Part shown: one piece after another, positions 1-64,000 of the stretch | Layout: each line of letters starts with the position of its first letter | How positions within the stretch are numbered: position 1 is the first letter of the stretch | From: a virus | Strand: one strand, 5' to 3' | Virus record (IMG/VR): IMGVR_UViG_3300009776_000830 | Length of the DNA: 64,000 nt | The notes under the pieces: generated by a model | What the model was told of the DNA's origin: nothing | What the model saw: only the letters and a program-made list of their open reading frames with translations | Databases searched by the model: none | Translations under genes and position numbers: made by a program

Positions 1-1
1 G

Positions 2-709
2 GGGTATAGATTAAAGAATGACACAAGTGGTGGGCAAGGCGCAGATTATTGGAAAGGAAAAAAATTGTCAAACGAACATAAATTGAAAGTGAAAATGAAC
101 AATCCTTTGAGAAAAGATATTTGTGAATATGAAATAGGAACAGATAAATTATTGGCTGAATATATATCTGTTCGTGAAGCTAGTAAAAAAACTGGACATA
201 CTGAGTATGCGATCATAAGTAGTTGTAAAGGATTATCAACGCCGGATAAATTTGGTGTCTATTGGAGATATAAAGATAATTATTTTCCATATGAAGCTAG
301 AGATTTGAAACCAAGTGAGGAAACTATTCAAAAAATAAAATTAAAACAACATAGAAATAATATTTGTCAGTATGAAATTGGAACAGATAGATTATTATCG
401 ACATATGAATCGAGTTATGATGCCGAAAGAATAACTGGAATAAATAGATCCCACATAATGAAATGCTGTAGAGGAATAAAAAATTATAACTCTGTTGGTG
501 GATATTACTGGAGATTTGAAGATAATTATTTTCCATATGAACCACCAGCAAATAGACCCATAAAAATAGAACAATATGATAAAAATGGAAATTTAATTAA
601 AATATATAACTCTACATACGAGTTGAGAAAAGAATTAAAAATAGATTTTAGAGCCATAATTAAAAATAATTATGATTATCTTGGATATGATTGGAAAATT
701 AAAAAATAA
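2..709 (+). CDS. GIY-YIG-family homing endonuclease, C-terminal part with NUMOD3 and three NUMOD1 DNA-binding repeats (5' truncated by window edge)
   Basis: Frame is open from position 2: GYRLKNDTSGGQG (N-x-T-x-GG-x-G end of the GIY-YIG module), KGKKLSNEHK (NUMOD3-like), then three ICxYEIGT..Y.S...A...G...I..CC.G-type NUMOD1 repeats. Confidence 0.75.
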   Translation, partial: GYRLKNDTSGGQGADYWKGKKLSNEHKLKVKMNNPLRKDICEYEIGTDKLLAEYISVREASKKTGHTEYAIISSCKGLSTPDKFGVYWRYKDNYFPYEARDLKPSEETIQKIKLKQHRNNICQYEIGTDRLLSTYESSYDAERITGINRSHIMKCCRGIKNYNSVGGYYWRFEDNYFPYEPPANRPIKIEQYDKNGNLIKIYNSTYELRKELKIDFRAIIKNNYDYLGYDWKIKK

Positions 710-721
710 ATAAATAAAAAC

Positions 722-2323
722 ATGAAAAAAATGAATTTAATAAATTTAACGGAATTTGATAAATTTGTCGAAATGATGAACGAAAGCGTAAGTGGTTCAG
801 TACGAAGCCGTTTTGCCCCTTCGCCTACAGGCGCACTTCACCTTGGGGGGGTGCGAACCGCGTTATATAATTATCTTTTCGCAAAAAAACATAATGGTGT
901 GTTTTATTTAAGAATTGAGGATACTGATCAGGTTCGTTTTGTGCCAGGCGCCGAAGAATATATTAGAAAGTCTTTAGAGTGGTGTGGAATTTCACCGGAT
1001 GAATCTCCTTGGCAGGGTGGGCCTTACGGTCCTTATCGTCAATCAGAAAGATATGACATATATCCAAAATATGCTAAAGAATTAGTGGATAAGGGTAAAG
1101 CCTATTATTGTTTTGACACACCAGATGATATAGAAAATATGAAATCTAAACTCTTAGAACAGGGAGTTGCTTCACCTCAATATGATGCTAACACCAGAAT
1201 GATGATGAAAAATTCTCTAACTCTTTCAGCAGATGAAGTTCAACATTTATTGGATTCAAAAGCTCCTTTTGTCATTAGAATAAAGTTTCCAGAAGACACA
1301 CAAATAGTTGTTAATGATATAATTAGAGGAACTGTTGTTGCCAACACAAACACATTGGATGATAAAGTTTTATTCAAATCAGACGGACTACCTACTTATC
1401 ACTTGGCTAATGTTGTTGATGATCATTTAATGAAAACATCGCACGTTATACGTGGAGAAGAGTGGTTGCCAAGTGCTCCGCTTCATTTCTTTTTATATGA
1501 GGCATTCGGTTGGGATACACCAGAATTTGCTCATCTTTCATTAATATTGAAACCAAGTGGGGCTGGAAAATTGAGTAAAAGAGATGGGGACGCTTTAGGA
1601 TTTCCAGTTTTTCCTTTAAAGTGGACGGATCCTAAAAATCCAGATGCCACATCAAAAGGATATAAAGACAGCGGTTATTTGCCTGAAGCTTTCATAAATA
1701 TGTTGGCTTTTCTTGGTTGGAATCCAGGAACAGAGCAAGAAGTTATGACAATGGACGAGCTCATACAATCTTTTTCATTAGAAAGATGTGGTAAAGCTGG
1801 AGCTCGTTTTAATATAGAAAAAACGAAATGGTATAACGGACAATATATTAGAAAAATGTCTGATGAAGAGGTTTTTGATGAATTAAAAAAATCACTGGAT
1901 GAAAGAGGAATAGATTTACCAGATGGAACTATAAAGAAAATGATAGAAATGAATAAGGGTAAAGTTAATTTTGTTTCAGATATATATGAAGCTTCTTTAT
2001 ATTTATTTGAAAAACCAGAAACATATGATAAGAAAACTGTCGAGAAGAAATGGACAGAAAAAAGCCCTGAGGTAATTTCTAATTTGAGAGAAGTTTTAGA
2101 AGGTGTCCACGATTGGTCAGGTGAAAATATTCAAAGAGCATTTGAAAAATATGTTAATGAAAATCCTGATTTGAATTTTGGTATGGTTGCTCCGGCATTG
2201 AGACTTGTTTTAACTGGTATGGGTAATGGTCCATCACTATTTGATATTATGGAAATCATCGGTAAAGAAGAAACGTTAAATAGAATGACAAATTATAATA
2301 TACAAGTTAAAAAGAAAAAATAG
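722..2323 (+). CDS. gltX: Glutamate--tRNA ligase (Bacteroidetes-type) with an extra N-terminal capsid-targeting-like leader
   Basis: RFAPSPTGALHLGG (HIGH), RIEDTDQ, HVIRGEEWLPS, GKLSKRDG (KMSKS), GFPVFPLKWTDP insert typical of Bacteroidetes GluRS. Confidence 0.97.
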   Translation: MKKMNLINLTEFDKFVEMMNESVSGSVRSRFAPSPTGALHLGGVRTALYNYLFAKKHNGVFYLRIEDTDQVRFVPGAEEYIRKSLEWCGISPDESPWQGGPYGPYRQSERYDIYPKYAKELVDKGKAYYCFDTPDDIENMKSKLLEQGVASPQYDANTRMMMKNSLTLSADEVQHLLDSKAPFVIRIKFPEDTQIVVNDIIRGTVVANTNTLDDKVLFKSDGLPTYHLANVVDDHLMKTSHVIRGEEWLPSAPLHFFLYEAFGWDTPEFAHLSLILKPSGAGKLSKRDGDALGFPVFPLKWTDPKNPDATSKGYKDSGYLPEAFINMLAFLGWNPGTEQEVMTMDELIQSFSLERCGKAGARFNIEKTKWYNGQYIRKMSDEEVFDELKKSLDERGIDLPDGTIKKMIEMNKGKVNFVSDIYEASLYLFEKPETYDKKTVEKKWTEKSPEVISNLREVLEGVHDWSGENIQRAFEKYVNENPDLNFGMVAPALRLVLTGMGNGPSLFDIMEIIGKEETLNRMTNYNIQVKKKK

Positions 2324-2324
2324 T

Positions 2325-2455
2325 ATGAAGTATATAAAATTATACGAGCAAAAGATTTTGAAAATGATTCCTGGGGAGAGGATACACCTCGTGAAAATAG
2401 TTTAATAGACATACTTAGAATGATATTTTATGGCATTCATATTTTTTTAATTTAA
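2325..2455 (+). pseudogene. Possible frameshifted small gene with CTS-like start
   Basis: ATG 2325 gives MKYIKLYEQ then stops after 26 aa; the -1 frame continues DFENDSWGEDTPRENSLIDILRMIF, resembling the acidic DPFGED motif of other small genes. Confidence 0.3.
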
Positions 2456-2590
2456 GGATTCAATTTTCATTTTCTCATCTACTACACCATAATCAACTGG
2501 CTGATCAATATCAACCAAATTGTTGGCAATCAACCAACTAAAAAACATGTCAGAAATAATCTGTTCGATTGGTTTGTCAAAATTTTCCAT
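2447..2590 (-). CDS. Small hypothetical protein (47 aa)
   Basis: Manual translation MENFDKPIEQIISDMFFSWLIANNLVDIDQPVDYGVVDEKMKIESLN, A-rich leader, downstream of and co-oriented with 2652..4016. Confidence 0.5.
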   Translation of the reverse strand: MENFDKPIEQIISDMFFSWLIANNLVDIDQPVDYGVVDEKMKIESLN

Positions 2591-2651
2591 TTTTGTTTGT
2601 TTTAAATGTTATACAAAAATAGAAAAAAATTTCAGAAATAAAAAAAATAAA

Positions 2652-4016
2652 TTATAGATTTACTGTTTTATTGGTTGGTTTTTTTCTCATTCCACCAGGC
2701 TTTCCTTTACCTTTTCCTTTCTTCTTTTCTTCACCGCCTTCACCTTCTTCGCCAGCAAAATGATTATAAATATCTGGATAAAGTCTTTTATCAGCTCCTA
2801 TGTTATAATTCAGTTTAAAATAATCGTTGAAATCTAAAAGATCACTTTTTTGTAAATTATACTCACGATTTATATTTAATAATCTATCTACTTGAGAATT
2901 AAGTTTTTCTACAAACTGATTGAATATTTCTACTGTCTGCTCATTGAAAACTCCAACAGGTTTTTTTCGTTTTTTACTGAACGATCCCAACAAAACTTTA
3001 AACATATATTCTATTTTTTTACTAGACTTTAAATTTTCTATCGTTTTTCTATTACTCAACAAGTCTAAATTGATTTTGAATTTCTCATCCATAAAGAATG
3101 GTGGTATATTGATCTCCCATTTATCAATATCACCTTTTATGTTTTCTATATAGTCATTGAAAATTTGGCACATCAACTCTATATAAATCTCATCTTTTAT
3201 ATCGGCTCTAATTTTATATTTGCTTATATCTACGAGCTGACAAAATTCTAGAAAATTCAATAATATTAAACTATACATTTCTACATATCCAGTATCATTA
3301 TAATATGATAATCTTTTATAAAGAGGGTTTAATATTTCGAAACTATATTCATCATTACCGTTTATTTTAATAACTATTTTCTCAAGATTATCATTGAAAT
3401 TTCCAGTGTCCATTAAAAATGAATTCTCAACTTGCGGATTTAATATATCATAGAAAAATTTAGCGAAATTACTTTCACCGAAGACGTATTCTAGATCATT
3501 TTCAGATGTGTTTAAGAAAAGTCCTATTATTTCGATTTGTTTTTCATTTAATTTTCCCATATAAATAACTGGCAAAAAATCACAATCAAATAAATTAGCA
3601 TATTCTTTTATTTCATCATAATTATAAACATATCTGCTTCCTTTTATTATACACGTCAATATCAATCCATTTTTCGGAATTTTACTATATTGTATGTTGC
3701 CTGGTTGAGCATCATAAGGTGGAAAATATTCAAAACAAAACCACCAATTCATATTTAATAAATTCGTTATGTAGCTTGGTAAAGTGTGAAAATAAGAAAA
3801 TGCCGAATTATAAAATTTCTGAATAGCTAAGTCTATGAAATTCAGCGGATCGTTTTTTACGCTTTTTGGTTTGATTACAAATTTATCACCGTCCCATTTT
3901 ACAAATATTCTTGATCCTTGAACATCTTCATAGATTAAAAGATCTTTATCTTTAATTATTTTTATAAATTCAGAAGATGTTTCGATGTCATTATTTAATT
4001 TTACTAACTTTGTCAT
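2652..4016 (-). CDS. RNA/DNA ligase nucleotidyltransferase-fold protein, apparently lacking the catalytic Lys
   Basis: Motif order YEDVQGSRIFV (motif I-like), FCFEYF (III), PVIYMGKL (IIIa), EKIVIK (IV), FEILNP (V). Confidence 0.45.
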   Translation of the reverse strand: MTKLVKLNNDIETSSEFIKIIKDKDLLIYEDVQGSRIFVKWDGDKFVIKPKSVKNDPLNFIDLAIQKFYNSAFSYFHTLPSYITNLLNMNWWFCFEYFPPYDAQPGNIQYSKIPKNGLILTCIIKGSRYVYNYDEIKEYANLFDCDFLPVIYMGKLNEKQIEIIGLFLNTSENDLEYVFGESNFAKFFYDILNPQVENSFLMDTGNFNDNLEKIVIKINGNDEYSFEILNPLYKRLSYYNDTGYVEMYSLILLNFLEFCQLVDISKYKIRADIKDEIYIELMCQIFNDYIENIKGDIDKWEINIPPFFMDEKFKINLDLLSNRKTIENLKSSKKIEYMFKVLLGSFSKKRKKPVGVFNEQTVEIFNQFVEKLNSQVDRLLNINREYNLQKSDLLDFNDYFKLNYNIGADKRLYPDIYNHFAGEEGEGGEEKKKGKGKGKPGGMRKKPTNKTVNL

Positions 4017-4111
4017 AATATATTCTTTTGTTTTTTGAATATTTTATTTATATATATAAAAAATATTGAGTCAAAAATTTAATATATAACATAACAAATA
4101 ACATCAATTAA

Positions 4112-4897
4112 ATGATCGATAAGTTTATACAATTCAATGAGTCAAGGAGATCTAAAAAAAGAAGATTTCATGGAATAGAAAGAAATTATAATAGATATAA
4201 TAGAAGTTTAGAGGAATCTTCACCAGAAAATGGCATGAAACTTGATGTTTCTCCACGATTTAAGGCTGTTGTAGAAAAGATGGTCGGAATTGGTGGCCTG
4301 ATAGCTAAAAATCTTTTAGAAGAAATAAATAAAAAAGAAAGACTGTTTAAAATATCTTATATAGATATATCTAGAAATCTAGATATGTTGACATATTTAC
4401 CTTTATCTGAAAAAAACTCTGGAACCGATCCTTATAAAAATCCAAAAAGAATTGGTTCTAAAATATATAAGGTCATAAGAATGCTTTTCGAAAATAGTGT
4501 CACAAAAGAAGAAATTCAAAAATTTGTATCTGTTTTTAAAAAGGTTTGTAGTTCCGATCCAGAACGACCTTCTCCAAAACCAAAAACTGAAGTTTCAGGT
4601 GTCAAAGAAGACAAAAAAACAAATAATGAGATAATATTCAAATTAATTGAAGACACTATAGAAAATAAAATTAAGTGGGAGACAGTACAGAACACAGATA
4701 ATCTAGAAAGTTATAGGACCATTGTTAATATAACAAATAATAAAAAATTAGAAATTGATGTGTTTATAATGAAAAAAAATATTGATCTCAGTAGTTTATC
4801 TATATTTTATATAATTAATAAAAATAATAATTTTATAAAAAGTATAAAATTTTCTGAAATAAAAGAATTTGAAGATTTGATTGAATTAATTAGATAA
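4112..4897 (+). CDS. Hypothetical protein, paralog of 5234..5887, shares its N-domain with 11243..12520; CTS-like start
   Basis: MIDKFIQFNES start; SPRF/SYID/DMLTYL domain; TAATATATA at 4080. Confidence 0.8.
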   Translation: MIDKFIQFNESRRSKKRRFHGIERNYNRYNRSLEESSPENGMKLDVSPRFKAVVEKMVGIGGLIAKNLLEEINKKERLFKISYIDISRNLDMLTYLPLSEKNSGTDPYKNPKRIGSKIYKVIRMLFENSVTKEEIQKFVSVFKKVCSSDPERPSPKPKTEVSGVKEDKKTNNEIIFKLIEDTIENKIKWETVQNTDNLESYRTIVNITNNKKLEIDVFIMKKNIDLSSLSIFYIINKNNNFIKSIKFSEIKEFEDLIELIR

Positions 4898-4934
4898 AAT
4901 ATTTTGATTAAAATTATTTAATATATAAATCTAT

Positions 4935-5252
4935 ATGGAAAAATTTAGCAATAAGTATATAGAGCAGTTTGATATTTTAAAAAAGGCTATCATAGGATTT
5001 GAGTTTGAATTTTATGCTGAAAGATCTTATTATAAATTATTGGAATTATTGAATCGTGAACTCGAACCAATTAATGTCTGGGGTCGTAGAAAATATCACT
5101 CTGATTTAGAACCGGATTCGAAAAATTTTAAAATTGAACCTGATTTATCTGGTGGCCCCAATATGATTGAATTGATCACAGGACCAATGCCTTACCATAA
5201 CGCCAAACTTATTCTTTTAAAAATTTTAAAGAAGTGTCCCCTAGATTTATAG
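4935..5252 (+). pseudogene. 5' stub (about 99 codons) of the amidoligase gene 8115..9515
   Basis: Near-identical N-terminal protein sequence (MEKFSNKYI..GFEFEF..KIEPDLS..ELITGPMPYHNAKLILLKILK); homology ends at 5231. Confidence 0.85.
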
Positions 5253-5887
5253 CAGCCGTTAGAAAAATGTCAGAAGTTGGTGGGTCTATCGTAAAGAAAT
5301 TATTAGATGAAATAGAAAATAAAAATAATCTATACAACATATCTTATATTGATTTGTCTAGAAATCTTGATATGCTAACATATTTGCCATTGTCGGAAAA
5401 AGATTCAAAAATAGATCCTTATAAAAATCAGAAAAGAATAGGTTCAAAAATATATAAGGTGATAAGAATGATATTTGGTAATGAAGTGACAAAAAACGAA
5501 ATACAAAAATTCGTATCTGTTTTTAAGAATGTTTGTAGTTGTGTGCCAACAACGCGACCAAAAACAAAAACCGAAAACCGAAAACAAACGGATAAAGAAA
5601 TTGTTGACACTTTAATAAAAAATACCGTAGAAAATAAGATTTCGTGGAAAAATAATCAAAAAACTGAAAATTTAGAATCTTATGTTGCTGTATATGAAAT
5701 AACCGATAACAAAGAATTAGAATTCAATTTATATATATTCCCAAAAGAAGAACATATAAGTAACATGGCTATATCTTATAGGGTTAATACCACCAAAATC
5801 CTTAAAAGAGATTTTATCAAGAATATAAATTTTAGTGGCGCTGGATTATTAAGCGAGTTCAACGATCTGAAAGAATTAGTGAAATGA
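5234..5887 (+). CDS. Diverged, N-terminally shortened copy of 4112..4897
   Basis: EVSPRF..SYIDLSRNLDMLTYLPLSEK..DPYKN.KRIGSKIYKVIRM aligns with the 4112 product from its codon ~44 onward. Confidence 0.75.
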   Translation: MSPRFIAAVRKMSEVGGSIVKKLLDEIENKNNLYNISYIDLSRNLDMLTYLPLSEKDSKIDPYKNQKRIGSKIYKVIRMIFGNEVTKNEIQKFVSVFKNVCSCVPTTRPKTKTENRKQTDKEIVDTLIKNTVENKISWKNNQKTENLESYVAVYEITDNKELEFNLYIFPKEEHISNMAISYRVNTTKILKRDFIKNINFSGAGLLSEFNDLKELVK

Positions 5888-5895
5888 AAAATGAA

Positions 5896-6048
5896 TTATT
5901 TTTTCCAAACGAATTTTAAATTTCCGGAATCATAGATTCTATATATGCCGTTTTCTAACATTATTTCGTGTTCTGTTTTATTCGGATCCGATCCTTTTTT
6001 TACCAATCTGTCTTTTCTAAAATTAAATCTATTTTTTCGTCGCCGCCC
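5896..6048 (-). pseudogene. C-terminal remnant (about 50 aa) of a Hef-like/PD-(D/E)xK homing endonuclease
   Basis: Manual translation KNRFNFRKDRLVKKGSDPNKTEHEIMLENGIYRIYDSGNLKFVWKK* closely matches the C-terminus of 46795..48480. Confidence 0.8.
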
Positions 6049-6071
6049 CTAAAAAATAAATCACAGAAACA

Positions 6072-6290
6072 ATGGAAAAAACCTTTGAAAGATTTCTGAA
6101 TATTTTTAAGGAAAAATCTTGTGACGACGATGATATCGCTGAAAAAATATATAAACACATTCAGGAAAATGATATTTTTGTGAATAAAGATATTCGTGGT
6201 TATCATTTTCATATTTTGTTAAATGAGACGGAAAATGATAGGGAAGATCCGTTTAATGAAGACTCAGCAAATTCTATTGAGATTTCGTAG
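6072..6290 (+). CDS. Small hypothetical protein with CTS-like start and EDPFNED motif (possibly truncated)
   Basis: MEKTFERFLN start; ORF track. Confidence 0.5.
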   Translation: MEKTFERFLNIFKEKSCDDDDIAEKIYKHIQENDIFVNKDIRGYHFHILLNETENDREDPFNEDSANSIEIS

Positions 6291-6328
6291 ACTCTCATTT
6301 TATTCAATTAAACTACAGGACCTCTATG

Positions 6329-6400
6329 TGCGACTGGATGGATTCGAACCACCGACGAATTGCATGTAACACAATCACTCTACCCCTGAGCTACAATCGC
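6329..6400 (-). tRNA. tRNA-Val(TAC)
   Basis: Cloverleaf folded by hand: acceptor GCGATTG/CAGTCGC, D arm GCTC/GAGT, anticodon stem ATTGT/GCAAT with loop GT-TAC-AT, T loop TTCGAAT; no encoded CCA. Confidence 0.88.
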
Positions 6401-6411
6401 TTATATATGTG

Positions 6412-6482
6412 TGTTCCCGAATGGAATCGAACCATTGCCATTTGAATGTGACTCAAATATTCTCCCTTTAAACCACAGGAAC
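6412..6482 (-). tRNA. tRNA-Val(CAC)
   Basis: Acceptor GTTCCTG/CGGGAAC, anticodon stem TTTGA/TCAAA with loop GT-CAC-AT, T arm AATGG-TTCGATT-CCATT; weak D arm; no encoded CCA. Confidence 0.85.
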
Positions 6483-6512
6483 AAAAAATGACAAAAAATG
6501 ATTAAAAAGTAT

Positions 6513-6521
6513 TAATATATA
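6513..6521 (+). promoter_or_regulatory. TAATATATA putative phage late-promoter box
   Basis: Same 9-mer recurs shortly upstream of many starts (see finding). Confidence 0.5.
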
Positions 6522-6541
6522 GAATAAAAATTATTTTTATT

Positions 6542-6916
6542 ATGAAAACATATTTAGAATTTTTAAATGAACAAGCCGCTCCAGCACCCGCTCCAGCACC
6601 CGCTCCAGCACCCGCTCCAGCACCCGCTCCAGCACCCGCTCCAGCACCCGCTCCAGCACCCGATCCAGCACCGCCCGCTCCAGCCACACAAATCCCAAAA
6701 AGAACAACTTCTTATGGTGGGAATTTAGCGAGAGCTAATGATGATAAGGTTCATGAAATAATATATAAATTAACACCTCAAACAAAAACTGATCTTCAAA
6801 ATGTTTATAAGAAAGTATTAGACGAAATCCATAAGACATTTAAAGATGATCCATCTATGACTACAAGAGATATTGCAACTGCTGTAGGAAGTATAATGTA
6901 TAATCAGCAGGGATAA
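6542..6916 (+). CDS. Putative internal head protein with T4-type capsid-targeting sequence and (Pro-Ala)n linker
   Basis: Starts MKTYLEFLNE (7/10 identical to the T4 IPII/IPIII CTS MKTYQEFIAE), followed by a PA repeat. Confidence 0.7.
   Translation: MKTYLEFLNEQAAPAPAPAPAPAPAPAPAPAPAPAPAPAPDPAPPAPATQIPKRTTSYGGNLARANDDKVHEIIYKLTPQTKTDLQNVYKKVLDEIHKTFKDDPSMTTRDIATAVGSIMYNQQG
6578..6673 (+). repeat. 12-bp tandem repeat GCTCCAGCACCC x7 plus one variant, encoding (APAP)n
   Basis: Read directly from the sequence. Confidence 0.95.
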
Positions 6917-6918
6917 TT

Positions 6919-7254
6919 TTAATTCTTCAACCTATTGAATAATTCCATTTTTTTATCAGGGAATATTTTAATAAAAATTTCACAAGGTGAAAATCTATTA
7001 TCCCCTCTCAAATTATAATCCGACTTTCTTAAATTAGATAAGTCGGATTTTTCATTTATAATTTCGTCAGATGTTATTGTACATGGACAACATCTCAAAT
7101 CCAATTTTATTACTCTTTTCGTATATCCAATAGATTTTAAATCTCTATAAATTTCCGAGTTTTCATTTAATGCGTTTCTTGTGACTTCGTTTGCGTAGTA
7201 TCTCAACCATTGCAATTCTAGGTCAATAAATTTGTTCAATTCTTCTAATTTCAT
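6919..7254 (-). CDS. Hypothetical protein
   Basis: 111-aa ORF, convergent with 6542..6916. Confidence 0.7.
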   Translation of the reverse strand: MKLEELNKFIDLELQWLRYYANEVTRNALNENSEIYRDLKSIGYTKRVIKLDLRCCPCTITSDEIINEKSDLSNLRKSDYNLRGDNRFSPCEIFIKIFPDKKMELFNRLKN

Positions 7255-7256
7255 TA

Positions 7257-7500
7257 TTATTTTATTTCTGGATATTTTTTAATCATATCATTATCTAGTA
7301 TATAATCCTTTGAATCCCCCAACCATTTTCTTAATATATTCTCTATTATATTTATATCTAAATCTGGATCAAAACAAATAATGGATTGATCTCGCAGACA
7401 AGGGCATTTTTGCCGCTAAACTTATATCAAGCAATGAAAAGATGTTTAAATATGATTTGATTTGGAAAAAAGGGGAAAGGATAAGTGGTTTCTTGAATTC
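7257..7500. other. Two juxtaposed start-less coding fragments on opposite strands
   Basis: Minus: DQSIICFDPDLDINIIENILRKWLGDSKDYILDNDMIKKYPEIK* ending at 7257; plus: WIDLADKGIFAAKLISSNEKMFKYDLIWKKGERISGF from ~7382; no in-frame starts seen. Confidence 0.35.
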
Positions 7501-8021
7501 TAAAAGGCAACCAAATTTGTTTCCTTTATTTTATCTCTAATGAGATCTATCTTTAGGGGGGATGTGACACCATATTTTTTCAAATTTGTTTCCTTTATTT
7601 TATTTTTTATTTCATTATTTTGAGTGAAGTGTTTACACCCGTATTTCTTCATGGATGTTTCTTCAACAGATTTCTTGTATTCATCGGTTTTTGTATAATG
7701 ATCCACCCCGTATTTTTTTAGAGTTGTGTTTTTCACTTTATTGTTCGCACAAATAGAAGAACACGCATAAAAACCACCGTTTTTTATGTTCTTGTAATAT
7801 TTCTGAAACATTAATTTTTTTTGTTTTCCACACACATCGCATTCAACATCAATGATGGTGTGTGAACCAGGATTAAGATCTATGGTTTTTATTTCAACGA
7901 AATCATTTAAAAATATGGAATTATATCCCCTTAATTTTAAATATTCTATGTTTTTTTTTGTTACTTTTATTTTCATTTTGTCGTTTATTATCATAAAATG
8001 TTTTATTTTTTTGTTCCACAT
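7500..8021 (-). pseudogene. N-terminal fragment of a Hef-like homing endonuclease (Zn ribbon + KYG repeats), nuclease domain missing; likely start MIINDK
   Basis: IIDVECDVCGK, ACSSIC, repeated LKKYGV units as in 43296..45053; abrupt end TNLVAF*. Confidence 0.75.
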
Positions 8022-8114
8022 CTAAGTAATGGATCAATAGGTCTAATAGTATATATAAAAATTATCCATCATTATTTTTTTATTTTCGTAAAAAAAGTTT
8101 AATATATAGACTTA

Positions 8115-9515
8115 ATGGAAAAATTTAGCAACAAATATATTGATCAATTTGACGTTCTAAAAAAAGCTGTTCTCGGGTTTGAATTCGAGTTTTATACAGA
8201 CAGATCTTATTATAAATTATTGGAGCTGTTGAACAGGGAATTGGACCCAATTAAAATTTGGGGGCGTAGAAAATATCACTCGGATTTGAAACCAGATGCC
8301 GAAAATTTTAAAATAGAACCAGACTTGAGTATGGGAAATCAGGGTGTTGAATTAATCACAGGACCAATGCCATATCATAACGCCAAACTGATATTGTTGA
8401 AGATATTAAAAATTTTACAAACTCACGCTAAAACAGACGAAAAATGTTCTCTCCATATAAATGTTTCTTTTGATAAAAAACAAACAGATAAAACAATAGA
8501 CAAGTTAAATCGATTAAAAATTATTTTAGCTGTTGATGAAAATAATATTTACAAATACTTTCCAACAAGAAGAGATAATTTTTATGCCAAAACAGTAAAA
8601 AGGCTCGTCCCATTTAAAGGGTATGATTATACTAATGACGCCATAAATATACTTGTTCAAAATTTGCAGTTACCAGACACAAAATATTATGGTATAAATG
8701 TTAAGGAAATTGGTGATGGTAGATTGGAATTTAGATATATTGGTGACACTGATTATCAATTCAAAACCAAAGAAATTATCGAATTAATGGACTATTTTAT
8801 AATGTTGGCTTGGAACAGCATAAGTGAGGAATTGAATGATGATGAAATTGATTCCTTAAGAAAATATCTTGACGAAAACATAAATAACTTTAAGAACTTT
8901 AATAAATTTGAGAATTTTATTGCCGAATTTCCAACAATTCAATTAGAAATTGACAAAAACGATGAGTTTGTTGTTGTTAAGTCACATTACGGCCAAATAT
9001 ACCCGAAGATATATGATATGATTAAAAATATTGACAATTTAAATAATTGTATTATAAACTACGATACAAATACCAAAAAACTGGAATTGGTTGACGCTGA
9101 TTTTAAAACCATTTTTGAATTAAAATACATGACTATTATAGATAGTTCACCAAACGGCGGAACATACTTAAATTGTAGATTTATAGGGTGTGATATAAAA
9201 AATAGTCATTTATATAATTGTGAAATAATTGGAACAGAGGTATTTAATTGTAAGTGTGAGGATTGTAATATTGATCAAACCAGCGAACTGAAAAAGGTCT
9301 ATTTCAACGGCGGAAATATGGATGGTGATTTTGTCTCGGGAGTATTCAGATCCGGAAAAATTGGCGAATTTGGCGAATTGAAAGATGGTGTCAAAATAAT
9401 ATCTGACACAGACAGCTATTTCAATACCAATTTAGAAGATGACAACAAAGAATCCAGCAAACCGAAAGAAACAATTAAGAAATTAAACCCCTATACGAAT
9501 ACAGCTAAGTTTTAA
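8115..9515 (+). CDS. Putative amidoligase (COOH-NH2 ligase, Amidoligase_2-like)
   Basis: GFEFEF, KIEPDLS, VELITGP, SLHINVS, KYYGIN, LEFRY motifs in the expected order. Confidence 0.75.
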   Translation: MEKFSNKYIDQFDVLKKAVLGFEFEFYTDRSYYKLLELLNRELDPIKIWGRRKYHSDLKPDAENFKIEPDLSMGNQGVELITGPMPYHNAKLILLKILKILQTHAKTDEKCSLHINVSFDKKQTDKTIDKLNRLKIILAVDENNIYKYFPTRRDNFYAKTVKRLVPFKGYDYTNDAINILVQNLQLPDTKYYGINVKEIGDGRLEFRYIGDTDYQFKTKEIIELMDYFIMLAWNSISEELNDDEIDSLRKYLDENINNFKNFNKFENFIAEFPTIQLEIDKNDEFVVVKSHYGQIYPKIYDMIKNIDNLNNCIINYDTNTKKLELVDADFKTIFELKYMTIIDSSPNGGTYLNCRFIGCDIKNSHLYNCEIIGTEVFNCKCEDCNIDQTSELKKVYFNGGNMDGDFVSGVFRSGKIGEFGELKDGVKIISDTDSYFNTNLEDDNKESSKPKETIKKLNPYTNTAKF

Positions 9516-9973
9516 TCTAACATAAAAGATATTGTTTCGAGATCATTGGCTGTTTTGAAATCTGCCGGAACATCATTTAATTGAACTTTAACGAGATCTA
9601 TGTTCGCTGTTTCATTCATTCGATCGTTAAAAATTTTTATTTGTTGTTCCCTTTTTTCCAAGTGATCTTTGTAATCTTCGTTTAATTTTTTCATTTCATT
9701 TTCGAACGTTATTCTATCTCTTATAACATATAAATCTTTGTCTATTAATGGTTTACCATTATCATCCTTATCACTGAACGTTTCGCAAATCTCTATTCTT
9801 TTGTTTTCATATTCAATAACTTCTGGGTCGACATTTTTTATAAAATCGACTTCTTCTAATTTTTTGTCAATAATTTTTTTGTTTTTAAAAACGGCGTAAG
9901 CAAACTCAACGCCCTCGTATTTAGATAATTCATCTAATTTTTTTCTTATTTCAACAAGTTGATATAATATCAT
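9512..9973 (-). CDS. Hypothetical coiled-coil protein
   Basis: 153-aa ORF. Confidence 0.7.
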   Translation of the reverse strand: MILYQLVEIRKKLDELSKYEGVEFAYAVFKNKKIIDKKLEEVDFIKNVDPEVIEYENKRIEICETFSDKDDNGKPLIDKDLYVIRDRITFENEMKKLNEDYKDHLEKREQQIKIFNDRMNETANIDLVKVQLNDVPADFKTANDLETISFMLD

Positions 9974-10029
9974 AATTTTTAATATTTTTTTGAATATTAT
10001 AGATGGTTAAAAATAAAAAGTTTATAGAA

Positions 10030-11130
10030 TTATTTCTTTAATTCTTCTAACGACAATTCGGGTATGAATTCCAATAAATCATTTCTAGACAATTTTGTTA
10101 TTTGTCTGTCGTGATATATGTCTAATATTAGTCCATCCCACAATATTTTTTCAAATGATATTTCTGCATTTTCAAGGTAATCTCCAATTACATCGAGCTC
10201 ATATTCACATCTTTTTTGACACAAATTTATATCAACTATTTCATTGTTATAATATGATATATTTGATATGAAATTAAATTTATTATCTTTAAAATAAGAT
10301 ATTTCGGCATCCGACATATTTACTTCATATGGATGTGTGTCTAAAACATCTTGTGGAAGAGTTGGAGCTTTATAATATGTATCTGAGTATTCTACCTTTT
10401 TAGGATCTCTGACAGCTGGTAAAGACTGCCAATCTATTTTACAACAAGCGTCTGCGATCTTTGTTAAAAAATCAATATCTTGTTTTTCATTGACACTGTG
10501 TTGATCAAAATAACCAACAGATATATTTGTGCACTCTGATATGATGTCTCCAAACTCGGCTGAGTCACAGTACATACCAGTTGGATCTTTTTTATATGTG
10601 AATCCGTGTATCCCGAGTTCTTTTATTAAAGCGTCAGCAAAAACATCCGAGCAGCATCTTTGTTCCATTTGATGAGTAATAACACAGTCATAGCCCTTTC
10701 TATCAAAAGCCACTACTTTTTTAATTTTATCATATCTATGTTCTTGTTTGTCTTGTATTTTTTTGGATAATTTGCTTGAACCAACACAGCCTTTTTCTTC
10801 TCCGACAGTAAAAAGATACGCCCCCGTGACACCTCTTTCTATCATTTCTAACATTATAACAACTCCAGCTTTATCATCGGCTCCCAATATTGTTTTTCCA
10901 TCTGTTTTCACCATATTATCTTGTATGACGTGTGTGACTGCCACAGAATTGACCGGTCCAACTGTATCTAAATGCGCACAAAAAAGAGTATCGGACTCAC
11001 CAATGTTGAAATATAAATTACCAAATTGATCTTTTAATAAATTTTCTGGTAATAATTCATAAACATTTTTTTCTGTTCCGAGAGGATATGTTACCTTTGT
11101 TAGTTCAATAAATTTTTCTTTTATGTTCAT
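10030..11130 (-). CDS. M28/M20-family zinc peptidase
   Basis: AHLDTV, GADDKAG, GEEKGCVGS, AFDR metal-binding motifs. Confidence 0.9.
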   Translation of the reverse strand: MNIKEKFIELTKVTYPLGTEKNVYELLPENLLKDQFGNLYFNIGESDTLFCAHLDTVGPVNSVAVTHVIQDNMVKTDGKTILGADDKAGVVIMLEMIERGVTGAYLFTVGEEKGCVGSSKLSKKIQDKQEHRYDKIKKVVAFDRKGYDCVITHQMEQRCCSDVFADALIKELGIHGFTYKKDPTGMYCDSAEFGDIISECTNISVGYFDQHSVNEKQDIDFLTKIADACCKIDWQSLPAVRDPKKVEYSDTYYKAPTLPQDVLDTHPYEVNMSDAEISYFKDNKFNFISNISYYNNEIVDINLCQKRCEYELDVIGDYLENAEISFEKILWDGLILDIYHDRQITKLSRNDLLEFIPELSLEELKK

Positions 11131-11182
11131 TTTTTATTTTTATTTTTTTGTTGAAAATATTTTTTAAATAAGAAATATTATC

Positions 11183-11190
11183 TAAATTTG
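11183..11190 (+). promoter_or_regulatory. Bacteroidota-type -7 promoter box TAnnTTTG
   Basis: TAAATTTG in the intergenic region upstream of 11243. Confidence 0.35.
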
Positions 11191-11242
11191 CCAGTTGAAT
11201 ATTATATATTAAAATAAATTTTCACGAAAATAAAAAAAAACA

Positions 11243-12520
11243 ATGAAAATTGAAAATACTACGGTGTGTTATTCCCCCAGGTTTAGGGAAATTTTGATAA
11301 GTATAAATAGTGGAATATCAATGTTCCTTTTGAATGTGGAAAATAATTCTGATTATCTTTATCCATTCAGTTATATTGATCTAACAGATAATGGAGATAT
11401 GCTTTCTTTTTTATCATCTGATAGAATGTATGACTATGAAGAACGTGAGCATTTTTGGTCATCTAAAAAAAGAAGTGTTGCTAGAGTCGGTAAATTGGTT
11501 GGCAGATTACTTCCAGTTTTATCTTCAAAAGATATTGAAGATTTTGTTAATGCCTATCGATCGGAGTTTAACACTAATAATGACATATCGTTTGAAATAG
11601 TAAATGGTAATGATATTATAAAATATTACAATGGATCTACTTATGAACAAGGCAATGGCTCCTTGAATCGTTCGTGTATGCGGCACGATAAATGTTGTAA
11701 ATATATGGACATATATCGTCAGAATTCAAATATTAATATGGTTATACTTTTGAATAAAAAGAAAAGGAGAATTCTTGGTAGAGCATTATTGTGGAAATTG
11801 ACTGAGCCATCTGGCATCTATTTAATGGATAGAATATATACAGTCGATGATTCAATTGTTCATTTGTTCAAAAAAATAGCAAAGAAAAACGGATGGTTGT
11901 ATAAAACTAAGCAAACTTTTGATTGTGTTGATGTAATAGATACTGATGAAAAAGAGAAATTTATCAAAATGAAAGTCCAACTTGAATGTGGCTCAGATTA
12001 TTATCCATATTTGGACACTTTGTTGTATTTCAATAGAAAAAATCTATATTTAACAAATGATATTGAAGATTTTAAAACCAATTCTGATATTATAAAGCTT
12101 CGAGATATAAATGGAGGAAATCAAGATAATGAAAATTTTGTTTATGATAGTATCAATGATGCGATGATTCATATAGATGATTCGATATATTGTTATTATG
12201 GCGACATTTACACACATAAAAATTTGGCTTTTTTCTCAGAGTCAGATAAAGAATATATATCTCCAAATAATTTGAGATATTCCAAGACAGAAGATAAATT
12301 TCTTCATAAACGTAATAGTGTTTTTTCTTATTTTTTAAATGATTTTATACATACAGATAATGCTGTGAGAGTTTATTTGAACAAAGAGAAAGAATTTGAT
12401 TTTATGCCAGTTTCTATGAAAGATAAAGAATTTATGAGAGATGAAATGAGTGGAGATTTTTATATCAGTGAATTATTGAGGAAAATAAAAAAAGGAAAAT
12501 ATGTTTTAAATGAAAGATAA
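11243..12520 (+). CDS. Conserved phage protein (SCMRH..RILGRALLW..MDRIY) with an N-domain homologous to 4112/5234
   Basis: Motifs seen in the translation; N-terminal SPRF..SYID..DMLSFL. Confidence 0.75.
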   Translation: MKIENTTVCYSPRFREILISINSGISMFLLNVENNSDYLYPFSYIDLTDNGDMLSFLSSDRMYDYEEREHFWSSKKRSVARVGKLVGRLLPVLSSKDIEDFVNAYRSEFNTNNDISFEIVNGNDIIKYYNGSTYEQGNGSLNRSCMRHDKCCKYMDIYRQNSNINMVILLNKKKRRILGRALLWKLTEPSGIYLMDRIYTVDDSIVHLFKKIAKKNGWLYKTKQTFDCVDVIDTDEKEKFIKMKVQLECGSDYYPYLDTLLYFNRKNLYLTNDIEDFKTNSDIIKLRDINGGNQDNENFVYDSINDAMIHIDDSIYCYYGDIYTHKNLAFFSESDKEYISPNNLRYSKTEDKFLHKRNSVFSYFLNDFIHTDNAVRVYLNKEKEFDFMPVSMKDKEFMRDEMSGDFYISELLRKIKKGKYVLNER

Positions 12521-12968
12521 AATTGTTATAAAAAATAAAAAAGCTTTTTTTAACTATGATATAGTAGAAAAAGAAGTGGCTGGAATAATTCTCCTTGGGC
12601 CAGAGGTCAAATCTGTTAGAAATTCTAATGTGAGTTTTAATGATTCATATTGCCTATTCATAAACAATGAGTTATGGATAAGAAATCTTCATATATCAGA
12701 ATATGAAAATTCATCATCTACAGATAAATATGATCCAAAAAGAGATCGTAAACTCCTTATTACAAAAGAACAAATAAGAAAATTTAAAAGAAAAATAGAA
12801 GAAAAAGGATTTACCATTATACCTCTAAACATATTGGTAAATGAGGAAGGGATCATAAAAATTGAAATCGCTCTGGCTAGAGGAAAGAAAGAATATGACA
12901 AGAGAAATGATATAGATGAAAGAGACAATAAGAAAAAATTAGATAGAATATTAAAAAATTATATATAA
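12510..12968 (+). CDS. smpB: SsrA (tmRNA)-binding protein SmpB
   Basis: NKKAFFNYDI, AGIILLGPEVKSVR, RDRKLL, GKKEYDKR C-terminal tail. Confidence 0.95.
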   Translation: MKDKIVIKNKKAFFNYDIVEKEVAGIILLGPEVKSVRNSNVSFNDSYCLFINNELWIRNLHISEYENSSSTDKYDPKRDRKLLITKEQIRKFKRKIEEKGFTIIPLNILVNEEGIIKIEIALARGKKEYDKRNDIDERDNKKKLDRILKNYI

Positions 12969-12998
12969 TATTTTAATATATATAAATAAAAAACTTAT

Positions 12999-13427
12999 TT
13001 GAAAAAATTTTTATTTATTTTATTTCTATTATTTTTTACTATTTCTTGTGAAAAGAGCGAATCAGATGATTATAGGGACACATTTTGTTATAAATGGGTT
13101 GGAAAAGTTTATATAGATACTCCAACTTGGAGCACAGAGCGAGAAAATACGATTTTTATAGTCAATGCATACAATCAAGAAGATTTGATGATATCGACTA
13201 TGGGTGGTGTTGGACAAGCTTCTGTGACAAATCAGAACACTTATGATTATTATATTTTTGAAATAGGCTCACCTTCAAATAGTTGTGGTGTAACATCTAG
13301 TGTTGAATATAGAGGATCTGGCGTGGTGAAAGGTGACAGTTTATTTGAAAGCGGCACTGTAATAATTGGTCAAAATGGCGTTATAACAAAAGGAAATTGG
13401 AAAAGTGCTTCAAAGAAAATATTATAA
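12999..13427 (+). CDS. Putative lipoprotein
   Basis: MKK + hydrophobic stretch + lipobox FTISC followed by acidic residues (Bacteroidetes-like). Confidence 0.65.
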   Translation: MKKFLFILFLLFFTISCEKSESDDYRDTFCYKWVGKVYIDTPTWSTERENTIFIVNAYNQEDLMISTMGGVGQASVTNQNTYDYYIFEIGSPSNSCGVTSSVEYRGSGVVKGDSLFESGTVIIGQNGVITKGNWKSASKKIL

Positions 13428-13451
13428 TTTTTTTATATAATAAATTATTAT

Positions 13452-13459
13452 TAATTTTG
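13452..13459 (+). promoter_or_regulatory. Bacteroidota-type -7 promoter box TAnnTTTG
   Basis: TAATTTTG 18 nt before ATG 13478; same box at 14473 and 56122. Confidence 0.5.
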
Positions 13460-13477
13460 TAAAAATAAAGAAAAATT

Positions 13478-13654
13478 ATGAAAGAAGATTTTTCAGAAGA
13501 AAGAGAAGCAAGAGAAAAACGTATGATAAAAGCAAAATTAATCATCGCTAAAAAGAAATATAAATTGCTTCAAGAAAGATTATTAACCAATAAAATCCTT
13601 TTTGATTATGTTCAGAAAAGGGATGTTGATCCATTTGATGTAGATGAATGGTAA
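13478..13654 (+). CDS. Small protein (58 aa) ending DPFDVDEW
   Basis: Manual translation MKEDFSEEREAREKRMIK...RDVDPFDVDEW*. Confidence 0.6.
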   Translation: MKEDFSEEREAREKRMIKAKLIIAKKKYKLLQERLLTNKILFDYVQKRDVDPFDVDEW

Positions 13655-13666
13655 ATTTACTTTGTT

Positions 13667-14434
13667 ATGATTTTTGAATATACTCCAGAAAAAATAGTTT
13701 CTTTGAAGCCAAATGAAATTTTTGTGTTTGGATCGAATGCTGAAGGCCGCCACGGAAAAGGAGCAGCTTTAGATGCTTTAAAATATTTTGGGGCAGTCTA
13801 CGGGCAACCAGATGGATTACAAATGCCTGCACATAAATTCGAAGGAAGAATGGTATATGCTTATGGGAAGCAGAAAAGAGATGACATAAAATCAATTAAT
13901 ACTATAGACGCGGTTGAATGTGGGGAAAGAAAAGCTACAACTCGTTTTTATTATGACGGGCATATCGATTATTGGGCTTCGGTAAATATAGGTGACATAA
14001 TAAAATGGGTTGGGGAACACAAAAACGTGTTGGTTAAAGTAACAAAACCACTGACAAAATTAGATGAAAATATTGATGCTGAAACTTGGAGTAAATTGGA
14101 AGGATGGAACGTAGAATATTTTTATAAAAACATAAAACCAAGAATATCATTAGCTTATCAAATGGAATTTGAGGTTCTCCCACAATCTTATGCTATAATA
14201 ACAAAAAAGGATTTTAGAAAAGAAAAATCATCTTCAATTGAAGAAATAAAAAACGGTATTATAAAAATGTTTCTCTTTGCTGATAAAAATCCCCATAAAA
14301 AACTGTTAGTGACTAAAATAGGGAGTTCACTAGCTGGATATACAGTGGATGAAATTAAAAATATCTTCGAAGAATTAAAAAATAAAATACCTGATAATGT
14401 TGTTCTACCAATAGAATATGAAGTGAGAGATTAA
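13667..14434 (+). CDS. Macrodomain-like phage protein (EIFVFGSN family) with an inserted ASCH-like domain
   Basis: EIFVFGSNAEGRHGKGAA..GAVYGQPDGLQ and QSYAIITK..VTKIGSSLAG separated by GERKATTR..IGDIIKW..EGW. Confidence 0.65.
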   Translation: MIFEYTPEKIVSLKPNEIFVFGSNAEGRHGKGAALDALKYFGAVYGQPDGLQMPAHKFEGRMVYAYGKQKRDDIKSINTIDAVECGERKATTRFYYDGHIDYWASVNIGDIIKWVGEHKNVLVKVTKPLTKLDENIDAETWSKLEGWNVEYFYKNIKPRISLAYQMEFEVLPQSYAIITKKDFRKEKSSSIEEIKNGIIKMFLFADKNPHKKLLVTKIGSSLAGYTVDEIKNIFEELKNKIPDNVVLPIEYEVRD

Positions 14435-14513
14435 TTTTCCTCATTTTATTTTTTTATTTCTAAATGTTTCTTTAATTTTGTTTCTAGTTTAAAACAATAA
14501 AATATAAAAAGAT

Positions 14514-15053
14514 ATGGTAACAGTTGCTGTAAATCTCGAAACGGTTAAAAATGATTATCCTGAAAAATTCGATGAATATGTTAGAATTCTTCGCTCAAGC
14601 ACTAGCAAAGATAAAGATGCTCCAGAGGAAAAGTTCAATTTTATTTATTCTTTTAGTTATTTTTTAAAAAAGGGAAGAGCTAATGAAGAATATTATGAAA
14701 ATTTGGTTCATATGAAATTCGATGAAAGACTCGAAGAAGAGATGAATAAAGTGAGAGTTACTATGACAATGGCGGCTGGTAATTTTTATATTTCTGATAG
14801 AGTGAGTGGTGTACCAGAAATAATCAAGTCGATTGTTAAAATGATAACTGTAAAGAAAATGCTCAGCGAGCAAGAAATGATAGAAGATCTCGATGTAATT
14901 AATTCTATACCTGAGGACGATTTGAAAAATGCCAAAACTGAAGAGGAAGCTAAACCACTTTCACTAGACGATCAATTGAAACATGCTATTGATGTAGAGG
15001 ATTATATGGAAGCAGCTAGAATTCGAGATCTCATAAACGCTCAAAATGAATGA
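14514..15053 (+). CDS. Hypothetical protein with C-terminal UVR (UvrB/C) coiled-coil motif
   Basis: LDDQLKHAIDVEDYMEAARIRDLI. Confidence 0.7.
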   Translation: MVTVAVNLETVKNDYPEKFDEYVRILRSSTSKDKDAPEEKFNFIYSFSYFLKKGRANEEYYENLVHMKFDERLEEEMNKVRVTMTMAAGNFYISDRVSGVPEIIKSIVKMITVKKMLSEQEMIEDLDVINSIPEDDLKNAKTEEEAKPLSLDDQLKHAIDVEDYMEAARIRDLINAQNE

Positions 15054-15068
15054 CATGGCAAAACTTGT

Positions 15069-15323
15069 TTATTTGCCAATTTTATTTAGTAACTCTTGAA
15101 TTTTTTTATCTATTTGATATTCATATTGCGGATATCTATCTTTAATTTTTTCTAATTTTTCAATAGTGACATATACAAAATCAGCCATTTCAACACCTAT
15201 TCCATCAAATATTTCATCATAAGACTCGTCTTCAATATCTTTAATGATTTTTTTTATATCTGGTTCATTTATTGATGATGCCATCTGTTCAAATTTTTTT
15301 AAATGTTTGAATTCTTTTTTCAT
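15069..15323 (-). CDS. Small CTS-bearing protein
   Basis: MKKEFKHLKKFEQMASSINE; TAATATATA box at 15339-15347 on the minus strand. Confidence 0.7.
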   Translation of the reverse strand: MKKEFKHLKKFEQMASSINEPDIKKIIKDIEDESYDEIFDGIGVEMADFVYVTIEKLEKIKDRYPQYEYQIDKKIQELLNKIGK

Positions 15324-15364
15324 GTGAATTTTTATTTTTATATATTATTATTTTAATCTCATTT

Positions 15365-18300
15365 TTAATAATAAGTAGATGTGCTTTTTGTTCTTATGAA
15401 ATAATCTTTATCCCAAGAAGATTTGAATATAAATCGATCTGAATATCCATATCCATATTCATCTATTCTTGGATATATTAAATATGCTTCCAGCATATTG
15501 TCCAAAAAGTTCTTGTTCTCATTCACTTTTGAATAGATGATTTCATCTATTTTACCAAAGTTTGTCAGAGATGTATCAAATTTATAATTGTTATCAAAAT
15601 AAACTTGATTTGAATAAGTGTATATTCTGTTTTCGATTTCATAATAAGCCGTAATAGTAATATAATCTATAGCAGCAATAGTTATACCATTTTGATCAGA
15701 ATCATTATGTATTTTTAACTGTAAGTCTAGAGCAAAATTATCACTTAATAGATCATCAATAGTAATTGGATTTGGATCATCCCATAAATCGGTTGGTCCT
15801 CCATAGACTATTTCTGTTTTACCTGTTCCCCAGTTATCTGATAGGGCTTTATTAGAATAATATTGTAATCCATTTTTTAACATAAATTGATTATCAGAGC
15901 AATATATATTGGATGTGTTGTAATTAGCTTTTCTCATCATTTTAACTTCAACTCCCAATAGTGTTATTATTGATGTGGCGCCAGATGGCATTGAGCTGAA
16001 ATTTATGCCAGACAAACTTAAAATTGGTGTTAAAAATTCATTTGTTGATGGCGGGGCTTTAAATTCTATAGGATAATCTACAGGGCTTCTATTTAATGAT
16101 CCTATTATGGTGTTATTATAATCTTCACTGGCAATCATTCTACCTGGCGCTATTTGTGGTGTTGAATATTGATATCCAGATTCGGCACTATTTATACAAC
16201 TAAAATATATTTTTAATTTGAAATCATCTATCTCGCACATAGGAGCAATGGAATCCTCCCCTTCATTGTGAATATCAAACATTAAGTTCAATCCAAAATT
16301 TGAATCTATTAAATCATTAACAGTTATTGAAGTGCCCCATAGATCATCTTGGCCACCATATGTTATTGTTTCTTCAGTGGTTGACCAATTATTTGGGTTA
16401 GCTTTATTTAATCCGCCTATTGTTAGTTCAACAATTTGATCCACACAAAAATTTGTTGCTGAATCATTAGAAGATTTTCTTTTTAATTGAATTTCAATTC
16501 CAACTATTTTTTTATTGTTTCCACCAATAGTTTCTGGACCAGAGCAAGGAAATAGAATTGGATCTACAAAGTTAGATAAAGCTAATCCGAATTCTTTGAA
16601 TGTCAGTGTGGGCGAGTTAAAATCAGACACTCTATTTGGCACAGTACAAGTTATAAATTCATATGCCCCAGATTGGTTAGATGCTATATTTACATCAAAA
16701 ACTATTTCACCATTTATATCTTGTTCGTATTCTTTTGGAACAGATGTTAAATATCCATCGACAAAAACAGAAGAATAGTCGATGTCAAAATAGAAATATC
16801 CACCCTTGAAAAGATCAATATCTTTAAATATTGGTTCATAGTACCCTAAATATCTATAAATTTGAACTTTATATGACGATGATTCATCAAATGTTAAAAC
16901 AGTCGCACCATAATCATTATCTATGGAATCAATGTAAAAGGGATCAGTCCAATAACAATCGTTATTTAATTCGATTTCAGTTGGAAATTCAGCATTTATA
17001 ACAAAATTCGTATAAGCGTAAGGCCAATCTGGTATTTGTGTCATTGTTGAGTTGGTTGTATCATTGATATATGTTCCACCATTATATAGCTCGTCGTTTA
17101 TTTCTCTTATACAATAATATTTTACTTTTATTCCATAATCCCCATTATAATCATTTAGAGCCATAATAAAATTGGATGCTATAAAAATATTTGGGTTATA
17201 GTAATTTGTTATGCCGGTATCTCCAAATAGATCTTTACCATAATACAGACCGTCTTTTTGTTCGTATAAAGACACATCATTCAAACGGTAAGTGTCACCA
17301 AAATGTATGCTAGTATTTAATATTATTAGGACATTTTTATATTTCTCGTTTAATATTACATTGATACAATTTTCAGATGTGTTTATTAGATTATTTGGAT
17401 CAAATATTCCAAAAGTTGGAGATGGATTATAATTTTCATTCAGAACGATAGAAAATTTATAACCATTAAAATCTTTGTTTCCATACAATATCTTTTTAAC
17501 TACACCACCTTCAATATAAATGTTTTTAACTTCTTTTATTTTAAATTTAATACCTTTAAATAAAGTGTTTGAATAAACATTTTCATCTCCACCATTAAAA
17601 ACTGAGTATTTATCGAAGTTTTTAAAATATATTATACCATTGTCTTCGTATTTCATTTTATTTTTGAAAAAATAAGTAAAATAGTCAAATGACAAATTAA
17701 AATATGATTCGACATCAAATCTTTTTACACTATTATCCAAATAGTCGTCTTGTTGTATATTGGTTGATTGATTTTTATAATAAACATAGTTTGATGTGTC
17801 TCCACTATAAAACGTTCCCAGCCTATAAAAATAATCTAAATTTTTAGATAATATTTCTGGATAAGTCAATAAAGGATTTGATGTTCTGTTGAAAATTCCA
17901 CCAGCTTCATTATTATTATTTAACTTATATGGATAATCAGAATGACTTATTGATCCAACAAATCCCCATTTCACAATAGATTGATTTTTTCTCCATATTT
18001 CATTTAGATCGTATATGTCTTCAACCGTGCCATCCTCTAATGTCATTTTATTGTTTGAGCCCGTACTCACTATTTCATATAACTCATCATCCGCAATATA
18101 CTCTGATGATACATTTTCAATTTTATCTTGATTTTCAGATCCATATCCACCTAACCTTTTTTCTGGTGGAATCGAATTATCGTTATAATCATAAGTGTAC
18201 AATTTTTCTTCTGTCGTGTCAACGTATTGTGTTTGCTCGTAATCAAAATCAGAGTATTTAGTATTCACTCTATCATAATCGAAATCTTTTATATCAGTAA

Positions 18301-20185
18301 ATTTCAATCGATAAACAGGAAATGTTGTTGGAGTGCTGCCAGTTAAATTGACATAAAGTTTCTTATAATATTCTGAGTTTTTCCCAACTATCCAATATTC
18401 AATATATGTGTCACTTAAATTGATTCCATAATCACTTTGTATATAATAACATTTTCTATGTTTTCCGTTAGAGTCTTTCATTAAAGTTTCTATACTATCT
18501 CCTTCATAATATTTAATGACGTGATAATTGCCATCTATATTAATTAAATATAAATCGCCATACATATATTTTATTTGTCCGCCAATTAAATATATGTCAC
18601 ATCCTTCTTCATATTGATCACTAACTTCACCATTAATATTTGTTATAAGTAGCTCGAAAACACCACTAATAGCATCATATGATATAATTTCAGCTGTAAA
18701 ACTTTTCGTTTTATCCTTTCTACTAACAACTTTAACAAACTGACCAGCTTGAAATATGTCTCCTACTGTATCACCAGTTATGAATATTGTTGTGCCTGTG
18801 TCTGAAACAGTTACACCAGTATCAGTTGTATATCCCGAGTAAGTTATTCTATATTTATCTATGAAGAAAGTGTCATCTGTAACACCAGTTGAATCAACTA
18901 TATGAGGTCTTATGACATTGTAATTATCTTTATATTCTATATTGACTGTTTTGATGTTTGTATATCCTGTGTTCCAAAATTCATCCATTATGTCATCGCT
19001 GATAATCTTATACATCCACCTGTCGTGTTGATATATTCTTTTAACGGGATATAAACCAGATATCACTTTTTTTCTTTGAAGATCATTTGAGTTATCAAAG
19101 AAAATGTAATAATCTTTTGTATCATCCCATTCCTCAATAAAAGGATTTACTGATATGTATTTTGTGTTACCCGAGAAATAAATGTTGTAGAAATCTTCCA
19201 ATATACAATTCTCTTCAGTAACGCCAGTTCCTAATATTATATTATTTAACAAAGTAGTTCCAGAAGCCATCGTTGGAGTTACATATGAAGTTAGTGAACA
19301 AACGAAATCTAAATTATCTATATAGAATCCATAATAACGATTCATCGAATATTTCCTTAGAGACGTTGGAGTGGCTGGCGTGTCATCGAATAAGAATTTT
19401 AAATTTAATATGTTTGGAAAAATTAGGTCGTTTCTTCTAAATCCTTCGGTTATAAATTTTTCAAATCTAAAATGTGGAGTTTCAATACTATTTCTATCCT
19501 CCATATACAATGTTTTCTGAGTGTATATTCCTGTATTATAATCCATTCCATACCAACTAGATAACTCGGTTTTCTCTGGATTATATTCAAATGGAGCCTT
19601 TGGAAAACGATTGTTGTTCAAATAATTATTATATAACCACACACCCAGATTGGAGCTATAATTCATATCGAAATATTTTACACATTTCCATTTATCAATT
19701 ATCTCTGTTTTAAAATTATCTTTGTTCAAACTATTTAATTGATAATTATTTGTCACATCAGAACCATAACTAGACGGGTCGTCCACTCTCAATATAATAA
19801 AACCACTTGGCAAATAATTTTTTCTAATATAGAGTGGGGCAAAATATTCAAATTCTTCACTATACCATTTATCTTCAATATAAGCGGCTCCAGCTTGATA
19901 CATAGTATCAAATTGTTTAGCGAAATCAGTTTGAACAACTTGATTATCTTTATCATATTTTACATCATATGCTAATTCTTTTGGAAGTCTTTTATAAAAA
20001 TATGGTATTCTGCTTTCGAGTAACGAATTTTTATTTAATTTATAATGTTTATAATTAATGTTACTCAGCTCTGTATTTGTATTAAAACTTTCCATAAAAA
20101 GTTCATACTTAGAGTTGACAACCACTTTAAAATTAGTTGTTAGAAGAGGATTTGTTCTAAGTAATTGAAAACTTTTATTTATCAA
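15365..20185 (-). CDS. Very large putative virion structural protein (baseplate/tail), 1606 aa
   Basis: Size, beta-rich Y/N/T composition, duplicated ~110-aa C-terminal module (YGG.DLW), location among structural genes. Confidence 0.6.
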   Translation of the reverse strand: MINKSFQLLRTNPLLTTNFKVVVNSKYELFMESFNTNTELSNINYKHYKLNKNSLLESRIPYFYKRLPKELAYDVKYDKDNQVVQTDFAKQFDTMYQAGAAYIEDKWYSEEFEYFAPLYIRKNYLPSGFIILRVDDPSSYGSDVTNNYQLNSLNKDNFKTEIIDKWKCVKYFDMNYSSNLGVWLYNNYLNNNRFPKAPFEYNPEKTELSSWYGMDYNTGIYTQKTLYMEDRNSIETPHFRFEKFITEGFRRNDLIFPNILNLKFLFDDTPATPTSLRKYSMNRYYGFYIDNLDFVCSLTSYVTPTMASGTTLLNNIILGTGVTEENCILEDFYNIYFSGNTKYISVNPFIEEWDDTKDYYIFFDNSNDLQRKKVISGLYPVKRIYQHDRWMYKIISDDIMDEFWNTGYTNIKTVNIEYKDNYNVIRPHIVDSTGVTDDTFFIDKYRITYSGYTTDTGVTVSDTGTTIFITGDTVGDIFQAGQFVKVVSRKDKTKSFTAEIISYDAISGVFELLITNINGEVSDQYEEGCDIYLIGGQIKYMYGDLYLINIDGNYHVIKYYEGDSIETLMKDSNGKHRKCYYIQSDYGINLSDTYIEYWIVGKNSEYYKKLYVNLTGSTPTTFPVYRLKFTDIKDFDYDRVNTKYSDFDYEQTQYVDTTEEKLYTYDYNDNSIPPEKRLGGYGSENQDKIENVSSEYIADDELYEIVSTGSNNKMTLEDGTVEDIYDLNEIWRKNQSIVKWGFVGSISHSDYPYKLNNNNEAGGIFNRTSNPLLTYPEILSKNLDYFYRLGTFYSGDTSNYVYYKNQSTNIQQDDYLDNSVKRFDVESYFNLSFDYFTYFFKNKMKYEDNGIIYFKNFDKYSVFNGGDENVYSNTLFKGIKFKIKEVKNIYIEGGVVKKILYGNKDFNGYKFSIVLNENYNPSPTFGIFDPNNLINTSENCINVILNEKYKNVLIILNTSIHFGDTYRLNDVSLYEQKDGLYYGKDLFGDTGITNYYNPNIFIASNFIMALNDYNGDYGIKVKYYCIREINDELYNGGTYINDTTNSTMTQIPDWPYAYTNFVINAEFPTEIELNNDCYWTDPFYIDSIDNDYGATVLTFDESSSYKVQIYRYLGYYEPIFKDIDLFKGGYFYFDIDYSSVFVDGYLTSVPKEYEQDINGEIVFDVNIASNQSGAYEFITCTVPNRVSDFNSPTLTFKEFGLALSNFVDPILFPCSGPETIGGNNKKIVGIEIQLKRKSSNDSATNFCVDQIVELTIGGLNKANPNNWSTTEETITYGGQDDLWGTSITVNDLIDSNFGLNLMFDIHNEGEDSIAPMCEIDDFKLKIYFSCINSAESGYQYSTPQIAPGRMIASEDYNNTIIGSLNRSPVDYPIEFKAPPSTNEFLTPILSLSGINFSSMPSGATSIITLLGVEVKMMRKANYNTSNIYCSDNQFMLKNGLQYYSNKALSDNWGTGKTEIVYGGPTDLWDDPNPITIDDLLSDNFALDLQLKIHNDSDQNGITIAAIDYITITAYYEIENRIYTYSNQVYFDNNYKFDTSLTNFGKIDEIIYSKVNENKNFLDNMLEAYLIYPRIDEYGYGYSDRFIFKSSWDKDYFIRTKSTSTYY

Positions 20186-20201
20186 TCTATTAAATTATTT
20201 T

Positions 20202-23200
20202 TTATGCCAAAACATCAGTTTCCCCATTAATTGTTAATGTTGATGCATTACCTTTTAAGAAATTTCTAAATCTATTTATTTTAAATGTTATTGTAAATTG
20301 ATAAACACTATTATCAGATAGCTCCATCCAAGATTTTATTTTTCTTGTTACTGAAGTTGAGCTACTTGATGGAGTATATGTTGAATCACTAGTGCTTTTA
20401 AATTTGAAATATATTCTCAGTCCTATATTAAATTTAGATTTTGGTGTTAGTACTTTTGTTTTATCTTGACCGGTTTCAACCAAAACATTTAAATCTGGTA
20501 AATATGGAAAAACTGCCGCCATGAGATAATTGTTTATTAATTCATCATCATCCCATATAAGATCATTTACACCCACATTATTTGTTGTTCCAGATGAACC
20601 GACATTCCAATTACTGCTCGATAATATTCCAAATGTTTGATTCATATTTGTGGATGTGAACCCACTTGATAAAAATGCCCCAGCATCTTTATCTGAGAAC
20701 CATATGAATTGATTGTCTTTTTGAACGTGTAGTGTGCTATCTGAATCCACCATAAATATCTTATGTTGGTCTCCTCCAGTGGCGGTGTAATATGGCGCAG
20801 TAGTGGTGCCTGTATAACTTCTTTGTGATAAGAATCCGAGATTTCCACTTTGAGCTGTATTTTCTATTGATATAACATAATCATCTATAATATATTTATT
20901 ATTTAAATAAGTTCTCGTTCCAGTTGTCGCTATGCCATAATCTTCACATTCAACAGTGACAATTGTAGATGAATTATTTGTTATATCTTTAACTAAAGTT
21001 GATTTTTTAAATAATGACACTTTAATATTGCCTTTAACACCAGCAATGGTTTCTTCGAGTTTTATGATTCTGTTCGTGAGAACAGTAAGATATTCATATA
21101 AAGTTTGATTTAGATTTGATGAATCTTTAAAACTAACCTGTATAGCATGATCTGTGTGAGCATAATAGTCTTGATTCAAGTAGAAACTGTCTTCGATGTG
21201 TTTGTATACGCCTTTACTGTTCAGAGTATTATCCATATTTACCATTGTTGTGTCTTGTTCGGCCTCTTTGGATATAAAATCTTTATCTGAAAATGTATCT
21301 TTTAAATCATCTGGAAATTCTACAGTTAACACGTCACTCCAATCCGATTCGATTAATGAATCGGGCCAACCTACTTCAGATATAGATTTTATTCTTATTT
21401 CGACCTTTTCGTCTGGTTGTATTGGTATGTCCAGTTGGTTGATATTCACTGTATCAGCATCAGAAACATCCTCAACCATCCAATACCATTGTTTTGATTG
21501 TGCGTCCCAATGTCTTTTTCTAACATCAGTTAATATAGATACCCAGTTTGAAAAATTAGCATATTTTGGCGTGGTTGTTGGGTTCTCAGTTGTTGTTGAA
21601 ACATTTGTTGCTATAACGGGTGTGGATTTACCAGTGTAAACATTTGCTGTTGATGCGGCTGATTGAGATGATGATATAGCTGCTGTTGCCCCAGCTTGAT
21701 TTTCAGTAAATGTGCCAGTGTTTCTAAAAGGGTATGGCATAGGATTTATTGTTGTCGTGTTAGATGTTGCTGGTTTTGATGTAACAGTGTAAGTAAATGT
21801 CTCTGTGTTATTTGAATTGCCAGTTTTAGAAGCATATCTATATTCTATTCTAAATTGTATAACGTGTTGTGGAACACTTTTATCTGTTAATATAGGCTCG
21901 GGTATAGACCAAAAACCTCTGACTCTGTATTTTGGAGCAACATCATTATTAACATTGCTATTTATTTCGTTGATTTGTGATAAACTGGAAGATAAACTTT
22001 TCGTAGCTACATCTAAATCTGATTTTAATTTATTTATTTCATCAACAATAGATTGTTTTTCTGTAACTGTCAAACCACCACTATATAATTTTGATGTCTT
22101 TGATGTGATGGCTGTATTTAATTGAGATATTCTGGTTTTTATGGTGCTCTTTTCAGAATGTAATTTTTTCAATGAATCTTGGTCCACACTATCAGTTAAG
22201 TGTCTATTTATCTGAACAACTTTAAAATTGTCCTGCACTAGAACAGGAGCATTTGGTGGATAACCATAACTCGATGGTATCACTTTTTTTATCATATCTT
22301 TTAAAAGTGTGCCATAATCATAGACTTGCTCGACATAATAATTGGCTAAATTTATGTTATTATTAGAGTCTAACAACAAGTCATTTGTATATAAACATAT
22401 TCCTTTGCTCCAAATGTTACCAACTATATTATCATCAGTATTTATTGGCTTGATGAATATGATGATATATTCATCAAAACCAACATTTATTTGAACTTTC
22501 TTATCGTTTGATATATCACTATAATATTTCAAGACATTTGTGCCAACAACTACTGGATCATATCCTTCAACTACTTCGAGTCTTATTTTTGTGTTGGATG
22601 AATCAGTATTTACTTCAACCACTCTATATCTCGATGATGCGTTTAATTTGTTGATTATCAATTCATCTCCTATAACTAGAGCTTTTATTGTGCCATCTTG
22701 TCCATAATATTTTATGTCATTGAGATGATACCACATTTTATTATTTATATCGTCTATTTCAACTTTGATGACTGAAAAAACGCCATAATAATTTAGATTC
22801 TTTAATTTTAAATCATATATTTGCTCATCATAAGGCTCTACGGTATCAATATAAATACCATCATTACTTGGATTATTATACCAAGCTATGAAGTCTGTTA
22901 TATTTATATCCGAGCGATTTAAATATGTGGATATGAAACTATTATAAGATCTCAAACCAGCCTCAGTTAAAGAATTATCATCGTTCCTGACAAATCTCAG
23001 GATATATCTACGGGATAATACTTTATTTACTTCTTCAGCCACTTTATCGGTTAGATCTATTGTTACAGCGAGCATTGGATTCATCAAAGATTCAAAGAAA
23101 TGGTTGTTTATGGGTGAGAATGTTGATACTTGATTTATACCAGATACTGGCATTGGCTCACGATTCAAATCCGATGTCATTATTCTTTTGTAAGACTGAC

Positions 23201-23456
23201 CGTCTCGCAAATATGTATATCCATCTATAGACGCTAAACGTTTCATATTTTGATTCAAGGCATCTATCTGGGTTTTCAAATTACCAACTGTTGGCATAGA
23301 ATAAGATCTGACAACGCCATTATCGTCATAAGCCACTTTAACAGAGGAATCTGTGCTCTCGACGAGGTCGTTTATTTTTGTTAATATTTCAACACAATTT
23401 TTATTTAAAATTGTCACCTTTTCGGCTAAAGAAACAAATGAGTTAATAGGCTCCAC
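20202..23456 (-). CDS. Large putative virion structural protein, 1084 aa, with central coiled coil and FN3-like segment
   Basis: Heptad-like region (LHSEKSTIKTRISQLN...), VRIKSISEVGWP, T/S-rich linker. Confidence 0.55.
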   Translation of the reverse strand: MEPINSFVSLAEKVTILNKNCVEILTKINDLVESTDSSVKVAYDDNGVVRSYSMPTVGNLKTQIDALNQNMKRLASIDGYTYLRDGQSYKRIMTSDLNREPMPVSGINQVSTFSPINNHFFESLMNPMLAVTIDLTDKVAEEVNKVLSRRYILRFVRNDDNSLTEAGLRSYNSFISTYLNRSDINITDFIAWYNNPSNDGIYIDTVEPYDEQIYDLKLKNLNYYGVFSVIKVEIDDINNKMWYHLNDIKYYGQDGTIKALVIGDELIINKLNASSRYRVVEVNTDSSNTKIRLEVVEGYDPVVVGTNVLKYYSDISNDKKVQINVGFDEYIIIFIKPINTDDNIVGNIWSKGICLYTNDLLLDSNNNINLANYYVEQVYDYGTLLKDMIKKVIPSSYGYPPNAPVLVQDNFKVVQINRHLTDSVDQDSLKKLHSEKSTIKTRISQLNTAITSKTSKLYSGGLTVTEKQSIVDEINKLKSDLDVATKSLSSSLSQINEINSNVNNDVAPKYRVRGFWSIPEPILTDKSVPQHVIQFRIEYRYASKTGNSNNTETFTYTVTSKPATSNTTTINPMPYPFRNTGTFTENQAGATAAISSSQSAASTANVYTGKSTPVIATNVSTTTENPTTTPKYANFSNWVSILTDVRKRHWDAQSKQWYWMVEDVSDADTVNINQLDIPIQPDEKVEIRIKSISEVGWPDSLIESDWSDVLTVEFPDDLKDTFSDKDFISKEAEQDTTMVNMDNTLNSKGVYKHIEDSFYLNQDYYAHTDHAIQVSFKDSSNLNQTLYEYLTVLTNRIIKLEETIAGVKGNIKVSLFKKSTLVKDITNNSSTIVTVECEDYGIATTGTRTYLNNKYIIDDYVISIENTAQSGNLGFLSQRSYTGTTTAPYYTATGGDQHKIFMVDSDSTLHVQKDNQFIWFSDKDAGAFLSSGFTSTNMNQTFGILSSSNWNVGSSGTTNNVGVNDLIWDDDELINNYLMAAVFPYLPDLNVLVETGQDKTKVLTPKSKFNIGLRIYFKFKSTSDSTYTPSSSSTSVTRKIKSWMELSDNSVYQFTITFKINRFRNFLKGNASTLTINGETDVLA

Positions 23457-23586
23457 GCGATTTAAAATTATTTTTTTATAGGAAAAATCCTAATTTCTTA
23501 TTATATATAAAATTTGAGCAACTCCTTTTTTAAAAAATTCACAAAAAATATTAATATATACATTTACAAAAAAAAATCAAAAAATT

Positions 23587-24387
23587 ATGAAACATTTGAA
23601 ATTATATGAGAATTTTAGATTAAATGAAGAATTTAGTAGTGATACAGCATCATTGATCGCAGTAATTATTCAGACTGGACTTTTAGCTGGAGTTGCAACT
23701 GGGCTTAGTATAGCAGCAATCAAAACAGCGATATCTAATTTTATTCATAATAGAAAAGTTAATAAAATATACAATAATTTAATGAAATATTTAAAAGATC
23801 CTGTCATCAAGCCGTTGATAGTCGAATATAGTTCTTTGTGTGTTGTAGGAGAAAAAGAGGTAGGTGATAGAAAACAGGATTATTACAGTTATGAAAGATT
23901 AAAAGAATTGTCATTGACCATAAATAATAGATTAAAAGAATTGATGACTCCAAAAGAATATGATGAACTTGAAAAATTTAGAACATATATAAAAAGTAAA
24001 TTGAAAACGAAGTATTCAGAAGAAGAACCAGAAGAATATTTTAAACCTCGCAATTATGTTCCAGAATGGGATAAAGATACTATTGTTGATGTTTTTTTGA
24101 GAAATGCCAGTAATTGGTTTGATTATGAAATGAAAGCTATAAATTGGAGAAGACACGCGAGAGATATAATAGAAAAAAGTTGGATTATAAAAAATGACAA
24201 TATTATTTTGGAAGCCGAAGAAGAGGAAGGTGATGATGATGTCATTTATGGAGATAATGAAATTATAAATGAATTTGTAAGAGATTTAACAGAAGAATGG
24301 TTCGAAGAGGGAGCTTGGGCTCGTAATTTTAGAAGATATTTAACAGATATGATAATAGAAAAAGGATATGAAATAAGTAAAAAATAA
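23587..24387 (+). CDS. CTS-bearing protein with a predicted N-terminal membrane segment
   Basis: MKHLKLYENFRLNE then hydrophobic LIAVIIQTGLLAGVATGLSIAAI; TAATATATA at 23552. Confidence 0.7.
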   Translation: MKHLKLYENFRLNEEFSSDTASLIAVIIQTGLLAGVATGLSIAAIKTAISNFIHNRKVNKIYNNLMKYLKDPVIKPLIVEYSSLCVVGEKEVGDRKQDYYSYERLKELSLTINNRLKELMTPKEYDELEKFRTYIKSKLKTKYSEEEPEEYFKPRNYVPEWDKDTIVDVFLRNASNWFDYEMKAINWRRHARDIIEKSWIIKNDNIILEAEEEEGDDDVIYGDNEIINEFVRDLTEEWFEEGAWARNFRRYLTDMIIEKGYEISKK

Positions 24388-24397
24388 ATAAAAAGAT

Positions 24398-25420
24398 ATG
24401 GAAGAACTCAAAAATTTAAAAAATTTCGGTGAATTTAAAGATTCTTTAAATGAAGAACTTTTATGGGGGGCAATTAAAAATCTTTTCAACAAATTATTTA
24501 GTAATATGGATAAAAAACTCGCTGATCAAGTAAATAATTTCACAAAAAAAATTGACGCGGCTAAAACTTGGGACGAATCTGTTAGGGCATTTGAAGCTGA
24601 TATGGCGTCTATGAAAACAAAAGTTGAAACAAATGTGAATGCTGCAACAGGTCTATTGGGATTCAGAAAAGCATTGGCAGATCTTAGTGAAGCTCTTTTT
24701 GTTGAATTACAAGTCTTATCAAATAAATATCAAGTGCCAGAATTAACCGCAGCTAAAGTTTTTGCAGGGACACCGGAAGCTGAAATGTTTAACAAAAAAA
24801 ATTCAGAAGAATTTAAAACAAGCCTTGTGACGCCATTAAATGCTAAAATAATAGAATTAAATAAAACTGGAGCAGCTGGATATGATGAAGTAGCTTTGAA
24901 AACTTATCTAGACGCACAAAATAATATAGATGCAACAGAACAAGCGACAACTGGCGGAGGATCCCCAGTTAATGCGAGTCACCTTTATCAGTCGCCAAAT
25001 AAATTATTTGAGGCGACACCTGTACCATCGACGCCAGCAACGCCAGCAACTCCAGCGGAGCCAGCAACTCCAGCGGATCCAGCAACTCCAGCGGCGCCAG
25101 CAACAGGGACTCCACCTCAAGGTGACATAACAAAATTAAAGGCGCCAGCAATAAAATGGATTACTGAAAATTTATCAGGTATAGCTTTAAAGAAAGTTAA
25201 AGAAGTTCAAAAACCAAAAGGAAATGCCGCCACTGATCCATTTGATCAGGCAGCTTTAAATACAAAAGCGACAGGTAATACACAAAACTTAGCAAAATTG
25301 CTCAGAAACATAGTTCAATTACCGACAGCTGCTGATCTAGCTAAAGTGAGAGATAATTTGGCTACTTTGGGTAAAAACCGAGAAAATCCAACTTTTAAAG
25401 ATGATATTGGAAAATTTTAA
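24398..25420 (+). CDS. CTS-bearing protein with Pro-Ala-Thr linker
   Basis: MEELKNLKNFGEFKDSLNE; PATPATPAEPATPADPAT repeat. Confidence 0.7.
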   Translation: MEELKNLKNFGEFKDSLNEELLWGAIKNLFNKLFSNMDKKLADQVNNFTKKIDAAKTWDESVRAFEADMASMKTKVETNVNAATGLLGFRKALADLSEALFVELQVLSNKYQVPELTAAKVFAGTPEAEMFNKKNSEEFKTSLVTPLNAKIIELNKTGAAGYDEVALKTYLDAQNNIDATEQATTGGGSPVNASHLYQSPNKLFEATPVPSTPATPATPAEPATPADPATPAAPATGTPPQGDITKLKAPAIKWITENLSGIALKKVKEVQKPKGNAATDPFDQAALNTKATGNTQNLAKLLRNIVQLPTAADLAKVRDNLATLGKNRENPTFKDDIGKF

Positions 25421-25453
25421 AAAAAAGGTGAGAATTTTTTCTCACCTTTTTTT
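25419..25453. terminator. Bidirectional rho-independent terminator
   Basis: A-tract, GGTGAGAA-TTTT-TTCTCACC hairpin, T-tract between convergent genes. Confidence 0.85.
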
Positions 25454-25455
25454 GT

Positions 25456-25899
25456 TTAGTCAATGTTTATTTTTTTCGATTCTTTCTTTGGCACGACTTT
25501 CTTTTTTAGATCCAAAGTCAATATGCCATTATCTAGTTTAGCAGCGAGGCTATCTTCATTATAATCTTCAGTTAGAGGGAAAGTTCTTTTAAAAGAAACT
25601 TTTGAAAATTCTCTTTTTGAATAATTTTTTCCATTGTCAGATTTTTCTGTTTTACTTTCGCCGCTTACACAGACATATCCATCTTTAACACTGACGTTTA
25701 GCTCATCCTTTGAAAATCCTGGAGCCATAATTTCAATTGTTGCCCCCTCAGGCGTTTCAATAACATTTACATTACCAATTCTATTGGTTGCTAATTTTGT
25801 GGGATAATAATTTTCAACATTTTCCCAAATTGTAGGAAGACTTTCAATCATTCTTCCAAAATTGTCAAATAAATCAATACCATTGTTTTTCATATTCAT
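25456..25899 (-). CDS. Small heat-shock protein (Hsp20/alpha-crystallin family)
   Basis: APGFSKDELNV, REFSKVSFKRTFPL, AKLDNGILTLDL. Confidence 0.93.
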   Translation of the reverse strand: MNMKNNGIDLFDNFGRMIESLPTIWENVENYYPTKLATNRIGNVNVIETPEGATIEIMAPGFSKDELNVSVKDGYVCVSGESKTEKSDNGKNYSKREFSKVSFKRTFPLTEDYNEDSLAAKLDNGILTLDLKKKVVPKKESKKINID

Positions 25900-26008
25900 T
25901 TTCTCCTTATTATTTTTTTTTTCTTATAATAGTCAATTATTGTGCCGACATGTTTTATATGACATTATGACAAAAATGTTGTAAAAAATATGACATATTA
26001 ACAAAAAA

Positions 26009-26413
26009 TCATTTGATTATGTTGACATTTTTTCTACCATCAGACCAGTAATTATCACCACCGTAATAAACACATATCTCTTCATCCTTTTCTATATCAC
26101 GCACAGCAGAAAAAATAAAGAGGCTGTTTTCCTCATCTGTTTCCCATTTAGCATTTGGTGTATCAGAATGATTATATAGACAACTGAAACCAAATGGTAT
26201 GACTTGATTTCTGGCTTCTATTCTTGGATAATTAAATCTATAATCAATAAATATAGAAGAAGCTTCACCAGTTTGCAAAGGAATGATAAGAAATGGATTT
26301 TCTTCTAATATTTCACCGCTCGAAATAAATTCTTTTGCGAATATTCCCCAACCGTGTAATGGCGATTTCCTTACTTCTATTTTTTTATTGAAAAATAATG
26401 TACTTTTTTTCAT
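26009..26413 (-). CDS. SET-domain protein methyltransferase
   Basis: SPLHGWGIFA, YNHSDTPNA, RDIEKDEEICVYYG. Confidence 0.92.
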   Translation of the reverse strand: MKKSTLFFNKKIEVRKSPLHGWGIFAKEFISSGEILEENPFLIIPLQTGEASSIFIDYRFNYPRIEARNQVIPFGFSCLYNHSDTPNAKWETDEENSLFIFSAVRDIEKDEEICVYYGGDNYWSDGRKNVNIIK

Positions 26414-26435
26414 ATTAAATATATATGAAAAATTA

Positions 26436-26978
26436 TCATAAAAGTTCTAATTCCTCTAATATTTTTTCATATAATTTTCTGTGTCCAAGCACGTGTTGAA
26501 AGGTGGTCAACTTTTTATTATAAAGTTTTTTAACTGTGTATATATCAGTGTAATTTATTACCTTCTCAACAACAATATCATAGTTATAGAAAGAAAATTG
26601 CATCATGTTCCCTTTTATGATAAAATTAACTTTATATGTTAATGTATCTAAAAAATTCAATATATTTTTAACAAGGCTATCATCAAAAATGTGTTCTTGT
26701 ATATTTTCATATCCCCCTCTTATTTTAGATATCAATTCATCAACTTTAGTTTTATTCTTATCTTCAAAAAAATAAAATCCATAACTCGAGTTATATCCCA
26801 CTAAATCTTCAGTATACAATTCATCCAATTCTTCTTCTGATATGTTCAGAGCTTCACCGCTGGGCATACCCACTATCCAATATCTCTCTTTTGTTCTTAT
26901 TGGTGTTAGCATATAGATATATATAAAATATTTTTTTTTATTTTGGGCCAAATTAATATTATATATATGAAAAAACAA
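26436..26978 (-). CDS. Hypothetical protein (true start probably MLTPIR)
   Basis: ORF track; the 5' part overlaps the divergent promoter region. Confidence 0.6.
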   Translation of the reverse strand: MFFHIYNINLAQNKKKYFIYIYMLTPIRTKERYWIVGMPSGEALNISEEELDELYTEDLVGYNSSYGFYFFEDKNKTKVDELISKIRGGYENIQEHIFDDSLVKNILNFLDTLTYKVNFIIKGNMMQFSFYNYDIVVEKVINYTDIYTVKKLYNKKLTTFQHVLGHRKLYEKILEELELL

Positions 26979-27383
26979 ACAATTTTAATGGATTTCTATT
27001 TAGTTTTGTGTAAAAATCGAAAGAAGATTTATAAGTTTATGAAAATTAATAGAATAAAGAATAAAGACATAGTAGATATAAAACTGGCTTTAGAAGAATC
27101 CGACGCATCAGAGGATAAATATTCAGATTATTTTAATTTAATGATATACACAAGAATAGTTCATTCTTTAAATAAGGGTAAAAGTGTTTATTATATACCG
27201 AATTTCGATAATGAAAAATTAGACATCAATGAAATTTTAAAAATTAAGAAAATATTAAAAAGCGGCACAAACTTTAATCTTTTAATGTTTTTTGATGAAT
27301 TTAAGGATGATTCTAGGATTCAGAATGATATATTTACAAATATATCGATTTTCGACAACACACAATTATTAAAAGATTACTGA
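26943..27383 (+). CDS. Hypothetical protein (start uncertain)
   Basis: ORF track. Confidence 0.6.
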   Translation: MGQINIIYMKKQTILMDFYLVLCKNRKKIYKFMKINRIKNKDIVDIKLALEESDASEDKYSDYFNLMIYTRIVHSLNKGKSVYYIPNFDNEKLDINEILKIKKILKSGTNFNLLMFFDEFKDDSRIQNDIFTNISIFDNTQLLKDY

Positions 27384-27443
27384 AAAATTTCATTTTTAGC
27401 GGGACGACATTTTTATATATAGTTAAAAATAGACATATAAAAA

Positions 27444-29123
27444 ATGCATTCAGAGATAAGATTTATATTCGACACAACCATAACTAGTTCTAATGGATTG
27501 ATGAATAATAGTGATAAAGGAAGTATTTATGGACGAGCTTTAAAAATTAGAAAAAGAAAGCAATTTCCAAATAATAAAGATGTCAATCCACCACCTCAAA
27601 CAGATAGCGCAAATGATGGTAAAGGGGCTCCGCCAACAAATACAGAGCAAAAAGTAGAAACTTATAGTGATAGATTATCAGGAATATATGAGGAAAAAAC
27701 TGATGCTTATTTACTTTACAAAACCAATGATTCAGCTTTTGCTGGAAATATTCCAAATTATTTAAAAACAAATAATTATAGAGAGGACACGGATGAAGAT
27801 CCTTATATAGCTTTGATTAGAAATTTTGGTGTTCATAAGCCTCTTCTTCTAAGAGCTGCAGATTTTGCTTATTTAAGGGATTTAGGAGTTTATCCAATTA
27901 ATAGGTTATGGATACTTAGAAGATTTCCAGAGAATGTAGTCGTTCCAAATAATTTGATCTCTTGGTCTAATAAGAATGGCGTAGAAGCCATATCAACTGT
28001 TGTTGGGTGGATAAAACCAAAAGAAGATTCAGAAATGTTTAATCTGTCATTTAATGAAAACTGGATTGATCAATCAGATTGGATAGATAAAGTTTTTTCA
28101 ACAATATTACAAAACGAGTTTGGTATGACACAAAAAGCATTCGTTCCAGTGCCCGGTTGGAGTCAAGGTATATTATTTGGTATATTAAAAGCAATGGGGT
28201 TAACATCTGATTTCGATGCCTACAATCCACCAACTGGGGATCCAAATGTTCTAAGACAGGCAAAAATGAGGGATATTACTAGGCAAGGGTTGGAAACAGA
28301 TTTGAGTATGACGTTAGAAACATCTTATGAGCAAAAATATATTAACGGAATAGATCCAGGTATGGCGATGATGGATATACTGACAAATTTATTTAAGATG
28401 GGCACATCCGATCAAAAATTCTTACTTGGTAATAGTCCAGCTTTACAAAATTTATTGTCTGGTATAAATAATCCAAATTGCCAAGCTTGGTTGGAATTAG
28501 GTAAGGAATTGTTGAGAACTTTTATTCAAGGTCTTCAAGATTTTTTAAAACAATTAGGAGATTCAAATAAAGTGAGTGTGGACACTAGTTCTTTGACATC
28601 TCAAGCCAAGGATGAGGAAGGTAAAATAACAGGTCCTATAACAGGAGTTGATACTAGCGTCATTCAAAATGCTATTGGAAATATAGCTGAGATCTTATTG
28701 GCGGGCACAATATCCAAATATCGTTGGCTTATAAGAGGATCAATTGGAGCTATGACAGGAATGAATACAACACCATGGCACTTGACAGTCGGAAATCCAT
28801 ATTCACCGATATTAAACATGGGAAATATTTTAGTTAAAAGAGTGACGATATCGCCTAGCAATGAACTTGGGTTTAATGATATGCCAATGAATATAAATGT
28901 TTCTATATCAGTTGAACTCGGAAGACCACTTGGAAAAACTGAGCTAGAAAGAATGTTTAACAATGGTTATGCTAGGGTTTATGCCAGCTCTTCTCCGACT
29001 GTTCCTTTACCAAGTACAGTAACTGGAAATGGGGTACCAGCTAGCACAAATGTAAGTGAGGCAGAAAGAGTTTTACCAACTTTACCAGGTACAATGGGCA
29101 ACTTGATAAATAATAAACCATGA
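27444..29123 (+). CDS. Putative baseplate/tail-associated structural protein
   Basis: First gene of the run leading to gp53-like and gp5-like genes; WHLTVGNPYSP..V.I.PSNELGFNDMP motif. Confidence 0.5.
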   Translation: MHSEIRFIFDTTITSSNGLMNNSDKGSIYGRALKIRKRKQFPNNKDVNPPPQTDSANDGKGAPPTNTEQKVETYSDRLSGIYEEKTDAYLLYKTNDSAFAGNIPNYLKTNNYREDTDEDPYIALIRNFGVHKPLLLRAADFAYLRDLGVYPINRLWILRRFPENVVVPNNLISWSNKNGVEAISTVVGWIKPKEDSEMFNLSFNENWIDQSDWIDKVFSTILQNEFGMTQKAFVPVPGWSQGILFGILKAMGLTSDFDAYNPPTGDPNVLRQAKMRDITRQGLETDLSMTLETSYEQKYINGIDPGMAMMDILTNLFKMGTSDQKFLLGNSPALQNLLSGINNPNCQAWLELGKELLRTFIQGLQDFLKQLGDSNKVSVDTSSLTSQAKDEEGKITGPITGVDTSVIQNAIGNIAEILLAGTISKYRWLIRGSIGAMTGMNTTPWHLTVGNPYSPILNMGNILVKRVTISPSNELGFNDMPMNINVSISVELGRPLGKTELERMFNNGYARVYASSSPTVPLPSTVTGNGVPASTNVSEAERVLPTLPGTMGNLINNKP

Positions 29124-29157
29124 TTAAATGGGTAAATAAAAAATAGAAAAAAGTTAT

Positions 29158-29628
29158 ATGAGTTATTTATATACAATAGAAAACCAAATTCGTAAAAGCA
29201 ATCAAAATTATTTACTGGATCTTTTAACTCCAATAGTAAATATAAGCGACGAGCTTTATTATTATCCATATCTGGTGTCAGAAGCCGAAGAAATGAGAAT
29301 AGATTTAATATGCCTAAATATATATGGACACACTGGATATATTGATGAAATTTTAACTCTAAATAACATTATAAATCCTTGGTCAATAAAAAGTGGAAGC
29401 ATTATCTATTATGTTGATGAGGAGCAAATATTATTGATGCAGACTAAACCAAAAGCCGACGAGCAAACAATACTGAACAATTTGGTTAACCCAAATAAAG
29501 ATACCAAAAAAGATCCAAATCGTCAAACTGGTGAAAATTTAACTCCAACAATAAAACCAGCTGGCTTAAAGGATGTTGAAATAAATTATGATAAAAAAAC
29601 TGTAAAAATTATTGATAAACTGAAATGA
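29158..29628 (+). CDS. Baseplate wedge protein, T4 gp53/LysM-like
   Basis: EMRIDLICLNIYG..EILTLNNIINPWSIKSGSIIY. Confidence 0.7.
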   Translation: MSYLYTIENQIRKSNQNYLLDLLTPIVNISDELYYYPYLVSEAEEMRIDLICLNIYGHTGYIDEILTLNNIINPWSIKSGSIIYYVDEEQILLMQTKPKADEQTILNNLVNPNKDTKKDPNRQTGENLTPTIKPAGLKDVEINYDKKTVKIIDKLK

Positions 29629-31076
29629 TAGAAGTAATAGACAGACCAAATAAAAAGTTAAAAGAACTAGTATTTGAATACAAAGAAACTGTAAGTGATG
29701 AGTCTATAGACAATTATGCATCAACAATTGGAAAATTTCCATATGTTGTTATAAATGGTGTGACTGTTGAAAGTACGGATATAAATTATTTAAAATTATA
29801 TAATAACGCATTTTTACCTGAGATAGAAATATCATTCAGAGATCCAACGAACAAACTACATGATTCAAACTATCCACTGGATCAGCAAATTGTCTCAATA
29901 TTGATATCAGCAACATCAGATTTATTGATGCCAATAAGAATGGATTTTTATATTACGGTTTTTAATTCCGTAAAAGGAAAGTCCGATGCCGAATCAAATT
30001 TATACTTATTGAGAGGAATTCTGGATGTCAAAAAAATTATCAAAAATTATAGTATAAATGGAACGAGTTATGAAGCTTTAAAGAAAATTTCTAATATATT
30101 GGATCTAGGATTTGCTTCGAATATCAGTGACACGAACGATTCAATGAATTGGTTGAACACTGGAGTTGATTTCGCTACAGATTATATAAAAGATATAGTG
30201 AAGCATTCATATATGAGTGATAATACTTTTTTGTGGGCATATGTTGATTTTTATTATAATTTAAATTATGTGGATATTGAAACCCAAATGAAAGAAGACA
30301 TAAGTAATATTCAAACTGTTGTGAACTCGGAAACAGTAACTGGTGAACAGACAACTATTCCACTCATTTTATCAAATCATCCTGACAAAAGCTCAACAAA
30401 CTTATTTATAGATAAATATAATTTATTGAACGAATCATTCAATGTCAATTTAAAACAAGGATACAATCCGCTTTTGATATATTATGATACCAGTAATAAA
30501 AAAATTCTAAATTATCATATTGATCCAACTTCGACAAAAGGAGATAAAGGGAATCAGATAGTTATGAAAGGACAACCGAGTGATAATAATTATTTAAAGG
30601 AACAGGAAAAGAATTATTATGTCGGTAAAATTGATACGGATAATATGCATGCTAATTACATATATGCTGAGATGCTCAACGAGCACAATTTGAATTTTTT
30701 ACAGAAAATAAGAATGAGTATAATTTTAAAAAATCCAAATTATCAATTGTATCGATTTCAAAAAGTAAGAATTGAGATATATAAATTAACTGAACTGGAT
30801 CCAAAAATAGTTATAGTAACAAAATCTGATTTATTGAACAGCGCCAATATTGATAAATATAAATTAAATGAAAGACTAAGTGGAGAATGGCTGATAACGG
30901 GTATAAATTTTACTTTCAAAAGAGGAAACCAAAGAAATATGGTTCAAGAAGTAACTGTTGTTAAACGTGAATTGACAGCCACGGAAGGTTTAGTAGAGGG
31001 AGACAATGCTGAAATGAATTCAAATAAAACAGCATCTACAGTGAATGATATAAAAAATATTTTGATGAAAAAATAA
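29625..31076 (+). CDS. Putative baseplate hub protein (gp27-like)
   Basis: Position between gp53-like and gp5-like genes; C-terminal LSGEWLITGINFTF..QEVTVVKRE typical of hub/tail proteins. Confidence 0.55.
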   Translation: MIEVIDRPNKKLKELVFEYKETVSDESIDNYASTIGKFPYVVINGVTVESTDINYLKLYNNAFLPEIEISFRDPTNKLHDSNYPLDQQIVSILISATSDLLMPIRMDFYITVFNSVKGKSDAESNLYLLRGILDVKKIIKNYSINGTSYEALKKISNILDLGFASNISDTNDSMNWLNTGVDFATDYIKDIVKHSYMSDNTFLWAYVDFYYNLNYVDIETQMKEDISNIQTVVNSETVTGEQTTIPLILSNHPDKSSTNLFIDKYNLLNESFNVNLKQGYNPLLIYYDTSNKKILNYHIDPTSTKGDKGNQIVMKGQPSDNNYLKEQEKNYYVGKIDTDNMHANYIYAEMLNEHNLNFLQKIRMSIILKNPNYQLYRFQKVRIEIYKLTELDPKIVIVTKSDLLNSANIDKYKLNERLSGEWLITGINFTFKRGNQRNMVQEVTVVKRELTATEGLVEGDNAEMNSNKTASTVNDIKNILMKK

Positions 31077-31094
31077 TAAAATATATAAAAAATA

Positions 31095-34000
31095 ATGAGT
31101 AATGATCAACCAAACATATTAGAACAGAAAGCGTATCTACCTGGCTATGAAGGATATTTAGTGGATCCAATCACAAAGAATACTTCAACAAAAGATATAA
31201 TATCGGAGTCTTTTCCTAGGGTTCAGACCGTTTTGGATAAGGATTCTTATGATTTTAAATATGGCTTGGAAGATTATGGTTATTATAGTGAAGATTTTTT
31301 CTATCAAGATCCGCTTTTTCTCAGTTTTGATATAGTTTTAGATACTTATCAGTCTCCTCTATTTGGAATGGAAAATTCTTTATCTAGTTTTCTAGATAAG
31401 TATGGTGAGATACCATCAATAAAAAATAGAGTAGATATTTATAATGAATTTTACGATATTGTTAAAAGACTTTTTAATGTTGGAAATTATTCAATTGATA
31501 AGAATAAATCATATTATATTGCCTCTATAACCGGTTTGGATAAAATAACGGCTAAAATGGTTGATTATCAGAAAGATAAAATAACCATAACTTTAAGTGA
31601 AGATGTTTCTATGGTCTCTTCTTATATGGCACTTTTATATAACAATCTGTCATATTCTTATAAAGATCAAAAATATATTATACCATATAATCTATTGAGA
31701 TTCAATATGTATATAAGGGTATCGGATCTAAGAAATATGCCAGTAATAAAAGAAAAAGATGGGACAACAACAAAAAACTATGATAAATCATCTATTGTAT
31801 ATTATTTAAGGGATTGTAATTTTAATTTTTTTGATTCAAAACCATTTGAGGCTGATCTATCAGCTGGTGGATGGGGAGCTTCGCCTTCATACAATCCATC
31901 TTCTATAAAGTTTGATGTTTATTATAAATCCATAGATGTTGAAATATATAATCCTTTATTAAATAAATCATTACAAAATAAAGGAAATTTGAATAACAAG
32001 GCAACTTCTTTGATATTGGATCCAGATAAAGGAGATCTTCATAGCGTTTTTTCCAATAGTTTGAAAAATGCTGGCAGCGAAGACAATGATAAATTGAAGA
32101 AAATGATCAATTCTCAAAATAAAGTTAGTGGTGATGATATAGATGATCCTATTAAAAAAAGACAATCAAATATAGATGAAACATTATCATCGGCTAGCTC
32201 ATCTTTAAAAGGTATAATTGATGGTGAAATAGGAACATATTATAATAGAAGAACTGGCGAAATGCTAGATTTTGAATCATTCACTGAGGCTATGAAGGAC
32301 ACAATAAACAATGAGGTGGAATTATATAACGTACTAAGAGAACAAAATTTATCTGATTTTCAAAGCTCGACATCGACTATGTTTGATACTATATCCGATC
32401 AAGTAGAAAGAAGTGATCAGTTAAGAGAAAAAACATTGAATGATATAGCCATCGGTAATTCTTATATGTTACCAGATCTGTACCAGGATTTCTTGAAAAA
32501 CTTTTTACAAGATAGATTTATGGAATTAACAGGTCTTCCAAAAATAACGTTGATGGATCCATATGGTAATTTGATAAATCAAGCCGAGCTCGATGCTCGT
32601 AGAAATGAACGAGCTTATTACGCTTTAAATGGTGTGTCTGTTATAAATAATAACAATTTGACAAGAAACGGGAGTGGAACAACCACACAAGATATGAATT
32701 GGAAAATAGATGTTTCATATAAATTAAAACCGCAGGAAAACTTGGGTAGCGTTCCTTTTGAACAACCAACAATAAATCCTGTCGTTTTAGGTAGTGTTCC
32801 TTTTGAAGAGCCAATAATAAATCCAGTTGTGCTTGGAAAGTTAAATCTGACACCACCAATTGAAGAGCCAGTGAATCTTGGTGAAATATATTTAGAACCA
32901 TTCATAATAAAACCACCTGAACTTGGTAGTGTTTCACAATTCACAAAACCGATTCAACCCATTGTAAAATTGGATTTGATGCCCGACTCTCCGACAATAG
33001 CTCCTCAACCAATGGGATCAATCGACACATCATTTACACCAAAACCAGTAGAAGAACTTGGCGATTTGATGCCAGATGTCGAAGCTCGACCCGAGCCCGA
33101 TCTAGGGAAAGTTAATACGACTCCAAGGCCAATAAGTCAAGAAGAACTTGGTAATATAGCTTTAAATCCACCGGCTGAAGGGGAAGTAGATCTAGGAGTT
33201 TTGCCAATAAATGTAAAAGAAAAAGAAGAGCTTGATTTCGGCGTTATAGATCAAACAGTTAAAGAAAGGGAAGAAACATCATTGGGTAATATTGATACAA
33301 CACCAAGAACAATAGAAGAAGTTATTCTTGGAGATTTATATTCAAATGATGTCGAGCCTCGTGAAGTCGATCTTGGTTATTTGTATAGAGGATTAACTGA
33401 AAAAAATATATTGGAAATAATCTATTTGTATACACGAGATGATAGTTTTAAATTATTGGATAATGTAAAATTATATGATAATTCTGTTTCAGTAAAAGAA
33501 ATATTAAATGAAGATAAGATAGATTTATCCACAAGAGAAAAAAGTCCTTTTGAACTCGTATATTCTTATGATAATAAAGTAGATATAAAAAAGACTATTG
33601 AAAATGCTGTTCTATATAATAATGAAATAAACAAGATAAATAATTTGGAATTAGAAAAAATTATTTCTGAGATAAAAGAAAAGAAATTAATGGAAACAGT
33701 AAAACTTTATTCTCCAGATGATACAACGGCTAAAAGATTGGATGAAAATGAATTATTATATGAACCAGTGGATAAACAACCCGTTGGAAATTTGGGCGTA
33801 ATTGAGCAAGAAGTTATAAAATCCGAGGAGAAAGAAACGCTCGGAAAATTATATTACAATGACGTTAATAAAAAATTGTTAGAATTAGAATATCTATATA
33901 GTAATGAAGTAGATAAGAAATCTATTGAATTGGGTAAATTATATGATAATACTGAAGCTTTCGTCAAGAATTTGGATGACGGCAAACGAGTATATGATCC

Positions 34001-35429
34001 GCAATCAGCCAGAGCGATATATGAAGCAGAATATGATATAAAATATAAACATCAAGATATAGATATCTTTAAGATAGAAAAAGAAGATCAAGCTAAGTTT
34101 AGAAAAACATACTTATATGAAGAAATTGGTGAAACGAACCACGATATAGAAAAAGAATACATTGATACTGAAACGAATAAGAAACATCAAGAAGGAATAT
34201 TTGATGGAGAAAGATTGTATGATAACGAAATAAAAATAGAAAAAGAAAAGGAAACTTTGAGAATTGATACGGATTTCGATAAGAAAAGAGATAAAATTGA
34301 GGATATCAATATAATAAGTGAAAATAAAGGATATATTCAAGGGATGGATAAATATAAAGTTGTTGAAGATGAAGATATTCATAAAGAGATATTAACAAGA
34401 ACTAATATTTATGATGAATCTGAATTGTCAAGAAAAAGAAAAGATATGCCTGTTGATAAATTATATGATAATGATGAAATAAAATATGAAGTTGAGAAAG
34501 AAACTATAAGAATTGATCAATCGAGCAAAGAAAAGAATATTTATGATAAGCTCGACTCCAATGATATTATACAAACGAAAGAAATAAAACATAAGGAAAT
34601 AGAAGAAGATTATATATATGATAAGGAAGAATGGATAGAAAAGAATTTCTTGACAAAATATGATAGAATAGAAGGTGTGCCGCGAGAAATTGAATCATTG
34701 GATGAGAGAAAATTATATGACAATGACGAGGTTTATATGGCAAAAGAATTATATGATGATAAAATAGATTTTGAAATCAAGAAACAAGTTGAATTCGAAC
34801 AACATAGTCTTTATGATAATGATATAACAGAAGATAAAACATTAGAAAACAAACATATAGAAATGGAAATTAGGGACACTGGTAAATTGTATAAAACTTA
34901 TTTATATAATAATGAAGCAGAAAAAACAAATGAATTAAAAGAGCAAGTTATCGATAAAGAAATCTTTGATAGAAAGACTTTGAATAATGATAAAATTTAT
35001 ATGGAAAGTGAAGCGACTGGTCCTAAACAGATTCTAAATGGAGATGAGATTTATATGGAAAATGAAGCGACTGGTCCTAAACAGATTCTAAATGGAGATG
35101 AGATTTATATGGAAAGCGAAGCCACTGGACCTAGATTAACTCTAAATGGAGATGAGATTTATATGGAAAGTGAAGCCACTGGACCTAAACAGATTCTAAA
35201 TGGCGATGAGATCTATATGGAAAGTGAAACTACTGGACCAAGATTGACACTCAATGGCGATGAAATTTATACAGATGATGAAAAATCCAATAATACTTTA
35301 AATGGAGATAGAATTGATGATTCTGGAAACAAAATAAAGAACGAATCTTTAAATGGTGATAGAATAGACACTGAAACTAAAGAAAATACAAATAATATAG
35401 AGGATACAAAGAATGAAAGACTTGGATAA
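31095..35429 (+). CDS. Large structural protein with about 900 aa of degenerate 16-18-aa repeats
   Basis: Globular N-terminal ~500 aa, then LG-periodic, LYDN-periodic and LNGDE-periodic repeats. Confidence 0.6.
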   Translation: MSNDQPNILEQKAYLPGYEGYLVDPITKNTSTKDIISESFPRVQTVLDKDSYDFKYGLEDYGYYSEDFFYQDPLFLSFDIVLDTYQSPLFGMENSLSSFLDKYGEIPSIKNRVDIYNEFYDIVKRLFNVGNYSIDKNKSYYIASITGLDKITAKMVDYQKDKITITLSEDVSMVSSYMALLYNNLSYSYKDQKYIIPYNLLRFNMYIRVSDLRNMPVIKEKDGTTTKNYDKSSIVYYLRDCNFNFFDSKPFEADLSAGGWGASPSYNPSSIKFDVYYKSIDVEIYNPLLNKSLQNKGNLNNKATSLILDPDKGDLHSVFSNSLKNAGSEDNDKLKKMINSQNKVSGDDIDDPIKKRQSNIDETLSSASSSLKGIIDGEIGTYYNRRTGEMLDFESFTEAMKDTINNEVELYNVLREQNLSDFQSSTSTMFDTISDQVERSDQLREKTLNDIAIGNSYMLPDLYQDFLKNFLQDRFMELTGLPKITLMDPYGNLINQAELDARRNERAYYALNGVSVINNNNLTRNGSGTTTQDMNWKIDVSYKLKPQENLGSVPFEQPTINPVVLGSVPFEEPIINPVVLGKLNLTPPIEEPVNLGEIYLEPFIIKPPELGSVSQFTKPIQPIVKLDLMPDSPTIAPQPMGSIDTSFTPKPVEELGDLMPDVEARPEPDLGKVNTTPRPISQEELGNIALNPPAEGEVDLGVLPINVKEKEELDFGVIDQTVKEREETSLGNIDTTPRTIEEVILGDLYSNDVEPREVDLGYLYRGLTEKNILEIIYLYTRDDSFKLLDNVKLYDNSVSVKEILNEDKIDLSTREKSPFELVYSYDNKVDIKKTIENAVLYNNEINKINNLELEKIISEIKEKKLMETVKLYSPDDTTAKRLDENELLYEPVDKQPVGNLGVIEQEVIKSEEKETLGKLYYNDVNKKLLELEYLYSNEVDKKSIELGKLYDNTEAFVKNLDDGKRVYDPQSARAIYEAEYDIKYKHQDIDIFKIEKEDQAKFRKTYLYEEIGETNHDIEKEYIDTETNKKHQEGIFDGERLYDNEIKIEKEKETLRIDTDFDKKRDKIEDINIISENKGYIQGMDKYKVVEDEDIHKEILTRTNIYDESELSRKRKDMPVDKLYDNDEIKYEVEKETIRIDQSSKEKNIYDKLDSNDIIQTKEIKHKEIEEDYIYDKEEWIEKNFLTKYDRIEGVPREIESLDERKLYDNDEVYMAKELYDDKIDFEIKKQVEFEQHSLYDNDITEDKTLENKHIEMEIRDTGKLYKTYLYNNEAEKTNELKEQVIDKEIFDRKTLNNDKIYMESEATGPKQILNGDEIYMENEATGPKQILNGDEIYMESEATGPRLTLNGDEIYMESEATGPKQILNGDEIYMESETTGPRLTLNGDEIYTDDEKSNNTLNGDRIDDSGNKIKNESLNGDRIDTETKENTNNIEDTKNERLG
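34995..35264 (+). repeat. 54-nt tandem repeat x5 (IYMESEATGPKQILNGDE)
   Basis: ATTTATATGGAA-type starts at 34995, 35049, 35103, 35157, 35211. Confidence 0.92.
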
Positions 35430-37293
35430 ACTATGGGTCGGTTTGGTCGAAGATAACAAAGATCCAAAAAAATTAGGAAGAGTTAGAGTAAGAGTTCAGG
35501 GGCTTTTTGGTGACATAGAAACCGAAGATATACCTTGGTCTTCTCCTATAAAATCGTTGAGTGCTCGTAGTTTTGAAGTACCAGCAATTGGTAAAATTGT
35601 TTCGGTTATATTTCCAAATGATTTATTATATGAATCTTATTATATGTTTGCTGATCATTATAATGTGAATCTAGCTAAAAAAGTCAGTGAATTAGAAGGA
35701 GATGAATATGCTAACTTTGTGGCTCTGGTTTTTGATCATAAAACGAAGATATTTTCAGATGACACCAATTTAACCGTTGATTATAAATATAATAGAATGA
35801 CTATTGACAATGATAATATTAATATGGAGCTGAAGGATAATAGTAAAAAATTGAATCTTGGAACTCAAAAGGCTGATCAACAAGCTGTTCTCGGCAATCA
35901 TTGGTTCGACTGGATGGATAAATTTATAAATGCTTTATTAAAACCAACGGCTCTAATAGGCAATGCTGGCGCCCCAATCTTGAAGCCTGATTTAGATAGA
36001 TTAATGGTTGAATATCAAACAATTAGAGAGACATTTGTTTCTAAAAATGTTTATATTGTTGATAATAATAAGGTTGATAAAATAGAAATGAAATATAATA
36101 GCCCAATTATGGATGATGGATTGAAATTAAATGAATCATCTATAGTGAAAGATAGTCCGATGGGAGAAAAATTATCAGATGCTATTAAAGAACAGAAAGA
36201 TAAAGAATTAGAGAAAGTTAAAAATGCTATGCCAACAGAAGCATTTGAAGAAGATTTAGTAGAAAGAAGACCCAATGGATTAGATGAGCAGAATAAAACA
36301 GATGATGATATAGTATTTAATACGATATATAAAGAAGTGTCTAATGGTGAAGAAAAGGAAATTACAAAAGAAAGATATGATGACATAAAAAAGACAGAGT
36401 CCCAAAAAACAAATATAGATTCTTATGAAGAGGTTTACGAGCAAAGTGATGCGGACGAAATAGCTTTCGGATTTTCTTTAAGTGCTGCGACCTGGATGAA
36501 TGAAGATGATATACCTTATTATGATCTGGAGCAAAGCGACACAGATAATATAGCAATGGATTACGATCCAAATAGAGCATATATTTATACAGCTTCGGAC
36601 GGTAGTAAATATACTGATGCTGGAACAGAATTTAAAACAACTACTGGTAGTTTTAATAGTGATCAATATAAAAAATACTATCTAGGAGGCGGATTAAAAG
36701 AAGATGATTATAGAAGGGCCGCCAACAGGCTTGGTGTTGATGTCGCTACAATAAAGGCTGTGACTTATGTTGAAAGTAGTGGGTCTGGATTTAGAAAAAG
36801 TGATAATAAACCAAAAATTCTTTATGAATCACATATTTTCGGAAAATTAACTGGTTATAAATATAATAAAGTGGCACCATCAGTTTCGACGACAACTTGG
36901 GATCAAGGTAGAGTATATTATAGTTTAGATCAATATAATAGATTAAACCTGGCTAGCAATTATGACAAAAATAATGCTCAAAAATCAGCATCTTGGGGAA
37001 TGTTCCAAATTCTTGGATTGAATCACGTTCAATGTGGATATAATGGTGTAGATGAATATGTTAAATCTAATTATGTGAGTGCCGGTAAACATCTTGATAA
37101 CTTTGTAACATTTTTATTAAAAAGTAAATATACAACAGAAAGAGGCAAAAAAATGGGATTTACTTCAACGATGCTAGGAGCTTTGCAAGATAAAAAATGG
37201 GATAATTTCGCTTTCTACTATAATGGACCAGGATATAAGAAAAATAATTATGATACAAAATTAAGAGACGCTTATTATGGTTTTAGAAAATAA
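35413..37293 (+). CDS. Baseplate central spike (gp5 OB-fold) fused to a C-terminal N-acetylmuramidase (DUF3380-like)
   Basis: WVGLVEDNKDPKKLGRVRVRV at the N-terminus; IKAVTYVESSG, ILYESHIF, SASWGMFQILG, YNGPGYKKNNYDTKL at the C-terminus. Confidence 0.85.
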   Translation: MKDLDKLWVGLVEDNKDPKKLGRVRVRVQGLFGDIETEDIPWSSPIKSLSARSFEVPAIGKIVSVIFPNDLLYESYYMFADHYNVNLAKKVSELEGDEYANFVALVFDHKTKIFSDDTNLTVDYKYNRMTIDNDNINMELKDNSKKLNLGTQKADQQAVLGNHWFDWMDKFINALLKPTALIGNAGAPILKPDLDRLMVEYQTIRETFVSKNVYIVDNNKVDKIEMKYNSPIMDDGLKLNESSIVKDSPMGEKLSDAIKEQKDKELEKVKNAMPTEAFEEDLVERRPNGLDEQNKTDDDIVFNTIYKEVSNGEEKEITKERYDDIKKTESQKTNIDSYEEVYEQSDADEIAFGFSLSAATWMNEDDIPYYDLEQSDTDNIAMDYDPNRAYIYTASDGSKYTDAGTEFKTTTGSFNSDQYKKYYLGGGLKEDDYRRAANRLGVDVATIKAVTYVESSGSGFRKSDNKPKILYESHIFGKLTGYKYNKVAPSVSTTTWDQGRVYYSLDQYNRLNLASNYDKNNAQKSASWGMFQILGLNHVQCGYNGVDEYVKSNYVSAGKHLDNFVTFLLKSKYTTERGKKMGFTSTMLGALQDKKWDNFAFYYNGPGYKKNNYDTKLRDAYYGFRK

Positions 37294-37305
37294 ATCACTT
37301 GAAAT

Positions 37306-38496
37306 ATGGCTAAAAAAACAGAAGGAATATTAAAAAATATAGAAAAAATTGAAGCATCTGTTTCAGATATAGGTGAAAAAATAAACAGCATCAGCGGTCT
37401 GAGTATACCAAAAATATCTTTTCAAGATTTTTCAAAGGGGACATCTATTGCTTCTGGTGTTTTTCGTTTTAAAACCCCTAGACAAATAGCGAAGAAAATG
37501 ATTACTATGGGGGGAAACATAGGAGGAACATCCATAACTGATAAAATTAAAGATTTTAATAATCAAGTGATAGCTGGGGCAGATATGGGAGCAACAGCCA
37601 GCCAGACTTTGATGGCATTAAACGAACAACTTATTGCTGAGCAAGATACAGAAATGACAGCGCATTGGATAGTATATGGTAAATTTTTATATGATGACAA
37701 TGGTAAATTGGTTGATAATGAAATTTTATTTCCAGAATGTGTTGGTCCGGATCAAAATGAAGATCCTAGAATAAATTTTATGACAAATGATTTTCCAATA
37801 ATGGATCAAGTGAAACAAATGAAAGACGAGCTCGTTCGCTCGGTAAAACAACTTCGTATAAAAGTCGGTGAAATTGCCGCAGTTTCAAAAGATATACCAG
37901 CACAATTGATATTAGCGATAACATCATTGGCTTCAGCTGTTGTCATATTCCCATTTGGATCTGGTGTTCCACCAGCTGTAACGGCAGTTAAAAATCTTTT
38001 ATCTAGTATACAATCTTTACAAACAAGAGTATCTCAATTATTAAATCTTTTAAAACCATTAGCTTATTTGGAATATTTGTTAGATGATGATGACGCTGAA
38101 AAAGCAATAGCTGTTGTAGATAAAATAATGAAAATAATATTTGTTCCAATAAAAGCTATAGAAATAATGATAGACACAATGGTTACGCCAGTTATGAGCA
38201 TCATACCAAAAATACCTGGTGTTGATACGGAAGCCGAGCCAATTGAAGCCGAAGATATTGTTGTTAAGCCATCTGATAAAATCGAACCAGGCACAGAGAT
38301 AACATTAGACATAAATCCTTCTAAAGGATCTTGGCAATATAATTATTTATGGGTGTCTTCGCCATCTGGTTTCAAATCAACCGATAAGAAAGTAAAAGTG
38401 ATTCCACCATATACTATGAAATATTATTGTCGAGTGACCGATAAGGCCGATGCTAATAATTATATTATGAAATCTGTTAAAGTGAAAGTTGGATAA
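37306..38496 (+). CDS. Putative structural protein with hydrophobic helices and a C-terminal Ig-like domain
   Basis: ORF following gp5; YNYLW..YYCRVTD Ig-like end. Confidence 0.5.
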   Translation: MAKKTEGILKNIEKIEASVSDIGEKINSISGLSIPKISFQDFSKGTSIASGVFRFKTPRQIAKKMITMGGNIGGTSITDKIKDFNNQVIAGADMGATASQTLMALNEQLIAEQDTEMTAHWIVYGKFLYDDNGKLVDNEILFPECVGPDQNEDPRINFMTNDFPIMDQVKQMKDELVRSVKQLRIKVGEIAAVSKDIPAQLILAITSLASAVVIFPFGSGVPPAVTAVKNLLSSIQSLQTRVSQLLNLLKPLAYLEYLLDDDDAEKAIAVVDKIMKIIFVPIKAIEIMIDTMVTPVMSIIPKIPGVDTEAEPIEAEDIVVKPSDKIEPGTEITLDINPSKGSWQYNYLWVSSPSGFKSTDKKVKVIPPYTMKYYCRVTDKADANNYIMKSVKVKVG

Positions 38497-38543
38497 AAAA
38501 AATGAATTTTTTATTTAATATATAATAAAAAAAATTATTCCAT

Positions 38544-38774
38544 ATGAAAAACATTAAAACATTTGATGAATTTTCTTTAAATGAGAAAAATAAACCTTCG
38601 GCAGGTTTGACAAAAAAAGAGAAATCAGAAATCGTGAAGAAGGCCAAAAGAGGCGAAGATATAGGTAAGCCAGGTGAACATTTCAAAGATGTTGTAAAAA
38701 AGGCTAAGAAATATGGCGCTAAAGATCCAGAAGCAGTAGCTGGAGCAGCCCTTTGGAAAAATATTAAAAAATAA
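38544..38774 (+). CDS. Small basic CTS-bearing protein
   Basis: MKNIKTFDEFSLNE; TAATATATA at 38516. Confidence 0.75.
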   Translation: MKNIKTFDEFSLNEKNKPSAGLTKKEKSEIVKKAKRGEDIGKPGEHFKDVVKKAKKYGAKDPEAVAGAALWKNIKK

Positions 38775-38788
38775 AAATTATATAAAAA

Positions 38789-39973
38789 ATGCCTTATATA
38801 GAACCGAATAAATTATTAACTCCAACTGAAAAACTCATAAAGCCTTATGAGTGTTCGTTCATAGCCATAGAAGGTCCAAATCTAAAGGGAAAATTAACAT
38901 TAGAAGGATTGGAGATACCTTATGATTCATTTTATTTGTCTCAACTTATTTTGAATGAGTCAGCTAAAGATCAACCACTTCTATATGGATTTTTGGGCAC
39001 GAATGTTACTTTTGTTATGATAAGAGCTAAATATATGCCGGTTTTACCACATTGGCAAATAGAAACCGAGCAGTATGTGGAATATTACTTTATTGATAAT
39101 CCATCAGAAGTGAGAGCAATGGGGCAGCTAATGGTTTTAAGTGGAAACAGTGCTCGAAGAGTTCCACAAATAATGTTGAATAATCCGAGCTCGAAATATA
39201 AGGTTCAACTAGAAGTTTTAACAGCTAATTTACCACAAAGTAGTTTAACCGGTTCAACTCTTCAATTTACAGATATGTCAAAATTTGCTGGTTTATACTA
39301 TAATTCAATTGTTACTAATCAAATCGATTATACAACATCAACTGGCTCGACAGAATTGAAGATACTTGATGCCGATTCAGATCCAGTTATGATAATACCG
39401 TTCAGCAGTATAAGAACTGTTTTAAAGGTGGATGATTTAACATTATGGGTTGGAAATGATACAGAAGAAAAAATACAACTGGAATTTTTGAGCTCATATC
39501 AAACTGATCAAGCAAATTCTAGAATAAATTGGGTTTTAGAAGAGCCATTGGAAAGATATTTGACAAAAACAAATTTATCTGTCGACACTGAAGCTCCTTC
39601 TATATTATGGGAAAATGTCTTAACTGGAACAACTACTGGTGTGACATCCGATACTTTAACGCTTTATTTATTACAGAGCGGGACAACTCGACTTGATACT
39701 GAAATAAGAGATATCATCATAAGTGGGGCTACCGATAATAGAGATGGAAATATGAATAAAAATGTTGTGGGTATAACTATAACACAGCTAAATGATATCG
39801 TGCCTGTTTCTGGTGTGACAGATGTGGGTATATATGAAATGACCTTTAATGTCAGAGACTTGGCAAACAATAGTTACACTGTTATAAAATATTTGGCTAT
39901 TTATTATGATAATTATTTAACTGGATTTTGGAATGATAGTGGCGAATGGCAAATTGTCCAAATAACAGTTTAA
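38789..39973 (+). CDS. Hypothetical (probably structural) protein
   Basis: 394-aa ORF with Ig-like C-terminal segment. Confidence 0.6.
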   Translation: MPYIEPNKLLTPTEKLIKPYECSFIAIEGPNLKGKLTLEGLEIPYDSFYLSQLILNESAKDQPLLYGFLGTNVTFVMIRAKYMPVLPHWQIETEQYVEYYFIDNPSEVRAMGQLMVLSGNSARRVPQIMLNNPSSKYKVQLEVLTANLPQSSLTGSTLQFTDMSKFAGLYYNSIVTNQIDYTTSTGSTELKILDADSDPVMIIPFSSIRTVLKVDDLTLWVGNDTEEKIQLEFLSSYQTDQANSRINWVLEEPLERYLTKTNLSVDTEAPSILWENVLTGTTTGVTSDTLTLYLLQSGTTRLDTEIRDIIISGATDNRDGNMNKNVVGITITQLNDIVPVSGVTDVGIYEMTFNVRDLANNSYTVIKYLAIYYDNYLTGFWNDSGEWQIVQITV

Positions 39974-40014
39974 GAAAAAAATGAGAAAAAAACTATAATA
40001 TATATATTAGAGCT

Positions 40015-40269
40015 ATGACTTATAACTATACTTTAGATAATTTTTTAGCTATACCAGATAATAGCGATGACAGGCTTTTTATTTACGATAAGAATAGAAA
40101 CTTTGTCGATAGTGTTATACCAAGCTTATCTTATTATTTTGTTCGAAATAATTGTTTGGTCATAAAGATAACCAATAGAAATGATATTATATTAAGTTTC
40201 AAGGATTTGGTTACAGCTAAACAGGCTTTATCGAAATTGGATCTAGTGATAAATGAAAATTTTGCTTGA
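40015..40269 (+). CDS. Hypothetical protein
   Basis: 84-aa ORF with TATA-rich leader. Confidence 0.65.
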   Translation: MTYNYTLDNFLAIPDNSDDRLFIYDKNRNFVDSVIPSLSYYFVRNNCLVIKITNRNDIILSFKDLVTAKQALSKLDLVINENFA

Positions 40270-40742
40270 TGAAGCATTTGAAAATATACGATCAGTTTAA
40301 TTTTGATGATTTTTCTGAAGAAGATCTTTTTGGAGAAGATTATGGGTCATTAACAAAATTTGAAGATTTGGTTGGTGTAACTATAATAGAAATAATTGTT
40401 GATGATCTAAAACAAAATATGATCTTTAAGTTGAAAAATGGTGACGAATATATATTATATCATCAACAAAATTGTTGCGAACAAGTGGAAATAGATGATA
40501 TAAATGGTGATTTGGATGATTTATTAAACACTCCTATATTAAAAGCGAGTGAAGACACAAACAGAAATGAACCGAGATCACCATCTGATGAAAGTTTCAC
40601 CTGGACATTCTACAATTTATCAACAATAAAGGGTTATGTTACAATAAGATGGTATGGATCTTCTAATGGATGGTATTCAGAAAAAGTTGATTTCGCGAAA
40701 GTTGAGAGAGATAATAATAATAATAGAATAATTCCAGGATAA
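40266..40742 (+). CDS. Conserved phage protein (YHxQxCCE..SxTWTFY..RWYGxSNGxYSE) with CTS-like leader
   Basis: Motifs in translation; MKHLKIYDQF..EEDLFGED leader. Confidence 0.75.
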   Translation: MMKHLKIYDQFNFDDFSEEDLFGEDYGSLTKFEDLVGVTIIEIIVDDLKQNMIFKLKNGDEYILYHQQNCCEQVEIDDINGDLDDLLNTPILKASEDTNRNEPRSPSDESFTWTFYNLSTIKGYVTIRWYGSSNGWYSEKVDFAKVERDNNNNRIIPG

Positions 40743-40746
40743 GAAA

Positions 40747-41022
40747 TTATTCTTTATAAATGACACAATAAGGCTCATTGTGTGTTAGTTGAATTATTTT
40801 ACGAAATGCTGTTCTAACATCACCATTTTCAACAAGAGGATTTTCAACATCAATTAATTTTTTTAACTCTTTCAAGTTCAAATCCCAAGGATCTCCTTTG
40901 AAAATAATTCTATCTGTTTTTGCGTTAAAGATATATCCCAAAATAAATTCGTTTAATTTATCTTGATTTTCAAATGAGCAATAAGTTATTTTTTCTTTAA
41001 GATTTAATTTCACAATATACAT
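40747..41022 (-). CDS. Hypothetical protein
   Basis: 91-aa ORF. Confidence 0.6.
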   Translation of the reverse strand: MYIVKLNLKEKITYCSFENQDKLNEFILGYIFNAKTDRIIFKGDPWDLNLKELKKLIDVENPLVENGDVRTAFRKIIQLTHNEPYCVIYKE

Positions 41023-41115
41023 TATTTTCTATAATTTATTTTTATTTTTTTATAAAGTTTAAAATTTTTGATTATTTTTGTTTTATATATATATATTAAA
41101 ATCAATATTAACTGA

Positions 41116-42477
41116 ATGAAAATTAATTTTAATGATTTCATAAACGAGGAGCTATCAATGATGTCAAATAAAAAATTGAGAGACGCCATACACGACATAG
41201 TAACTAATTTGGATAAAGACCAATCAATAGATATAGAAGAGCTTTCGAGCGAGCTTTTATTGAAATATAAAATCACAATTAGTCCTAAATTTTTAGATGA
41301 ATATCTAAATGATTTCAATAAAATAAAAAGAGGTTATAATGTTTCAGACACTATTTTTTCTAGACAAGATGCTAGATGGTTGAATATCAAAGATAAAGAT
41401 GATACTAAAGAATTGAGAAATAACTTATATTATCAGAGACCATCTTTGGCGAAACATAAAGATAGAATGGTGAAAGATATAATAGAAAAAAGATTGGATG
41501 ATGCTTATAAATCTGGCATGAAAGATTTAAAATTATCAGAAGAAACCATTAAAAAAACTTTTATTTTACAAGATCCGAATGATGCTAAAAATATAATAAA
41601 GTCGATTTATGAAATGGTGAACATTCAGATGAAATATAAAAACACAAAAGAGAATTGTTGGAAGATGATGATCATTATGGGATATAATAGAATGAAATTG
41701 GATACGAAAAAGAATTATTTTGATTTAGCGCCAGAATCTATAAAAAAAGAATATGAAGAAATCGGAAAAATAAATCTAACGCTAGAAAAAGAAGATGTAA
41801 GGAAGCCAGATCCAATATTAATGGAAGACGATACGAAAAAATCCACCAAAAATGATATGACATTAAAGGAATGGAGAGAAAAAAATAATCCAGTTCCTTC
41901 ACCTAAGAAACCAGCTCTTTTGACTAAAACTGCGGATATTAAAGATTTGGATGAAATCGTTGCTAAAAATTTAGATACCAATAAAATATTTAGAGCTGAA
42001 GTTTATGATGATCCGAAAGATATATCCAGTATGAACTTATCTATTGATACAGAATATGCTAATTTATTTACATTTATGGTACCCTGTGTAAAAATATTTT
42101 ATAACACTAATATCACAATATACTGGGATGAAATTGGTGAGATGTGGTGTTATAGTGAAAAGTTGAAAAAGTATGATTATATTTATGATGAAGATAATGA
42201 AGGTAATGAAAAAAAGCCAAAAATGTCAAATAAGATCGAGACAGGGACAAATATAAAACCTGGCGATGTGCTGATCTGTCAAAAACACGACTTTTATATA
42301 TCAGAACCAATTAGAAAAACATTGGAACTGAAATTAGATCAAGGAAGGATTGCGCCAGTTGTCGGTGAAAAAAATTTCGATTATTATGTGTATGGAACAG
42401 CCAATAAAAATTTTGTGTATAAAGCCTATCATTCAACAAAAGATGATAAGTGGCATATCGCTTCTTCACTTTTTTAA
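41116..42477 (+). CDS. CTS-bearing hypothetical protein
   Basis: MKINFNDFINE start. Confidence 0.75.
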   Translation: MKINFNDFINEELSMMSNKKLRDAIHDIVTNLDKDQSIDIEELSSELLLKYKITISPKFLDEYLNDFNKIKRGYNVSDTIFSRQDARWLNIKDKDDTKELRNNLYYQRPSLAKHKDRMVKDIIEKRLDDAYKSGMKDLKLSEETIKKTFILQDPNDAKNIIKSIYEMVNIQMKYKNTKENCWKMMIIMGYNRMKLDTKKNYFDLAPESIKKEYEEIGKINLTLEKEDVRKPDPILMEDDTKKSTKNDMTLKEWREKNNPVPSPKKPALLTKTADIKDLDEIVAKNLDTNKIFRAEVYDDPKDISSMNLSIDTEYANLFTFMVPCVKIFYNTNITIYWDEIGEMWCYSEKLKKYDYIYDEDNEGNEKKPKMSNKIETGTNIKPGDVLICQKHDFYISEPIRKTLELKLDQGRIAPVVGEKNFDYYVYGTANKNFVYKAYHSTKDDKWHIASSLF

Positions 42478-42490
42478 TCTTTTTAATTTT

Positions 42491-43075
42491 TTACCATTTT
42501 TCTTCCATAAAAGGATCATCATCTATGTTTGATTTCCATCTTTCGGCTTGTTCTTCGCTAAAAGATTTATCTCTAACACTTTTTATACTAAGAGGTTTAT
42601 AATCATACATATGATTAGGACTCAGTGCTCCCCATTCGCTTCCGTCTTTCATCACTTCGTCTTTTATTGATTCTTCCATTCTATTCAATAGAAGTTCAAG
42701 TTTTTTTCTTTGCTCTGGATCAAAAATATTCAATAATTCTTCTTTTTCTTTATCGACTTTCTCATCTCTAATAAATTCTTCTGTGATGTCTGTATCAAAA
42801 TGCGTCCACTCAACAAAGACTGAATTTTTAACATATTTTTTTAATTGTTTTTTCTGTTCATTTGTTAAATCTGATAATATTTCAAATAGCTCTTTTTTAT
42901 AAAATTTATTAGTTTTTAATTTGTTGATATATCTTTGTAAATCTGTTATCTTTCCAGGGATGTGTCTCGCTAAAAGCATTATTCCAAAAAAAGTCAACAT
43001 ACCAAGCACAAAACCGATCAATTCCGATAAGGTTTCTTCATTTAAAAATTCATCATATTTCTTTAATTTTTCCAT
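42491..43075 (-). CDS. CTS-bearing membrane protein ending DDDPFMEEKW
   Basis: MEKLKKYDEFLNE, TM segment LIGFVLGMLTFFGIMLLA. Confidence 0.75.
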   Translation of the reverse strand: MEKLKKYDEFLNEETLSELIGFVLGMLTFFGIMLLARHIPGKITDLQRYINKLKTNKFYKKELFEILSDLTNEQKKQLKKYVKNSVFVEWTHFDTDITEEFIRDEKVDKEKEELLNIFDPEQRKKLELLLNRMEESIKDEVMKDGSEWGALSPNHMYDYKPLSIKSVRDKSFSEEQAERWKSNIDDDPFMEEKW

Positions 43076-43155
43076 AGTGATTATTGGTATTTTTCATTAT
43101 ATATAAAAAAAAATTCAAAAAAAAACTTTATTTTTATTTTTTATATATTATGTAA

Positions 43156-43281
43156 ATGAAAACTAAAACAGTAGAAGAGCAATATGTTCAGCTAGAACAT
43201 CGAGAACAAATTCTTTTAGGAGAGACCGATTTTTTTTACAAATGCTTCAGAACATTTATGACATTTTTTATTAATATATAA
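43156..43281 (+). pseudogene. Orphaned original 5' end of the topoisomerase II gene (21 homologous codons, then unrelated sequence)
   Basis: MKTKTVEEQYVQLEHREQILL|GETDFFYK..* versus MKEIKKTVEEQYVQLEHREQILL|RPDT at 45040. Confidence 0.9.
43165..43218 (+). repeat. Perfect 54-bp direct repeat, copy 1
   Basis: AAAACAGTAGAAGAGCAATATGTTCAGCTAGAACATCGAGAACAAATTCTTTTA identical to 45055..45108. Confidence 0.97.
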
Positions 43282-43295
43282 AAATAAAAAATAAT

Positions 43296-45053
43296 ATGAT
43301 AATTGATACAAAAACAAAAATAAAATTGACTAAAAAATTAATTAATAAGTATAATTATAATGGAAATCCTGGTGATGTTATAGAGATTGATATCGAAAAT
43401 CTTCCAAATAATAGTATGAAATTAATAAAAGTTAAATGTGATATATGTGAGTCCGAAAGAAGCTTGCCGTATAGAACATATATGAAGAATTATTTAAAAT
43501 ACAATTTATATACGTGTTATGGTTGTAGTAGAATAAAATATGAAAAAACTTCCATTATTAAATTTGGGGTCAATAATCCAATGCAAAATGATGAAATAAA
43601 AAATAGATTAAAAGACACAATATTGAACAAATATGGAAGAGAATTTTATTTACAAACAGATGATAAAAAAGAAAAGGGTACTCAAACCTGCCTAACCAAA
43701 TATGGTGTTGAAAATCCGATGCAGGACACAAAAATAAAAAATAAGGCAAAAAACACAAAAAGAGAAAAATATGGAGATCATTATGAAAAGATAACAGAAA
43801 AAATAATAAAAACTAAAAAAGAGAAATATGGAGAGCATTATGAAAAGATAACAGAAAAAATAAATCTTACAAATGTAAAAAAATATGGATGTGATTATCC
43901 TTTACAAAATAAAGACATTTATAATAAATCTATAGAAACGTCAATTAATAAATATGGAATGCATCCAAATAAATGTTCGTTTATAAAAGATAAACAATTG
44001 ACGACATTATCAAATACCACTTTTCAAAAAATAAAAAACAAATATCCAGATATAAATTTTATATCTAAAGAGAACTGTCAATATACAATAAAATGTGACG
44101 ATTGTGGATTAGAGTATAAGATCAGTTTTAATTTATTTTTTCTTAGAAAATCAAACAATATAACGCTTTGCACTTTATGTAATGATCCAAAATTAAAACA
44201 TAAATCGGATTTTGAGCATCAAGTTATTAATTTTTTAGAAAAGAATGAAGTTAAATGTCAACCAAATTATAGAAAAATTTTAAATGGGAAAGAAGTAGAT
44301 ATATATCTTCCAGATTATAATATGGCTATTGAATGTAATGGGATTTTCTGGCATTCTGAATTATATAAATCAAAAAATTATCATAAAAATAAAAGCGAAG
44401 AATGTAAAAAAGTGGGGGTCGAACTTCTACACATATGGGAAGATGACTGGATATATAAACAAGATATAATAAAATCAATAATATTAAATAAATTAGGAAA
44501 AATAAAAAATAAAATTTATGCAAGAAAATGTGAAATATTAGAAATAAATGACAATAATATGGTTAAAAATTTTCTAGATGAAAATCATATTCAAGGATTT
44601 GTTAAATCTTCATTTAAAATTGGATTATTTTATAATAAAGAACTAGTTAGTTTGATGACTTTGGGTTATAGAATGATAAATTCTAAAAAAGAGTTTGAGC
44701 TCATAAGATTTTGTAATAAAAAATACACGAATGTAATAGGGTCAGCTAGTAGATTATTTAAAAATTTTATAGAAAAAATAAATAAACCATTTAAAATTAT
44801 CAGCTATTCCGATTCATCCCTTTTCAATGGTAATATGTATTTAAAAATTGGATTTGAATTAATTGGAGATACATCTTTAAATTATTATTGGGTTGTTGAT
44901 GGCATCAGAAACCATAGGTTCAAATATAATAAAAAAAAGTTAGTGATGATGGGAAATGATCCAAATAAAACAGAATATGAAATCATGACGGAGAATAATT
45001 ACTATAGGATATGGTCATGTGGAATGAAAAAATGGATATATGAAAGAAATTAA
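43296..45053 (+). CDS. Hef-like free-standing homing endonuclease (Zn ribbon, KYG repeats, Vsr/PD-(D/E)xK nuclease, conserved C-domain)
   Basis: VKCDICE, KYG repeats, EVDIYLPDYNMAIECNGIFWH, IWEDDW, NHIQG, ELIRFC, YRIWSCG. Confidence 0.85.
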   Translation: MIIDTKTKIKLTKKLINKYNYNGNPGDVIEIDIENLPNNSMKLIKVKCDICESERSLPYRTYMKNYLKYNLYTCYGCSRIKYEKTSIIKFGVNNPMQNDEIKNRLKDTILNKYGREFYLQTDDKKEKGTQTCLTKYGVENPMQDTKIKNKAKNTKREKYGDHYEKITEKIIKTKKEKYGEHYEKITEKINLTNVKKYGCDYPLQNKDIYNKSIETSINKYGMHPNKCSFIKDKQLTTLSNTTFQKIKNKYPDINFISKENCQYTIKCDDCGLEYKISFNLFFLRKSNNITLCTLCNDPKLKHKSDFEHQVINFLEKNEVKCQPNYRKILNGKEVDIYLPDYNMAIECNGIFWHSELYKSKNYHKNKSEECKKVGVELLHIWEDDWIYKQDIIKSIILNKLGKIKNKIYARKCEILEINDNNMVKNFLDENHIQGFVKSSFKIGLFYNKELVSLMTLGYRMINSKKEFELIRFCNKKYTNVIGSASRLFKNFIEKINKPFKIISYSDSSLFNGNMYLKIGFELIGDTSLNYYWVVDGIRNHRFKYNKKKLVMMGNDPNKTEYEIMTENNYYRIWSCGMKKWIYERN

Positions 45054-46818
45054 AAAAACAGTAGAAGAGCAATATGTTCAGCTAGAACATCGAGAACAAA
45101 TTCTTTTAAGACCAGACACCATAATAGGAAGCACCAAAACAGATGAGAGAGATCTGTTTGTTATGGATGGGGATAAAATCAAGATGAGAACGGTGAATTA
45201 TAATCCTGGTTTCTTTAAGATTTATGATGAAATTTTAACCAACGCATCCGATCATTATATTAGGACGAAACAAGTCAAATATATTAAAATTAATATTGAG
45301 GGCGATAATATATCAATAGAAAATGATGGGCCTGGTATACCAGTTCAAATTCATAAGAAAAAAAAGGTTTATGTACCGGAGCTTGTCTTTGGGCATCTTT
45401 TGACATCAGAAAACTATGATGACACCATAGAAAGGACTTGGGGTGGAAGAAATGGAATTGGTGGAAAAGCAACAAACATTTTCTCTAAAAAATTTATTAT
45501 CGAAACATCAGATGGTAAGAAAAAATATTATCAAGAATTTTTTGATAATATGTCTGACAAAACAAAACCAGAAATAATATCTAGTAGAAAAAATTATACA
45601 AAAATAAAGTTCTATCCAGATTTTTCAAGATTTGGAATATCCGATATAGATGGAAATATTCAAAATCTTATGATGCGGCGAGCAGTTGATGTTGCGGCAT
45701 ATTGCTCTGGCATAAAGATATACTTCAATGATACCATAATACCGATAAAGACATTCAAAGATTATATGAAAATGTATGAAATCGATGAGGATAACATTTT
45801 TTATGAAAAGATAAATGATAATTGGGAGATAGGAGTTTCAGCATCAGTAGATAATAATTTCAATCAAGTTTCTATGGTCAATGGCATATCTACCTATAAT
45901 GGTGGAACACACGTTAATATCATAATAAATCAAATAACAAAGGCTGTCCAAGAAATTTTATCTAAAAAATATAAAAACTTGAATATAAAGCCAGCTGACA
46001 TAAAAAATAGATTGTTTTTGTTTGTGAATTGTAAAATTGTCAATCCAGAGTTTAACGAGCAATCAAAAGAGACATTGAATACTAAAATTATAGATCAACC
46101 AAAAGTTTCAGACGCTTTAATAAAGAAAATAACTAGCTCGAATTTCATAAAGGAATTAGTGGATTTTTTACACGTCAAAGAAAGTTTGGACACAAAAAAG
46201 GAAATAGGAAAACATAAAATAAAAATTTCTAAACTGGATGACGCTCGTAAAGCTGGAACGTATGAGAGCGATAAATGTTATTTGACATTATGTGAAGGGG
46301 ACTCAGCCGCCGCTTCAGTTATGGCTGGACTTTCTGAAGTGGATTCGAGTTATTGGGGAATTTTTCCTTTAAGGGGGAAACCAATGAATGTTAGAGATGC
46401 AGCTCTTCAAAAAATAAGAGAAAATGAAGAAATAAAAAACATCATCAATATACTTGGCCTTGAATTTGGAAAAAAATATACAGATACATCAAAATTAAGA
46501 TATGGTAAAGTAGTATTAATGGCTGATGCAGACTGTATAGATGAAAACACAATGATTCTAACTAAAAGAGGATATGTGTCTATAAAAGATCTAAATTACG
46601 AGGATTGTGTCATGACTCATGAAAACAGATGGAAAAAAATTAAAAAAATTATAAAAACTAAGAAAACAAATCTGATTAAATTAACAATAAACAACGAAGA
46701 TTATTTTTTCGGAGAAAATCATGAGATTCCAGTGTTGAGAAATGGAGAAATCGTTTTAGTAAAAGTGAAGGATATATTAATTACTGATAAATTATTAAAA
46801 AGAAAAAACGAACTTTAA
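45040..46818 (+). CDS. Type IIA DNA topoisomerase N-half (GHKL ATPase, transducer, first part of TOPRIM; 498 aa) fused to a split-intein N-fragment
   Basis: EILTNASDH, ENDGPGIP, GGRNGIGGK, LCEGDSA, PLRGKPMNV, MADAD then CIDENT. Confidence 0.95.
   Translation: MKEIKKTVEEQYVQLEHREQILLRPDTIIGSTKTDERDLFVMDGDKIKMRTVNYNPGFFKIYDEILTNASDHYIRTKQVKYIKINIEGDNISIENDGPGIPVQIHKKKKVYVPELVFGHLLTSENYDDTIERTWGGRNGIGGKATNIFSKKFIIETSDGKKKYYQEFFDNMSDKTKPEIISSRKNYTKIKFYPDFSRFGISDIDGNIQNLMMRRAVDVAAYCSGIKIYFNDTIIPIKTFKDYMKMYEIDEDNIFYEKINDNWEIGVSASVDNNFNQVSMVNGISTYNGGTHVNIIINQITKAVQEILSKKYKNLNIKPADIKNRLFLFVNCKIVNPEFNEQSKETLNTKIIDQPKVSDALIKKITSSNFIKELVDFLHVKESLDTKKEIGKHKIKISKLDDARKAGTYESDKCYLTLCEGDSAAASVMAGLSEVDSSYWGIFPLRGKPMNVRDAALQKIRENEEIKNIINILGLEFGKKYTDTSKLRYGKVVLMADADCIDENTMILTKRGYVSIKDLNYEDCVMTHENRWKKIKKIIKTKKTNLIKLTINNEDYFFGENHEIPVLRNGEIVLVKVKDILITDKLLKRKNEL
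45055..45108 (+). repeat. Perfect 54-bp direct repeat, copy 2
   Basis: Identical to 43165..43218. Confidence 0.97.
46534..46815 (+). mobile_element. Split intein N-fragment (IntN, 94 aa)
   Basis: Cys1 block A CIDENTMILT directly after DAD; block B FGENHEI; ORF ends shortly after. Confidence 0.9.
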
Positions 46819-48480
46819 ATTTCCAGAGTCATATATTCTATAAATTTTTCTCTCAAGCATTATATCGTGTTCGGTCTTGCTCGGATCAAATCCTTGTTTA
46901 ACTAGCTCATCTTTTCTAAAACCAAATCTATGCTTTCTCACACCATCGATAATATAATAATAATTAGGCTCGGTCTTTCCAACAAGCTTGAAACCAAGTT
47001 TTTTATATAACTCTCCTTGACTCCAAGACCTGTCAGCATAGCTGGTCACTTCTTTTGGCTCAAAGTTTTTAACAAAAAATTTGAACAGTCTTGAAGCTCC
47101 TCCAACAACACTGGTGTTCAGCTTGTTACAGAACCTTAGCATCTCGTAGGATCCATCGTGTGAACTTTGTCCCATAGCCCTTCTCAAGCTTCCAAAGGTC
47201 ATTAAAGAAACAAGTTCTTCTTGATAAAAAAGACCGATCTTGATCTTTGAACCGACGAACCCTTGAATGTGGTTCGTTTCAAGGAAATCTTTAACTAATT
47301 TATTATTATTAACCTCTTTCATATCACATTTTCTAGCATAGATCTTATTTGGAGTCTTGTTCAACAAATTCAGAATTCTAGATTTAACGATTTCTTGTTT
47401 ATACAACCATTCATCCTCATAAATATGAATGAGTTTAATCTCTTGTTTTTCTGCTAGTTCAGTTTTTTCAAGATGATAATTGTTTGACTTGTTCAATTCA
47501 TTATGCCACCATATTCCATTAAATTCAAAAGCTATTTTTAAATCAGGTATATAAATATCTAGCTCACCGTTTATTGTTTTCCTATCTGATGATAAAACTT
47601 TATAATATTTTTCAATAAATTCTTTTACTTGAATTTGACCACCAGATGTATAATATGTTGGATTACAAATATTACAGATTTTCAATCCGGATCTGGCTCT
47701 ATTGTAGATGACATGTTTAGGCACAATGAATGTATGATCTTTTCCACAATCACATTTACATTCACACAAATTTGTATTTGATATTGATAAAATTGTAAGA
47801 ATTTTTTCAAAATTTTTTATAAATGATTCTTTAAATTTATCTTTACATTCAATAGTGTTATTATAATAATCGCCATATCTTTCTACACTTGTTTCATATT
47901 GTTTGTTTTTAAAATCTTTAAATTGAAGAGGATGTTCCACTCCATATTTTTCGAGAAGAACATTTTTTATTTTTACTTTGACTGACTCATCTTGAAATAA
48001 ATTTTCTACTCCGTATTTCTCCAAACATGTCTTTTTATATCTATCTTTAAAAATATTTGTTTTGCTTGTATGTTCAACTCCATATTTTTCTAAACATGTC
48101 TTTTTATATTTTTTTTTAACAATATCACTTTTCTTTGGGTGCGAAACTCCATATTTTTTCAATGATGACTTTTTAAGTTTTTCTTTTGTGTCGATATTCA
48201 AAGTTGAACATCTTGTAGAACAAAAAGTTCTATATCCTAATGTTTTATTTAAAAATTTAACTATTCTACCACATTCTTTACAAGTTGGAACATTATTCAT
48301 GTTATTAACGAATAAATAAACTTTTTCTTTAAAAGATAATCGATCAAAATCGAACTTATTCGAATAATCAACAATTTGTTCATAAATTTCATGACAATTT
48401 TTCATCAAATATTCTTCTCTGGAATATTTTCCAGAATCATTTTTTGTTAAATACAATTTTTCAAAATCAATTATTGTCAT
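46795..48480 (-). CDS. Hef-like homing endonuclease inverted between the intein halves
   Basis: PTCKECG, FCSTRC, KYG repeats, ELDIYIPDLKIAFEFNGIWWH, NHIQG, EMLRFC, YRIYDSG. Confidence 0.88.
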   Translation of the reverse strand: MTIIDFEKLYLTKNDSGKYSREEYLMKNCHEIYEQIVDYSNKFDFDRLSFKEKVYLFVNNMNNVPTCKECGRIVKFLNKTLGYRTFCSTRCSTLNIDTKEKLKKSSLKKYGVSHPKKSDIVKKKYKKTCLEKYGVEHTSKTNIFKDRYKKTCLEKYGVENLFQDESVKVKIKNVLLEKYGVEHPLQFKDFKNKQYETSVERYGDYYNNTIECKDKFKESFIKNFEKILTILSISNTNLCECKCDCGKDHTFIVPKHVIYNRARSGLKICNICNPTYYTSGGQIQVKEFIEKYYKVLSSDRKTINGELDIYIPDLKIAFEFNGIWWHNELNKSNNYHLEKTELAEKQEIKLIHIYEDEWLYKQEIVKSRILNLLNKTPNKIYARKCDMKEVNNNKLVKDFLETNHIQGFVGSKIKIGLFYQEELVSLMTFGSLRRAMGQSSHDGSYEMLRFCNKLNTSVVGGASRLFKFFVKNFEPKEVTSYADRSWSQGELYKKLGFKLVGKTEPNYYYIIDGVRKHRFGFRKDELVKQGFDPSKTEHDIMLERKIYRIYDSGNLKFVFSF

Positions 48481-48632
48481 ATGATTATATCATCTATATT
48501 TTTTCCTATTTTTTTAAAATAATTAAACAATATCCACTCTATAAGCTTTGACTTGTTTTTTGTATTATCATTTAACAGCTCTAATATTTTTGGATTTATT
48601 GTAAAAGTTGTTCCAATTTTTTTTGTTATCAT
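48477..48632 (-). CDS. Ribbon-helix-helix (CopG-like) protein, 51 aa; stop overlaps the endonuclease start (ATGA)
   Basis: Manual translation MITKKIGTTFTINPKILELLNDNTKNKSKLIEWILFNYFKKIGKNIDDIII. Confidence 0.7.
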   Translation of the reverse strand: MITKKIGTTFTINPKILELLNDNTKNKSKLIEWILFNYFKKIGKNIDDIII

Positions 48633-48707
48633 AAACTTTTTTTATTTGTATATATTAATATTTAAAAGTCAAAAACCATTATTTTTACAATTATTTTACA
48701 TTATTAT

Positions 48708-48818
48708 TTAAAGATGAATATGATCAACCACAACAACATCGACACTTTCTTTATTCATAGAACTCATTATGTCTATACAATCTCCTAAATATAATTCAAC
48801 ATTTTGAAATTTATCCAT
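48708..48818 (-). pseudogene. 5' stub (36 aa) of an N4/N6 DNA methyltransferase
   Basis: MDKFQNVELYLGDCIDIMSSMNKESVDVVVVDHIHL*: typical GDC..SVD..D(PPY) start, truncated where DPPY should be. Confidence 0.7.
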
Positions 48819-48931
48819 TTTTATTTTTTTTTATTTATATATTAAATTGAAAAACCATTATTTTTCCATTATTTTGTTTTTCAAACTATAAAATAATATT
48901 AAGATATATAAAAAAAAAATGATTATTGTTT

Positions 48932-49117
48932 ATGGTAAATAGATTAAAAAATGAAGAAAAACGGAAAAATCTTCCAGTTTCTTTAAATAGAAAATTATAT
49001 GATATTCTAGAAGAAGTTTGTGCCGAAAAAGATGTTAATAAATCAAAATTAGTGGAGAAACTGATAAGAGAATATCTAAAAGAAGAAAAAGGAATAGACA
49101 CAAGCTCTATAATATAA
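48932..49117 (+). CDS. Ribbon-helix-helix (CopG-like) protein, paralog of 48477..48632
   Basis: LPVSLNRKLYDILEEVCAEKDVNKSKLVEKLIREYL. Confidence 0.8.
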   Translation: MVNRLKNEEKRKNLPVSLNRKLYDILEEVCAEKDVNKSKLVEKLIREYLKEEKGIDTSSII

Positions 49118-49135
49118 AAAAGAAGCAAGAGAATA

Positions 49136-49285
49136 ATGGATTTAAATATAAAAGATTTTGAAGTTTTAAATATAGATAATATAAAGAAAATAGAAAAAGA
49201 AACCACAATGTATGATATCGAAGTGGAAGACGATAATACATTTTACATATCTAAAAATCAAAAAGATGATATATTAGTTCATAAT
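49136..49285 (+). mobile_element. Split intein C-fragment (IntC, 50 aa)
   Basis: Block F MYDIEVEDDNTFY, block G ILVHN followed by Cys+1. Confidence 0.92.
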
Positions 49286-51067
49286 TGTGATGGAGATCAT
49301 ATAAGGGGATTGATTATAAATCTTTTTGACACATTTTGGCCGGAACTTTTAAAATTAAATTTTATCTATGATTTCATAAGCCCTATAGTCAAGATCACAA
49401 ATGGAAAAACTGTAAAATATTTTTATAGATTAAGTGAATATCAAAAAGAAAAAGATAAATATAAGGGATTGGAAATCAAGTGGATAAAGGGGTTAGGCAC
49501 GATAAGTCCAGACGAAATGAAATTGTTTTTTAAAAATATTAAAAAACACCTCATTCCTTTTCATTATGACAATAAAGATACAGAAGAGCTCATTGATATG
49601 GTTTTCAACACGAAACGATCGGACGATAGAAAAGAATGGATGAAAAATTATGAGCCGAAAGATATTATAGATAAATTTTCAACAAAACAGACATTTGATA
49701 AATTTATAAACACAGAGCTTATGGAATGGAGTATGGCAGATAATAATCGTGTCATACCAAGTGCTATTGACGGATTGAAGCCTGGCCAGCGCAAAGTTAT
49801 TTATACTTTGTTTAAGAAGGGGCTCAAAGGAGAAATAAAAGTCAGTTCTTTATCAGGCTCTGTCATTCAGGATGCGGCTTATCATAATGGGAATGTTTCT
49901 ATTGAGCAAACCATAATAGGAATGGCTCAAGATTTTGTTGGCTCGAATAATTTGAATCTGATATTACCAAAGGGGCAATTTGGATCGCGTTTGAAAGGCG
50001 GAAGCGATGCGGCAGCATCTAGATATATTTTCACAAAATTTAACGATATAACTAGTTATATTTTTAGAAAAGAAGACAATGATATTTTAACATATCTAGA
50101 TGATGATGGATTTTTAATCGAACCAAAATATTACGTTCCGATTATACCAATGATATTAGTGAATGGAGCGAAGGGAATAGGTTCTGGTTATTCGACAGAG
50201 ATACCTTCATATAATCCTATGGATATAATAATCTATCTCCAAAATAAAATAAAGAAAAAGAAAAATATAGAATTAAATCCATTCTATAAAGATTTCAAAG
50301 GTGAGATAATCTTAGATATAGAAAATCGAAGATATATTACCAGGGGGGTTTTGAAAAAATTAAATGAAACAACATATGAAATAAATGAGCTTCCGATAGG
50401 AATTTGGAATTCAAATTACTATGAATTTTTGGATGAGCTGTCAGAAGATAAGAAAGATAAAAATGGAAAGATTATTCGTAAATCTATAATAAGAGATTGG
50501 AGCAAAAATGGTAATGATAAAGAAGTAAAAATAAAGATTTATTTTTATAAAGACATCGATGATGATTATTATAATGATATATTCAAAAATCTAAGATTAG
50601 AAACGTATGTTTCATTTAATAATATGCATCTTTTTGATAAAAATAAGAAGATAAAAAAATATAATAATCAGTATGAAATTATTGATGATTTTTATGAAAC
50701 GAGAATAGAATATTATGATAAAAGAAAAAATCATTTATTAGACGATTTAAATTATGATATTAGCGTTTTGAAAAACAGAATTATGTTTGTCAAAGCTGTT
50801 GTTGACGATAAGTTAGTTATAAACAAAAGAAGTCGCGAGCAAATAGAAAAAGATATAGCGTCTTTAAATCTAATGAAAATAAATGACTCATATTCATATT
50901 TATTGAATATGTCAATATCTAGTTTGACAAAGGAAAAGTTGATAGATTTAAAAGAAGAATATGACAAAAAAAAGAATGATTTAAAACTTTTGAAAGAAAA
51001 AACAATAGAAGATATGTGGTTGGAAGAACTAGAAATTTTAAAAAAGGAATTGAAAAAATATGAATGA
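49136..51067 (+). CDS. Split-intein C-fragment fused to topoisomerase II C-half (rest of TOPRIM + breakage-reunion domain, 593 aa)
   Basis: VHN|CDGDHIRGL, KWIKGLGT, IPSAIDGLKPGQRK, YHNG, AAASRYIF (catalytic Tyr), PMILVNGAKGIGSG. Confidence 0.95.
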   Translation: MDLNIKDFEVLNIDNIKKIEKETTMYDIEVEDDNTFYISKNQKDDILVHNCDGDHIRGLIINLFDTFWPELLKLNFIYDFISPIVKITNGKTVKYFYRLSEYQKEKDKYKGLEIKWIKGLGTISPDEMKLFFKNIKKHLIPFHYDNKDTEELIDMVFNTKRSDDRKEWMKNYEPKDIIDKFSTKQTFDKFINTELMEWSMADNNRVIPSAIDGLKPGQRKVIYTLFKKGLKGEIKVSSLSGSVIQDAAYHNGNVSIEQTIIGMAQDFVGSNNLNLILPKGQFGSRLKGGSDAAASRYIFTKFNDITSYIFRKEDNDILTYLDDDGFLIEPKYYVPIIPMILVNGAKGIGSGYSTEIPSYNPMDIIIYLQNKIKKKKNIELNPFYKDFKGEIILDIENRRYITRGVLKKLNETTYEINELPIGIWNSNYYEFLDELSEDKKDKNGKIIRKSIIRDWSKNGNDKEVKIKIYFYKDIDDDYYNDIFKNLRLETYVSFNNMHLFDKNKKIKKYNNQYEIIDDFYETRIEYYDKRKNHLLDDLNYDISVLKNRIMFVKAVVDDKLVINKRSREQIEKDIASLNLMKINDSYSYLLNMSISSLTKEKLIDLKEEYDKKKNDLKLLKEKTIEDMWLEELEILKKELKKYE

Positions 51068-51290
51068 AATTAATGTAGACGGGTGTTTAAATTGCCCGTT
51101 TCTTACATCAGAATATGATGATTGGGCCGTTGGACATTCTACCTTAGATAAATGTACTCTTTCTATGTTTTTAGATAAAGAAGAATATATAGTTTCTATG
51201 CACGACAATTATGGACCGAATCAAGATTCTGATACTCCAAAATGGTGTCCATTAATAGAAAATTCTTATTTGTTAAAAAAATCTGAATAA
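51060..51290 (+). CDS. Small Cys-containing phage protein
   Basis: GCLNCPF..C..TPKWCPL. Confidence 0.7.
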   Translation: MNEINVDGCLNCPFLTSEYDDWAVGHSTLDKCTLSMFLDKEEYIVSMHDNYGPNQDSDTPKWCPLIENSYLLKKSE

Positions 51291-51291
51291 A

Positions 51292-51828
51292 ATGGAAAAA
51301 GAAACACCAAAAACTTTTCAAGTGATATATGCTGATCCACCTTGGTCGTATGATAATAAAAAAACTGGTGGTAGTATGATATCTGGTTCGGCTTCAAAAT
51401 ATCCTACAATGAGTGTTGATGAAATATGCGAAATGAAGATACCATCAGATAAAAATTCTGTTCTATTTTTGTGGGCTACTGTTCCTTTGATGCCATACGC
51501 ATTTAAAGTAATGGAAGCTTGGGGATATAAATATAAAACAATGATAACCTGGCGAAAAATAATGAGTTTAGGAATGGGATTTTGGTGGCGCGGACAAACT
51601 GAGCATCTTTTATTCGGTGTTAAAGGTAATGTTAAAGCTTTTCGTATGCAGGAGCCTAACATTATTCAATGTAAAGTCGAACGTCATAGTCAAAAACCAA
51701 AAGCTTTTCGTGAGCTCATAGAAAGGGCAACAACTCATATGCCAAATAAATTAGAACTTTTTGCTCGAGAAAAGGTTGATGGTTGGTATGTTTGGGGAAA
51801 TGAAGTGGAAAGCGATATAAAAATGTAA
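51292..51828 (+). CDS. MT-A70-family (m6A) methyltransferase
   Basis: VIYADPPW, LFLWAT, GQTEHLLFG, HSQKP, KLELFAR. Confidence 0.92.
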   Translation: MEKETPKTFQVIYADPPWSYDNKKTGGSMISGSASKYPTMSVDEICEMKIPSDKNSVLFLWATVPLMPYAFKVMEAWGYKYKTMITWRKIMSLGMGFWWRGQTEHLLFGVKGNVKAFRMQEPNIIQCKVERHSQKPKAFRELIERATTHMPNKLELFAREKVDGWYVWGNEVESDIKM

Positions 51829-51864
51829 TTTTTTTTTTAATATATATAAGAAAAAAAAAACAAT

Positions 51865-52266
51865 ATGAATTTGAAAAAATTTGAGGGATTCGATAATAAA
51901 AAAGATCTAGAGACATCGGTGTTACAAAATCTTCTTGAATTATCCAAGGATGAAAAAAAATTTGATAAAGCTGTTGTGGCTTTGTATATGAATAGTTCTA
52001 TATCAATGGAGGTTATAAACTCCTTTTACGAATCAATAGGTAGAAAATCTATATTGGAAGACGATCCATTTGGTGAAGATGCTGATTTACCAGCACCTCC
52101 AAGGCGATCACCGACACGATTTTTTGATGCTTGTCATACTACAACTACAAGAACAGTTGGTTGTGGTGGCGGCGCTGGTCAGGAAGCGGCTCATCGGCCA
52201 AGAAGAAGAGGAAGAGCTAGAGGTTTCGGAATAAGTTGTGGCGGCAATCAAGGAGGAGGATGTTAA
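51865..52266 (+). CDS. CTS-like protein with Gly/Cys/Arg-rich C-terminal tail (possible modified-peptide precursor)
   Basis: MNLKKFEGF, DDPFGED, C-terminal VGCGGG..ISCGGNQGGGC. Confidence 0.65.
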   Translation: MNLKKFEGFDNKKDLETSVLQNLLELSKDEKKFDKAVVALYMNSSISMEVINSFYESIGRKSILEDDPFGEDADLPAPPRRSPTRFFDACHTTTTRTVGCGGGAGQEAAHRPRRRGRARGFGISCGGNQGGGC

Positions 52267-53158
52267 ATTCATTTTTATGATTTTATTTGATAAGGAAATA
52301 CCAATAAGAACTCATCATTGTAGTGTGTTTGATCAACCACCGAAAGAGGTTGAAATCCCTTATGTTAATTTGTATATAAGATTCAAAGGATGTAATGCCA
52401 AATGTAAATTTTGTGAATATTCTGACACAGCGAATAAATTTAATATTGAAAAATTTAAATTCATATTAGAAGAATTAAAGAAAAATATAAGCATTAAAAA
52501 AGTTTCTTTGACTGGGGGCGAACCAACATTAAATTTCGATAAATTTAAAGAAATTACTCTTCTTGCAAACGAAATATTGAACGAGTCAGCTTTTGTGTTG
52601 AACACTAATGGATTTAATTTACAAAAAATATTTAATGATGAAGTTTTGGGATATATTGATAATATATCAATAAGTCGCCACCATTATAATGATGATTTGA
52701 ATAATGAGATCTTGGGATTAAATACGATAAGATCTAGTGAATTAAAAGAATATGCTGCCGAATACGAAGATACTGAATTATTACATTTTAGTTGTAATTT
52801 AACAAAAGGATATATAGATTCGAAAAAAGAAATATTAAAATATTTGGAATATACGAATGATACTAATGTGCATAGTGTTGGTTTTGTTCAACTTATGCCT
52901 ATAAATGATTATTGTAAAGAACATTTCGTTCATATTGATTTAGATTCTTTATTAAGTAAAAGATTTAATTTGTTGAAAAGAACAAAAAAACTAGGGGCCT
53001 GTGAATGCAATAATTACGTCTATATACCAAAGAAAATGAAAAATTCTGCTGTAAGAGTATATTATAAAAATACTTATTTTCCAGAAAAAATGATAAATGA
53101 TCTAACTTTCGATGGCGAAAATCTTTTTTACGGATTCGATGGTGTAAAAATTGTTTAA
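52238..53158 (+). CDS. Radical SAM enzyme (likely start ATG 52277)
   Basis: CNAKCKFC (CxxxCxxC), SLTGGEPT, LNTNG, ISISRHH. Confidence 0.92.
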   Translation: MAAIKEEDVKFIFMILFDKEIPIRTHHCSVFDQPPKEVEIPYVNLYIRFKGCNAKCKFCEYSDTANKFNIEKFKFILEELKKNISIKKVSLTGGEPTLNFDKFKEITLLANEILNESAFVLNTNGFNLQKIFNDEVLGYIDNISISRHHYNDDLNNEILGLNTIRSSELKEYAAEYEDTELLHFSCNLTKGYIDSKKEILKYLEYTNDTNVHSVGFVQLMPINDYCKEHFVHIDLDSLLSKRFNLLKRTKKLGACECNNYVYIPKKMKNSAVRVYYKNTYFPEKMINDLTFDGENLFYGFDGVKIV

Positions 53159-53190
53159 TCTTTTGTTTTTTTATTGTCTATATAATTTTT

Positions 53191-54174
53191 ATGTTTAAAG
53201 AAGGTTTAGTTTGTGGTAAATTTGAAGTGTTGCATAAAGGACATTTAGCTCTAATAGATTTTGCTAGAAATAGATGTGATAAACTGAATATTTTATTATG
53301 TTCGAATGAAAAATATGAATTGATACCTGGTCGAACAAGATTTCAATGGTTAAAAGAAACATATAAATATGACAATAAAATTAATGTGGAATATACAGAT
53401 GTAGATTTGCCATATACTTCTGAATCAAATAGAGATGTTGCTGAAGTTTGGTCGAATTATTTCAAAAAATTATATCCAGAATTATATGTCATATTTACTT
53501 CAGAAAAATATGGTGATTATGTTGCTGAATACATGAAAATCGAGCATATTATGTTTGATGAAAAAAGAATTTCAAAACCAATAAGCTCGACAGAAATAAT
53601 AAAAAGACCTCTATCAAATTGGGATTTTATATCAGATGTGGCCAAACCATATTTTGTTAAAAAAATTGTTTTATTTGGAACTGAATCAACTGGAAAATCC
53701 ACCTTCTCAGAAAAACTAGCTAAAGAGTTTTCAACAAATTGTGTTCTTGAAAGATCTAGAGATATAATGACAAATACAGATACTTGCACTTATGAAGATA
53801 TGTTTATTTTAGCCGAAATGCATTCCAATGATATAAATAAAGGCATTATAAATTCAAACAAGATGATTTTTGTAGATACAAATATAGAAACTATAAAAGT
53901 TTATTCCGATTTCTTATTTAATAAGAAACCGTCATTTAAAAATTGGATCGAACAATCGAACAAGGCTGATTTATATATATTTTTATCAAACGACGCCCCA
54001 TATGTTCAAGATGGAACCAGGCTCAATTTAGAAAGAAGAAATAGATTGAATGATATGGAATTAGAACACTTGATAAAAAATAATCTAAACTTTGAAATCG
54101 TAAAAGGACAGAATTGGGACGAAAGGTATCAAAAAGCTATTCAAATAATTAAAAAATTTAAAGAAAATTTATGA
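53191..54174 (+). CDS. nadR: NadR-like bifunctional NMN adenylyltransferase / nicotinamide-riboside kinase (no HTH)
   Basis: GKFEVLHKGH (HxGH), FTSEKYG, Walker A GTESTGKST, FVDTN, YVQDGTR. Confidence 0.88.
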   Translation: MFKEGLVCGKFEVLHKGHLALIDFARNRCDKLNILLCSNEKYELIPGRTRFQWLKETYKYDNKINVEYTDVDLPYTSESNRDVAEVWSNYFKKLYPELYVIFTSEKYGDYVAEYMKIEHIMFDEKRISKPISSTEIIKRPLSNWDFISDVAKPYFVKKIVLFGTESTGKSTFSEKLAKEFSTNCVLERSRDIMTNTDTCTYEDMFILAEMHSNDINKGIINSNKMIFVDTNIETIKVYSDFLFNKKPSFKNWIEQSNKADLYIFLSNDAPYVQDGTRLNLERRNRLNDMELEHLIKNNLNFEIVKGQNWDERYQKAIQIIKKFKENL

Positions 54175-56111
54175 AAAAATTATTACTCATTTTATTATTG
54201 TTTTCCACTTGCTTTTTAATGTATGGTCAAGACACCATCAATTTAAAAGAAGTAGATATTATATCTTTTTATAGAGCGGACAAAAAGATACCAGTAACAC
54301 AAAAAACTGCAATTACTGAAAATTCTTATACAGAAGAGGTTCCGATATATCTATCAAAAACACCATCTATAACATCAAATTCTGATGGTGGTCATAATAT
54401 AGGATATTCCTATATGAGACTTAGAGGAATAGATCAAACAAGAATAAATTTTACTTTAGATGGAATACCTTTAAATGAGCCTGAGGATCAAGGCTTTTAT
54501 TCATCTAATTTTCCTGATTTTGTCGCATCAACATCTTCAACACAGATTATAAGGGGAGTCGGTCCTTCAAATTATGGAGTGTCTTCTTATGTGGGTTCAG
54601 TTAATTTTGAAAGTAAGAATTTGCCAGATTCAGCATATCTAAAATTAATAAGAGATTTTGGATCTTATAACACAAACAAAAGAGGATTCGAAATAAATAC
54701 TGGTTCTTTAAAAAATCTAGCCCTTTATTATAGAATATCTAGTATGAATACAGATGGTTATAAAGAACATTCTGGTTCTGATGGATACTCGAGTTTTTTT
54801 AAAATAGGATACTTTAAAAAAAATGATATTTTTAAATTTTCATTTTTCAATGGTAATGTTAATAATAATCTGGCTTGGTATGGTGTAACAAAAAAAGAGA
54901 TAGAGGATTATGGTAGAAGATATAATGCAAATACAATTAACGAAGATGATGAATATAAAGAAACTCTCGCATATCTACAATATATTCATAACATAAATAA
55001 TAAATCAGATATAACAACATCTGTATATTACAGCAAATTAGATGGTTATTGGGCTTATGATTATGGAGATATAATAAAATATAATGTTAGATCTAATTTA
55101 TACGGACTAACAACAAATTATGTTTTTAATAAGAATAATTTCAAAATAAATGTCGGCATAAATGGGAGCACATATAATAGATTACATTTTGGCGAAACGA
55201 ATATAAAATTATATGAGAACAAAGGAATAAAAAACAATTTGAATACTTATTCAAAATTATCTTATTCGAAAAGAAATTTTACAACTTATATTGATCTGCA
55301 AGAGTCTTTTATTAGTTATGATTATGTGAAAGACATAATAGATCCAATATCGGTTGGTATGAATAAGAAGGAATGGCGGTTCTTTAATCCAAAAGCTGGT
55401 TTATCATACAATTTTAATAATAATAAAATATATTTATCAGTAGGTAAAATGCAACGTGAACCAACTCGGGCAGATATGTTTGGTGGGTTAGATAATTTAG
55501 ATGTGAATAATATAAATTTCACCAATATATCTCCAGAAGATGTTATTGATTATGAAATTGGTTTAAATATTGATAAAAAATCATTAAAATATAATTTGAA
55601 TTATTTCTATATGGATTTCAATAATGAAATAACATTGTCCGGTGCATTAGGTCAAAATGGTTTGCCGTTAATGACGAGTGTGGATCGAAGTTTTCGATCT
55701 GGATTTGAGAGCGATTTAGATGTTTTATATAAGAACTTTGAATTAAACAACAATTTTACTTTTATGTACAATGAAATAAAAACTGACTCTGGTAATTTCA
55801 AACCAGTTATGACACCAGATTTTTTAATAAACACATCTTTAACTTACAATTATAAAAAATTTGAATTATCTATGACACATAAATATATATCAAAACGATA
55901 TATAGATCTAGAGAATACATCAACTTTAGATCCATTTCAAGAACTCGGTATGAACTTAAAATATAAAACTAAAAATTTTGACATTTCTTTTATTACAAAT
56001 AATTTGACCAATGAAAAGAATTTTTCAACAGCTTACTTGAGTTATGGTGAAATTTTATATATGGTTTCTGCTGAAAGAAATTATTATTTATCTTTAATTT
56101 TTAAATTATAA
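54171..56111 (+). CDS. TonB-dependent outer-membrane receptor (Bacteroidetes vitamin-uptake type)
   Basis: Signal peptide; plug SDGG..GYSYMRLRGIDQTRINFTLDGIPLNEPEDQ, QIIRGVGPS; FFNPKAG, PEDVIDYEIG; C-terminal beta-signal. Confidence 0.88.
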   Translation: MKKLLLILLLFSTCFLMYGQDTINLKEVDIISFYRADKKIPVTQKTAITENSYTEEVPIYLSKTPSITSNSDGGHNIGYSYMRLRGIDQTRINFTLDGIPLNEPEDQGFYSSNFPDFVASTSSTQIIRGVGPSNYGVSSYVGSVNFESKNLPDSAYLKLIRDFGSYNTNKRGFEINTGSLKNLALYYRISSMNTDGYKEHSGSDGYSSFFKIGYFKKNDIFKFSFFNGNVNNNLAWYGVTKKEIEDYGRRYNANTINEDDEYKETLAYLQYIHNINNKSDITTSVYYSKLDGYWAYDYGDIIKYNVRSNLYGLTTNYVFNKNNFKINVGINGSTYNRLHFGETNIKLYENKGIKNNLNTYSKLSYSKRNFTTYIDLQESFISYDYVKDIIDPISVGMNKKEWRFFNPKAGLSYNFNNNKIYLSVGKMQREPTRADMFGGLDNLDVNNINFTNISPEDVIDYEIGLNIDKKSLKYNLNYFYMDFNNEITLSGALGQNGLPLMTSVDRSFRSGFESDLDVLYKNFELNNNFTFMYNEIKTDSGNFKPVMTPDFLINTSLTYNYKKFELSMTHKYISKRYIDLENTSTLDPFQELGMNLKYKTKNFDISFITNNLTNEKNFSTAYLSYGEILYMVSAERNYYLSLIFKL

Positions 56112-56146
56112 AATAATTTTTTACTTTTGTAAAAATAAAAAAAAAA

Positions 56147-56557
56147 ATGAATGTAAGAGTTGGTGTCGGTGTAATAGTCTATTATGAAAACAAAATTTTT
56201 CTATTGAAACGACAAGGCTCGCACGGATCTGGTGAATGGAGTTTTCCAGGAGGACATTTAGAATATTTTGAAACATTAGAAGATTGTGCCTGTCGCGAAG
56301 TCAAAGAAGAATTAGATATTGAAATAGAAAATTTGAAATTTCTGACCATAACCAATGATATTTTCGAAAAGGAGAATAAACATTACATAACAATATATTT
56401 TACATCAGACTATAAATCAGGTGATTATAAAATAATGGAGCCAGATAAAGCTACTGATATCGGACTATTTGATAAAAATGAATTGCCCGAGCCATTGTTT
56501 CTTCCAATAAGGAATTTGTTAGAAAATGAAAAAAAATTGAATTATAAATATTTATGA
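56147..56557 (+). CDS. Nudix hydrolase (MutT/NUDT15-like)
   Basis: WSFPGGHLEYFETLEDCACREVKEE Nudix box; MEPDK. Confidence 0.93.
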   Translation: MNVRVGVGVIVYYENKIFLLKRQGSHGSGEWSFPGGHLEYFETLEDCACREVKEELDIEIENLKFLTITNDIFEKENKHYITIYFTSDYKSGDYKIMEPDKATDIGLFDKNELPEPLFLPIRNLLENEKKLNYKYL

Positions 56558-56730
56558 CAAACAAAGAAGAATATGTTATTTTATACTATGAGTCTCTATT
56601 TGGGGATGATATTTCTTTGCAAAAAATAATTTTTGATAAACATATAATATATCTCTGTGAAAAAACTGGCTATAAAAAAGAAGAAATATTGGAAATCGTA
56701 AAAAAATATATAGATGAAAAAAATTCATAA
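56554..56730 (+). CDS. Small hypothetical protein (58 aa)
   Basis: Manual translation MTNKEEYVILYYESLFG..; ATGA overlap with the Nudix gene. Confidence 0.55.
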   Translation: MTNKEEYVILYYESLFGDDISLQKIIFDKHIIYLCEKTGYKKEEILEIVKKYIDEKNS

Positions 56731-56943
56731 ATGCCATTATTTACAACTTTAAAAAGAGTTATGACCGAATATGGTGAAATAAGAATGGTAGCGGATAGAA
56801 GAATAGAGTGTTCGAGTTGGGATAAAGCCGAAGAAATTTGTAGAAGATTTTATCCTGATCTAGTGGTAGATGGAGAATTTGTTGAAGAAATTCAAATTGC
56901 TGAGCATTTTGTAGAGAATATAAAAAAATCCAACTTTTTATAG
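56731..56943 (+). CDS. Small hypothetical protein
   Basis: ORF track, abuts the previous stop. Confidence 0.6.
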   Translation: MPLFTTLKRVMTEYGEIRMVADRRIECSSWDKAEEICRRFYPDLVVDGEFVEEIQIAEHFVENIKKSNFL

Positions 56944-56957
56944 AGTTGGATTTTTTT
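56922..56957. terminator. Bidirectional terminator hairpin
   Basis: AAAAAAATCCAACT / AGTTGGATTTTTTT perfect 14-bp inverted repeat between convergent genes. Confidence 0.8.
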
Positions 56958-56976
56958 ATAATTTTTCAAGCCATTA

Positions 56977-57303
56977 TTAGAGATTTTCAAAAATGTTATC
57001 TAATTTTGATCTGTCTATAGTTCTTATATCTGAATTTTCTTCTTCTTCAAAATAATATGATAGATTTTGTATATCTATAACGATAAAATTCTTTTTATCA
57101 ACATCTTTAACTGCATCGTCTGCCGTAAAGCTATAATCGGTCAATTTATCAACGATGCCTTTATCAAACTTTATTTGAAATTTAAATTTATTCTCTTTTG
57201 AGAATTTTCTTTGTGGACCTGGTTCATTCATTTCAGCTGGAACAGGTTGAACATCAGCATTTTCATTCATAAAAGAATTATAATTTTTAATTATTTTTTT
57301 CAT
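56977..57303 (-). CDS. CTS-bearing small protein
   Basis: MKKIIKNYNSFMNE. Confidence 0.7.
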   Translation of the reverse strand: MKKIIKNYNSFMNENADVQPVPAEMNEPGPQRKFSKENKFKFQIKFDKGIVDKLTDYSFTADDAVKDVDKKNFIVIDIQNLSYYFEEEENSDIRTIDRSKLDNIFENL

Positions 57304-57323
57304 ATCTTTTTAATTATTTTTTT

Positions 57324-57884
57324 TTAACTTTTGAAAAAATCTTTAAATGATTTTATATTTTTAAAATTTTCTGTAATGTTCTTTTCATCATCATCCTCAT
57401 CATTGATCATTTCATCTTCTTGATCAATAACTCTATCGCCAGCTAGTGGATCTTCATCTTCATCATTTTCTTCTATATCATCTATATTGTCTTCTTCATC
57501 GTTCCAATCAAAATTTTCTTCATTATCGACTTCATCATCTTCAATTTCGTCGTCTATTTCCATATTTTTCAATATATCTTTCTTGGCTTTATCTTTATCA
57601 TTTTCATCTTTTAGTTCATCGTATATGTTAATTGCGTCTTTTTCATCTGATATACCAGCGGCTATTAACCTATCGTAATACTCAGGATTTTCGCTCAAAT
57701 GATCCATAGAGATTTCTGTAGCTATATCAGGATTACTAGTATGTTCTCTTTGAACGGCAGAACCTATAGCAATATCATCTGGATTAAAATCCTCGGGTCT
57801 TTTATTATCAGCTTTTCCACCAGGAATTCTATCTATCCATTTTCTATTGCCAAAATCAGTGAAATTAGTTATTATTTTACTCAT
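57324..57884 (-). CDS. DUF5661-like protein with long acidic tail
   Basis: IPGGKAD..REHTSNPDIATEISMDHLSENPEYY; D/E-rich C-half; TAATATATA at 57906-57914 on the minus strand. Confidence 0.7.
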   Translation of the reverse strand: MSKIITNFTDFGNRKWIDRIPGGKADNKRPEDFNPDDIAIGSAVQREHTSNPDIATEISMDHLSENPEYYDRLIAAGISDEKDAINIYDELKDENDKDKAKKDILKNMEIDDEIEDDEVDNEENFDWNDEEDNIDDIEENDEDEDPLAGDRVIDQEDEMINDEDDDEKNITENFKNIKSFKDFFKS

Positions 57885-58022
57885 TTTCTGTATATTCTTT
57901 TTTCTTATATATTAATAATTTTTTATTGTTTTTTCATTTTTTCTAAATGTTAATAATATTTATATATATAAATAAATAAACAAAATATATTTTTATATAT
58001 ATAAATAAAAAATTGTAGTAAT

Positions 58023-58247
58023 ATGATAAGTTTAAATCAAAATGGTATGGGAAGAATTGTACCACCAGAAGCCGGATTAATAAAAGACTCATCTTTAACC
58101 GATAAAGAAGTAATGGATCTTCGTGAGAGTTTTAAAATTCAGTATGCTAAAATGAAAGGATGGGATCCTGAGAAACTGACGCCCGAACAATTGAATGAAA
58201 TCCATTCGGATAATCGTTGGAAGACTCCTGGATTATTGCTTTCTTGA
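58023..58247 (+). CDS. Small hypothetical protein
   Basis: ORF track with TATA-rich leader. Confidence 0.65.
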   Translation: MISLNQNGMGRIVPPEAGLIKDSSLTDKEVMDLRESFKIQYAKMKGWDPEKLTPEQLNEIHSDNRWKTPGLLLS

Positions 58248-58599
58248 AAAATATTCATATAATGTTATGGTAAAATTTTTAGATGAAGAAGATTTTTTTG
58301 AGTTCGATCTACCTGAGTTAGAGACAGATAATTATTTTAGTTTCAAGTCTAGATTTAAAATAATAGACACTCCTAATGGATTTAGATTGGTTTTAGATAA
58401 TATATTTAAAAGAACTCTATCAAAATTAAATCTAGAAATTTTACAAAATTTAATTGAAACAAGATTTCCAGTTGATATAAATGATGTATCAGGACTCGTT
58501 CTTGAGGATTTGAGAATAAACAAATTTTATAATGGAGAGTTTGATGTATCTATTTATACAAGTGGAGTTTTTGATTTAACATTATCTTCTTTTGAATAA
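58195..58599 (+). CDS. Hypothetical protein (likely start ATG 58267)
   Basis: ORF track. Confidence 0.55.
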   Translation: MKSIRIIVGRLLDYCFLEKYSYNVMVKFLDEEDFFEFDLPELETDNYFSFKSRFKIIDTPNGFRLVLDNIFKRTLSKLNLEILQNLIETRFPVDINDVSGLVLEDLRINKFYNGEFDVSIYTSGVFDLTLSSFE

Positions 58600-58604
58600 A
58601 AAAA

Positions 58605-59228
58605 TTACATCATTAATATTCTTAATCTTCCGAATTCTAATCCACAAACAGCTATTGGGGTGGAGTAATTTCCTGTTGCAACATTATTTCCTAGCATCCC
58701 ACCACTAGCCGGCCCCCAAGCCCAAATATTGTTGTGATTATCTAATGCGTAACAGTTATAACTAAGTGCTTTTATTTGACAAAATGTATGAGCTCCGCAA
58801 ACAGCAACTGGAGTTGAATAACAAACAGTTGAATTATTACCTAGTGATCCATAATAATTATATCCCCAAGCCCAAGCTTTTCCATCTTTATCTATAGCGA
58901 GTGTAGTGTGTTCACCACAAGATATTTGACAAAATGTGTGTGCTCCACAAACTGCGATTGGAGTTGAATAAGAAACTGTTGAGTTGTTACCTAGATAACC
59001 AAAATCGTTGGATCCCCAAGTCCAAGCTTTTCCGTTTTTATCTATGGATGATGAATGTCCAGCATTTCCAGTAAAATATTTTCCAGCTGATATGTGACAA
59101 AAAGTGTGTGCTCCGCAGACAGCGATTGGTGTACTCTTTCCTACAGTGGAATTATCACCCAACTCACCATATAGATTGGTTCCCCACCCCCAAGCTTTTC
59201 CATTTTTATCTATTGCTAAAGTATACAT
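58605..59228 (-). CDS. RCC1-repeat protein, four blades
   Basis: Four AW.WG.N.YG.LG.NST..STP.AVCG repeats. Confidence 0.85.
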   Translation of the reverse strand: MYTLAIDKNGKAWGWGTNLYGELGDNSTVGKSTPIAVCGAHTFCHISAGKYFTGNAGHSSSIDKNGKAWTWGSNDFGYLGNNSTVSYSTPIAVCGAHTFCQISCGEHTTLAIDKDGKAWAWGYNYYGSLGNNSTVCYSTPVAVCGAHTFCQIKALSYNCYALDNHNNIWAWGPASGGMLGNNVATGNYSTPIAVCGLEFGRLRILMM

Positions 59229-59243
59229 TATATTTTTTATTTT

Positions 59244-59798
59244 TTATACAGTTATAGCTAAACCAGCTGATATGTGACAAAAAGTGTGTGCTCCGCAGAC
59301 TGCAACGGGCATAGATTTATTAACTCCTGTGTTGTCTCCAATAGAACTAGTGGAATTATTCCCCCACCCCCAAGCTTTTCCATTTTTATCTATGGCAAAT
59401 GATGTTCCAGCATAACTTTCTATTTTACAAAAAGTGTGTGCTCCGCAAACTGCAACTGGAGTTGAATAACAAGTAGTCGAATTATTACCTAATGATCCAT
59501 AAAAATTTTCTCCCCAAGCCCAAGCTTTTCCTTGATGGTCTATAGCGAGTGATATCATATAATTGGAGTTACTCATTTCACAAAAAGTGTGAGCTCCACA
59601 AACAGCAACTGGAGTTGAATAACAAGTAGTCGAATTATTACCTAATGATCCATAAAAATTTTCTCCCCAAGCCCACTCGTCGCCTGATATATCTATGGCT
59701 GATGTCGCAGATAATTTACTATATCTCCTTGGTTCTGCGGTCGGGGTAAGAAATACTTCACAAGTAGTTATTTTTATTATTGGATTTAGTTGAGCCAT
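59244..59798 (-). CDS. RCC1-repeat protein, three blades
   Basis: Three repeats of the same consensus, two nearly identical at DNA level. Confidence 0.85.
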   Translation of the reverse strand: MAQLNPIIKITTCEVFLTPTAEPRRYSKLSATSAIDISGDEWAWGENFYGSLGNNSTTCYSTPVAVCGAHTFCEMSNSNYMISLAIDHQGKAWAWGENFYGSLGNNSTTCYSTPVAVCGAHTFCKIESYAGTSFAIDKNGKAWGWGNNSTSSIGDNTGVNKSMPVAVCGAHTFCHISAGLAITV

Positions 59799-59883
59799 AT
59801 TTTATATAATGAGTTTTTATTATATATTAAATTTTAATAACCAAAAAATAATATATAGAGAAAAAACTTTTTCATCTCTATAA

Positions 59884-62800
59884 ATGAGTTTCAAGAAAAT
59901 ACAATTAATAGATCCATTAACAATAGGCTGTCCCGAGATTGGTCACATTTATTTGGGTAGAGATGCAACAGGTCTTTGGGAGAAAAGAGATAATTGCGAA
60001 ATAGTTTATTTGGCTTTTGCTGAAAGTGGATCAACAAATGGTATAGATGGCACGTCAGGCTCCTCGGGTAGAGACGGAACATTTTTAGGAACTCACGGCA
60101 CGTCAGGCACTTCTGGTCGAACTGGAACATCTGGAACATCAGGAAGAACAGGAACATCTGGAACATCTGGTGGTCCTGGAACTTCTGGAACATCAGGCAA
60201 ATCAGGTACATCTGGTTCATCTGGAACTTCAGGATTTGGTGGAACAGCTGGAACATCAGGAACATCTGGTGAAAGTGGAACATCTGGAACATCTGGCTCA
60301 TCAGGCTCGTCAGGTACGTCTGGCTCATCAGGCTCGTCAGGCATAGATGGCATAGATGGTGGATATGGTGCAGCAACTAGAGAATGGACATACACAATCA
60401 ATTCAATTCCAACAAATGGCGAATTTTATACTGATGCTATAAATTTTGGTTCGACCACAATCAGAATTAATAGATTTGATGATAGCGGAGCAGATCAAAT
60501 AGAATGGCTTAGAACTTGGAGTACAGTATCTGGAATATTAAAAATAGAAGACCGTAATGATGCCAGCATTTTTGGTTTATATAGAGTACCATATGACTCT
60601 GTTAATCAGGTTGGTAATTTCTTTGAGTTATCTAATTTTATTAATTTATCTGCTTCCGGGGAGACATTTGATGGTAGTGATTATTTGATTTCATTTATAG
60701 GTGCAACTGGAGATAGATACGCAACTACTTCAAATACAACGATATCTATACCAACTTCATCAGGTAATACTATACTTTTAACTGGTGGCACAGGATTGGC
60801 ATATAGCGTTGGTCAAGAAATTCTCATAGCATATGATACAGGACATACTTTTACGGCTCAAGTAGTATCCTATGATCCATTAACAGGTGAATTTGTTTTG
60901 ATATCTGAAAGTAATGTAGGAACAGGAACTTTTTCTGATTGGTATATAAATTTAATGGGGGCACCTGGTCAAGAGGGGCCTGCTGGAACATCAGGCACAT
61001 CTGGTAAAGATGGCCCAACTGGTACAAGCGGCACGTCTGGTTTAACTGGTACGAGTGGTACATCTGGAAGAGACGGAACAAGTGGTACATCTGGAAGAGA
61101 TGGAACAAGTGGTACATCTGGAAGAGACGGGACAAGTGGAACATCTGGTACTTCTGGTACATCTGGAACATCAGGCACTTCTGGTGTTACAGGGACAGCA
61201 GGTACATCAGGATTAACTGGAACATCAGGCACATCAGGATTAACTGGAACATCAGGCACATCAGGAGAAACAGGAACATCTGGTACTTCTGGAAAGCAAG
61301 GGACTTCTGGCACTTCAGGAATTTCTGGTACAGCAGGTTCTTCAGGATTAACTGGAACATCAGGCACATCAGGATTAACTGGAACATCAGGCACATCTGG
61401 TACTTCAGGCACTTCTGGGAAACAAGGCACTTCTGGCACTTCTGGCACTTCAGGAATTTCTGGTACAGCAGGTACAGCAGGTTCTTCAGGATTAACTGGA
61501 ACGTCTGGATCAAGTGGAACAAGCGGATTAACTGGAACTTCTGGAACTAGCGGATTAACTGGAACTTCTGGAACTAGCGGATTAACTGGAACTTCTGGAA
61601 CATCAGGTACATCTGGAACAAGTGGTTTAACTGGCACTTCTGGTTCATCTGGTACATCTGGAATATCAGGCACATCTGGAACATCAGGATTAACTGGAAC
61701 TTCAGGAACATCAGGATTGACAGGTACATCAGGTACTTCTGGCACTTCAGGTACATCAGGCAAAGAAGGCACATCTGGTTCTTCAGGTACATCAGGTACT
61801 TCTGGAACTTCAGGAACATCAGGAACATCAGGATTGACAGGCACGTCAGGTACTTCTGGAACATCAGGAACATCAGGATTGGCAGGCACATCAGGTACTT
61901 CTGGAACTTCAGCAACTAGTGGAACATCAGGTACATCAGGATTGGCTGGCACATCTGGTACATCTGGCACATCTGGTTCATCTGGAACCAGTGGTCATTC
62001 AGGGACATCAGGTACTTCTGGAACCTCAGCAACTAGTGGAACATCAGGTACTTCTGGAACTTCAGCAACTAGTGGAACATCAGGTACATCGGGATTAGCT
62101 GGAACATCTGGCACATCTGGTTTATCTGGAACAAGTGGAACAGCCGGTACATCAGCAACATCTGGCACATCTGGAACATCAGGATTAACAGGCACATCTG
62201 GTTCTTCAGGCACTTCTGGATTAACAGGAACATCAGGTACTTCAGGATTAGCTGGAACATCTGGTACATCTGGAACGAGTGGTTCATCAGGCACATCGGG
62301 TACTTCAGGTGTAACAGGCACATCAGGCACGTCTGGATTAACAGGCACATCGGGCACATCAGGACAAACAGGCACTTCAGGCACTTCTGGCGTTGGTCCA
62401 ACAGGGGAGTCTGGCACATCTGGTACATCTGGCACATCTGGTTTAACTGGAACCAGTGGAACATCAGGAAAAGAAGGAACTTCTGGTTCTTCGGGTTCAT
62501 CTGGGACAAGTGGAAATTCAGGCACATCAGGAACTTCTGGTACTTCTGGTACTTCAGGTACTTCAGCAACCAGTGGAACATCTGGCGTTTCAGGTACTTC
62601 TGGCACTTCTGGAATTAGTGGAACATCAGGTGTATCAGGTACTTCTGGTTCATCTGGAACAAGTGGATCATCAGGAACATCTGGTATTTCAGGATCTTCA
62701 GGTACATCAGGAACTTCAGGTACATCAGGAACTTCTGGGACTTCAGGTACATCAGGAACTTCTGGGACTTCAGGTACATCAGGAACTTCTGGGTTTTCAG

Positions 62801-64000
62801 GTACATCAGGAACATCAGGCACTTCAGCAACCAGTGGAACATCAGGTGTATCAGGTACTTCTGGTTCATCTGGAACCAGTGGAACATCAGGTTCATCAGG
62901 CACTTCAGGTTCATCTGGGGCAAGTGGAACATCAGGCACTTCAGCAACCAGTGGAACATCAGGCATATCAGGCACTTCAGGTTCATCCGGGACCAGTGGT
63001 TATTCAGGAACATCGGGTACTTCTGGAACTTCTGGTACTTCAGGTATTTCAGGAACCAGTGGTTCTTCAGGAACCAGTGGATATTCAGGAACCTCAGGTA
63101 CTTCTGGGACTTCAGGAACTAGTGGAATAAGTGGGACTTCTGGAACTTCAGGAACTAGTGGATATTCAGGAACTTCAGGCACTTCAGGAACATCAGCAAC
63201 CAGTGGAACATCAGGTTATTCTGGCACATCTGGTTCATCTGGTACTAGTGGTTATTCAGGAACTTCAGGTACGTCAGGTTTGACAGGAACATCAGGCACA
63301 TCTGGTTCATCTGGGACAAGTGGTTCTTCTGGGGCATCTGGAACTTCTGGTACTTCAGCAACTAGCGGAACATCAGGTACTTCAGGCACATCTGGAAAAC
63401 AGGGAACATCTGGTTCATCGGGTTCTTCTGGAACCAGTGGTTATTCAGGAACATCAGGTACTTCTGGAACTTCAGCAACTAGCGGAACATCAGGCACTTC
63501 AGCAACTAGCGGAACATCAGGAACTTCAGCAACTAGCGGAACATCAGGCACTTCAGCAACTAGCGGTACATCTGGTTCATCTGGTTATTCTGGAACTAGC
63601 GGATTTAGTGGCACATCTGGAACTAGCGGATTTAGTGGTACATCTGGAACATCTGCAACTAGTGGAACATCTGCAACTAGTGGAACATCTGGCGCTTCTG
63701 GTACTAGTGGAACTTCAGGGACTTCCGCAACTAGTGGAGCATCTGGAACATCTGGATCATCTGGAACAAGTGGTTCTTCTGGGACATCTGGAACTTCTGG
63801 TACTTCAGCAACTTCTGGAACATCTGGAGCTTCTGGTACTAGTGGAACTTCAGGGACTTCCGCAACTAGTGGAACATCTGGGTCATCTGGATCATCTGGT
63901 ACTTCAGGAACATCTGGTACTTCAGGAACTTCTGGTACTTCAGGAACTTCTGGTACTTCAGGAACTTCTGGTGTCGGCGGAACATCAGGCACGTCTGGAT
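59884..64000 (+). CDS. Giant Gly-Thr-Ser collagen-like tail-fibre protein (3' truncated, >1370 aa; absent from the ORF track)
   Basis: ATG 59884 [16 protein letters not shown]..; I saw no in-frame stop to the window end; G-X-Y tracts flank a ~200-aa globular insert (60361-60957). Confidence 0.9.
60958..64000 (+). repeat. 9-nt-period Gly-X-Y coding repeat (mostly GGN ACN TCN)
   Basis: Gly in register at all spot-checked positions, with a register shift at ~62389 (GVGPT). Confidence 0.95.

Follow-up and report, generated by a model that had tools for sequence, protein, structure and literature searches.

Why should a glutamyl-tRNA synthetase (GluRS) and a set of proteins unrelated to it, all encoded in the same 64,000-nucleotide stretch of viral DNA (the window), begin with nearly the same short peptide? 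The first-pass annotation had read this N-terminus as a modular packaging tag resembling the capsid targeting sequence (CTS) of phage T4. The T4 internal proteins IPII and IPIII carry the CTS MKTYQEFIAE, which the prohead protease gp21 removes (Mullaney & Black 1996, reviewed in PMC9026906); its first 10 residues suffice, with residues 4 and 7 needed for targeting and residues 8 and 10 for processing (PMC9026906). Both ipII and ipIII of NC_000866 begin with MKTYQEFIAE. Every sequence-level prediction of the CTS reading that we examined held, and we consider it likely that the common N-terminus is a T4-type CTS fused to a prohead-protease site.

The window (29% GC) is from a huge phage of Mahaphage type, most closely related to the 735-kb LR756501. 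That genome has homologues of 44 of the 64 window genes, among them a hub protein (59% identical) and GluRS (74% identical); a megablast search with 10 kb of the window against a phage collection returned zero matches, and a search for related loci with the 38789 protein yielded no relative.

A common N-terminal tag on unrelated proteins

Ten of the 64 called genes share the consensus (M-K-x-I/L-K)-x-[F/Y]-x-x-[F/Y]-x(0-5)-[L/I/M/F]-N-E. The leaders of these strong cases are 10-21 aa long, the hydrophobic-N-E element falls within residues 10-21, and all ten terminate in [L/I/M/F]-N-E, matching the gp21 consensus (L/I)-x-E. About 14 proteins had originally been proposed to carry the tag; all 14 N-termini read as quoted, and ten of them proved strong and one (6072) a variant, while those at 40269, 51865 and 57324 are not full fits. 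Using a regular expression for aromatic-xx-aromatic-x(0-5)-hydrophobic-N-E ending within the first 25 residues, we found N-terminal matches in 10 genes (11 hits) versus 3 hits in ~18,500 interior residues, a 42-fold higher motif density (binomial P=6.9 × 10−15); a looser expression gave 33-fold N-terminal enrichment. The mature parts of the tagged proteins showed no mutual BLASTP similarity at E<0.01, in agreement with the earlier description of the proteins as unrelated, and a six-frame scan of the window revealed zero additional small tagged ORFs. Four ORFs (6542, 41116, 42491 and 56977), along with every orthologue of 41116, have the exact T4 spacing, [F/Y]xxF-hydrophobic-x-E; in the other tagged window ORFs the aromatic pair is displaced by 1-3 residues relative to T4.

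PHROGs and Pfam searches of the tagged window proteins gave assignments only for the DUF7448 protein described below and for GluRS (722..2323, + strand), whose 21-residue tag (722-784, ending TEFDKFVEMMNE/SVSG; here and below the slash marks the end of the tag) precedes a Pfam tRNA-synt_1c domain that starts at residue 27. The same strand encodes a basic 261-aa protein (4112..4897; tag 4112-4141, MIDKFIQFNE/S), whose LR756501 orthologue has the N-terminus MSLKGYKKFNE/A, and an Ala-Pro-rich 124-aa protein (6542..6916; tag 6542-6571, MKTYLEFLNE/Q). The latter tag is identical to the T4 IPII/IPIII CTS at 7 of 10 residues, and its counterpart in LR756501 (670230) is likewise Ala/Pro-rich, with a tag ending NYLQFINE/A. 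A 266-aa protein in which the tag immediately precedes a hydrophobic segment (23587..24387, +; tag 23587-23628, MKHLKLYENFRLNE/E) is followed by a 340-aa protein (24398..25420, +; tag 24398-24454, ending LKNFGEFKDSLNE/E), the LR756501 orthologue of which (460850) has a tag ending IRHFEEFKDAVNE/E. Within the baseplate module lies the gene for a small basic 76-aa protein with a mature pI of 10 (38544..38774, +; tag 38544-38585, MKNIKTFDEFSLNE/K); the C-terminal part of this protein is homologous to the tagged LR756501 protein 126399. A 453-aa protein (41116..42477, +; tag 41116-41148, MKINFNDFINE/E) belongs to the group with exact T4 spacing, and [F/Y]xxF[L/I/V]NE is kept in 7 of 7 of its database orthologues. 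ESM Atlas searches with the 24398 and 41116 proteins returned low-confidence, unusable matches only. The remaining strong cases, all on the − strand, are an acidic 84-aa protein (15069..15323; tag 15264-15323, ending KHLKKFEQMASSINE/P), whose gene has an ATATATA box 22 nt upstream, a 194-aa protein in which a hydrophobic segment follows the tag (42491..43075; tag 43037-43075, MEKLKKYDEFLNE/E) and an acidic 108-aa protein (56977..57303; tag 57262-57303, MKKIIKNYNSFMNE/N), the last two with exact T4 spacing.

The eleventh gene (6072..6290, +) encodes a 72-aa protein whose variant leader (tag 6072-6113, MEKTFERFLNIFKE/K) terminates in F-K-E; its form, F..F....F-K-E, fits the wider clade consensus, in which LR756501 tags end in hydrophobic-[N/K]-E. 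A DUF7448 protein in the baseplate module (40269..40742, +; Pfam DUF7448 from residue 32) is a partial case: its start, MKHLKIYDQF, corresponds to the tag's first half only, and no hydrophobic-N-E comes after it. Two further cases are doubtful, with the F..F pair only: 51865..52266 (+; MNLKKFEGFDNK) and 57324..57884 (−), where a conserved MSKIITNFTDFGNRKW lacks the Glu and the LR756501 orthologue has the same form, likewise without Glu.

Conservation of the tag in related genomes

The tag is found on ~79 genes of LR756501 (9.7-fold N-terminal enrichment, P=4 × 10−46), with the end position of hydrophobic-N-E peaking at residues 11-15, and on 35-40 genes of LR756504 (3.7-fold, P=2 × 10−11). The LR756501 set leaves out the M16-peptidase-like genes 51925 and 143234 and a few others, rejected as tagged since the regular expression had matched internal family motifs. 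As a control we used Bacillus phage G (30% GC, S77 match absent), for which ratios of 0.5-1.2 indicated no enrichment. The N-terminal enrichment put forward as a check on the motif was borne out, both over protein interiors in the window and against a phage of equal GC. Enzymes in the LR756501 set include PPK2, a DeoC aldolase, a radical SAM protein and a methyltransferase. The residues of the LR756501 tag are I/L/V at P3, N/K at P2 and E at P1, and the aromatic pair at P7/P4 is as strongly conserved as the cleavage-site part.

Comparison of orthologues showed how the tag is retained and acquired. The tag of GluRS is an N-terminal extension shared with LR756501 and also with LR756504, where the linker has diverged, whereas a gut-phage GluRS fragment is without it; among the three phages with a tagged GluRS, tag length and linker vary while the motif is kept. 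LR756501 338997 shows homology to the 56977 protein in its C-terminal part and matches window positions 57324-57884 in its N-terminal part; the gene is split in the window, and the new downstream gene has a tag of its own. On such comparisons the tag is clade-wide, kept in orthologues and added modularly, as seen for GluRS in three phages and for the gain by the split gene, which upholds the modularity suggested in the first-pass annotation.

A separate question is whether the conserved letters act in the protein at all. They might instead be a nucleotide-level feature, such as a translation-initiation region or a recombining promoter-plus-5′-end cassette, or an artefact of choosing the longest ORF, given that tagged genes have A-rich starts behind a common promoter-like box and that one public gene call (for 41116, with a start at Met16) skips the tag. 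An ATATATA box was present upstream of 7 of 10 tagged versus 19 of 54 untagged genes in the window and of 37 of 79 tagged versus 185 of 917 untagged genes in LR756501 (P=4 × 10−7), where the portal, protease and capsid genes also have one ~30 nt upstream; tagged genes further cluster, with 16 adjacent pairs observed compared with 6.1 expected. However, synonymous codon ratios at the conserved tag positions equal genome averages, so that selection on the tag acts at the protein level, and substitutions between orthologues are conservative (F/Y and L/I/V). With the codon test disfavouring it already, the retention of the motif in GluRS orthologues that differ in tag length and linker and the lack of enrichment in the equal-GC phage make this explanation highly improbable.

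N-terminal extensions of phage ribosomal protein S21 have been reported by Al-Shayeb et al. (PMC7162821). We dropped these as instances of the same tag, the S21 proteins of LR756501 and LR756504 being 66-67 aa long and without an extension.

The same motif at expected head-protease sites in relatives

The prohead protease gene, which the first-pass annotation had named as a gene to locate, was found in LR756501 and is absent from the window: a Pfam run on most window genes revealed neither a gp21-type prohead protease nor capsid genes. LR756501 encodes a portal (phrog_213), an 807-aa protease-scaffold protein (phrog_207, 5 × 10−27) and a gp23-type capsid protein (Pfam Gp23, 83 bits). The protease part matched T4 gp21 (BLASTP 4 × 10−7) with the GExxHP and VSSR motifs aligned; its Pfam S77 score of 24.1 bits is just below the curated cut-off of 27, and homologues carry PF03420.

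We compared the 120 best homologues of the capsid protein and 120 homologues of the protease. In all full-length sequences among the former, EYAE.H.-[M/L/I/V]-N-E-N lies ~12 residues before a conserved NGMG, a site whose alignment with the T4 LTE-65 site rests on weak N-terminal similarity. Among the latter, the neighbourhood of residue 19 retains [I/L/V]-N-E, and directly past the catalytic domain (L/I/M)-N-E-S occurs without exception, aligned with ITES of T4. The scaffold part of the LR756501 protein contains three further hydrophobic-N-E-type sites, for a total of seven in the whole protein, and ~15 tandem EYIAE repeats. The hydrophobic-N-E of the tags is the motif that stands, in these relatives, at the expected gp21-type cuts, namely the propeptide end, the protease flanks and the scaffold.

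These sites bear on the alternative that the tag is an address for delivery elsewhere, for example to a membrane-bound site of assembly, another part of the virion or an intracellular phage compartment, in which case an end that looks like a protease site (hydrophobic-x-E) need not mean head loading. In two tagged proteins the tag immediately precedes a hydrophobic segment, many tagged LR756501 proteins are ordinary cytoplasmic enzymes, and both 38544 and 40269 sit in the baseplate module, all of which would suit such an address. We nevertheless regard it as unlikely: this motif is found without exception where the capsid-protein propeptide ends and also around the head protease and scaffold, capsid targeting in T4 has been mapped to the very positions that are conserved in the tag, and no alternative sorting machinery was identified.

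Comparison with known loading signals

Like the T4 CTS, the tag is an N-terminal element of 10-20 residues on unrelated proteins; its P7 and P4 are aromatic, P3 is hydrophobic and P1 is Glu, and the functional T4 residues 4, 7, 8 and 10 correspond to its conserved positions. Relatives of the window phage also have gp21-type proteases and gp23-type capsid proteins. The tag differs in that P2 is nearly always Asn (or, in relatives, Lys) where T4 has Ala, and in often beginning M-K-x-(I/L)-K, with 1-10 extra residues. Whereas T4 has a handful of tagged genes, there are 10-11 in 64 kb and ~35-80 per related genome; a tRNA synthetase and hydrophobic-segment proteins are among the cargo, and the clade is known from sequence alone. 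The head-located T4 proteins gp24 (MAKINELLRE) and Alt (MELITELFDE) likewise have short N-terminal leaders ending in hydrophobic-x-E, but these are without the aromatic pair and each is protein-specific, with no common consensus.

Ejection proteins of phiKZ-like giant phages (SPN3US gp245, phiKZ gp175) have propeptides cut after A/S/G-x-E (PMC5694885). In those phages, too, the head is loaded with numerous proteins that a gp21-related protease trims; the propeptides, however, are mostly 80-160 residues long, have no common short consensus and carry a small rather than hydrophobic P3. Encapsulin cargo-loading peptides and the encapsulation peptides of bacterial microcompartments are functional analogues only: they too are short and modular and bring unrelated enzymes into a protein shell, but their sequence and position are different, no protease removes them, and they serve shells other than phage heads. 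Our literature searches found no paper tying a CTS to huge phages or megaphages, which is not proof of absence.

A model for loading of tagged proteins

In the model that we propose, tagged genes would be transcribed from ATATATA-box promoters common to head and tail genes, and the tag, through its aromatics at P7 and P4, would bind the scaffold core while the prohead assembles, trapping the protein inside. A gp21-type serine protease, fused to the scaffold in this clade, would then cut after the Glu of hydrophobic-(N/K)-E, a motif that it would also use in processing the scaffold and the propeptide of the capsid protein. The mature cargo (GluRS, small basic and acidic proteins and hydrophobic-segment proteins) would remain in the head and enter the host along with the DNA. 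Scaffold binding, cleavage, packaging and injection are all inferred, and the same head module is presumed for the window's own phage, with the head genes known from relatives only.

Alternatively, the tag could be a removable propeptide and nothing else, by which the head protease or another protease activates or times proteins late, without packaging. Conservation within the tag is highest in the cleavage-site part, hydrophobic-N/K-E, and an enzyme like GluRS might require timing, not delivery. Yet the P7/P4 aromatics, which in T4 serve targeting and not cutting, are equally strongly conserved. T4-type proteases, moreover, work inside the prohead, and we judge a propeptide role without packaging to be distinctly unlikely.

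Two properties of the predicted cargo count against the CTS reading. The cargo is unusually large, at 4-17% of genes, and metabolic enzymes and hydrophobic-segment proteins are atypical capsid contents.

Implications for huge phages

A broader proposal, which we consider plausible though slightly short of probable, is that phages of the Mahaphage clade, the largest known, deliver a starter kit of ~35-80 proteins per virion type, which one T4-like tag would address and the head protease would release. Among its members would be GluRS, polyphosphate kinase 2, a methyltransferase, small DNA-binding-like basic proteins and membrane-inserting proteins. If so, the tag would go far back in the history of gp21/gp23-type heads, and sequence alone would reveal which proteins uncultured phages inject. 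With 10-11 of 64 genes carrying a T4-like tag, the packaged set of such phages may indeed be accessible in this way.

If the tag works as in T4, it would be a sequence-only marker for packaged, and probably injected, proteins of phages that have not been grown, and would give a location and timing to dozens of genes of unknown function per genome. Huge phages would be predicted to carry their own tRNA synthetase and other enzymes in with the DNA, which would explain in part their large capsids and genomes, and the tag would offer a ready-made loading signal for engineering Bacteroidota phages. Annotation pipelines may under-report it, since the database entry for 41116 begins past the tag and public gene calls can thus miss it.

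A shared N-terminal tag on unrelated window proteins

The first-pass annotation had described about 14 proteins sharing a short N-terminal tag (M-K-x-I/L-K start, aromatic pair, N-E end), and all 14 quoted N-termini read exactly so on the window sequence. Ten are strong cases (genes at 722, 4112, 6542, 15069 (-), 23587, 24398, 38544, 41116, 42491 (-) and 56977 (-)), in all of which an aromatic pair spaced three apart precedes [L/I/M/F]-N-E ending at residue 10-21. The gene at 6072 carries a variant with an F-K-E end, a form common among relatives; the other three are incomplete, 40269 having the tag's first part only and the weak cases 51865 and 57324 the aromatic pair only. The composite motif ends inside the first 25 residues in 10 window genes and occurs three times in ~18,500 interior residues, confirming N-terminal enrichment over protein interiors (42-fold density ratio, P=6.9e-15; 33-fold with a looser regular expression), and a six-frame scan of the window revealed no further small tagged ORFs. 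The mature parts of the 14 have no detectable mutual similarity; in size they range from a 512-residue enzyme down to basic and acidic proteins of 62 and 64 residues, respectively, and in two a hydrophobic segment lies immediately behind the tag. ESM Atlas searches with the 24398 and 41116 proteins gave no function for either cargo candidate.

Conservation of the tag in related phage genomes

The window has a GC content of 26-32% over its 64 kb, except for a collagen-repeat gene of 46% GC at its end. It encodes a phage baseplate hub that includes a muramidase domain, further tail-module proteins, GluRS, SmpB, Hsp20, a SET-domain protein, an MT-A70 methylase, a radical SAM enzyme, a NadR-like protein, a TonB-dependent receptor, a NUDIX enzyme, RCC1-repeat proteins, two tRNA-Val genes and a topoisomerase II gene split up by inteins and endonucleases. 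Nearest to it among public sequences are an uncultured phage of 735 kb, LR756501/LR756503, and the 634-642-kb genomes of the same study; 44 of the 64 called window genes have a homologue in LR756501 (59% identity for the hub protein and 74% for GluRS). These genomes have been assigned to the 'Mahaphage' clade, with Bacteroidetes as predicted hosts (Al-Shayeb et al., PMC7162821).

In LR756501, taken as a whole genome with 1004 called ORFs, hydrophobic-N-E end positions peaked sharply at residues 11-15 (51 genes versus ~7 per bin further in). The pattern aromatic-xx-aromatic-x(0-5)-hydrophobic-[N/K]-E was N-terminal in 74 genes (9.7-fold, P=3.7e-46) and the T4 spacing in 61 (6.5-fold, P=3.7e-29), and a motif-free scan of all ORFs showed an excess of aromatics at residues 5 and 8 and of Glu at residue 11. 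With obvious false positives taken out, the tagged set comprised ~79 genes (8%), for example MIKTFDEFINE, MKKYIEFINE and MVKRYKQFINE. The related LR756504 (636 kb, 26% GC) has 35-40 tagged genes (3.7-fold, P=2.3e-11), with tags of the MKYLKKYNTFLNE type, nearest to the window's form. A 47.7-kb metagenome contig with a 41116 orthologue adds four further tags within a 21-kb segment; counting back from the terminal Glu (P1), P2 is Ile or Lys in two of them.

Because Bacillus phage G, of like GC content (30%), showed N-terminal ratios of 0.5-1.2 over 400 kb, that is, no enrichment, AT-richness is not the source of the pattern. It is highly improbable that the shared start is a nucleotide-level or gene-calling artefact; a nucleotide-level signal is disfavoured because the tag's conserved residues (Glu, Asn/Lys, Phe and Tyr) use synonymous codons in the genome-wide ratios. 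The motif [F/Y]-x-x-F-[L/I/V]-N-E is kept in every one of the seven 41116 orthologues in the database (37-61% identity), and the LR756501 orthologues of GluRS, 4112, 24398 and 38544 are tagged as well. The public entry for the 41116-42477 (+) protein (P0001, 438 aa) begins at Met16 and thus leaves out the tag, with which all orthologues are called; automatic gene calls may under-report such leaders.

GluRS is the clearest case of tag modularity. Its Pfam catalytic domain begins at residue 27, behind the tag, and the extension reads ...TEFDKFVEMMNE in the window, ...TEFEQFRLLMKE in LR756501 and, in LR756504, a longer, otherwise unrelated ...KKHLKKDYSDFLKE plus linker; a gut-phage GluRS fragment is without it. 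Furthermore, the adjacent window genes 57324 and 56977 (56977-57884 (-)) correspond to the N- and C-halves of one 273-aa LR756501 gene (338997-339818), and the downstream half, 56977, has gained a start and a tag of its own. When 78 tagged proteins of LR756501 were aligned, the alignment had a mean column identity of 5% and a consensus of just Y-x-x-F-x-N-E; Pfam matches comprised GluRS, PPK2, a SAM methyltransferase, DeoC aldolase, a radical SAM enzyme, a nucleotidyltransferase and an Ig domain, most proteins having none. Tag gain or loss among relatives is exemplified by 26436-26912 (-), untagged in the window, whose LR756501 homologue (727415) starts with the tag-like MIKTFEAFEMD. Residues 14-25 of a 91-aa window protein (40747-41022 (-)), which is 80% identical in LR756501 and occurs in a metagenome relative as well, form a conserved Y-x-x-F-x-N-Q-D-K-L-N-E, a longer leader or else a chance internal match.

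The tag ends in a putative head-protease site

Since the 64-kb window holds no head genes, the head module was studied in relatives, and a gp21-type prohead protease gene, of the kind that the first-pass annotation had proposed to locate, is present in LR756501. Between 72 and 78 kb, that genome has a T4-like head module with a portal (phrog_213, 1.7e-66), an 807-residue protease-scaffold protein (73913-76336) and a gp23-type capsid protein (Pfam Gp23, 83 bits). The first ~175 residues of the protease-scaffold are a head maturation protease (phrog_207, 4.9e-27; BLASTP to gp21, the T4 prohead protease, 4e-7), whose GEFDHP and VSSR align with GELNHP and VSSR of gp21; its Pfam S77 score of 24.1 bits is slightly below the 27-bit cut-off, and no S77 match was found in phage G. 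The scaffold-like C-terminal part (~630 residues) has an 11-residue repeat centred on EYIAE(N/H) in ~15 tandem copies, a Gln/Ala-rich acidic stretch and three further hydrophobic-N-E-type sites; the I-A-E of the repeats is that ending the T4 targeting sequence. The fusion is kept in >100 homologues of 650-830 aa, some of which carry the source annotation 'DivIVA' or 'regulator of replication initiation timing'.

Among the best 120 capsid-protein homologues, every full-length member contains EYAE-x-H-x-[M/L/I/V]-N-E-N-[V/I]-x-Y ~12 residues before a conserved NGMG, and LR756504 has I-H-E at the corresponding site; by analogy with T4, this is the expected end of a propeptide. Across 120 protease homologues, an [I/L/V]-N-E is preserved at about residue 19, and (K/R)-(S/T)-(L/I/M)-N-E-S, mostly followed by G-F-N-E, is invariant right behind the catalytic domain. 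This invariant site aligns with ...ITES near the C-terminus of gp21, which is processed at its own C-terminus (PMC9026906). Judged from these alignments, the tag's final three residues are the motif conserved in the clade at every predicted gp21-type cut site, hydrophobic-N-E standing at the capsid-protein, protease-flank and scaffold sites of relatives.

A 74-aa window ORF (58023-58247 (+)), 62% identical in LR756501 (230334-230558), starts MISLNQNGMGRIVPP, like the predicted mature capsid-protein start of the clade (...NE|NVGYATLNQNGMGRVLAPV), and a tagged 84-aa LR756501 protein (730457) contains ...ANGNGMGNIVAPTV; these small proteins may imitate the N-arm of the capsid protein or compete with it.

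Comparison with the T4 capsid targeting sequence

The T4 capsid targeting sequence (CTS) and its cleavage by gp21 are textbook T4 biology. As the first-pass annotation had stated, ipII and ipIII both start MKTYQEFIAE; gp24 starts MAKINELLRE and Alt MELITELFDE, and in gp23 the propeptide has ...FLTE as its end, with AEIGG next (NC_000866). The first 10 residues suffice for IPIII incorporation, with residues 4 and 7 as the main requirement for targeting and 8 and 10 as that for processing (PMC9026906); these correspond to P7, P4, P3 and P1, the four best-conserved positions in the window tags. The exact T4 spacing is found at 6542 (MKTYLEFLNE), 41116, 42491 and 56977, whereas in the other strong tags the aromatic pair is displaced by 1-3 residues. 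We regard it as unlikely that the tag is a label for some other destination, and as quite improbable that it is a removable propeptide with no packaging.

Taken together, the first-pass annotation's reading is the best supported: the window tag is probably a T4-type CTS ending in a head-protease site, which would bring a large number of unrelated proteins into the prohead and be removed there by the head protease. The very large predicted cargo set gives pause, as does its content of ordinary enzymes and of proteins with hydrophobic segments. The architecture is that of T4; the differences are a fixed Asn or Lys at P2, the protease-scaffold fusion seen in relatives, a far larger tagged gene set (4-17% of genes) and a tRNA synthetase among the predicted cargo. 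Among phiKZ-like giant phages, long propeptides are already known (PMC5694885); full-text literature searches turned up no publication that connects a CTS with huge phages or megaphages, and the paper describing the LR756501-type genomes mentions neither prohead nor packaging (PMC7162821).

An upstream box and clustering of tagged genes

An ATATATA box, a candidate late promoter that recalls T4 TATAAATA, lies ~30 nt upstream of the LR756501 portal, protease and capsid genes. In that genome the 60 nt upstream of the gene contain it in 37 of 79 tagged versus 185 of 917 untagged cases (Fisher's exact test P=3.9e-7). The window box, usually TAATATATA, lies 22-35 nt upstream (for example at 4080, 6513, 15347, 23552, 27413, 38516, 41083, 43106, 51838, 57914, 59829 and 59849) and precedes 7 of 10 tagged versus 19 of 54 other genes (P=0.045), including baseplate and fibre genes; two of the three box-less tagged genes are second in a boxed pair. 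Tagged LR756501 genes are also clustered (16 adjacent pairs versus 6.1 expected). Two very large window proteins of 1576 and 1031 aa (phrog_29329; 15365-23297 (-)) adjoin the tagged genes of 23587-25420 (+), and the four-gene order of 15365-25420 is kept in LR756501 at 460850-470223.

Follow-up and report, generated by a model that had tools for sequence, protein, structure and literature searches.

The glutamyl-tRNA synthetase (GluRS) of a huge Bacteroidota phage begins with an additional N-terminal leader that is conserved among its phage orthologues and belongs to a family of short N-terminal tags found on unrelated proteins of the same phage group. Judged by its sequence, the leader has a somewhat better than even chance of being a capsid-targeting and processing propeptide of the bacteriophage T4 type, attached to a functional enzyme. 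From this we infer that the synthetase may dock in the prohead, be cleaved and packaged there, and be injected into the next host, where its presence could benefit the infection.

The stretch of DNA that was analysed (the window) comprises 64,000 nucleotides of the IMG/VR record IMGVR_UViG_3300009776_000830 and has a G+C content of about 28-30%. Its parent is a 168-kb metagenome contig (ena:ERZ27257455:k141_340260), which was covered as the window plus a 10-kb flank. In addition to the synthetase, the window encodes a gp5-like baseplate hub with lysozyme, type II topoisomerase subunits, an MT-A70 methylase, SmpB, a collagen-like giant protein, a TonB-dependent-receptor-like gene and two tRNA-Val genes. 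LR756501.1, an uncultured phage of 735 kb, is the nearest record in the phage collection; its GluRS is 74% identical over query residues 1-524, the leader included. This genome is reportedly the 735-kb one of the huge-phage study of Al-Shayeb et al. 2020, which is said to cover aminoacyl-tRNA synthetase (aaRS) genes. The window is a fragment of the genome of a huge Bacteroidota phage.

The synthetase gene can be divided into the following parts:

722..2323, plus strand: GluRS (gltX-type) open reading frame (ORF), 533 residues from the first ATG (TIGR00464, PF00749, PF19269)
722..784, plus strand: leader M1-E21, with the aromatic pair F12/F15 and then M19-N20-E21, the proposed prohead-protease site (cut between E21 and S22)
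785..799, plus strand: linker S22-S26 (SVSGS) ahead of the catalytic core, the proposed mature N-terminus
800..1831, plus strand: class I catalytic domain PF00749, residues 27-370, 309 bits
1922..2290, plus strand: anticodon-binding domain PF19269, residues 401-523, 105 bits

By these sequence matches, the ORF is a complete bacterial-type GluRS. It scores 476 bits against the NCBIfam equivalog TIGR00464 (gltX_bact), for which the cut-off is 290, and in the same type of profile search the GluQRS models score under their cut-offs. The C-terminal anticodon-binding domain is what distinguishes GluRS from GluQRS. The HIGH motif (HLGG, H40-G43) and the KMSKS motif (KLSKR, K283-R287) are invariant in an alignment of 49 sequences. 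The serine in KLSKR, the target of HipA in Escherichia coli, is simply conserved here. The closest named cellular relatives are GluRS of Flavobacteriales (Cryomorphaceae, Cryomorpha and Halocola), in agreement with the initial annotation, which had called the enzyme Bacteroidetes-like. The resemblance to Flavobacteriales GltX, a discriminating-type enzyme (TIGR00464), includes 57-59% identity over the whole length, the order of the domains and both signature motifs. The cellular enzyme differs in starting 5-8 residues before RFAPSPTG and in having no leader. The gene is best read as a working copy of a Flavobacteriales-type GluRS, and its product is predicted to be functional.

RFAPSPTG is preceded by 30 residues when counted from the ATG at 722 and by 27 when counted from the in-frame ATG at 731, and the family profiles begin only at residue 27. 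Upstream, the frame is closed by a stop codon at 707-709, 12 nucleotides ahead of the first ATG. Alignment with cellular GluRS confirmed the extension: the phage enzymes have about 20 extra N-terminal residues, and the Flavobacteriales enzymes lack them. The peptide had initially been described as about 24 extra residues, which is correct to within 2-3 residues.

The leader is retained in more than 50 phage GluRS orthologues and is absent from the cellular ones. A scan of viral contigs with the single sequence detected no relatives, but an alignment-based scan did find them. About 35 close homologues (68-88% identity, 529-549 residues) have M-x-L-x-N-[LI]-T-E-F-[DE]-x-F-x-x-[LM]-M-K-E-S-V-S-G before the catalytic core, and a second group of homologues (57-61% identity) has a diverged leader ending in [SNY]-F-x-x-F-K-K-L-N-E-S-V-S-G. 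The equivalent of the proposed processing site in the orthologues is [LM]-[MIL]-K-E followed by S, corresponding to M19-N20-E21 and S22 in the window. Among nine orthologues for which DNA is available, the ratio of non-synonymous to synonymous polymorphism (pN/pS) was found to be 0.33 for the leader, 0.37 for the linker and 0.24 for the body of the enzyme. Synonymous changes occur at the conserved Leu, Asn, Thr, Phe and Glu codons of the leader, and there are no frameshifts or stops. Conservation therefore acts at the level of the protein, and these sequences show that the leader is translated and under purifying selection.

In the AlphaFold2 (AF2) model of the synthetase, which has a mean pLDDT of 89.7, the leader is a low-confidence helix formed by residues 9-19 that is not packed on the enzyme body. 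The pLDDT drops below 50 for residues 17-24, a segment that includes the proposed cleavage site. The predicted cut after E21 would produce a chain starting S-V-S-G-S-V-R-S-R-F, with eight residues before R-F. Cellular GluRS of equal N-terminal length are found, for example one starting M-S-E-K-S-V-R-V-R-F.

Maximum-likelihood analysis places the leader-bearing GluRS in a single clade (98/99 support) beside the Flavobacteriales enzymes. A separate clade of huge-phage GluRS (loci L016-L018, L020, L026 and L032) is interleaved with leaderless phage GluRS and has an extension of its own, M-K-Y-I-K-x-R-x-x-F-L-x-E-S followed by a linker of about 35 residues. Both clades carry the local form of a tag that occurs throughout the respective genome. 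Because the second tagged clade is interleaved with leaderless enzymes, either the tag on GluRS is old and was lost repeatedly, or GluRS acquired it on more than one occasion.

The genome-wide tag was described by the pattern [FYW]xx[FY]x(0-3)[ILMFV][NKAQS]E within the first 28 residues of an ORF and was searched for in the window and eight related loci. The pattern was written after examples had been seen; it also matches loci that were fetched later (L012, L013, L020 and L026). It was found at 45 of 262 ORF N-termini (17%), compared with 11 of 1883 internal 28-residue windows of the same proteins (0.6%) and, after shuffling of the N-termini, with 44 of 5240 (0.8%), a highly significant difference (p = 1e-32 by Fisher's exact test). 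Upon alignment on the glutamate, the consensus is M-I-K-[KN]-[YF]-x-x-F-[ILVM]-N-E, after which comes N, A, S, E or Q. The glutamate is residue 10 or 11 in 22 of 42 non-redundant cases and is almost always preceded by Asn. In the canonical tag Y or F is situated at -6 from the glutamate, and F at -3 in 30 of 33 cases. Other huge-phage loci with equal or lower G+C content (23-30%) and a leaderless GluRS (L021-L025, L027 and L028) have 0-1 matches each, showing that base composition does not account for the tag. The presence of the tag on GluRS goes together with its presence elsewhere in the genome.

Compared with the canonical tag, the GluRS leader is extended: its glutamate is at residue 18-21 instead of 10-11, and F12 and F15, the aromatic pair, occupy -9 and -6, three residues farther from the glutamate. 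This wider spacing is common to four other tagged ORFs, whereas near-canonical spacing is seen in some second-group GluRS, for example MKILKNYNDFTLNE followed by N in L013. By sequence the leader is not specific to GluRS but is a member of a family of N-terminal tags on unrelated proteins. The tagged ORFs of the window, together with its SmpB gene, are as follows:

2..709, plus strand: GIY-YIG/NUMOD1 endonuclease gene, 3' part; the full form in the parent contig begins MIIDFITYINE followed by Q
6542..6916, plus strand: tagged ORF beginning MKTYLEFLNE followed by Q, then a (PA)n tract; nearest match to the T4 capsid-targeting sequence MKTYQEFIAE
12510-12968: SmpB, without leader
23587..24387, plus strand: tagged ORF, MKHLKLYENFRLNE followed by E, within the tail/baseplate region
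24398..25420, plus strand: tagged ORF, ending its tag in LKNFGEFKDSLNE followed by E, with the three-residue wider spacing of the GluRS leader
38544..38774, plus strand: tagged ORF, MKNIKTFDEFSLNE followed by K
41116..42477, plus strand: tagged ORF, MKINFNDFINE followed by E
42491..43075, minus strand: tagged ORF, MEKLKKYDEFLNE followed by E
56977..57303, minus strand: tagged ORF, MKKIIKNYNSFMNE followed by N

Searches of the window's tagged ORFs against PHROGs and Pfam mostly returned no family, so that nothing in their annotation marks them as virion proteins. In a set of 48 tagged proteins, domains could be recognised in those with PPK2 (twice), LRR, ankyrin, SAM methyltransferase, NT5C and GIY-YIG, all of which look like effectors; the remaining proteins are ORFans. 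The D-x-D-G-V motif of the tagged NT5C-type nucleotidase lies six residues past the glutamate, and the Y-I-Y-T-L motif of the tagged GIY-YIG endonuclease nine residues past it. On these sequences, the tag appears to be a modular add-on in the other enzymes as well. Window genes without the tag include those for tail, baseplate, topoisomerase, radical-SAM, NadR-like and Nudix proteins and for SmpB. The absence of a leader from SmpB leaves the initial proposal that GluRS is packaged together with SmpB and the tRNAs unsupported, and gives no reason to regard SmpB as a co-packaged partner. No tag was found on the LeuRS-like and class-II-like proteins of LR756501, nor, as judged by the N-terminal sequences, on the IleRS-, LeuRS- and GlnRS-like proteins of L017 and L032. 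GluRS is the sole synthetase seen with the tag among the aaRS of these phages that were looked at.

On the parent contig, GluRS closes a series of five closely packed genes that run in the same direction and all begin with the tag. They encode, in order, an LRR protein, two ORFans, the GIY-YIG/NUMOD1 endonuclease and GluRS, and the tagged pair of GIY-YIG endonuclease and GluRS is found again in L006. A promoter-like motif, (T/A)AATATATA, precedes many tagged genes by 20-30 nucleotides, and in LR756501 likewise the genes for the portal, the protease-scaffold and the capsid protein. The sequence ATATATA was found ahead of 17 of 45 tagged ORFs (38%) as against 47 of 211 other ORFs (22%), an enrichment that is weak, and too weak to indicate co-regulation. 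The 12-nucleotide gap upstream of GluRS contains no copy of the promoter-like motif; the nearest copies are found where the five-gene array begins and, within the endonuclease gene, about 130 nucleotides upstream.

The tag closely resembles the capsid-targeting sequence (CTS) of T4, MKTYQEFIAE (PMC8442874). Suppressor analysis has shown that targeting by the CTS depends on residues 4 and 7, and processing on residues 8 and 10 (PMC9026906). [quoted passage not shown] The functional positions of the CTS, which are aromatic, aromatic, aliphatic and Glu at -6, -3, -2 and 0 (Y4, F7, I8 and E10), are the four conserved positions of the tag. Both sequences are N-terminal, span about 10 residues in the canonical form and occur on otherwise unrelated proteins, and the ORF at 6542..6916 starts with MKTYLEFLNE. 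There are also differences. The tag is present on about 15% of the genes, compared with a handful in T4; Asn almost always precedes its glutamate; the leader of GluRS has 18-21 residues, with three extra ones between the aromatic pair and M-N-E; and the cargo here is a 60-kDa housekeeping-type enzyme whose targeting and cleavage are predicted from sequence.

The head machinery was examined in LR756501, where the portal, protease-scaffold and capsid genes follow the T4 order. The portal protein matches PF07230 (236 bits) and the Gp23-family capsid protein PF07068 (83 bits). Between them lies an 807-residue protein, a putative protease-scaffold encoded at 73913-76333, whose N-terminal part matches PF03420, the family of the T4 prohead protease, with 24 bits, just below the Pfam cut-off of 27; the protease domain spans about residues 20-165. 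The C-terminal part of this protein contains 12 tandem 14-residue repeats that contain EYIAE or a close variant, resembling EFIAE, the second half of the CTS. The protein has 15 [FY][ILMV]xE sites, whereas 1.75 are expected and the maximum in 2000 shuffles was 8. It also has several x-I/M-N-E sites followed by S or A, one of them near its own N-terminus, and the propeptide of the capsid protein ends in Q-M-N-E followed by N-V-G-Y. The scaffold repeats and the propeptide end suggest that the motif at the end of the leader is the one that the head proteins of this lineage present to the maturation protease. The initial description of the leader as capsid-targeting-like is thus borne out by the tag family, by the [ILM]-x-E end and by the T4-type head module in the lineage.

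The nearest cultured phage, as judged by the capsid protein (28% identity), is the Tenacibaculum phage PTm1, in which the gene equivalent to that of the 807-residue protein is annotated as "prohead core scaffolding protein and protease". No such leaders were found among the 51 annotated ORFs of a 50-kb stretch of PTm1, which makes this phage unsuited as an experimental stand-in. A second precedent is given by phages phiKZ, 201phi2-1 and SPN3US, in which the propeptides of ejection or inner-body proteins are cut at an S/A-x-E motif (PMC9026906, PMC5694885). In these phages a prohead protease related to gp21 cuts many head-internal proteins on the C-terminal side of Glu, and protein is ejected into the host in large mass, similar to the injection proposed here. 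However, the cleavage context there is S/A/G-x-E as opposed to [ILMV]-N-E, and the propeptides are long rather than a short shared N-terminal tag. No aaRS was found among the cargo of these phages in the literature searched, nor was any paper found there that links a CTS to an aaRS or reports an aaRS in phage virions. A CTS-type tag is of a known kind; an aaRS as tagged cargo is the new point.

Three other accounts of the leader can be set aside. Translation might start downstream, at M18 or M19, leaving the leader untranslated; the window does have in-frame ATGs at 773 and 776, and one database gene call (P0032) begins there. Nevertheless, the frame is open and its amino acids are conserved in all orthologues, P0022 and P0027 have no Met at those positions, and L001 has L-M. 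P0027 has no Met at all between the first Met and RFAPSPTG, and L004 and L008 have F or I in place of M4, so that translation of the latter two must begin at the first ATG. A downstream start cannot account for the leader in such orthologues, and the low leader pN/pS, with an intact frame, is also against it. As a general explanation it is rejected, and its probability is close to nil. It is highly improbable, too, that the leader reflects only selection on the mRNA, such as an A/U-rich unstructured start in a host that does not use Shine-Dalgarno sequences, or AT-rich composition, the peptide having no role. The low G+C content of the genome and the A/T-rich codons of the leader would fit. 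This reading is largely refuted, and was rejected, on the basis of the controls with shuffled N-termini of the same composition and with equally AT-rich loci. Furthermore, synonymous codons vary at conserved residues, the Glu (GAA/GAG) is invariant even though AAA or AAT would be more A/T-rich, and highly expressed structural genes as well as replication genes have no leader. An appended helix specific to GluRS, serving tRNA binding, regulation or complex formation as in other aaRS, is very unlikely, although the strict conservation across the GluRS clade and the N-terminal extension of the second phage clade are in its favour. The leader is not packed on the enzyme in the predicted structure, both clades carry their local version of a genome-wide tag, and the motif also stands at the start of dozens of unrelated proteins, for which reasons this account was rejected.

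The main rival is that the tag is real and shared but has a role other than head packaging, with GluRS acting only inside the cell that produces the phage. The tag might dock proteins to another phage assembly or compartment, time their proteolytic activation or degradation, or bind a common partner. This would be consistent with the tag family and its conservation equally well, and the huge number of tagged genes and a cargo that includes a homing endonuclease and a nucleotidase fit intracellular sorting or regulation as easily. Yet it leaves unexplained the coincidence of the four tag positions with the targeting and processing residues of the CTS, and the occurrence of [FY]-[ILV]-x-E and I/M-N-E in the head protease-scaffold and at the end of the capsid propeptide. 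Such a role is considered rather unlikely. Several observations count against packaging itself. The protease match to PF03420 is below the cut-off and comes from a relative; the nearest cultured relative by capsid protein lacks such leaders in 50 kb; and the GluRS leader deviates from the canonical length and spacing. A tag on about 15% of the genes would imply more than 100 packaged proteins, far beyond T4, and a homing endonuclease would be an odd cargo.

If the leader is a packaging propeptide, the following sequence of events can be proposed. Late in infection, the GluRS precursor would dock on the scaffolding core of the prohead by means of F12 and F15. A gp21-like prohead protease would then cut after M19-N20-E21, giving a mature enzyme that begins at S22 and has an N-terminus of native length. 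The mature GluRS would stay in the filled head and enter the next host with the DNA, so that Glu-tRNA could be charged before any phage gene is expressed. Why this should be of advantage is a matter of speculation, in which HipA kinases or other tRNA-directed defences might figure. As a tentative proposal, which may well turn out to be wrong, huge Bacteroidota phages may package and inject matured GluRS along with perhaps 100 tagged proteins, thereby countering a host response that disables GluRS or Glu-tRNA, for example by HipA-like kinases. The occurrence of the tag on GluRS in two clades and its absence from the other aaRS would point to such a response.

Should this be true, GluRS would be the first aminoacyl-tRNA synthetase known to be delivered by a virion, and the "translation genes" of huge phages would have to be read differently: assuming that the tag works as in T4, translation apparatus is brought in as protein and not as genes alone. 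The range of injected cargo would widen from small anti-restriction proteins to housekeeping enzymes. The restriction of the tag to GluRS among the aaRS would give a concrete lead, open to testing, towards a weak point or a defence of the host that concerns the charging of Glu-tRNA. The tag itself would offer a route, by sequence only, to predicting the injected proteome of uncultivated huge phages.

One ORF in the window begins with a sequence that loosely recalls the leader of its GluRS, and another with one that recalls a capsid protein. The features discussed here are:

4935-5252 (plus strand), an ORF of 105 aa
8115-9515 (plus strand), an ORF of 466 aa
25456-25899 (minus strand), an Hsp20-family protein
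43296-51067, a type II topoisomerase in two pieces
54171-56111 (plus strand), a TonB-dependent-receptor-like protein
58023-58247 (plus strand), a short ORF
59884-63999 (plus strand, 3' end open), a collagen-triple-helix repeat protein

The N-terminus of the Hsp20-family protein (..G-I-D-L-F-D-N-F-G-R-M-I-E, then S) loosely resembles the long leader of the GluRS type and is not counted by the strict tag pattern. The short ORF begins with M-I-S-L-N-Q-N-G-M-G-R-I, resembling the predicted mature N-terminus of the capsid protein of the 735-kb relative LR756501 (A-T-L-N-Q-N-G-M-G-R-V), and may be a fragment or a paralogue of a capsid protein. The 105-aa ORF is a stub of the 466-aa ORF, with which it shares a near-identical N-terminus, MEKFSNKYI[ED]QFD[IV]LKKA...

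The phage-borne TonB-dependent-receptor-like protein begins with a stretch like a signal peptide and contains a Plug and a beta-barrel domain. The collagen-repeat protein is longer than 1372 aa (PF01391, 443 bits), and the local G+C content of its gene is 44-48%, as against about 28% in the rest of the window. The topoisomerase is divided into a GyrB-like ORF (45040-46818) and a TOPRIM_C/topoIV-A ORF (49136-51067), with two ORFs of the endonuclease-like DUF7487 type beside and between them (43296-45053 and 46795-48480, minus strand).

A promoter-like motif, (T/A)AATATATA, precedes many start codons in the window and in L054 and L058, at a distance of roughly 5-40 nt. In the window it stands before 4935, 6542, 8115, 23587, 27444, 31095, 38544, 43296, 51865, 57884 (minus), 59798 (minus) and 59884. 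In LR756501 it is found ahead of the genes for the portal, the protease-scaffold and the capsid protein. The motif is similar in style to the T4 late promoter TATAAATA. Of the tagged ORFs, 38% have ATATATA in the 60 nt upstream, compared with 22% of other ORFs.

Phage GluRS with a leader also form a second clade (P0041-P0054, P0078, P0114 and P0117, and L012:7374-9167), whose members are 591-605 aa long. This clade carries an additional C-terminal coiled-coil domain, PF10458 (Val_tRNA-synt_C), which is absent from the GluRS of the window and from cellular GluRS. In a separate clade of huge-phage GluRS (L016, L017, L018, L026 and L032; GluRS starting near 9860-9890, or near 3070 in L016), a conserved acidic linker (..DDALHxLATHDD..), about 35 residues long, separates the tag MKYIKxRxxFLxES from the core. 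Tag and linker may together form a two-part propeptide.

Several small proteins have a second recurring motif, D-P-Y-G-E-E-x-W, about 10-20 residues after the N-terminal tag (L001:19614-19991, L001:21644-21961, L006:7928-8287, L007:767-1459 and L008:2998-3387). In LR756501 the prohead protease domain has a stand-alone paralogue of 178 aa (L003:1429-1965, minus strand), and this too has the motif at its end. The motif may serve as a further element for docking or cleavage.

What the first reader, a model, noticed from the sequence alone, without database searches (positions are those of the whole stretch)
43156..45108. Endonuclease insertion that rebuilds the 5' end of its target gene (perfect 54-bp duplication)
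Seen: the first 21 codons of topo II appear twice, 1890 bp apart, with codons 4-21 identical at DNA level (43165-43218 = 45055-45108). The upstream copy runs into unrelated sequence and stops. The downstream copy has a new start (MKEIK) that overlaps the endonuclease's last codons, so topo translation may be coupled to the endonuclease. There is no room for a ribozyme and no intein motifs. Inference: an intron-less, intein-less way to invade an essential gene by supplying a replacement N-terminus, comparable to gene-end duplication by mitochondrial HEGs but at the 5' end. Perfect identity suggests a recent event. T4 topo genes 39/60 were also disrupted by a homing endonuclease (mobA), so this locus may be a hotspot.
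Basis: partly seen in the sequence, partly recalled or inferred. Interest (0 to 1): 0.8.

Follow-up and report, generated by a model that had tools for sequence, protein, structure and literature searches.

The report
Nuclease gene arrival scar at topoisomerase start
A selfish nuclease gene that habitually sits just in front of the topoisomerase II gene of huge phages has here left behind a dead 21-codon copy of that gene's start, most likely a scar of sloppy break repair rather than a designed way of invading the gene.

Summary
43165-43218 and 45055-45108 are a perfect 54-bp direct repeat. A 41-codon stub precedes a 585-aa nuclease gene, whose stop overlaps the start of an intact topoisomerase II N-part by 14 nt. 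Independent assemblies from 2016 to 2025 reproduce the stub junction.

The genome is a huge phage, not a giant virus. The nuclease has an EDxHD/Vsr-like catalytic domain (I-Bth0305I fold) fused to a Mom-like GNAT domain.

Eight other ortholog lineages (52-61% identity) all sit directly 5' of topo II, and none has a stub. They are scattered over topo II clades that have sisters lacking this lineage. The element's home is therefore the gene's 5' boundary, and the replacement N-terminus is not part of its design.

With a 54-bp repeat, any target shorter than 56 bp in the putative empty allele survives in the filled allele. The proposed cut "across ILL|RPDT" therefore gives no self-immunity.

Best reading (about 0.55): a scar of one-sided, illegitimate double-strand-break repair when the cassette arrived from a donor with no left-flank homology. 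An older case with the same topology lies at 4.1-9.5 kb. This scan has noted similar stub layouts on other DNA.

The parts
43076..43155 (+). Native upstream region of the original (recipient) topo II start. It holds a minus-strand TAATATATA box at 43142-43150 that probably serves the divergent gene 42491..43075.
43156..43281 (+). Stub ORF of 41 codons: 21 native topo II codons, then 20 codons read from the junction filler and the cassette's 5' UTR, ending 14 nt before the nuclease start.
   Evidence: It is called as a 41-aa gene in independent contigs L119 and L122.
43165..43218 (+). Repeat copy 1 (54 bp, codons 4-21 of the stub)
43219..43237 (+). Left junction: 11 nt of filler (GGAG, then AGACC, then GA, which may echo the AGACCAGA that follows copy 2) and a run of eight T.
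   Evidence: Read directly from the sequence. The scar reading is inference.
43238..43295 (+). The cassette's own 5' UTR: a motif ACAAATGCTTCAGAACAT (43238-43255) conserved upstream of orthologs, a TAATATATA promoter-like box (43272-43280) and an A-rich leader.
43296..45053 (+). Free-standing nuclease gene HEG-A, 585 aa. Its modules are a Cys4 zinc ribbon with helical KYG repeats (DUF7487), an EDxHD/Vsr-like nuclease domain (about residues 300-400) and a Mom-like GNAT domain (410-585).
45040..46818 (+). Topo II N-part (ATPase and Toprim up to DAD) followed by a 94-aa N-intein. Its start codon lies 11 nt before the HEG-A stop codon.
45055..45108 (+). Repeat copy 2, which continues into the native RPDT... 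codons. One 2025 contig carries a G>T SNP at 45069.
46795..48480 (-). Paralogous nuclease gene HEG-B (561 aa, 42% identical to HEG-A) between the split-intein halves (the 'fractured gene' layout).
49136..51067 (+). C-intein (about 50 aa, ending VHN|C) followed by the topo II C-part (TOPRIM_C and the DNA_topoisoIV domain).
4112..9515 (.). Older case with the same topology. In order: gene A1 (4112..4897); a stub of gene B (4935..5252); a partial copy A2 (5234..5887); a decayed nuclease copy on the minus strand (5896..6006 and 7500..8021) with two tRNA-Val genes; then full gene B (8115..9515).

Best explanation
HEG-A belongs to a lineage of free-standing EDxHD/Vsr-like homing endonuclease genes, fused to a Mom-like GNAT domain. 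The home of this lineage is the 5' boundary of the type IIA topoisomerase gene of huge phages. The normal layout is cassette (conserved UTR motif, TATATA box, nuclease gene) abutting or overlapping the start of a complete topo II gene.

In this phage the cassette arrived together with the donor's topo II 5' end. The recipient's topo II had been broken at or just downstream of codon 21-24, inside the conserved ILLRPDTYIG-coding stretch. The right side of the break was repaired by homology within topo II.

The recipient's promoter region and first 21 codons therefore survive as a dead stub, while the working gene is the donor-type copy behind the nuclease gene. Topo II N-part expression now probably runs through the cassette: a polycistronic transcript from the stub's signals and/or the box at 43272, with the topo start coupled to the nuclease stop.

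Shown: the anatomy, the family and fold, the conserved home site, the absence of stubs elsewhere, and persistence of the layout. Inferred: the break position, one-sided repair, and the expression route.
For: - **Family and fold.** PHROG homing-endonuclease family at E 1.5e-118. The family profile hits the I-Bth0305I catalytic domain 3r3p at E 1e-5. The AF2 model (pLDDT 87.6) matches 3r3p at TM 0.71-0.79 with 27-29% identity. E333, D335, N348, H353 and D383 are invariant in 41 homologs.
- **Home site.** Orthologs P0002-P0009 all lie directly 5' of topo II on the same strand, with spacing from +54 to -14 nt. L130 has the same 14-nt overlap as the window. None shows a duplicated topo 5' end.
- **Distribution.** On the topo II tree, lineages with the element fall in at least five clades, each with a sister that lacks this lineage.
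- **Cassette edge.** The conserved UTR motif starts 19 nt after repeat copy 1, so the stub abuts the cassette's own left edge.
- **No left homology.** Homologs of the window's left neighbours are absent beside topo II in every relative.
- **Native-looking stub.** The stub's start MKTKTVEE resembles starts of alleles without the element. The working copy's start is shaped by the overlap, as in L130.
- **Precedent.** One-sided homing with illegitimate, microhomology-type junctions was shown in T4 (Parker 1999, as summarised in PMC2988022).
- **Second case.** The same topology occurs around a decayed copy of the same nuclease family at 4.1-9.5 kb, with both duplicated parts 79% identical at nucleotide level.
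- **Logic.** A 54-bp repeat leaves every target shorter than 56 bp intact, so the duplication cannot be the element's immunity device.
Against: - Zero differences in 54 bp is surprising if donor and recipient were different enough to have unrelated left neighbours. It requires near-identical topo 5' ends or later gene conversion between the copies.
- No donor, and no empty allele closer than 66% protein identity, was found.
- Under random illegitimate joining, a left junction only 19 nt from the conserved UTR motif is a coincidence.
- The layout has been stable for about nine years in several plants. That fits a neutral scar but also a selected arrangement.
- No cleavage data exist, so the break position is inferred only from where the stub ends.
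Confidence: 0.55

Rival explanations
1. A self-contained '5'-end-replacing' homing cassette, which is the first reader's idea and the 5' counterpart of fungal mitochondrial mORFs. The mobile unit is [UTR, nuclease gene, copy of topo codons 1-23]. It homes into codon 21/22 using homology arms that both lie inside the conserved gene, which lets it move between phages with different gene order.
For: The layout keeps an essential gene intact and places 54 bp of perfect homology on the left and the whole gene on the right. The same layout was noted by this scan for HNH, NYN and GIY-YIG cassettes on other DNA (not checked by me). It has persisted from 2016 to 2025. Once formed, the arrangement could indeed be copied into an A-R-C allele by two-sided homology.
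Against: Eight of eight other ortholog lineages sit at the boundary without a stub, so the duplicate is not an inherited part of the element. The duplicate is identical rather than recoded, so every target shorter than 56 bp in the empty allele persists in the filled one and insertion gives no immunity. Other copies of the family in relatives have no flanking repeats.
Confidence: 0.2
2. The ORF is chiefly a fused modification-restriction enzyme (Mom-type adenine modification plus a REase-fold nuclease), as Iyer et al. predicted for jumbo phages, and not a homing element. On this reading its position before topo II and the duplication are ordinary recombination accidents.
For: The C-terminal 410-585 is a GNAT fold, with phage Mu Mom (8bv8) the best Foldseek hit at E 1e-6 and VIA Z about 13. 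Pfam's Mom model hits HEG-B. PMC7824862 describes jumbo-phage Mom domains fused to REase-fold nucleases and reads them as protect-and-attack pairs. The family is multicopy in relatives, with five copies in G001.
Against: Nine of nine members of this ortholog group occupy one precise site, with presence/absence across clades. Paralogs sit between split-intein halves. The nuclease domain is the I-Bth0305I type, a proven homing enzyme. These are hallmarks of homing. The two readings can also be combined, with modification serving as self-immunity.
Confidence: 0.12
3. Assembly artefact: the repeat falsely joins a topo II allele lacking the element to a separate molecule that carries the nuclease gene.
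For: Short-k contigs break at both copies. Four independent assemblies end 15-17 nt into copy 2. No public contig other than the window spans copy 2.
Against: The junction left flank-repeat-nuclease gene is crossed with no mismatch in at least six independent assemblies. The end of the nuclease gene runs into the repeat (L123 to 45099), and the repeat runs into topo II (X1 record 3, X2 record 7). Depths are equal across the three segments in two runs. No skip joint 43218>45109 was reported.
Confidence: 0.03

Closest known systems
Free-standing homing endonucleases of T4-type phages ('intronless homing': SegF, SegG, MobE; MobA at topoisomerase genes 39/60), as reviewed in PMC2988022
   Same: The nuclease gene is intergenic, next to the gene it is thought to cut. 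Its cleavage site is probably displaced from the insertion site. It overlaps neighbouring ORFs and rides on their transcripts. Topoisomerase II is a target.
   Different: The nuclease family differs (EDxHD/Vsr-like plus GNAT, not GIY-YIG or HNH). The T4 cases leave no duplicated stub of the target gene. Cleavage is untested here.
EDxHD / Vsr-like homing endonucleases: I-Bth0305I (PMC3239194), Hef, and the free-standing genes in 'fractured genes' (Dassa 2009, PMC2677866)
   Same: It shares the catalytic fold and the composite E-D-x-H-D residues, is phage-borne, and occurs free-standing and between split-intein halves. The overlap of the nuclease 3' end with the start of the downstream gene part matches the 6-69 bp reported.
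   Different: The DNA-binding part is a zinc ribbon with KYG repeats (DUF7487), not NUMOD/HTH. It has an extra C-terminal Mom-like GNAT domain. It sits at a gene's 5' boundary and not inside an intron or intein.
[quoted passage not shown]
   Same: Homology on one side only, junctions at little or no homology, and proposed as a route into ectopic contexts. This is the mechanism I infer for the left junction.
   Different: That was an engineered intron system in the laboratory. Here it would be a natural, fixed product, and the paper itself was not available to me for its junction details.
Mobile endonuclease ORFs of fungal mitochondria that carry a duplicate gene end (Allomyces atp6-ORF360, Glomus mORFs); from my own knowledge and as named in earlier notes of this scan
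   Same: A nuclease gene enters a coding region, and a duplicated gene end restores the full-length gene while the displaced end remains as a relic.
   Different: Those duplicate the 3' end, the duplicate is diverged and travels with the element. Here it is the 5' end, the duplicate is identical, and it is absent from eight orthologous insertions.
Jumbo-phage Mom-REase fusions (Iyer et al. 2021, PMC7824862)
   Same: The domain pair is the same: a REase-fold nuclease fused to a Mom-family GNAT domain, multicopy in very large phages.
   Different: That paper reads them as restriction-modification-like weapons. The site fidelity seen here points to homing.

Membership tests
EDxHD (Vsr-like) homing endonucleases | Vsr-like catalytic fold as in I-Bth0305I | tested here: met
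   The profile of 41 homologs hits 3r3p at E 1e-5. The AF2 model matches 3r3p chains at TM 0.71-0.79, rmsd 3.4-3.6, 27-29% identity.
EDxHD (Vsr-like) homing endonucleases | Composite catalytic residues E, D, x, H, D conserved | tested here: met
   E333, D335, N348, H353 and D383 are invariant in alignment A1. The HMM alignment places them against the I-Bth0305I motif stretch. The residue roles are taken from PMC3239194.
EDxHD (Vsr-like) homing endonucleases | N-terminal NUMOD/HTH DNA-binding modules | tested here: not met
   Pfam finds DUF7487 repeats and a Cys4 ribbon instead. This is a different but analogous modular DNA-binding region, so the protein is a divergent branch (Hef-like, phrog_3339) and not a close I-Bth0305I relative.
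EDxHD (Vsr-like) homing endonucleases | Fixed insertion site with presence/absence among related genomes | tested here: met
   Nine of nine members of the ortholog group lie directly 5' of topo II. They are scattered over at least five clades, each with a sister that lacks this lineage.
EDxHD (Vsr-like) homing endonucleases | Site-specific cleavage of the allele that lacks the gene | not testable with these tools
   This needs the purified protein and DNA substrates.
Gene-end-duplicating endonuclease cassettes (mitochondrial mORF type) | A duplicate of the displaced gene end restores a full-length gene and the old end remains as a relic | tested here: met
   (at the 5' end, not the 3' end)
Gene-end-duplicating endonuclease cassettes (mitochondrial mORF type) | The duplicate travels with the nuclease gene in other hosts | tested here: not met
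   No stub or duplication in L125/126, L127, L130, L131-133, L134, L135, L136 or L137.
Gene-end-duplicating endonuclease cassettes (mitochondrial mORF type) | The insertion or a recoded duplicate destroys the target site (self-immunity) | tested here: not met
   The 54 bp are identical and the ILL|RPDT junction is intact at 45108/45109. Every window shorter than 56 bp of A-R-C persists (logic).
Fractured genes (split intein plus free-standing nuclease gene, Dassa 2009) | N- and C-intein halves on separate ORFs with a nuclease gene between them | tested here: met
   This holds for HEG-B at 46795..48480 between 45040..46818 and 49136..51067. It does not apply to HEG-A, which has no intein beside it.
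Mom-REase fusion (Iyer 2021) | Mom-family GNAT domain fused to a REase-fold nuclease | tested here: met
Mom-REase fusion (Iyer 2021) | Adenine modification activity that protects the phage's own DNA | not testable with these tools
   No residue-level alignment to Mom could be obtained. The invariant H431, R471, D506 and Y515 have a spacing like Mom's H58, R111, D149 and Y159. That is only my inference.

The most novel reading that the evidence does not exclude
The stub-bearing layout is a working, self-contained homing unit whose two homology arms both lie inside the conserved topoisomerase gene. This would let it jump between phages with unrelated gene order. Self-immunity would come not from disrupting the target but from the nuclease's own Mom-like domain chemically marking the target adenines. 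That would make it a homing endonuclease with built-in modification, a one-protein 'homing restriction-modification' element.
Probability: 0.1. Interest if true: 0.75.

Novelty: new variant of a known kind. Interest (0 to 1): 0.5.

Why it matters
- **A new site-specific lineage.** It defines a lineage of free-standing EDxHD-type nuclease genes dedicated to one precise site, the 5' boundary of topoisomerase II, across at least nine huge-phage lineages. This gives a clean natural system of occupied and unoccupied alleles for studying intron-less homing outside T4.
- **A candidate cut site.** If the stub is a repair scar, it is a natural fossil of one-sided illegitimate repair. It marks where the recipient was broken, in the conserved RPDTYIG-coding stretch, and so offers a testable guess at the enzyme's cut site.
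- **A caution for similar layouts.** 'Stub plus rebuilt start' layouts, which this scan has met repeatedly, need not be designed invasion devices. Checking orthologous insertions can tell design from accident.
- **The self-immunity question.** The fusion of a proven homing-type nuclease fold to a Mom-like DNA-modifying fold raises the question of how such elements avoid cutting their own genome.

Tried and rejected
- **Giant-virus origin.** Suggested by GVMAG-labelled relatives. Rejected: the window has a gp5-like spike with muramidase, the nuclease has PHROG hits, and the best topo II matches are in 0.6-0.7 Mb uncultured phages.
- **Hidden ribozyme.** No Rfam match.
- **Regulatory hairpin.** None stands out in front of the nuclease gene or at the nuclease/topo overlap (z -1.64 and -0.16). 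No terminator-like site lies between stub, nuclease gene and topo start.
- **Tyr-to-Ile in RPDTIIGS as an immunity mutation.** All 23 relatives matched by my pattern have Tyr. But the nearest relative, L022, which lacks the element, has Gln there, so the loss of Tyr is clade-specific. No site separates alleles with and without the element.
- **Flanking direct repeats as a family trait.** None around five copies in G001, one in G002 or one in L027.
- **Empty allele or donor.** Nothing is closer than 66% protein identity. No skip joint appears in laid contigs.
- **Look-ups by exact protein.** The exact 592-aa topo N-part is not on record. Contigs found through HEG-B stop inside topo II before reaching copy 2.
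- **Sequence searches of solved structures.** phmmer of the whole protein found nothing. phmmer of the C-terminal domain found no Mom match.
- **Parker 1999.** The paper itself is not held.
Full report
**Observation.** The repeat is exactly as described. 43165-43218 and 45055-45108 are identical over 54 nt, 1890 nt apart. Shuffled versions of the window give longest exact repeats of only 16-19 nt, and every longer or equal exact repeat in the window lies in a tandem or low-complexity array. Copy 1 sits in a 41-codon ORF (43156..43281): 21 codons of a typical topo II start, then 20 unrelated codons. Copy 2 sits in the 592-codon topo II N-part (45040..46818), whose ATG lies 11 nt before the stop of the 585-codon ORF 43296..45053. 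No Rfam family fits the locus.

**Kind of genome.** The window is about 28% G+C. It encodes a gp5-like baseplate spike with a muramidase domain, a GluRS-type tRNA synthetase and a TonB-dependent receptor. The best annotated matches of its topo II are uncultured phages of 0.6-0.7 Mb (62% identity to LR756501/LR756503). It is therefore a huge phage of bacteria, sampled from anaerobic digesters and wastewater plants. Bacterial rules of translation apply.

**The locus as a whole.** Topo II here is invaded twice. The N-part ends in a 94-aa N-intein right after the Toprim DAD motif. A paralogous nuclease gene (HEG-B, 42% identical) lies on the opposite strand. The C-part starts with a C-intein ending VHN|CDGDHI. 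This is the 'fractured gene' layout of Dassa et al. 2009. Relatives carry intact topo II, the same split without a nuclease gene, or a split at another site. The finding I was given concerns the other nuclease gene, HEG-A, at the 5' end.

**The protein.** HEG-A matches the prokaryotic-virus family phrog_3339 'homing endonuclease' at E 1.5e-118. It has more than 3,400 homologs at E<=1e-20, some hitting Pfam's Vsr model, and is annotated 'homing endonuclease EDxHD' or 'F-LimIII' in cultured jumbo phages. A profile of 41 homologs hits the I-Bth0305I catalytic domain (3r3p) at E 1e-5. A confident AF2 model (pLDDT 87.6) superposes on 3r3p at TM 0.71-0.79. E333, D335, N348, H353 and D383 are invariant, matching the composite EDxHD signature described in PMC3239194. 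The N-terminal third is a Cys4 ribbon plus helical KYG repeats (DUF7487). Residues 410-585 are a GNAT fold whose best Foldseek match is phage Mu Mom. Iyer et al. 2021 noted such Mom-REase fusions in jumbo phages and read them as modification-plus-restriction pairs.

**Where this lineage lives.** Eight full-length ortholog lineages (52-61% identity) were traced to contigs. Every one lies directly 5' of topo II on the same strand. Spacings are +6, +3, -14, +12, +54, +18, +38 and -4 nt. L130 has the same 14-nt overlap as the window. Most share a UTR motif (ACAAATGC.TC.GA.CAT) followed by a TATATA box ahead of the nuclease start. On a topo II tree, the lineages that carry the element fall in at least five clades, each with a sister that lacks it (the labels for the window and L130 were mis-set by the overlap and are in fact positive). 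Other nuclease types occupy the same boundary in L005 (a DUF723/Vsr-like gene overlapping the topo start) and L006 (an HNH gene). None of the eight ortholog loci has a duplicated topo 5' end, and other family copies in relatives have no flanking repeats.

**Why the proposed mechanism does not hold.**
- The rebuilt start is not a feature of the element. A complete topo II start behind the nuclease gene is the normal layout, and what is unusual here is the extra stub in front.
- Because the repeat is 54 bp and identical, any stretch shorter than 56 bp of the hypothetical empty allele (left flank-repeat-RPDT...) is still present in the filled allele, either at copy 1 or at copy 2.
- The ILL|RPDT junction itself is intact at 45108/45109. 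An enzyme with a normal-sized site there would cut its own genome, so the insertion gives no immunity. I-Bth0305I is specific for 14 bp and footprints about 60 bp.

**Best explanation.** The stub abuts the cassette's own left edge: 11 nt of filler and a T-run separate copy 1 from the conserved UTR motif at 43238. The stub's start looks like alleles that lack the element, while the working copy's start is shaped by the overlap, as in L130. The window's left-hand neighbours have no homologs beside topo II in any relative. I infer the following sequence:
1. The recipient's topo II was broken at or downstream of codon 21-24.
2. The right end was repaired on a donor that carried the cassette in front of its topo II.

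The review PMC2988022 reports such one-sided events for T4. The filler reads GGAG-AGACC-GA against AGACCAGA after copy 2. This may be an end-joining scar, but a 5-nt match is weak evidence.

**Second case.** An older structure with the same topology lies at 4.1-9.5 kb. A 105-codon stub of gene B and a partial copy of gene A are each 79% identical at nucleotide level to their full copies. They flank a decayed copy of the same nuclease family, next to full gene B.

**Expression.** TAATATATA occurs 22 times against 4.4 expected, mostly just upstream of starts. One box precedes HEG-A, and none lies within 70 nt of the topo start at 45040. No terminator-like site intervenes. Overlaps of 4-17 nt are ordinary operon junctions in this phage. 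The topo N-part is therefore probably translated from a transcript that runs through HEG-A, coupled to its stop. The stub ORF ends 14 nt before the HEG-A start and could feed ribosomes to it. All of this is inference.

**Population and time.** Exactly the same stub junction is found in contigs from 2016, 2022 and 2025 and in JGI and ENA assemblies. The layout is fixed in this phage, so 'recent' cannot be concluded. Gene conversion between the copies could also keep them identical. One 2025 contig carries G>T at 45069 in copy 2.

**Unexplained.** Four assemblies end at 45069-45071, inside copy 2. A haplotype boundary near the SNP is possible but untested.

**Comparison and novelty.** The nuclease family, free-standing homing next to the target gene, overlap with the downstream start, and topo II as a target are all known. 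A natural stub at the 5' end of the target is not described in the papers I could search. This scan has, however, noted the same layout for other nuclease families on other DNA. I rate it a new variant of a known kind. The ortholog comparison argues that here it is an accident of repair and not a device.

Noticed in passing
window 4112-9515: Second, older 'stub plus full gene' structure. A 105-codon stub of gene 8115..9515 and a partial copy of gene 4112..4897 (both about 79% nucleotide identity to their full copies) flank a decayed minus-strand copy of the same nuclease family.
   Followed up: partly
window 6328-6482 (minus strand): Two tRNA-Val genes (anticodons TAC and CAC) sit inside the interrupted, decayed nuclease gene region, next to a (PA)n-repeat ORF (6542..6916).
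   Followed up: no
window 43296-45053, residues 410-585; also HEG-B: The whole nuclease family carries a conserved C-terminal GNAT domain most like phage Mu Mom. Whether it modifies DNA, and so protects the element's own target, is open.
   Followed up: partly
window, 22 sites (for example 4080, 4919, 8100, 23552, 43272, 48649-, 51838, 59849): TAATATATA is five-fold over-represented (22 against 4.4 +/- 2.2) and lies 7-30 nt upstream of many start codons. It is a candidate phage promoter box, reminiscent of T4 late TATAAATA.
   Followed up: partly
window 45069-45071: Four independent assemblies (L119-L122) end within 3 nt of each other inside repeat copy 2, and a 2025 contig (L123) has G>T at 45069. 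This may be a haplotype or recombination boundary.
   Followed up: no
L005 4926-5999; L006 4958-5770 (minus strand): Different nuclease types (a DUF723/Vsr-like gene overlapping the topo start by 8 nt, and an HNH gene sharing the same N-terminal Zn/KYG module) occupy the same topo II 5' boundary in relatives.
   Followed up: partly
L006/L021/L033 7278-9126: Topo II is split at a different position (around residue 422) by another split intein, with a Vsr-like nuclease ORF (7870..9000) between the halves.
   Followed up: no
window 48477-48632 (minus strand) and 48926-49117 (plus strand): Two divergent small ribbon-helix-helix genes lie between the intein halves. One overlaps the HEG-B start (ATGA), so it may regulate the nuclease.
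   Followed up: no
window 45109-45135; L022 near 6070: The otherwise invariant Tyr of the RPDTYIG motif is Ile in this phage and Gln in its nearest relative.
   Followed up: yes
window 59884-64000: The jump in G+C to 0.44-0.48 coincides with a long collagen-repeat ORF (Pfam Collagen, E 4e-136).
   Followed up: no

Follow-up and report, generated by a model that had tools for sequence, protein, structure and literature searches.

A phage type IIA topoisomerase gene probably fractured by a naturally split intein within the TOPRIM metal-binding motif

Fractured genes have been described in uncultured phages at the gp41-1, gp41-8, NrdJ-1, IMPDH-1, NrdA-2, DnaE, ligase and terminase loci (Dassa et al. 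2009, PMC2677866). The locus studied here, which lies in a 64,000-nucleotide stretch of viral DNA (hereafter the window), is an added case of this kind, an arrangement already known for other phage replication enzymes. As at the loci of Dassa et al. (PMC2677866), a split intein interrupts the gene of an enzyme for replication or repair, with the break at the canonical endonuclease-insertion loop, a gene for a free-standing homing endonuclease (Vsr-like or GIY-YIG in their set) lies between the halves, the origin is a phage, and some loci have no endonuclease. In addition, the N-terminal intein half (IntN) is nearest in sequence to the gp41-1 intein, a member of that set. The locus differs from theirs in its host protein, a type IIA topoisomerase, which is absent from their listed hosts; in its predicted endonuclease, which is encoded on the opposite strand and bears a Mom-like GNAT domain, and whose neighbours are ribbon-helix-helix (RHH) genes and a methyltransferase stub; and in its relatives, which show three different split sites within one enzyme. 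No report of a split intein or fractured gene in a type II topoisomerase was found in the searchable literature, in agreement with a preliminary description of the window, made from the letters and their open reading frames (ORFs), which knew of none.

An intein within a viral single-chain type IIA topoisomerase has been listed for Cafeteria roenbergensis virus (CroV Top2-a, DNA topoisomerase IIA; PMC3423634, Table 3), but that intein is contiguous, has a complete internal homing endonuclease and belongs to a giant virus of eukaryotes. A phage precedent for a type II topoisomerase gene cut in two by a free-standing endonuclease gene is T4, whose gp39 and gp60 are split by the homing-endonuclease gene mobA (PMC3045599). 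In contrast to the window, T4 has no intein there, its pieces are thought to be joined non-covalently via charged tails, and its split point lies after TOPRIM rather than inside the DxDxD motif. The type member of the EDxHD (Vsr-like) homing endonucleases, I-Bth0305I (PDB 3R3P; PMC3239194), resembles the 561-aa protein encoded between the topoisomerase halves in its catalytic domain, which is the best match of the model of that protein, and in a modular N-terminal DNA-binding region. However, I-Bth0305I is encoded in a recA group I intron, whereas the window protein is free-standing and has DUF7487 repeats and an extra C-terminal GNAT/Mom-like domain. The cyanobacterial DnaE split intein (Ssp/Npu) likewise belongs to class 1, is split by nature, has Cys1 and Cys+1, resides in an enzyme essential for replication and has halves of similar size (about 100 + 36 aa compared with 94 + 50 aa in the window), but these are encoded far from each other in a cellular genome, with no intervening endonuclease. 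The DnaE split intein has an acidic IntN and a basic C-terminal half (IntC), whereas the charges in the window are reversed.

The source DNA came from digester sludge, and the stretch occurs in DNA of anaerobic digesters; no RNA run contained it. The window reads as part of a huge tailed phage and not of a giant virus, because it contains a baseplate hub and tail lysozyme ORF (Pfam, PHROG) and because among GenBank phages the extein has its best relative in an uncultured phage of 735,411 bp. An origin from a giant virus had been considered on account of GVMAG contigs and intein-free 1087-aa enzymes among the first related loci; it was dropped for the same two reasons and because the GVMAG enzymes are only about 41% identical.

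The features of the locus are listed in Table 1. The results of Pfam searches showed HATPase_c, DNA_gyraseB (E = 1.4e-19) and a partial Toprim (residues 415-498) in the N-half, and TOPRIM_C (E = 1.2e-30) and DNA_topoisoIV (E = 4.9e-103) in the C-half. The two exteins (498 + 593 aa) sum to 1091 aa and together hold the domain set of a single-chain B+A type IIA topoisomerase, namely GHKL ATPase, transducer, TOPRIM and a winged-helix domain that bears the catalytic Tyr; the joined exteins are collinear with full-length homologues, which measure 1078-1105 aa. The EGDSA and SRYIFT (Tyr) motifs are readable in the ORFs, and DxDxD is complete only once the halves are joined. Across the junction, intein-free homologues read D-x-D-x-D-G-x-H-I, so that the break falls within the TOPRIM DxDxD motif, with the insertion point between its second Asp and the next residue. 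The preliminary description had anticipated this anatomy. The N-half that it ended in ..LMADAD-CIDENT.., with a 94-aa IntN and a stop, is exact to the residue in the ORF list; the separate C-half ORF that it placed about 2.3 kb further on, with a 50-aa IntC ending in VHN-CDGDHIRGL, is likewise found there, after a gap of 2317 nt; and Pfam and the intein-free homologues agree with the 1091-aa ATPase-TOPRIM-breakage/reunion enzyme with DxDxD that it obtained by joining the exteins. Its statement that neither half has a complete TOPRIM also holds, given the partial Toprim match of the N-half and the position of the break.

Table 1. Features of the split topoisomerase locus (positions within the window)
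Feature	Position	Strand	Description
Paralogous endonuclease gene (predicted)	43296..45053	+	585 aa; at topoisomerase 5′ end; DUF7487, MTES_1575 (E = 1.9e-8)
Topoisomerase N-half ORF	45040..46818	+	592 aa; ATPase, transducer, TOPRIM up to ..GKVVLMADAD, then CIDENT.., 94-aa IntN, TAA
N-extein	45040..46533	+	498 aa; GHKL ATPase, transducer, TOPRIM with EGDSA motif; ends ..LMADAD
IntN	46534..46818	+	94 aa from Cys1, then TAA; block-B His in ..FGENHEIP..; charge +5
Free-standing homing-endonuclease gene (predicted)	46795..48480	-	561 aa; DUF7487 repeats, EDxHD/Vsr-like nuclease, C-terminal Mom-like GNAT
Small ORF	48477..48632	-	51 aa; directly upstream of the endonuclease gene, 4-nt overlap; ribbon-helix-helix-like by eye
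Divergent intergenic region	48639..48875		58-nt direct repeat, 48639-48696 / 48818-48875, 79% identical
DNA methyltransferase N-terminal stub	48708-48818	-	36 codons; flanked by the 58-nt repeats
Ribbon-helix-helix gene	48932..49117	+	61 aa; RHH_9 (E = 7.9e-8); ends 18 nt before C-half start
Topoisomerase C-half ORF	49136..51067	+	643 aa; 50-aa IntC ending ..ILVHN, then CDGDHIRGL and rest of enzyme
IntC	49136..49285	+	50 aa; block F ..MYDIEVEDDNTF.., block G ..ILVHN; charge -7
C-extein	49286..51067	+	593 aa + stop; Cys+1, third TOPRIM Asp (CDGDHI), TOPRIM_C, breakage-reunion domain with ..SRYIFT.. Tyr

We consider, with a probability of roughly 0.85, that this phage type IIA topoisomerase gene is fractured by a naturally split intein and that a single chain is made by trans-splicing; the enzyme is thus most likely stitched together post-translationally from two gene products. 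In the proposed pathway, the halves would be translated separately, with a basic IntN on the N-half and an acidic IntC on the C-half, and IntN and IntC would associate into a single HINT domain fold. An N-S acyl shift at Cys1 would be followed by trans-thioesterification, which would move the acyl group to Cys+1; the terminal Asn of IntC would then cyclise with the help of the penultimate His, and an S-N shift would form the peptide bond, giving a 1091-aa single chain (..MADAD-CDGDHI..) with the Mg-binding DxDxD intact. A type IIA topoisomerase, cut at its metal-binding motif, would thereby join the short list of natural trans-splicing hosts. The enzyme is presumably essential for the phage, although host gyrase could in principle substitute.

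Conservation of the intein halves was examined across the relatives. The results showed that Cys1 and the block-B His (H63) are invariant in 41 IntN sequences, and that L47, H49, N50 and Cys+1 (C51) are invariant in 31 IntC sequences and present in 69 of 69 split C-halves; block F of IntC reads ..YDIEVEDDNTF.. and block G ..LVHN, followed by Cys+1. The element is supported as a class-1-type split intein. Its halves are separate translation units, with TAA after IntN and an own ATG for IntC. The lengths of the halves are fixed (IntN 91-98 aa, with two at 110; IntC 49-57 aa), their charges are complementary (set means +2.8 for IntN and -7.2 for IntC), and the intein halves equal the exteins in conservation, with intein and extein identities of 61.9% versus 62.3% for IntN and 53.7% versus 55.6% for IntC.

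A Pfam Hint_2 match starts at residue 499 of the N-half (E = 4.5e-4; 21.1 bits versus a gathering threshold of 28.4). With a single IntN sequence as query, the PDB gave just E = 0.11 to gp41-1, and a profile was needed; the IntN profile matched the gp41-1 split intein (6QAZ, E = 5.9e-7), the AceL NrdHF intein (1.9e-4) and further inteins, which bears out the intein nature that the preliminary description had read by eye. Block B is GENH, with Gly for the canonical Thr of TxxH and a His that aligns with the block-B His of gp41-1. The substitution is a weak objection, because gp41-1 has SEEH at the equivalent place. In silico, the predicted IntN-IntC complex scored 0.81 compared with 0.00 for the best of three controls, although model memory of solved split inteins may contribute to this score in part. 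In the calibration of the score, 51 of 78 solved complexes attained the mark, as did 2 of 108 mismatched pairs. Agreement among the three complex runs is at least 90% of contacts, with a partner pLDDT of at least 79.

A tight predicted complex is also compatible with docking only, in which case the intein halves would be mere dimerisation tails and the enzyme a two-chain complex. Such non-covalent assembly has phage precedents in T4 gp39/gp60 (proposed) and Aeh1 NrdA-a/NrdA-b (shown) (PMC3045599), and since T4 topoisomerase works without ligation (PMC3045599), a split phage topoisomerase II does not strictly need its pieces to be joined covalently. However, docking needs no Cys1, block-B His, His-Asn or Cys+1, all of which are invariant in 31-41 diverged sequences; the break sits within the DxDxD metal site; and intein-less relatives keep the exact ligated sequence DADCDG. 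We therefore regard non-covalent assembly as unlikely and trans-splicing as the better reading. The sequence predicted for the ligation product, DADCDG, was indeed what the comparison with intein-free topoisomerases of relatives, suggested at the outset, returned: P0007 (1094 aa) and P0009 (1093 aa) both read DADCDGNHI, the former nested within the split clade of the window and the latter just outside it.

The search for related loci gave four loci with the C-half alone as query and was repeated with the alignment as query. Metagenomes contain about 69 protein clusters of the C-half and 44 of the N-half that share this break and have homologous intein halves, a recurrence far beyond chance. 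Contiguous mini-intein alleles occur at the same site (P0190, 1232 aa; P0201; P0228; P0232; P0238). The extein tree shows a patchy presence and absence of the intein, in which well-supported branches demand at least 16 changes, and this fits a mobile element. The case is not unique to the window genome. It belongs to a mobile family that is widespread and that includes contiguous alleles at this site as well as other split sites in the same enzyme; among huge phages of both engineered and natural waters, the split topoisomerase arrangement is common.

The gene might instead be dead, an endonuclease cassette having disrupted a formerly contiguous intein in a phage that uses host enzymes. One endonuclease family has entered the topoisomerase gene twice, and the gap contains decayed genes, including the methyltransferase stub. 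The 585-aa and 561-aa ORFs are 46% identical over the catalytic half, and a perfect 54-bp duplication on either side of the 585-aa gene (43165-43218 = 45055-45108) restores the first 21 codons of the topoisomerase. Yet each half is an open frame of full length, dozens of clusters share the split form at 47-78% identity without frame decay and with fixed intein lengths, and IntC always has its own Met at a fixed distance before block F (n = 31), making a dead gene very improbable.

Rejoining at the level of RNA or translation (intron, RNA trans-splicing or ribosomal bypass) into a cis-splicing mini-intein, or an assembly artefact, can be dismissed almost entirely: contiguous mini-intein alleles exist and T4 topoisomerase gene 60 is the classic case of ribosomal bypass, but the 2.3-kb gap holds a reverse-strand gene and no Rfam intron, the N-half stops at TAA, two relatives have gaps of just 66 nt (L014) and 159 nt (L042) with a stop and a start and no intron-sized sequence, and both junctions are covered by contigs from an independent sample with zero differences, the protein being present on 3-5 contigs. 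An intron was rejected on an Rfam scan (E-value) of 46400-49400, which returned nothing relevant and no RNA family in the gap, and stop recoding or read-through on the grounds that TAA is the commonest stop of the window and that the downstream frame closes again. The gap of 66 nt, which holds no ORF, excludes an intron or ribosomal hop as a general explanation. Of the refuting conditions that the preliminary description named, those on contiguity of the halves in one genome and on RNA splicing find no support at the sequence level. On sequence grounds, the split is neither artefact nor decay.

The related loci show three split sites in topoisomerase II and TOPRIM domains made from three pieces, as at L042. 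The evidence leans slightly towards topoisomerase II being a split-intein hot-spot with at least three independent sites (EGD/SA, DxD/CDG and YHxGN/C, the slash marking the break) and towards a sizeable phage group with TOPRIM from three polypeptides, in which a middle piece of 206-225 aa begins with the C-half of one intein and finishes with the N-half of another. With two intein halves on the middle piece, two co-evolved, mutually orthogonal split inteins would have to act on one protein, and the intein of the window (site b, DxD/CDG) would be one partner of such a pair. A three-piece TOPRIM, if true, would to our knowledge be the first natural multi-piece trans-splicing, and it would supply an orthogonal pair ready for use in three-fragment protein ligation. 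The gp41-1 intein is the fastest split intein that we know of; a relative of it that has dozens of natural variants as well as contiguous alleles, and that in related phages resides together with a second split intein, is useful raw material for orthogonal protein ligation.

A free-standing endonuclease gene between the halves, as in other fractured genes, had also been proposed, and the Pfam and fold matches of the 561-aa ORF agree with it. Pfam gave DUF7487 (E = 2.6e-35) and Mom (8e-4); a sequence search against the PDB gave no match for this ORF, and fold searches were needed. With Foldseek, the model of the nuclease domain (pLDDT 82) found I-Bth0305I (3R3P) as its top PDB match (E = 3.2e-4, TM by target 0.78, rmsd 2.4 over 94 columns), with the Vsr entries 1CW0 and 1VSR further down the list. 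Across 59 sequences, E39, D41, H59 and D89 (numbering of P0184:268-388) do not vary, and hhalign placed ELDIY..NGIWWH onto residues 47-71 of Escherichia coli Vsr, a match of one motif only with a weak E of 0.022. The nearest fold to the GNAT domain is Mu Mom (8BV8, E = 3e-7; VIA Z 13.9). These models point to a homing endonuclease of the EDxHD type with a Mom-like GNAT domain attached. It or its relatives would most likely spread the element to intein-free topoisomerase alleles of co-infecting phages. Relatives of the 561-aa ORF number more than 4500, several of them sharing one 190,656-bp contig. The locus also brings to light a numerous family of predicted endonucleases joined to a Mom-like DNA-modification domain.

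The gap between the intein halves is a landing pad for mobile genes, and its cargo differs by relative: EDxHD-type, DUF7487-repeat or other candidate endonucleases, a whole restriction-modification system, or none. A Vsr-like ORF on the same strand occupies the gap in L001, L024 and L025, and a different ORF with DUF7487 repeats that in L017 and L020. The L017 gap also holds an RHH gene similar to that of the window, a D12 methyltransferase and an EcoRI-like nuclease; the 61-aa RHH protein of the window is possibly a controller left from a decayed restriction-modification cassette. The assignment of the 51-aa ORF is tentative because it has no Pfam match. A sigma-70 promoter scan was uninformative, as it gave 44 sites compared with 47 expected from shuffles. 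The 561-aa ORF converges on IntN and overlaps its last 24 nt, so that convergent transcription could lower expression of the N-half.

The fractured topoisomerase gene consists of an N-half and a C-half whose positions, as given in the preliminary description, agree exactly with the ORF listing. The N-half ends in ..GKVVLMADAD followed by Cys, 93 further residues and a TAA stop codon, and the C-half starts with 50 residues running to ..ILVHN and then reads CDGDHIRGL. The flanking topoisomerase parts (N- and C-extein) of 498 and 593 aa add up to the 1091 aa claimed earlier for the joined enzyme, and intein-free homologues are 1078–1105 aa long. In these contiguous homologues D-x-D-x-D-G-x-H-I spans the break point, indicating that, as first described, the break lies within the TOPRIM DxDxD motif; by this sequence comparison it is placed between the second Asp and the residue preceding the third Asp.

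Features of the fractured topoisomerase gene in the window and of related metagenomic loci (L0xx) and proteins (P0xxx)
Feature	Location	Strand	Content
Endonuclease paralogue, 585 aa	43296..45053		At topoisomerase gene 5′ end
N-half, 592 aa	45040..46818	+	HATPase_c, DNA_gyraseB, truncated Toprim (Pfam)
Endonuclease ORF, 561 aa	46795..48480	-	DUF7487, nuclease and GNAT domains
51-aa ORF, upstream of 561-aa ORF	in gap	-
Divergent intergenic region	in gap		58-nt direct repeat flanking 36-codon methyltransferase stub
Ribbon-helix-helix (RHH) gene	in gap, end 18 nt before C-half start	+	RHH_9, E 7.9e-8
C-half, 643 aa	49136..51067	+	TOPRIM_C and entire DNA_topoisoIV breakage-reunion domain (Pfam)
Gap of L001, L024, L025			Same-strand Vsr-like ORF
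Gap of L017, L020			Reverse-strand ORF with DUF7487 repeats
Gap of L017	L017:3400-7001		Also small RHH gene, D12-class N6-adenine methyltransferase, EcoRI-like endonuclease
Gap of L021			390-aa ORF, GIY-YIG-like by eye
Gap of L014			Empty
Split site a (EGD/SA)	L004 (8010-13114), L016, L042		IntN ~170 aa; 376-aa endonuclease ORF between halves (L004/L016)
Split site c (AAYHxGN/C)	P0168 (826 aa), P0171 (802 aa)		Near catalytic-Tyr domain; N-parts only
L042 piece 1			Ends ..CEGD, then long IntN
L042 middle piece, 212 aa			IntC to ..SHN/SASS.., ~70 aa TOPRIM to ..NDAD, then site-b IntN
L042 piece 3			Begins with site-b IntC
Further middle-piece proteins	P0186, P0191, P0192, P0196, P0209, P0217, P0230, P0290

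The profile comparison proposed earlier for the 94-aa N-intein (IntN) bore out its identity. The IntN profile matched the gp41-1 split intein (6QAZ, E 5.9e-7) and further inteins in the PDB, Pfam gave a weak Hint_2 match from residue 499 on, and a search with the single IntN sequence reached E 0.11 only. Among the best 120 clusters (90% identity) of a C-half search, 69 proteins of 626–649 aa carried a C-intein (IntC) of 49–57 aa at the N-terminus, ending x-H-N and followed by C-D-G-x-H-I; the same clusters included ~40 contiguous enzymes. When hits were scored on the IntN region, 47 N-halves that include IntN came up, of about 590–616 aa apart from three shorter fragments. Cys1 and the block-B His (H63) were invariant in 41 aligned IntN sequences, as were L47, H49, N50 and Cys+1 in 31 IntC sequences, in which block F (D-I-E..D-N.F) was almost invariant. 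The invariance of these splicing residues argues against non-covalent assembly of the halves, for which T4 gp39/gp60 offers a precedent (PMC3045599). The intein halves, whose lengths are narrowly constrained across relatives, are conserved to the same degree as the exteins (mean pairwise identity 61.9% for IntN versus 62.3% for its extein, and 53.7% for IntC versus 55.6%), and the conservation of both gene halves speaks against a dead topoisomerase gene.

The window's IntN is basic, with a net charge of +5, and its IntC acidic (-7). With a few extein residues each, IntN and IntC were predicted to form a complex with a score of 0.81 (best of three controls, 0.00), and in the calibration of this score the mark was attained by 51 of 78 solved complexes and by 2 of 108 mismatched pairs. 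The prediction runs shared at least 90% of contacts, with partner pLDDT of at least 79. Because solved split inteins exist, the score indicates resemblance to them rather than proof that this pair binds.

The C-half sequence was present on five contigs and the N-half on three, the longest being 190,656 bp. Contigs from run X2, an independent sample and study, spanned 46279-46928 (from the end of IntN into that of the endonuclease gene) and 49097-49672 (the IntC start) with zero differences from the window, so that both junctions are covered. The N-half stop codon, TAA, is the commonest in the window, and an Rfam scan of 46400-49400 showed no family match, specifically no group I or II intron. 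At the same site only 66 nt (L014) and 159 nt (L042) separate the halves, with no ORF in either gap, which rules out rejoining through an intron as the general mechanism. Together, these results argue against RNA-level rejoining and against an assembly artefact, both of which the preliminary description had counted among possible refutations.

The comparison with intein-free enzymes also came out as the preliminary description would have it. Among full-length proteins, the contiguous P0007 (1094 aa) and P0009 (1093 aa) come nearest to the window C-extein, at 67% identity, and both read DADCDGNHI, matching the predicted junction exactly with the Cys kept. In a maximum-likelihood C-extein tree, P0007 was nested within the split clade of the window with 99% support, and from this placement it is best read as a precise intein loss. 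The +1 residue in intein-free enzymes can be V, A, N, L, H, S or C, suggesting that Cys is tolerated at this position.

We infer that the most likely mechanism, with a probability of about 0.85, is class-1 trans-splicing to the 1091-aa enzyme combined with endonuclease-driven homing. The halves would associate with electrostatic assistance, standard class-1 protein trans-splicing would follow, and the product would have its DxDxD site restored; in co-infection, the endonuclease would drive the element into alleles that lack the intein.

With its split intein and free-standing endonuclease gene, the window locus is a fractured gene as defined by Dassa 2009 (PMC2677866). That paper names gp41, IMPDH, DnaE, NrdA, NrdJ, ligase and terminase as hosts and includes neither topoisomerase nor gyrase, whereas the window host is a type II topoisomerase. 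Contiguous inteins are already known in GyrA/GyrB and CroV Top2. Full-text searches of mainly open-access literature turned up no account of a type II topoisomerase with a naturally split intein, a case that the preliminary description did not know of either.

The 561-aa protein encoded in the gap contains DUF7487 repeats (Pfam). The model of its nuclease domain (pLDDT 82) best matched the I-Bth0305I catalytic domain (3R3P; E 3.2e-4, TM 0.78 by target), with Vsr lower in the list. The nearest structure to its C-terminal GNAT domain was phage Mu Mom (8BV8, E 3e-7), and GNAT matches of this domain reached up to VIA Z 13.9. Phage Mu Mom is a DNA-modifying enzyme. By these models, the protein represents an abundant family that joins an EDxHD/Vsr-like nuclease to a GNAT domain at the C-terminus, most similar to Mom. 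I-Bth0305I, a homing endonuclease, belongs to the 'Vsr-like' family first predicted by Dassa et al. from fractured genes (PMC3239194). The family of the gap endonuclease counts more than 4500 relatives, several sharing the 190,656-bp contig; across relatives the catalytic half is 60–79% identical and the N-terminal DNA-binding repeats are variable. The 585-aa paralogue interrupts the topoisomerase gene after about codon 21. The perfect 54-bp duplication on either side of it (43165-43218 = 45055-45108) rebuilds the first 21 codons with frame and start, and the old 5′ end remains as a short dead ORF. In L017, the RHH, D12 and EcoRI-like genes form a complete-looking restriction-modification cassette between the split-intein halves, and the RHH gene and methyltransferase stub of the window look like a decayed cassette of this kind.

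On the C-extein tree, the split at the window's DxD/CDG site (site b) required 20 parsimony changes, at least 16 of them forced by well-supported branches, and some split and intact sisters were only ~0.05 substitutions per site apart, so the element is frequently gained or lost. Among 1.84 billion representatives, a profile search uncovered contiguous mini-intein alleles at site b: one in P0190 (1232 aa, single-chain), where a short linker joins IntN and IntC, and others in phage B subunits of 756–773 aa (P0201, P0228, P0232, P0238). The same split intein was found in topoisomerases of the T4 type, whose B and A subunits are separate (L024, L025/L026, L042). IntN of L025 is 47% identical to that of the window, but the N-extein just 27%, which suggests that the intein moved between distantly related topoisomerase genes. 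In P0122, a 462-aa relative of the N-half, the IntN frame does not stop at ..KTDKVLKRK as usual but runs on for ~120 residues, and IntN appears to be fused to a downstream ORF.

Related loci showed two more split sites in topoisomerase II (sites a and c). In L042:482-6224 (IMGVR_UViG_3300014838_001158) the B subunit consists of three pieces, and middle pieces of 206–225 aa numbered at least eight among the best 150 representatives (50% identity). Judged from this arrangement, assembly of the L042 B subunit would take two different split inteins. Two distinct split inteins on one polypeptide chain, if true, would be unusual, and we know of no natural precedent. Adjoining the fractured topoisomerase of L025 is a second fractured gene (L025:7489-10196): an ATPase ORF ending ..GEPGTGK/C.. 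in an IntN-like tail, next a 301-aa Vsr-like ORF, and last the rest of the gene.

The window belongs to a huge tailed phage, as the preliminary description had assumed. One of its ORFs combines a baseplate-hub OB domain with a muramidase (Pfam Phage_base_V, Muramidase; PHROG 430, 1224), and among GenBank phages the C-extein was closest to a 735,411-bp 'uncultured phage' (LR756501/LR756503; 58% identity from residue 49), which lacks the intein. A giant virus, considered on account of giant-virus MAG contigs among the first related loci, was excluded by this ORF and the phage match. The window also encodes GluRS and two tRNA-Val genes, and its DNA was found in anaerobic-digester and activated-sludge metagenomes. 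At 51865-53158, a radical SAM gene (Radical_SAM, E 9.5e-13) comes immediately after an ORF of 133 aa whose tail is G+C-rich and rich in Cys, Gly and Arg, and the two may be a peptide-modification pair. Genes for a NadR-like protein (cytidylyltransferase-like and AAA_28), a TonB-dependent receptor with plug and a Nudix hydrolase follow one another at 53191-56557; an outer-membrane receptor gene is unusual on a phage genome. At 59884-64000, a collagen-like fibre is encoded by a collagen-repeat ORF of more than 1372 aa (Pfam Collagen, E 3.8e-136), which accounts for the rise in G+C from ~27% to 44–48% at the window end.
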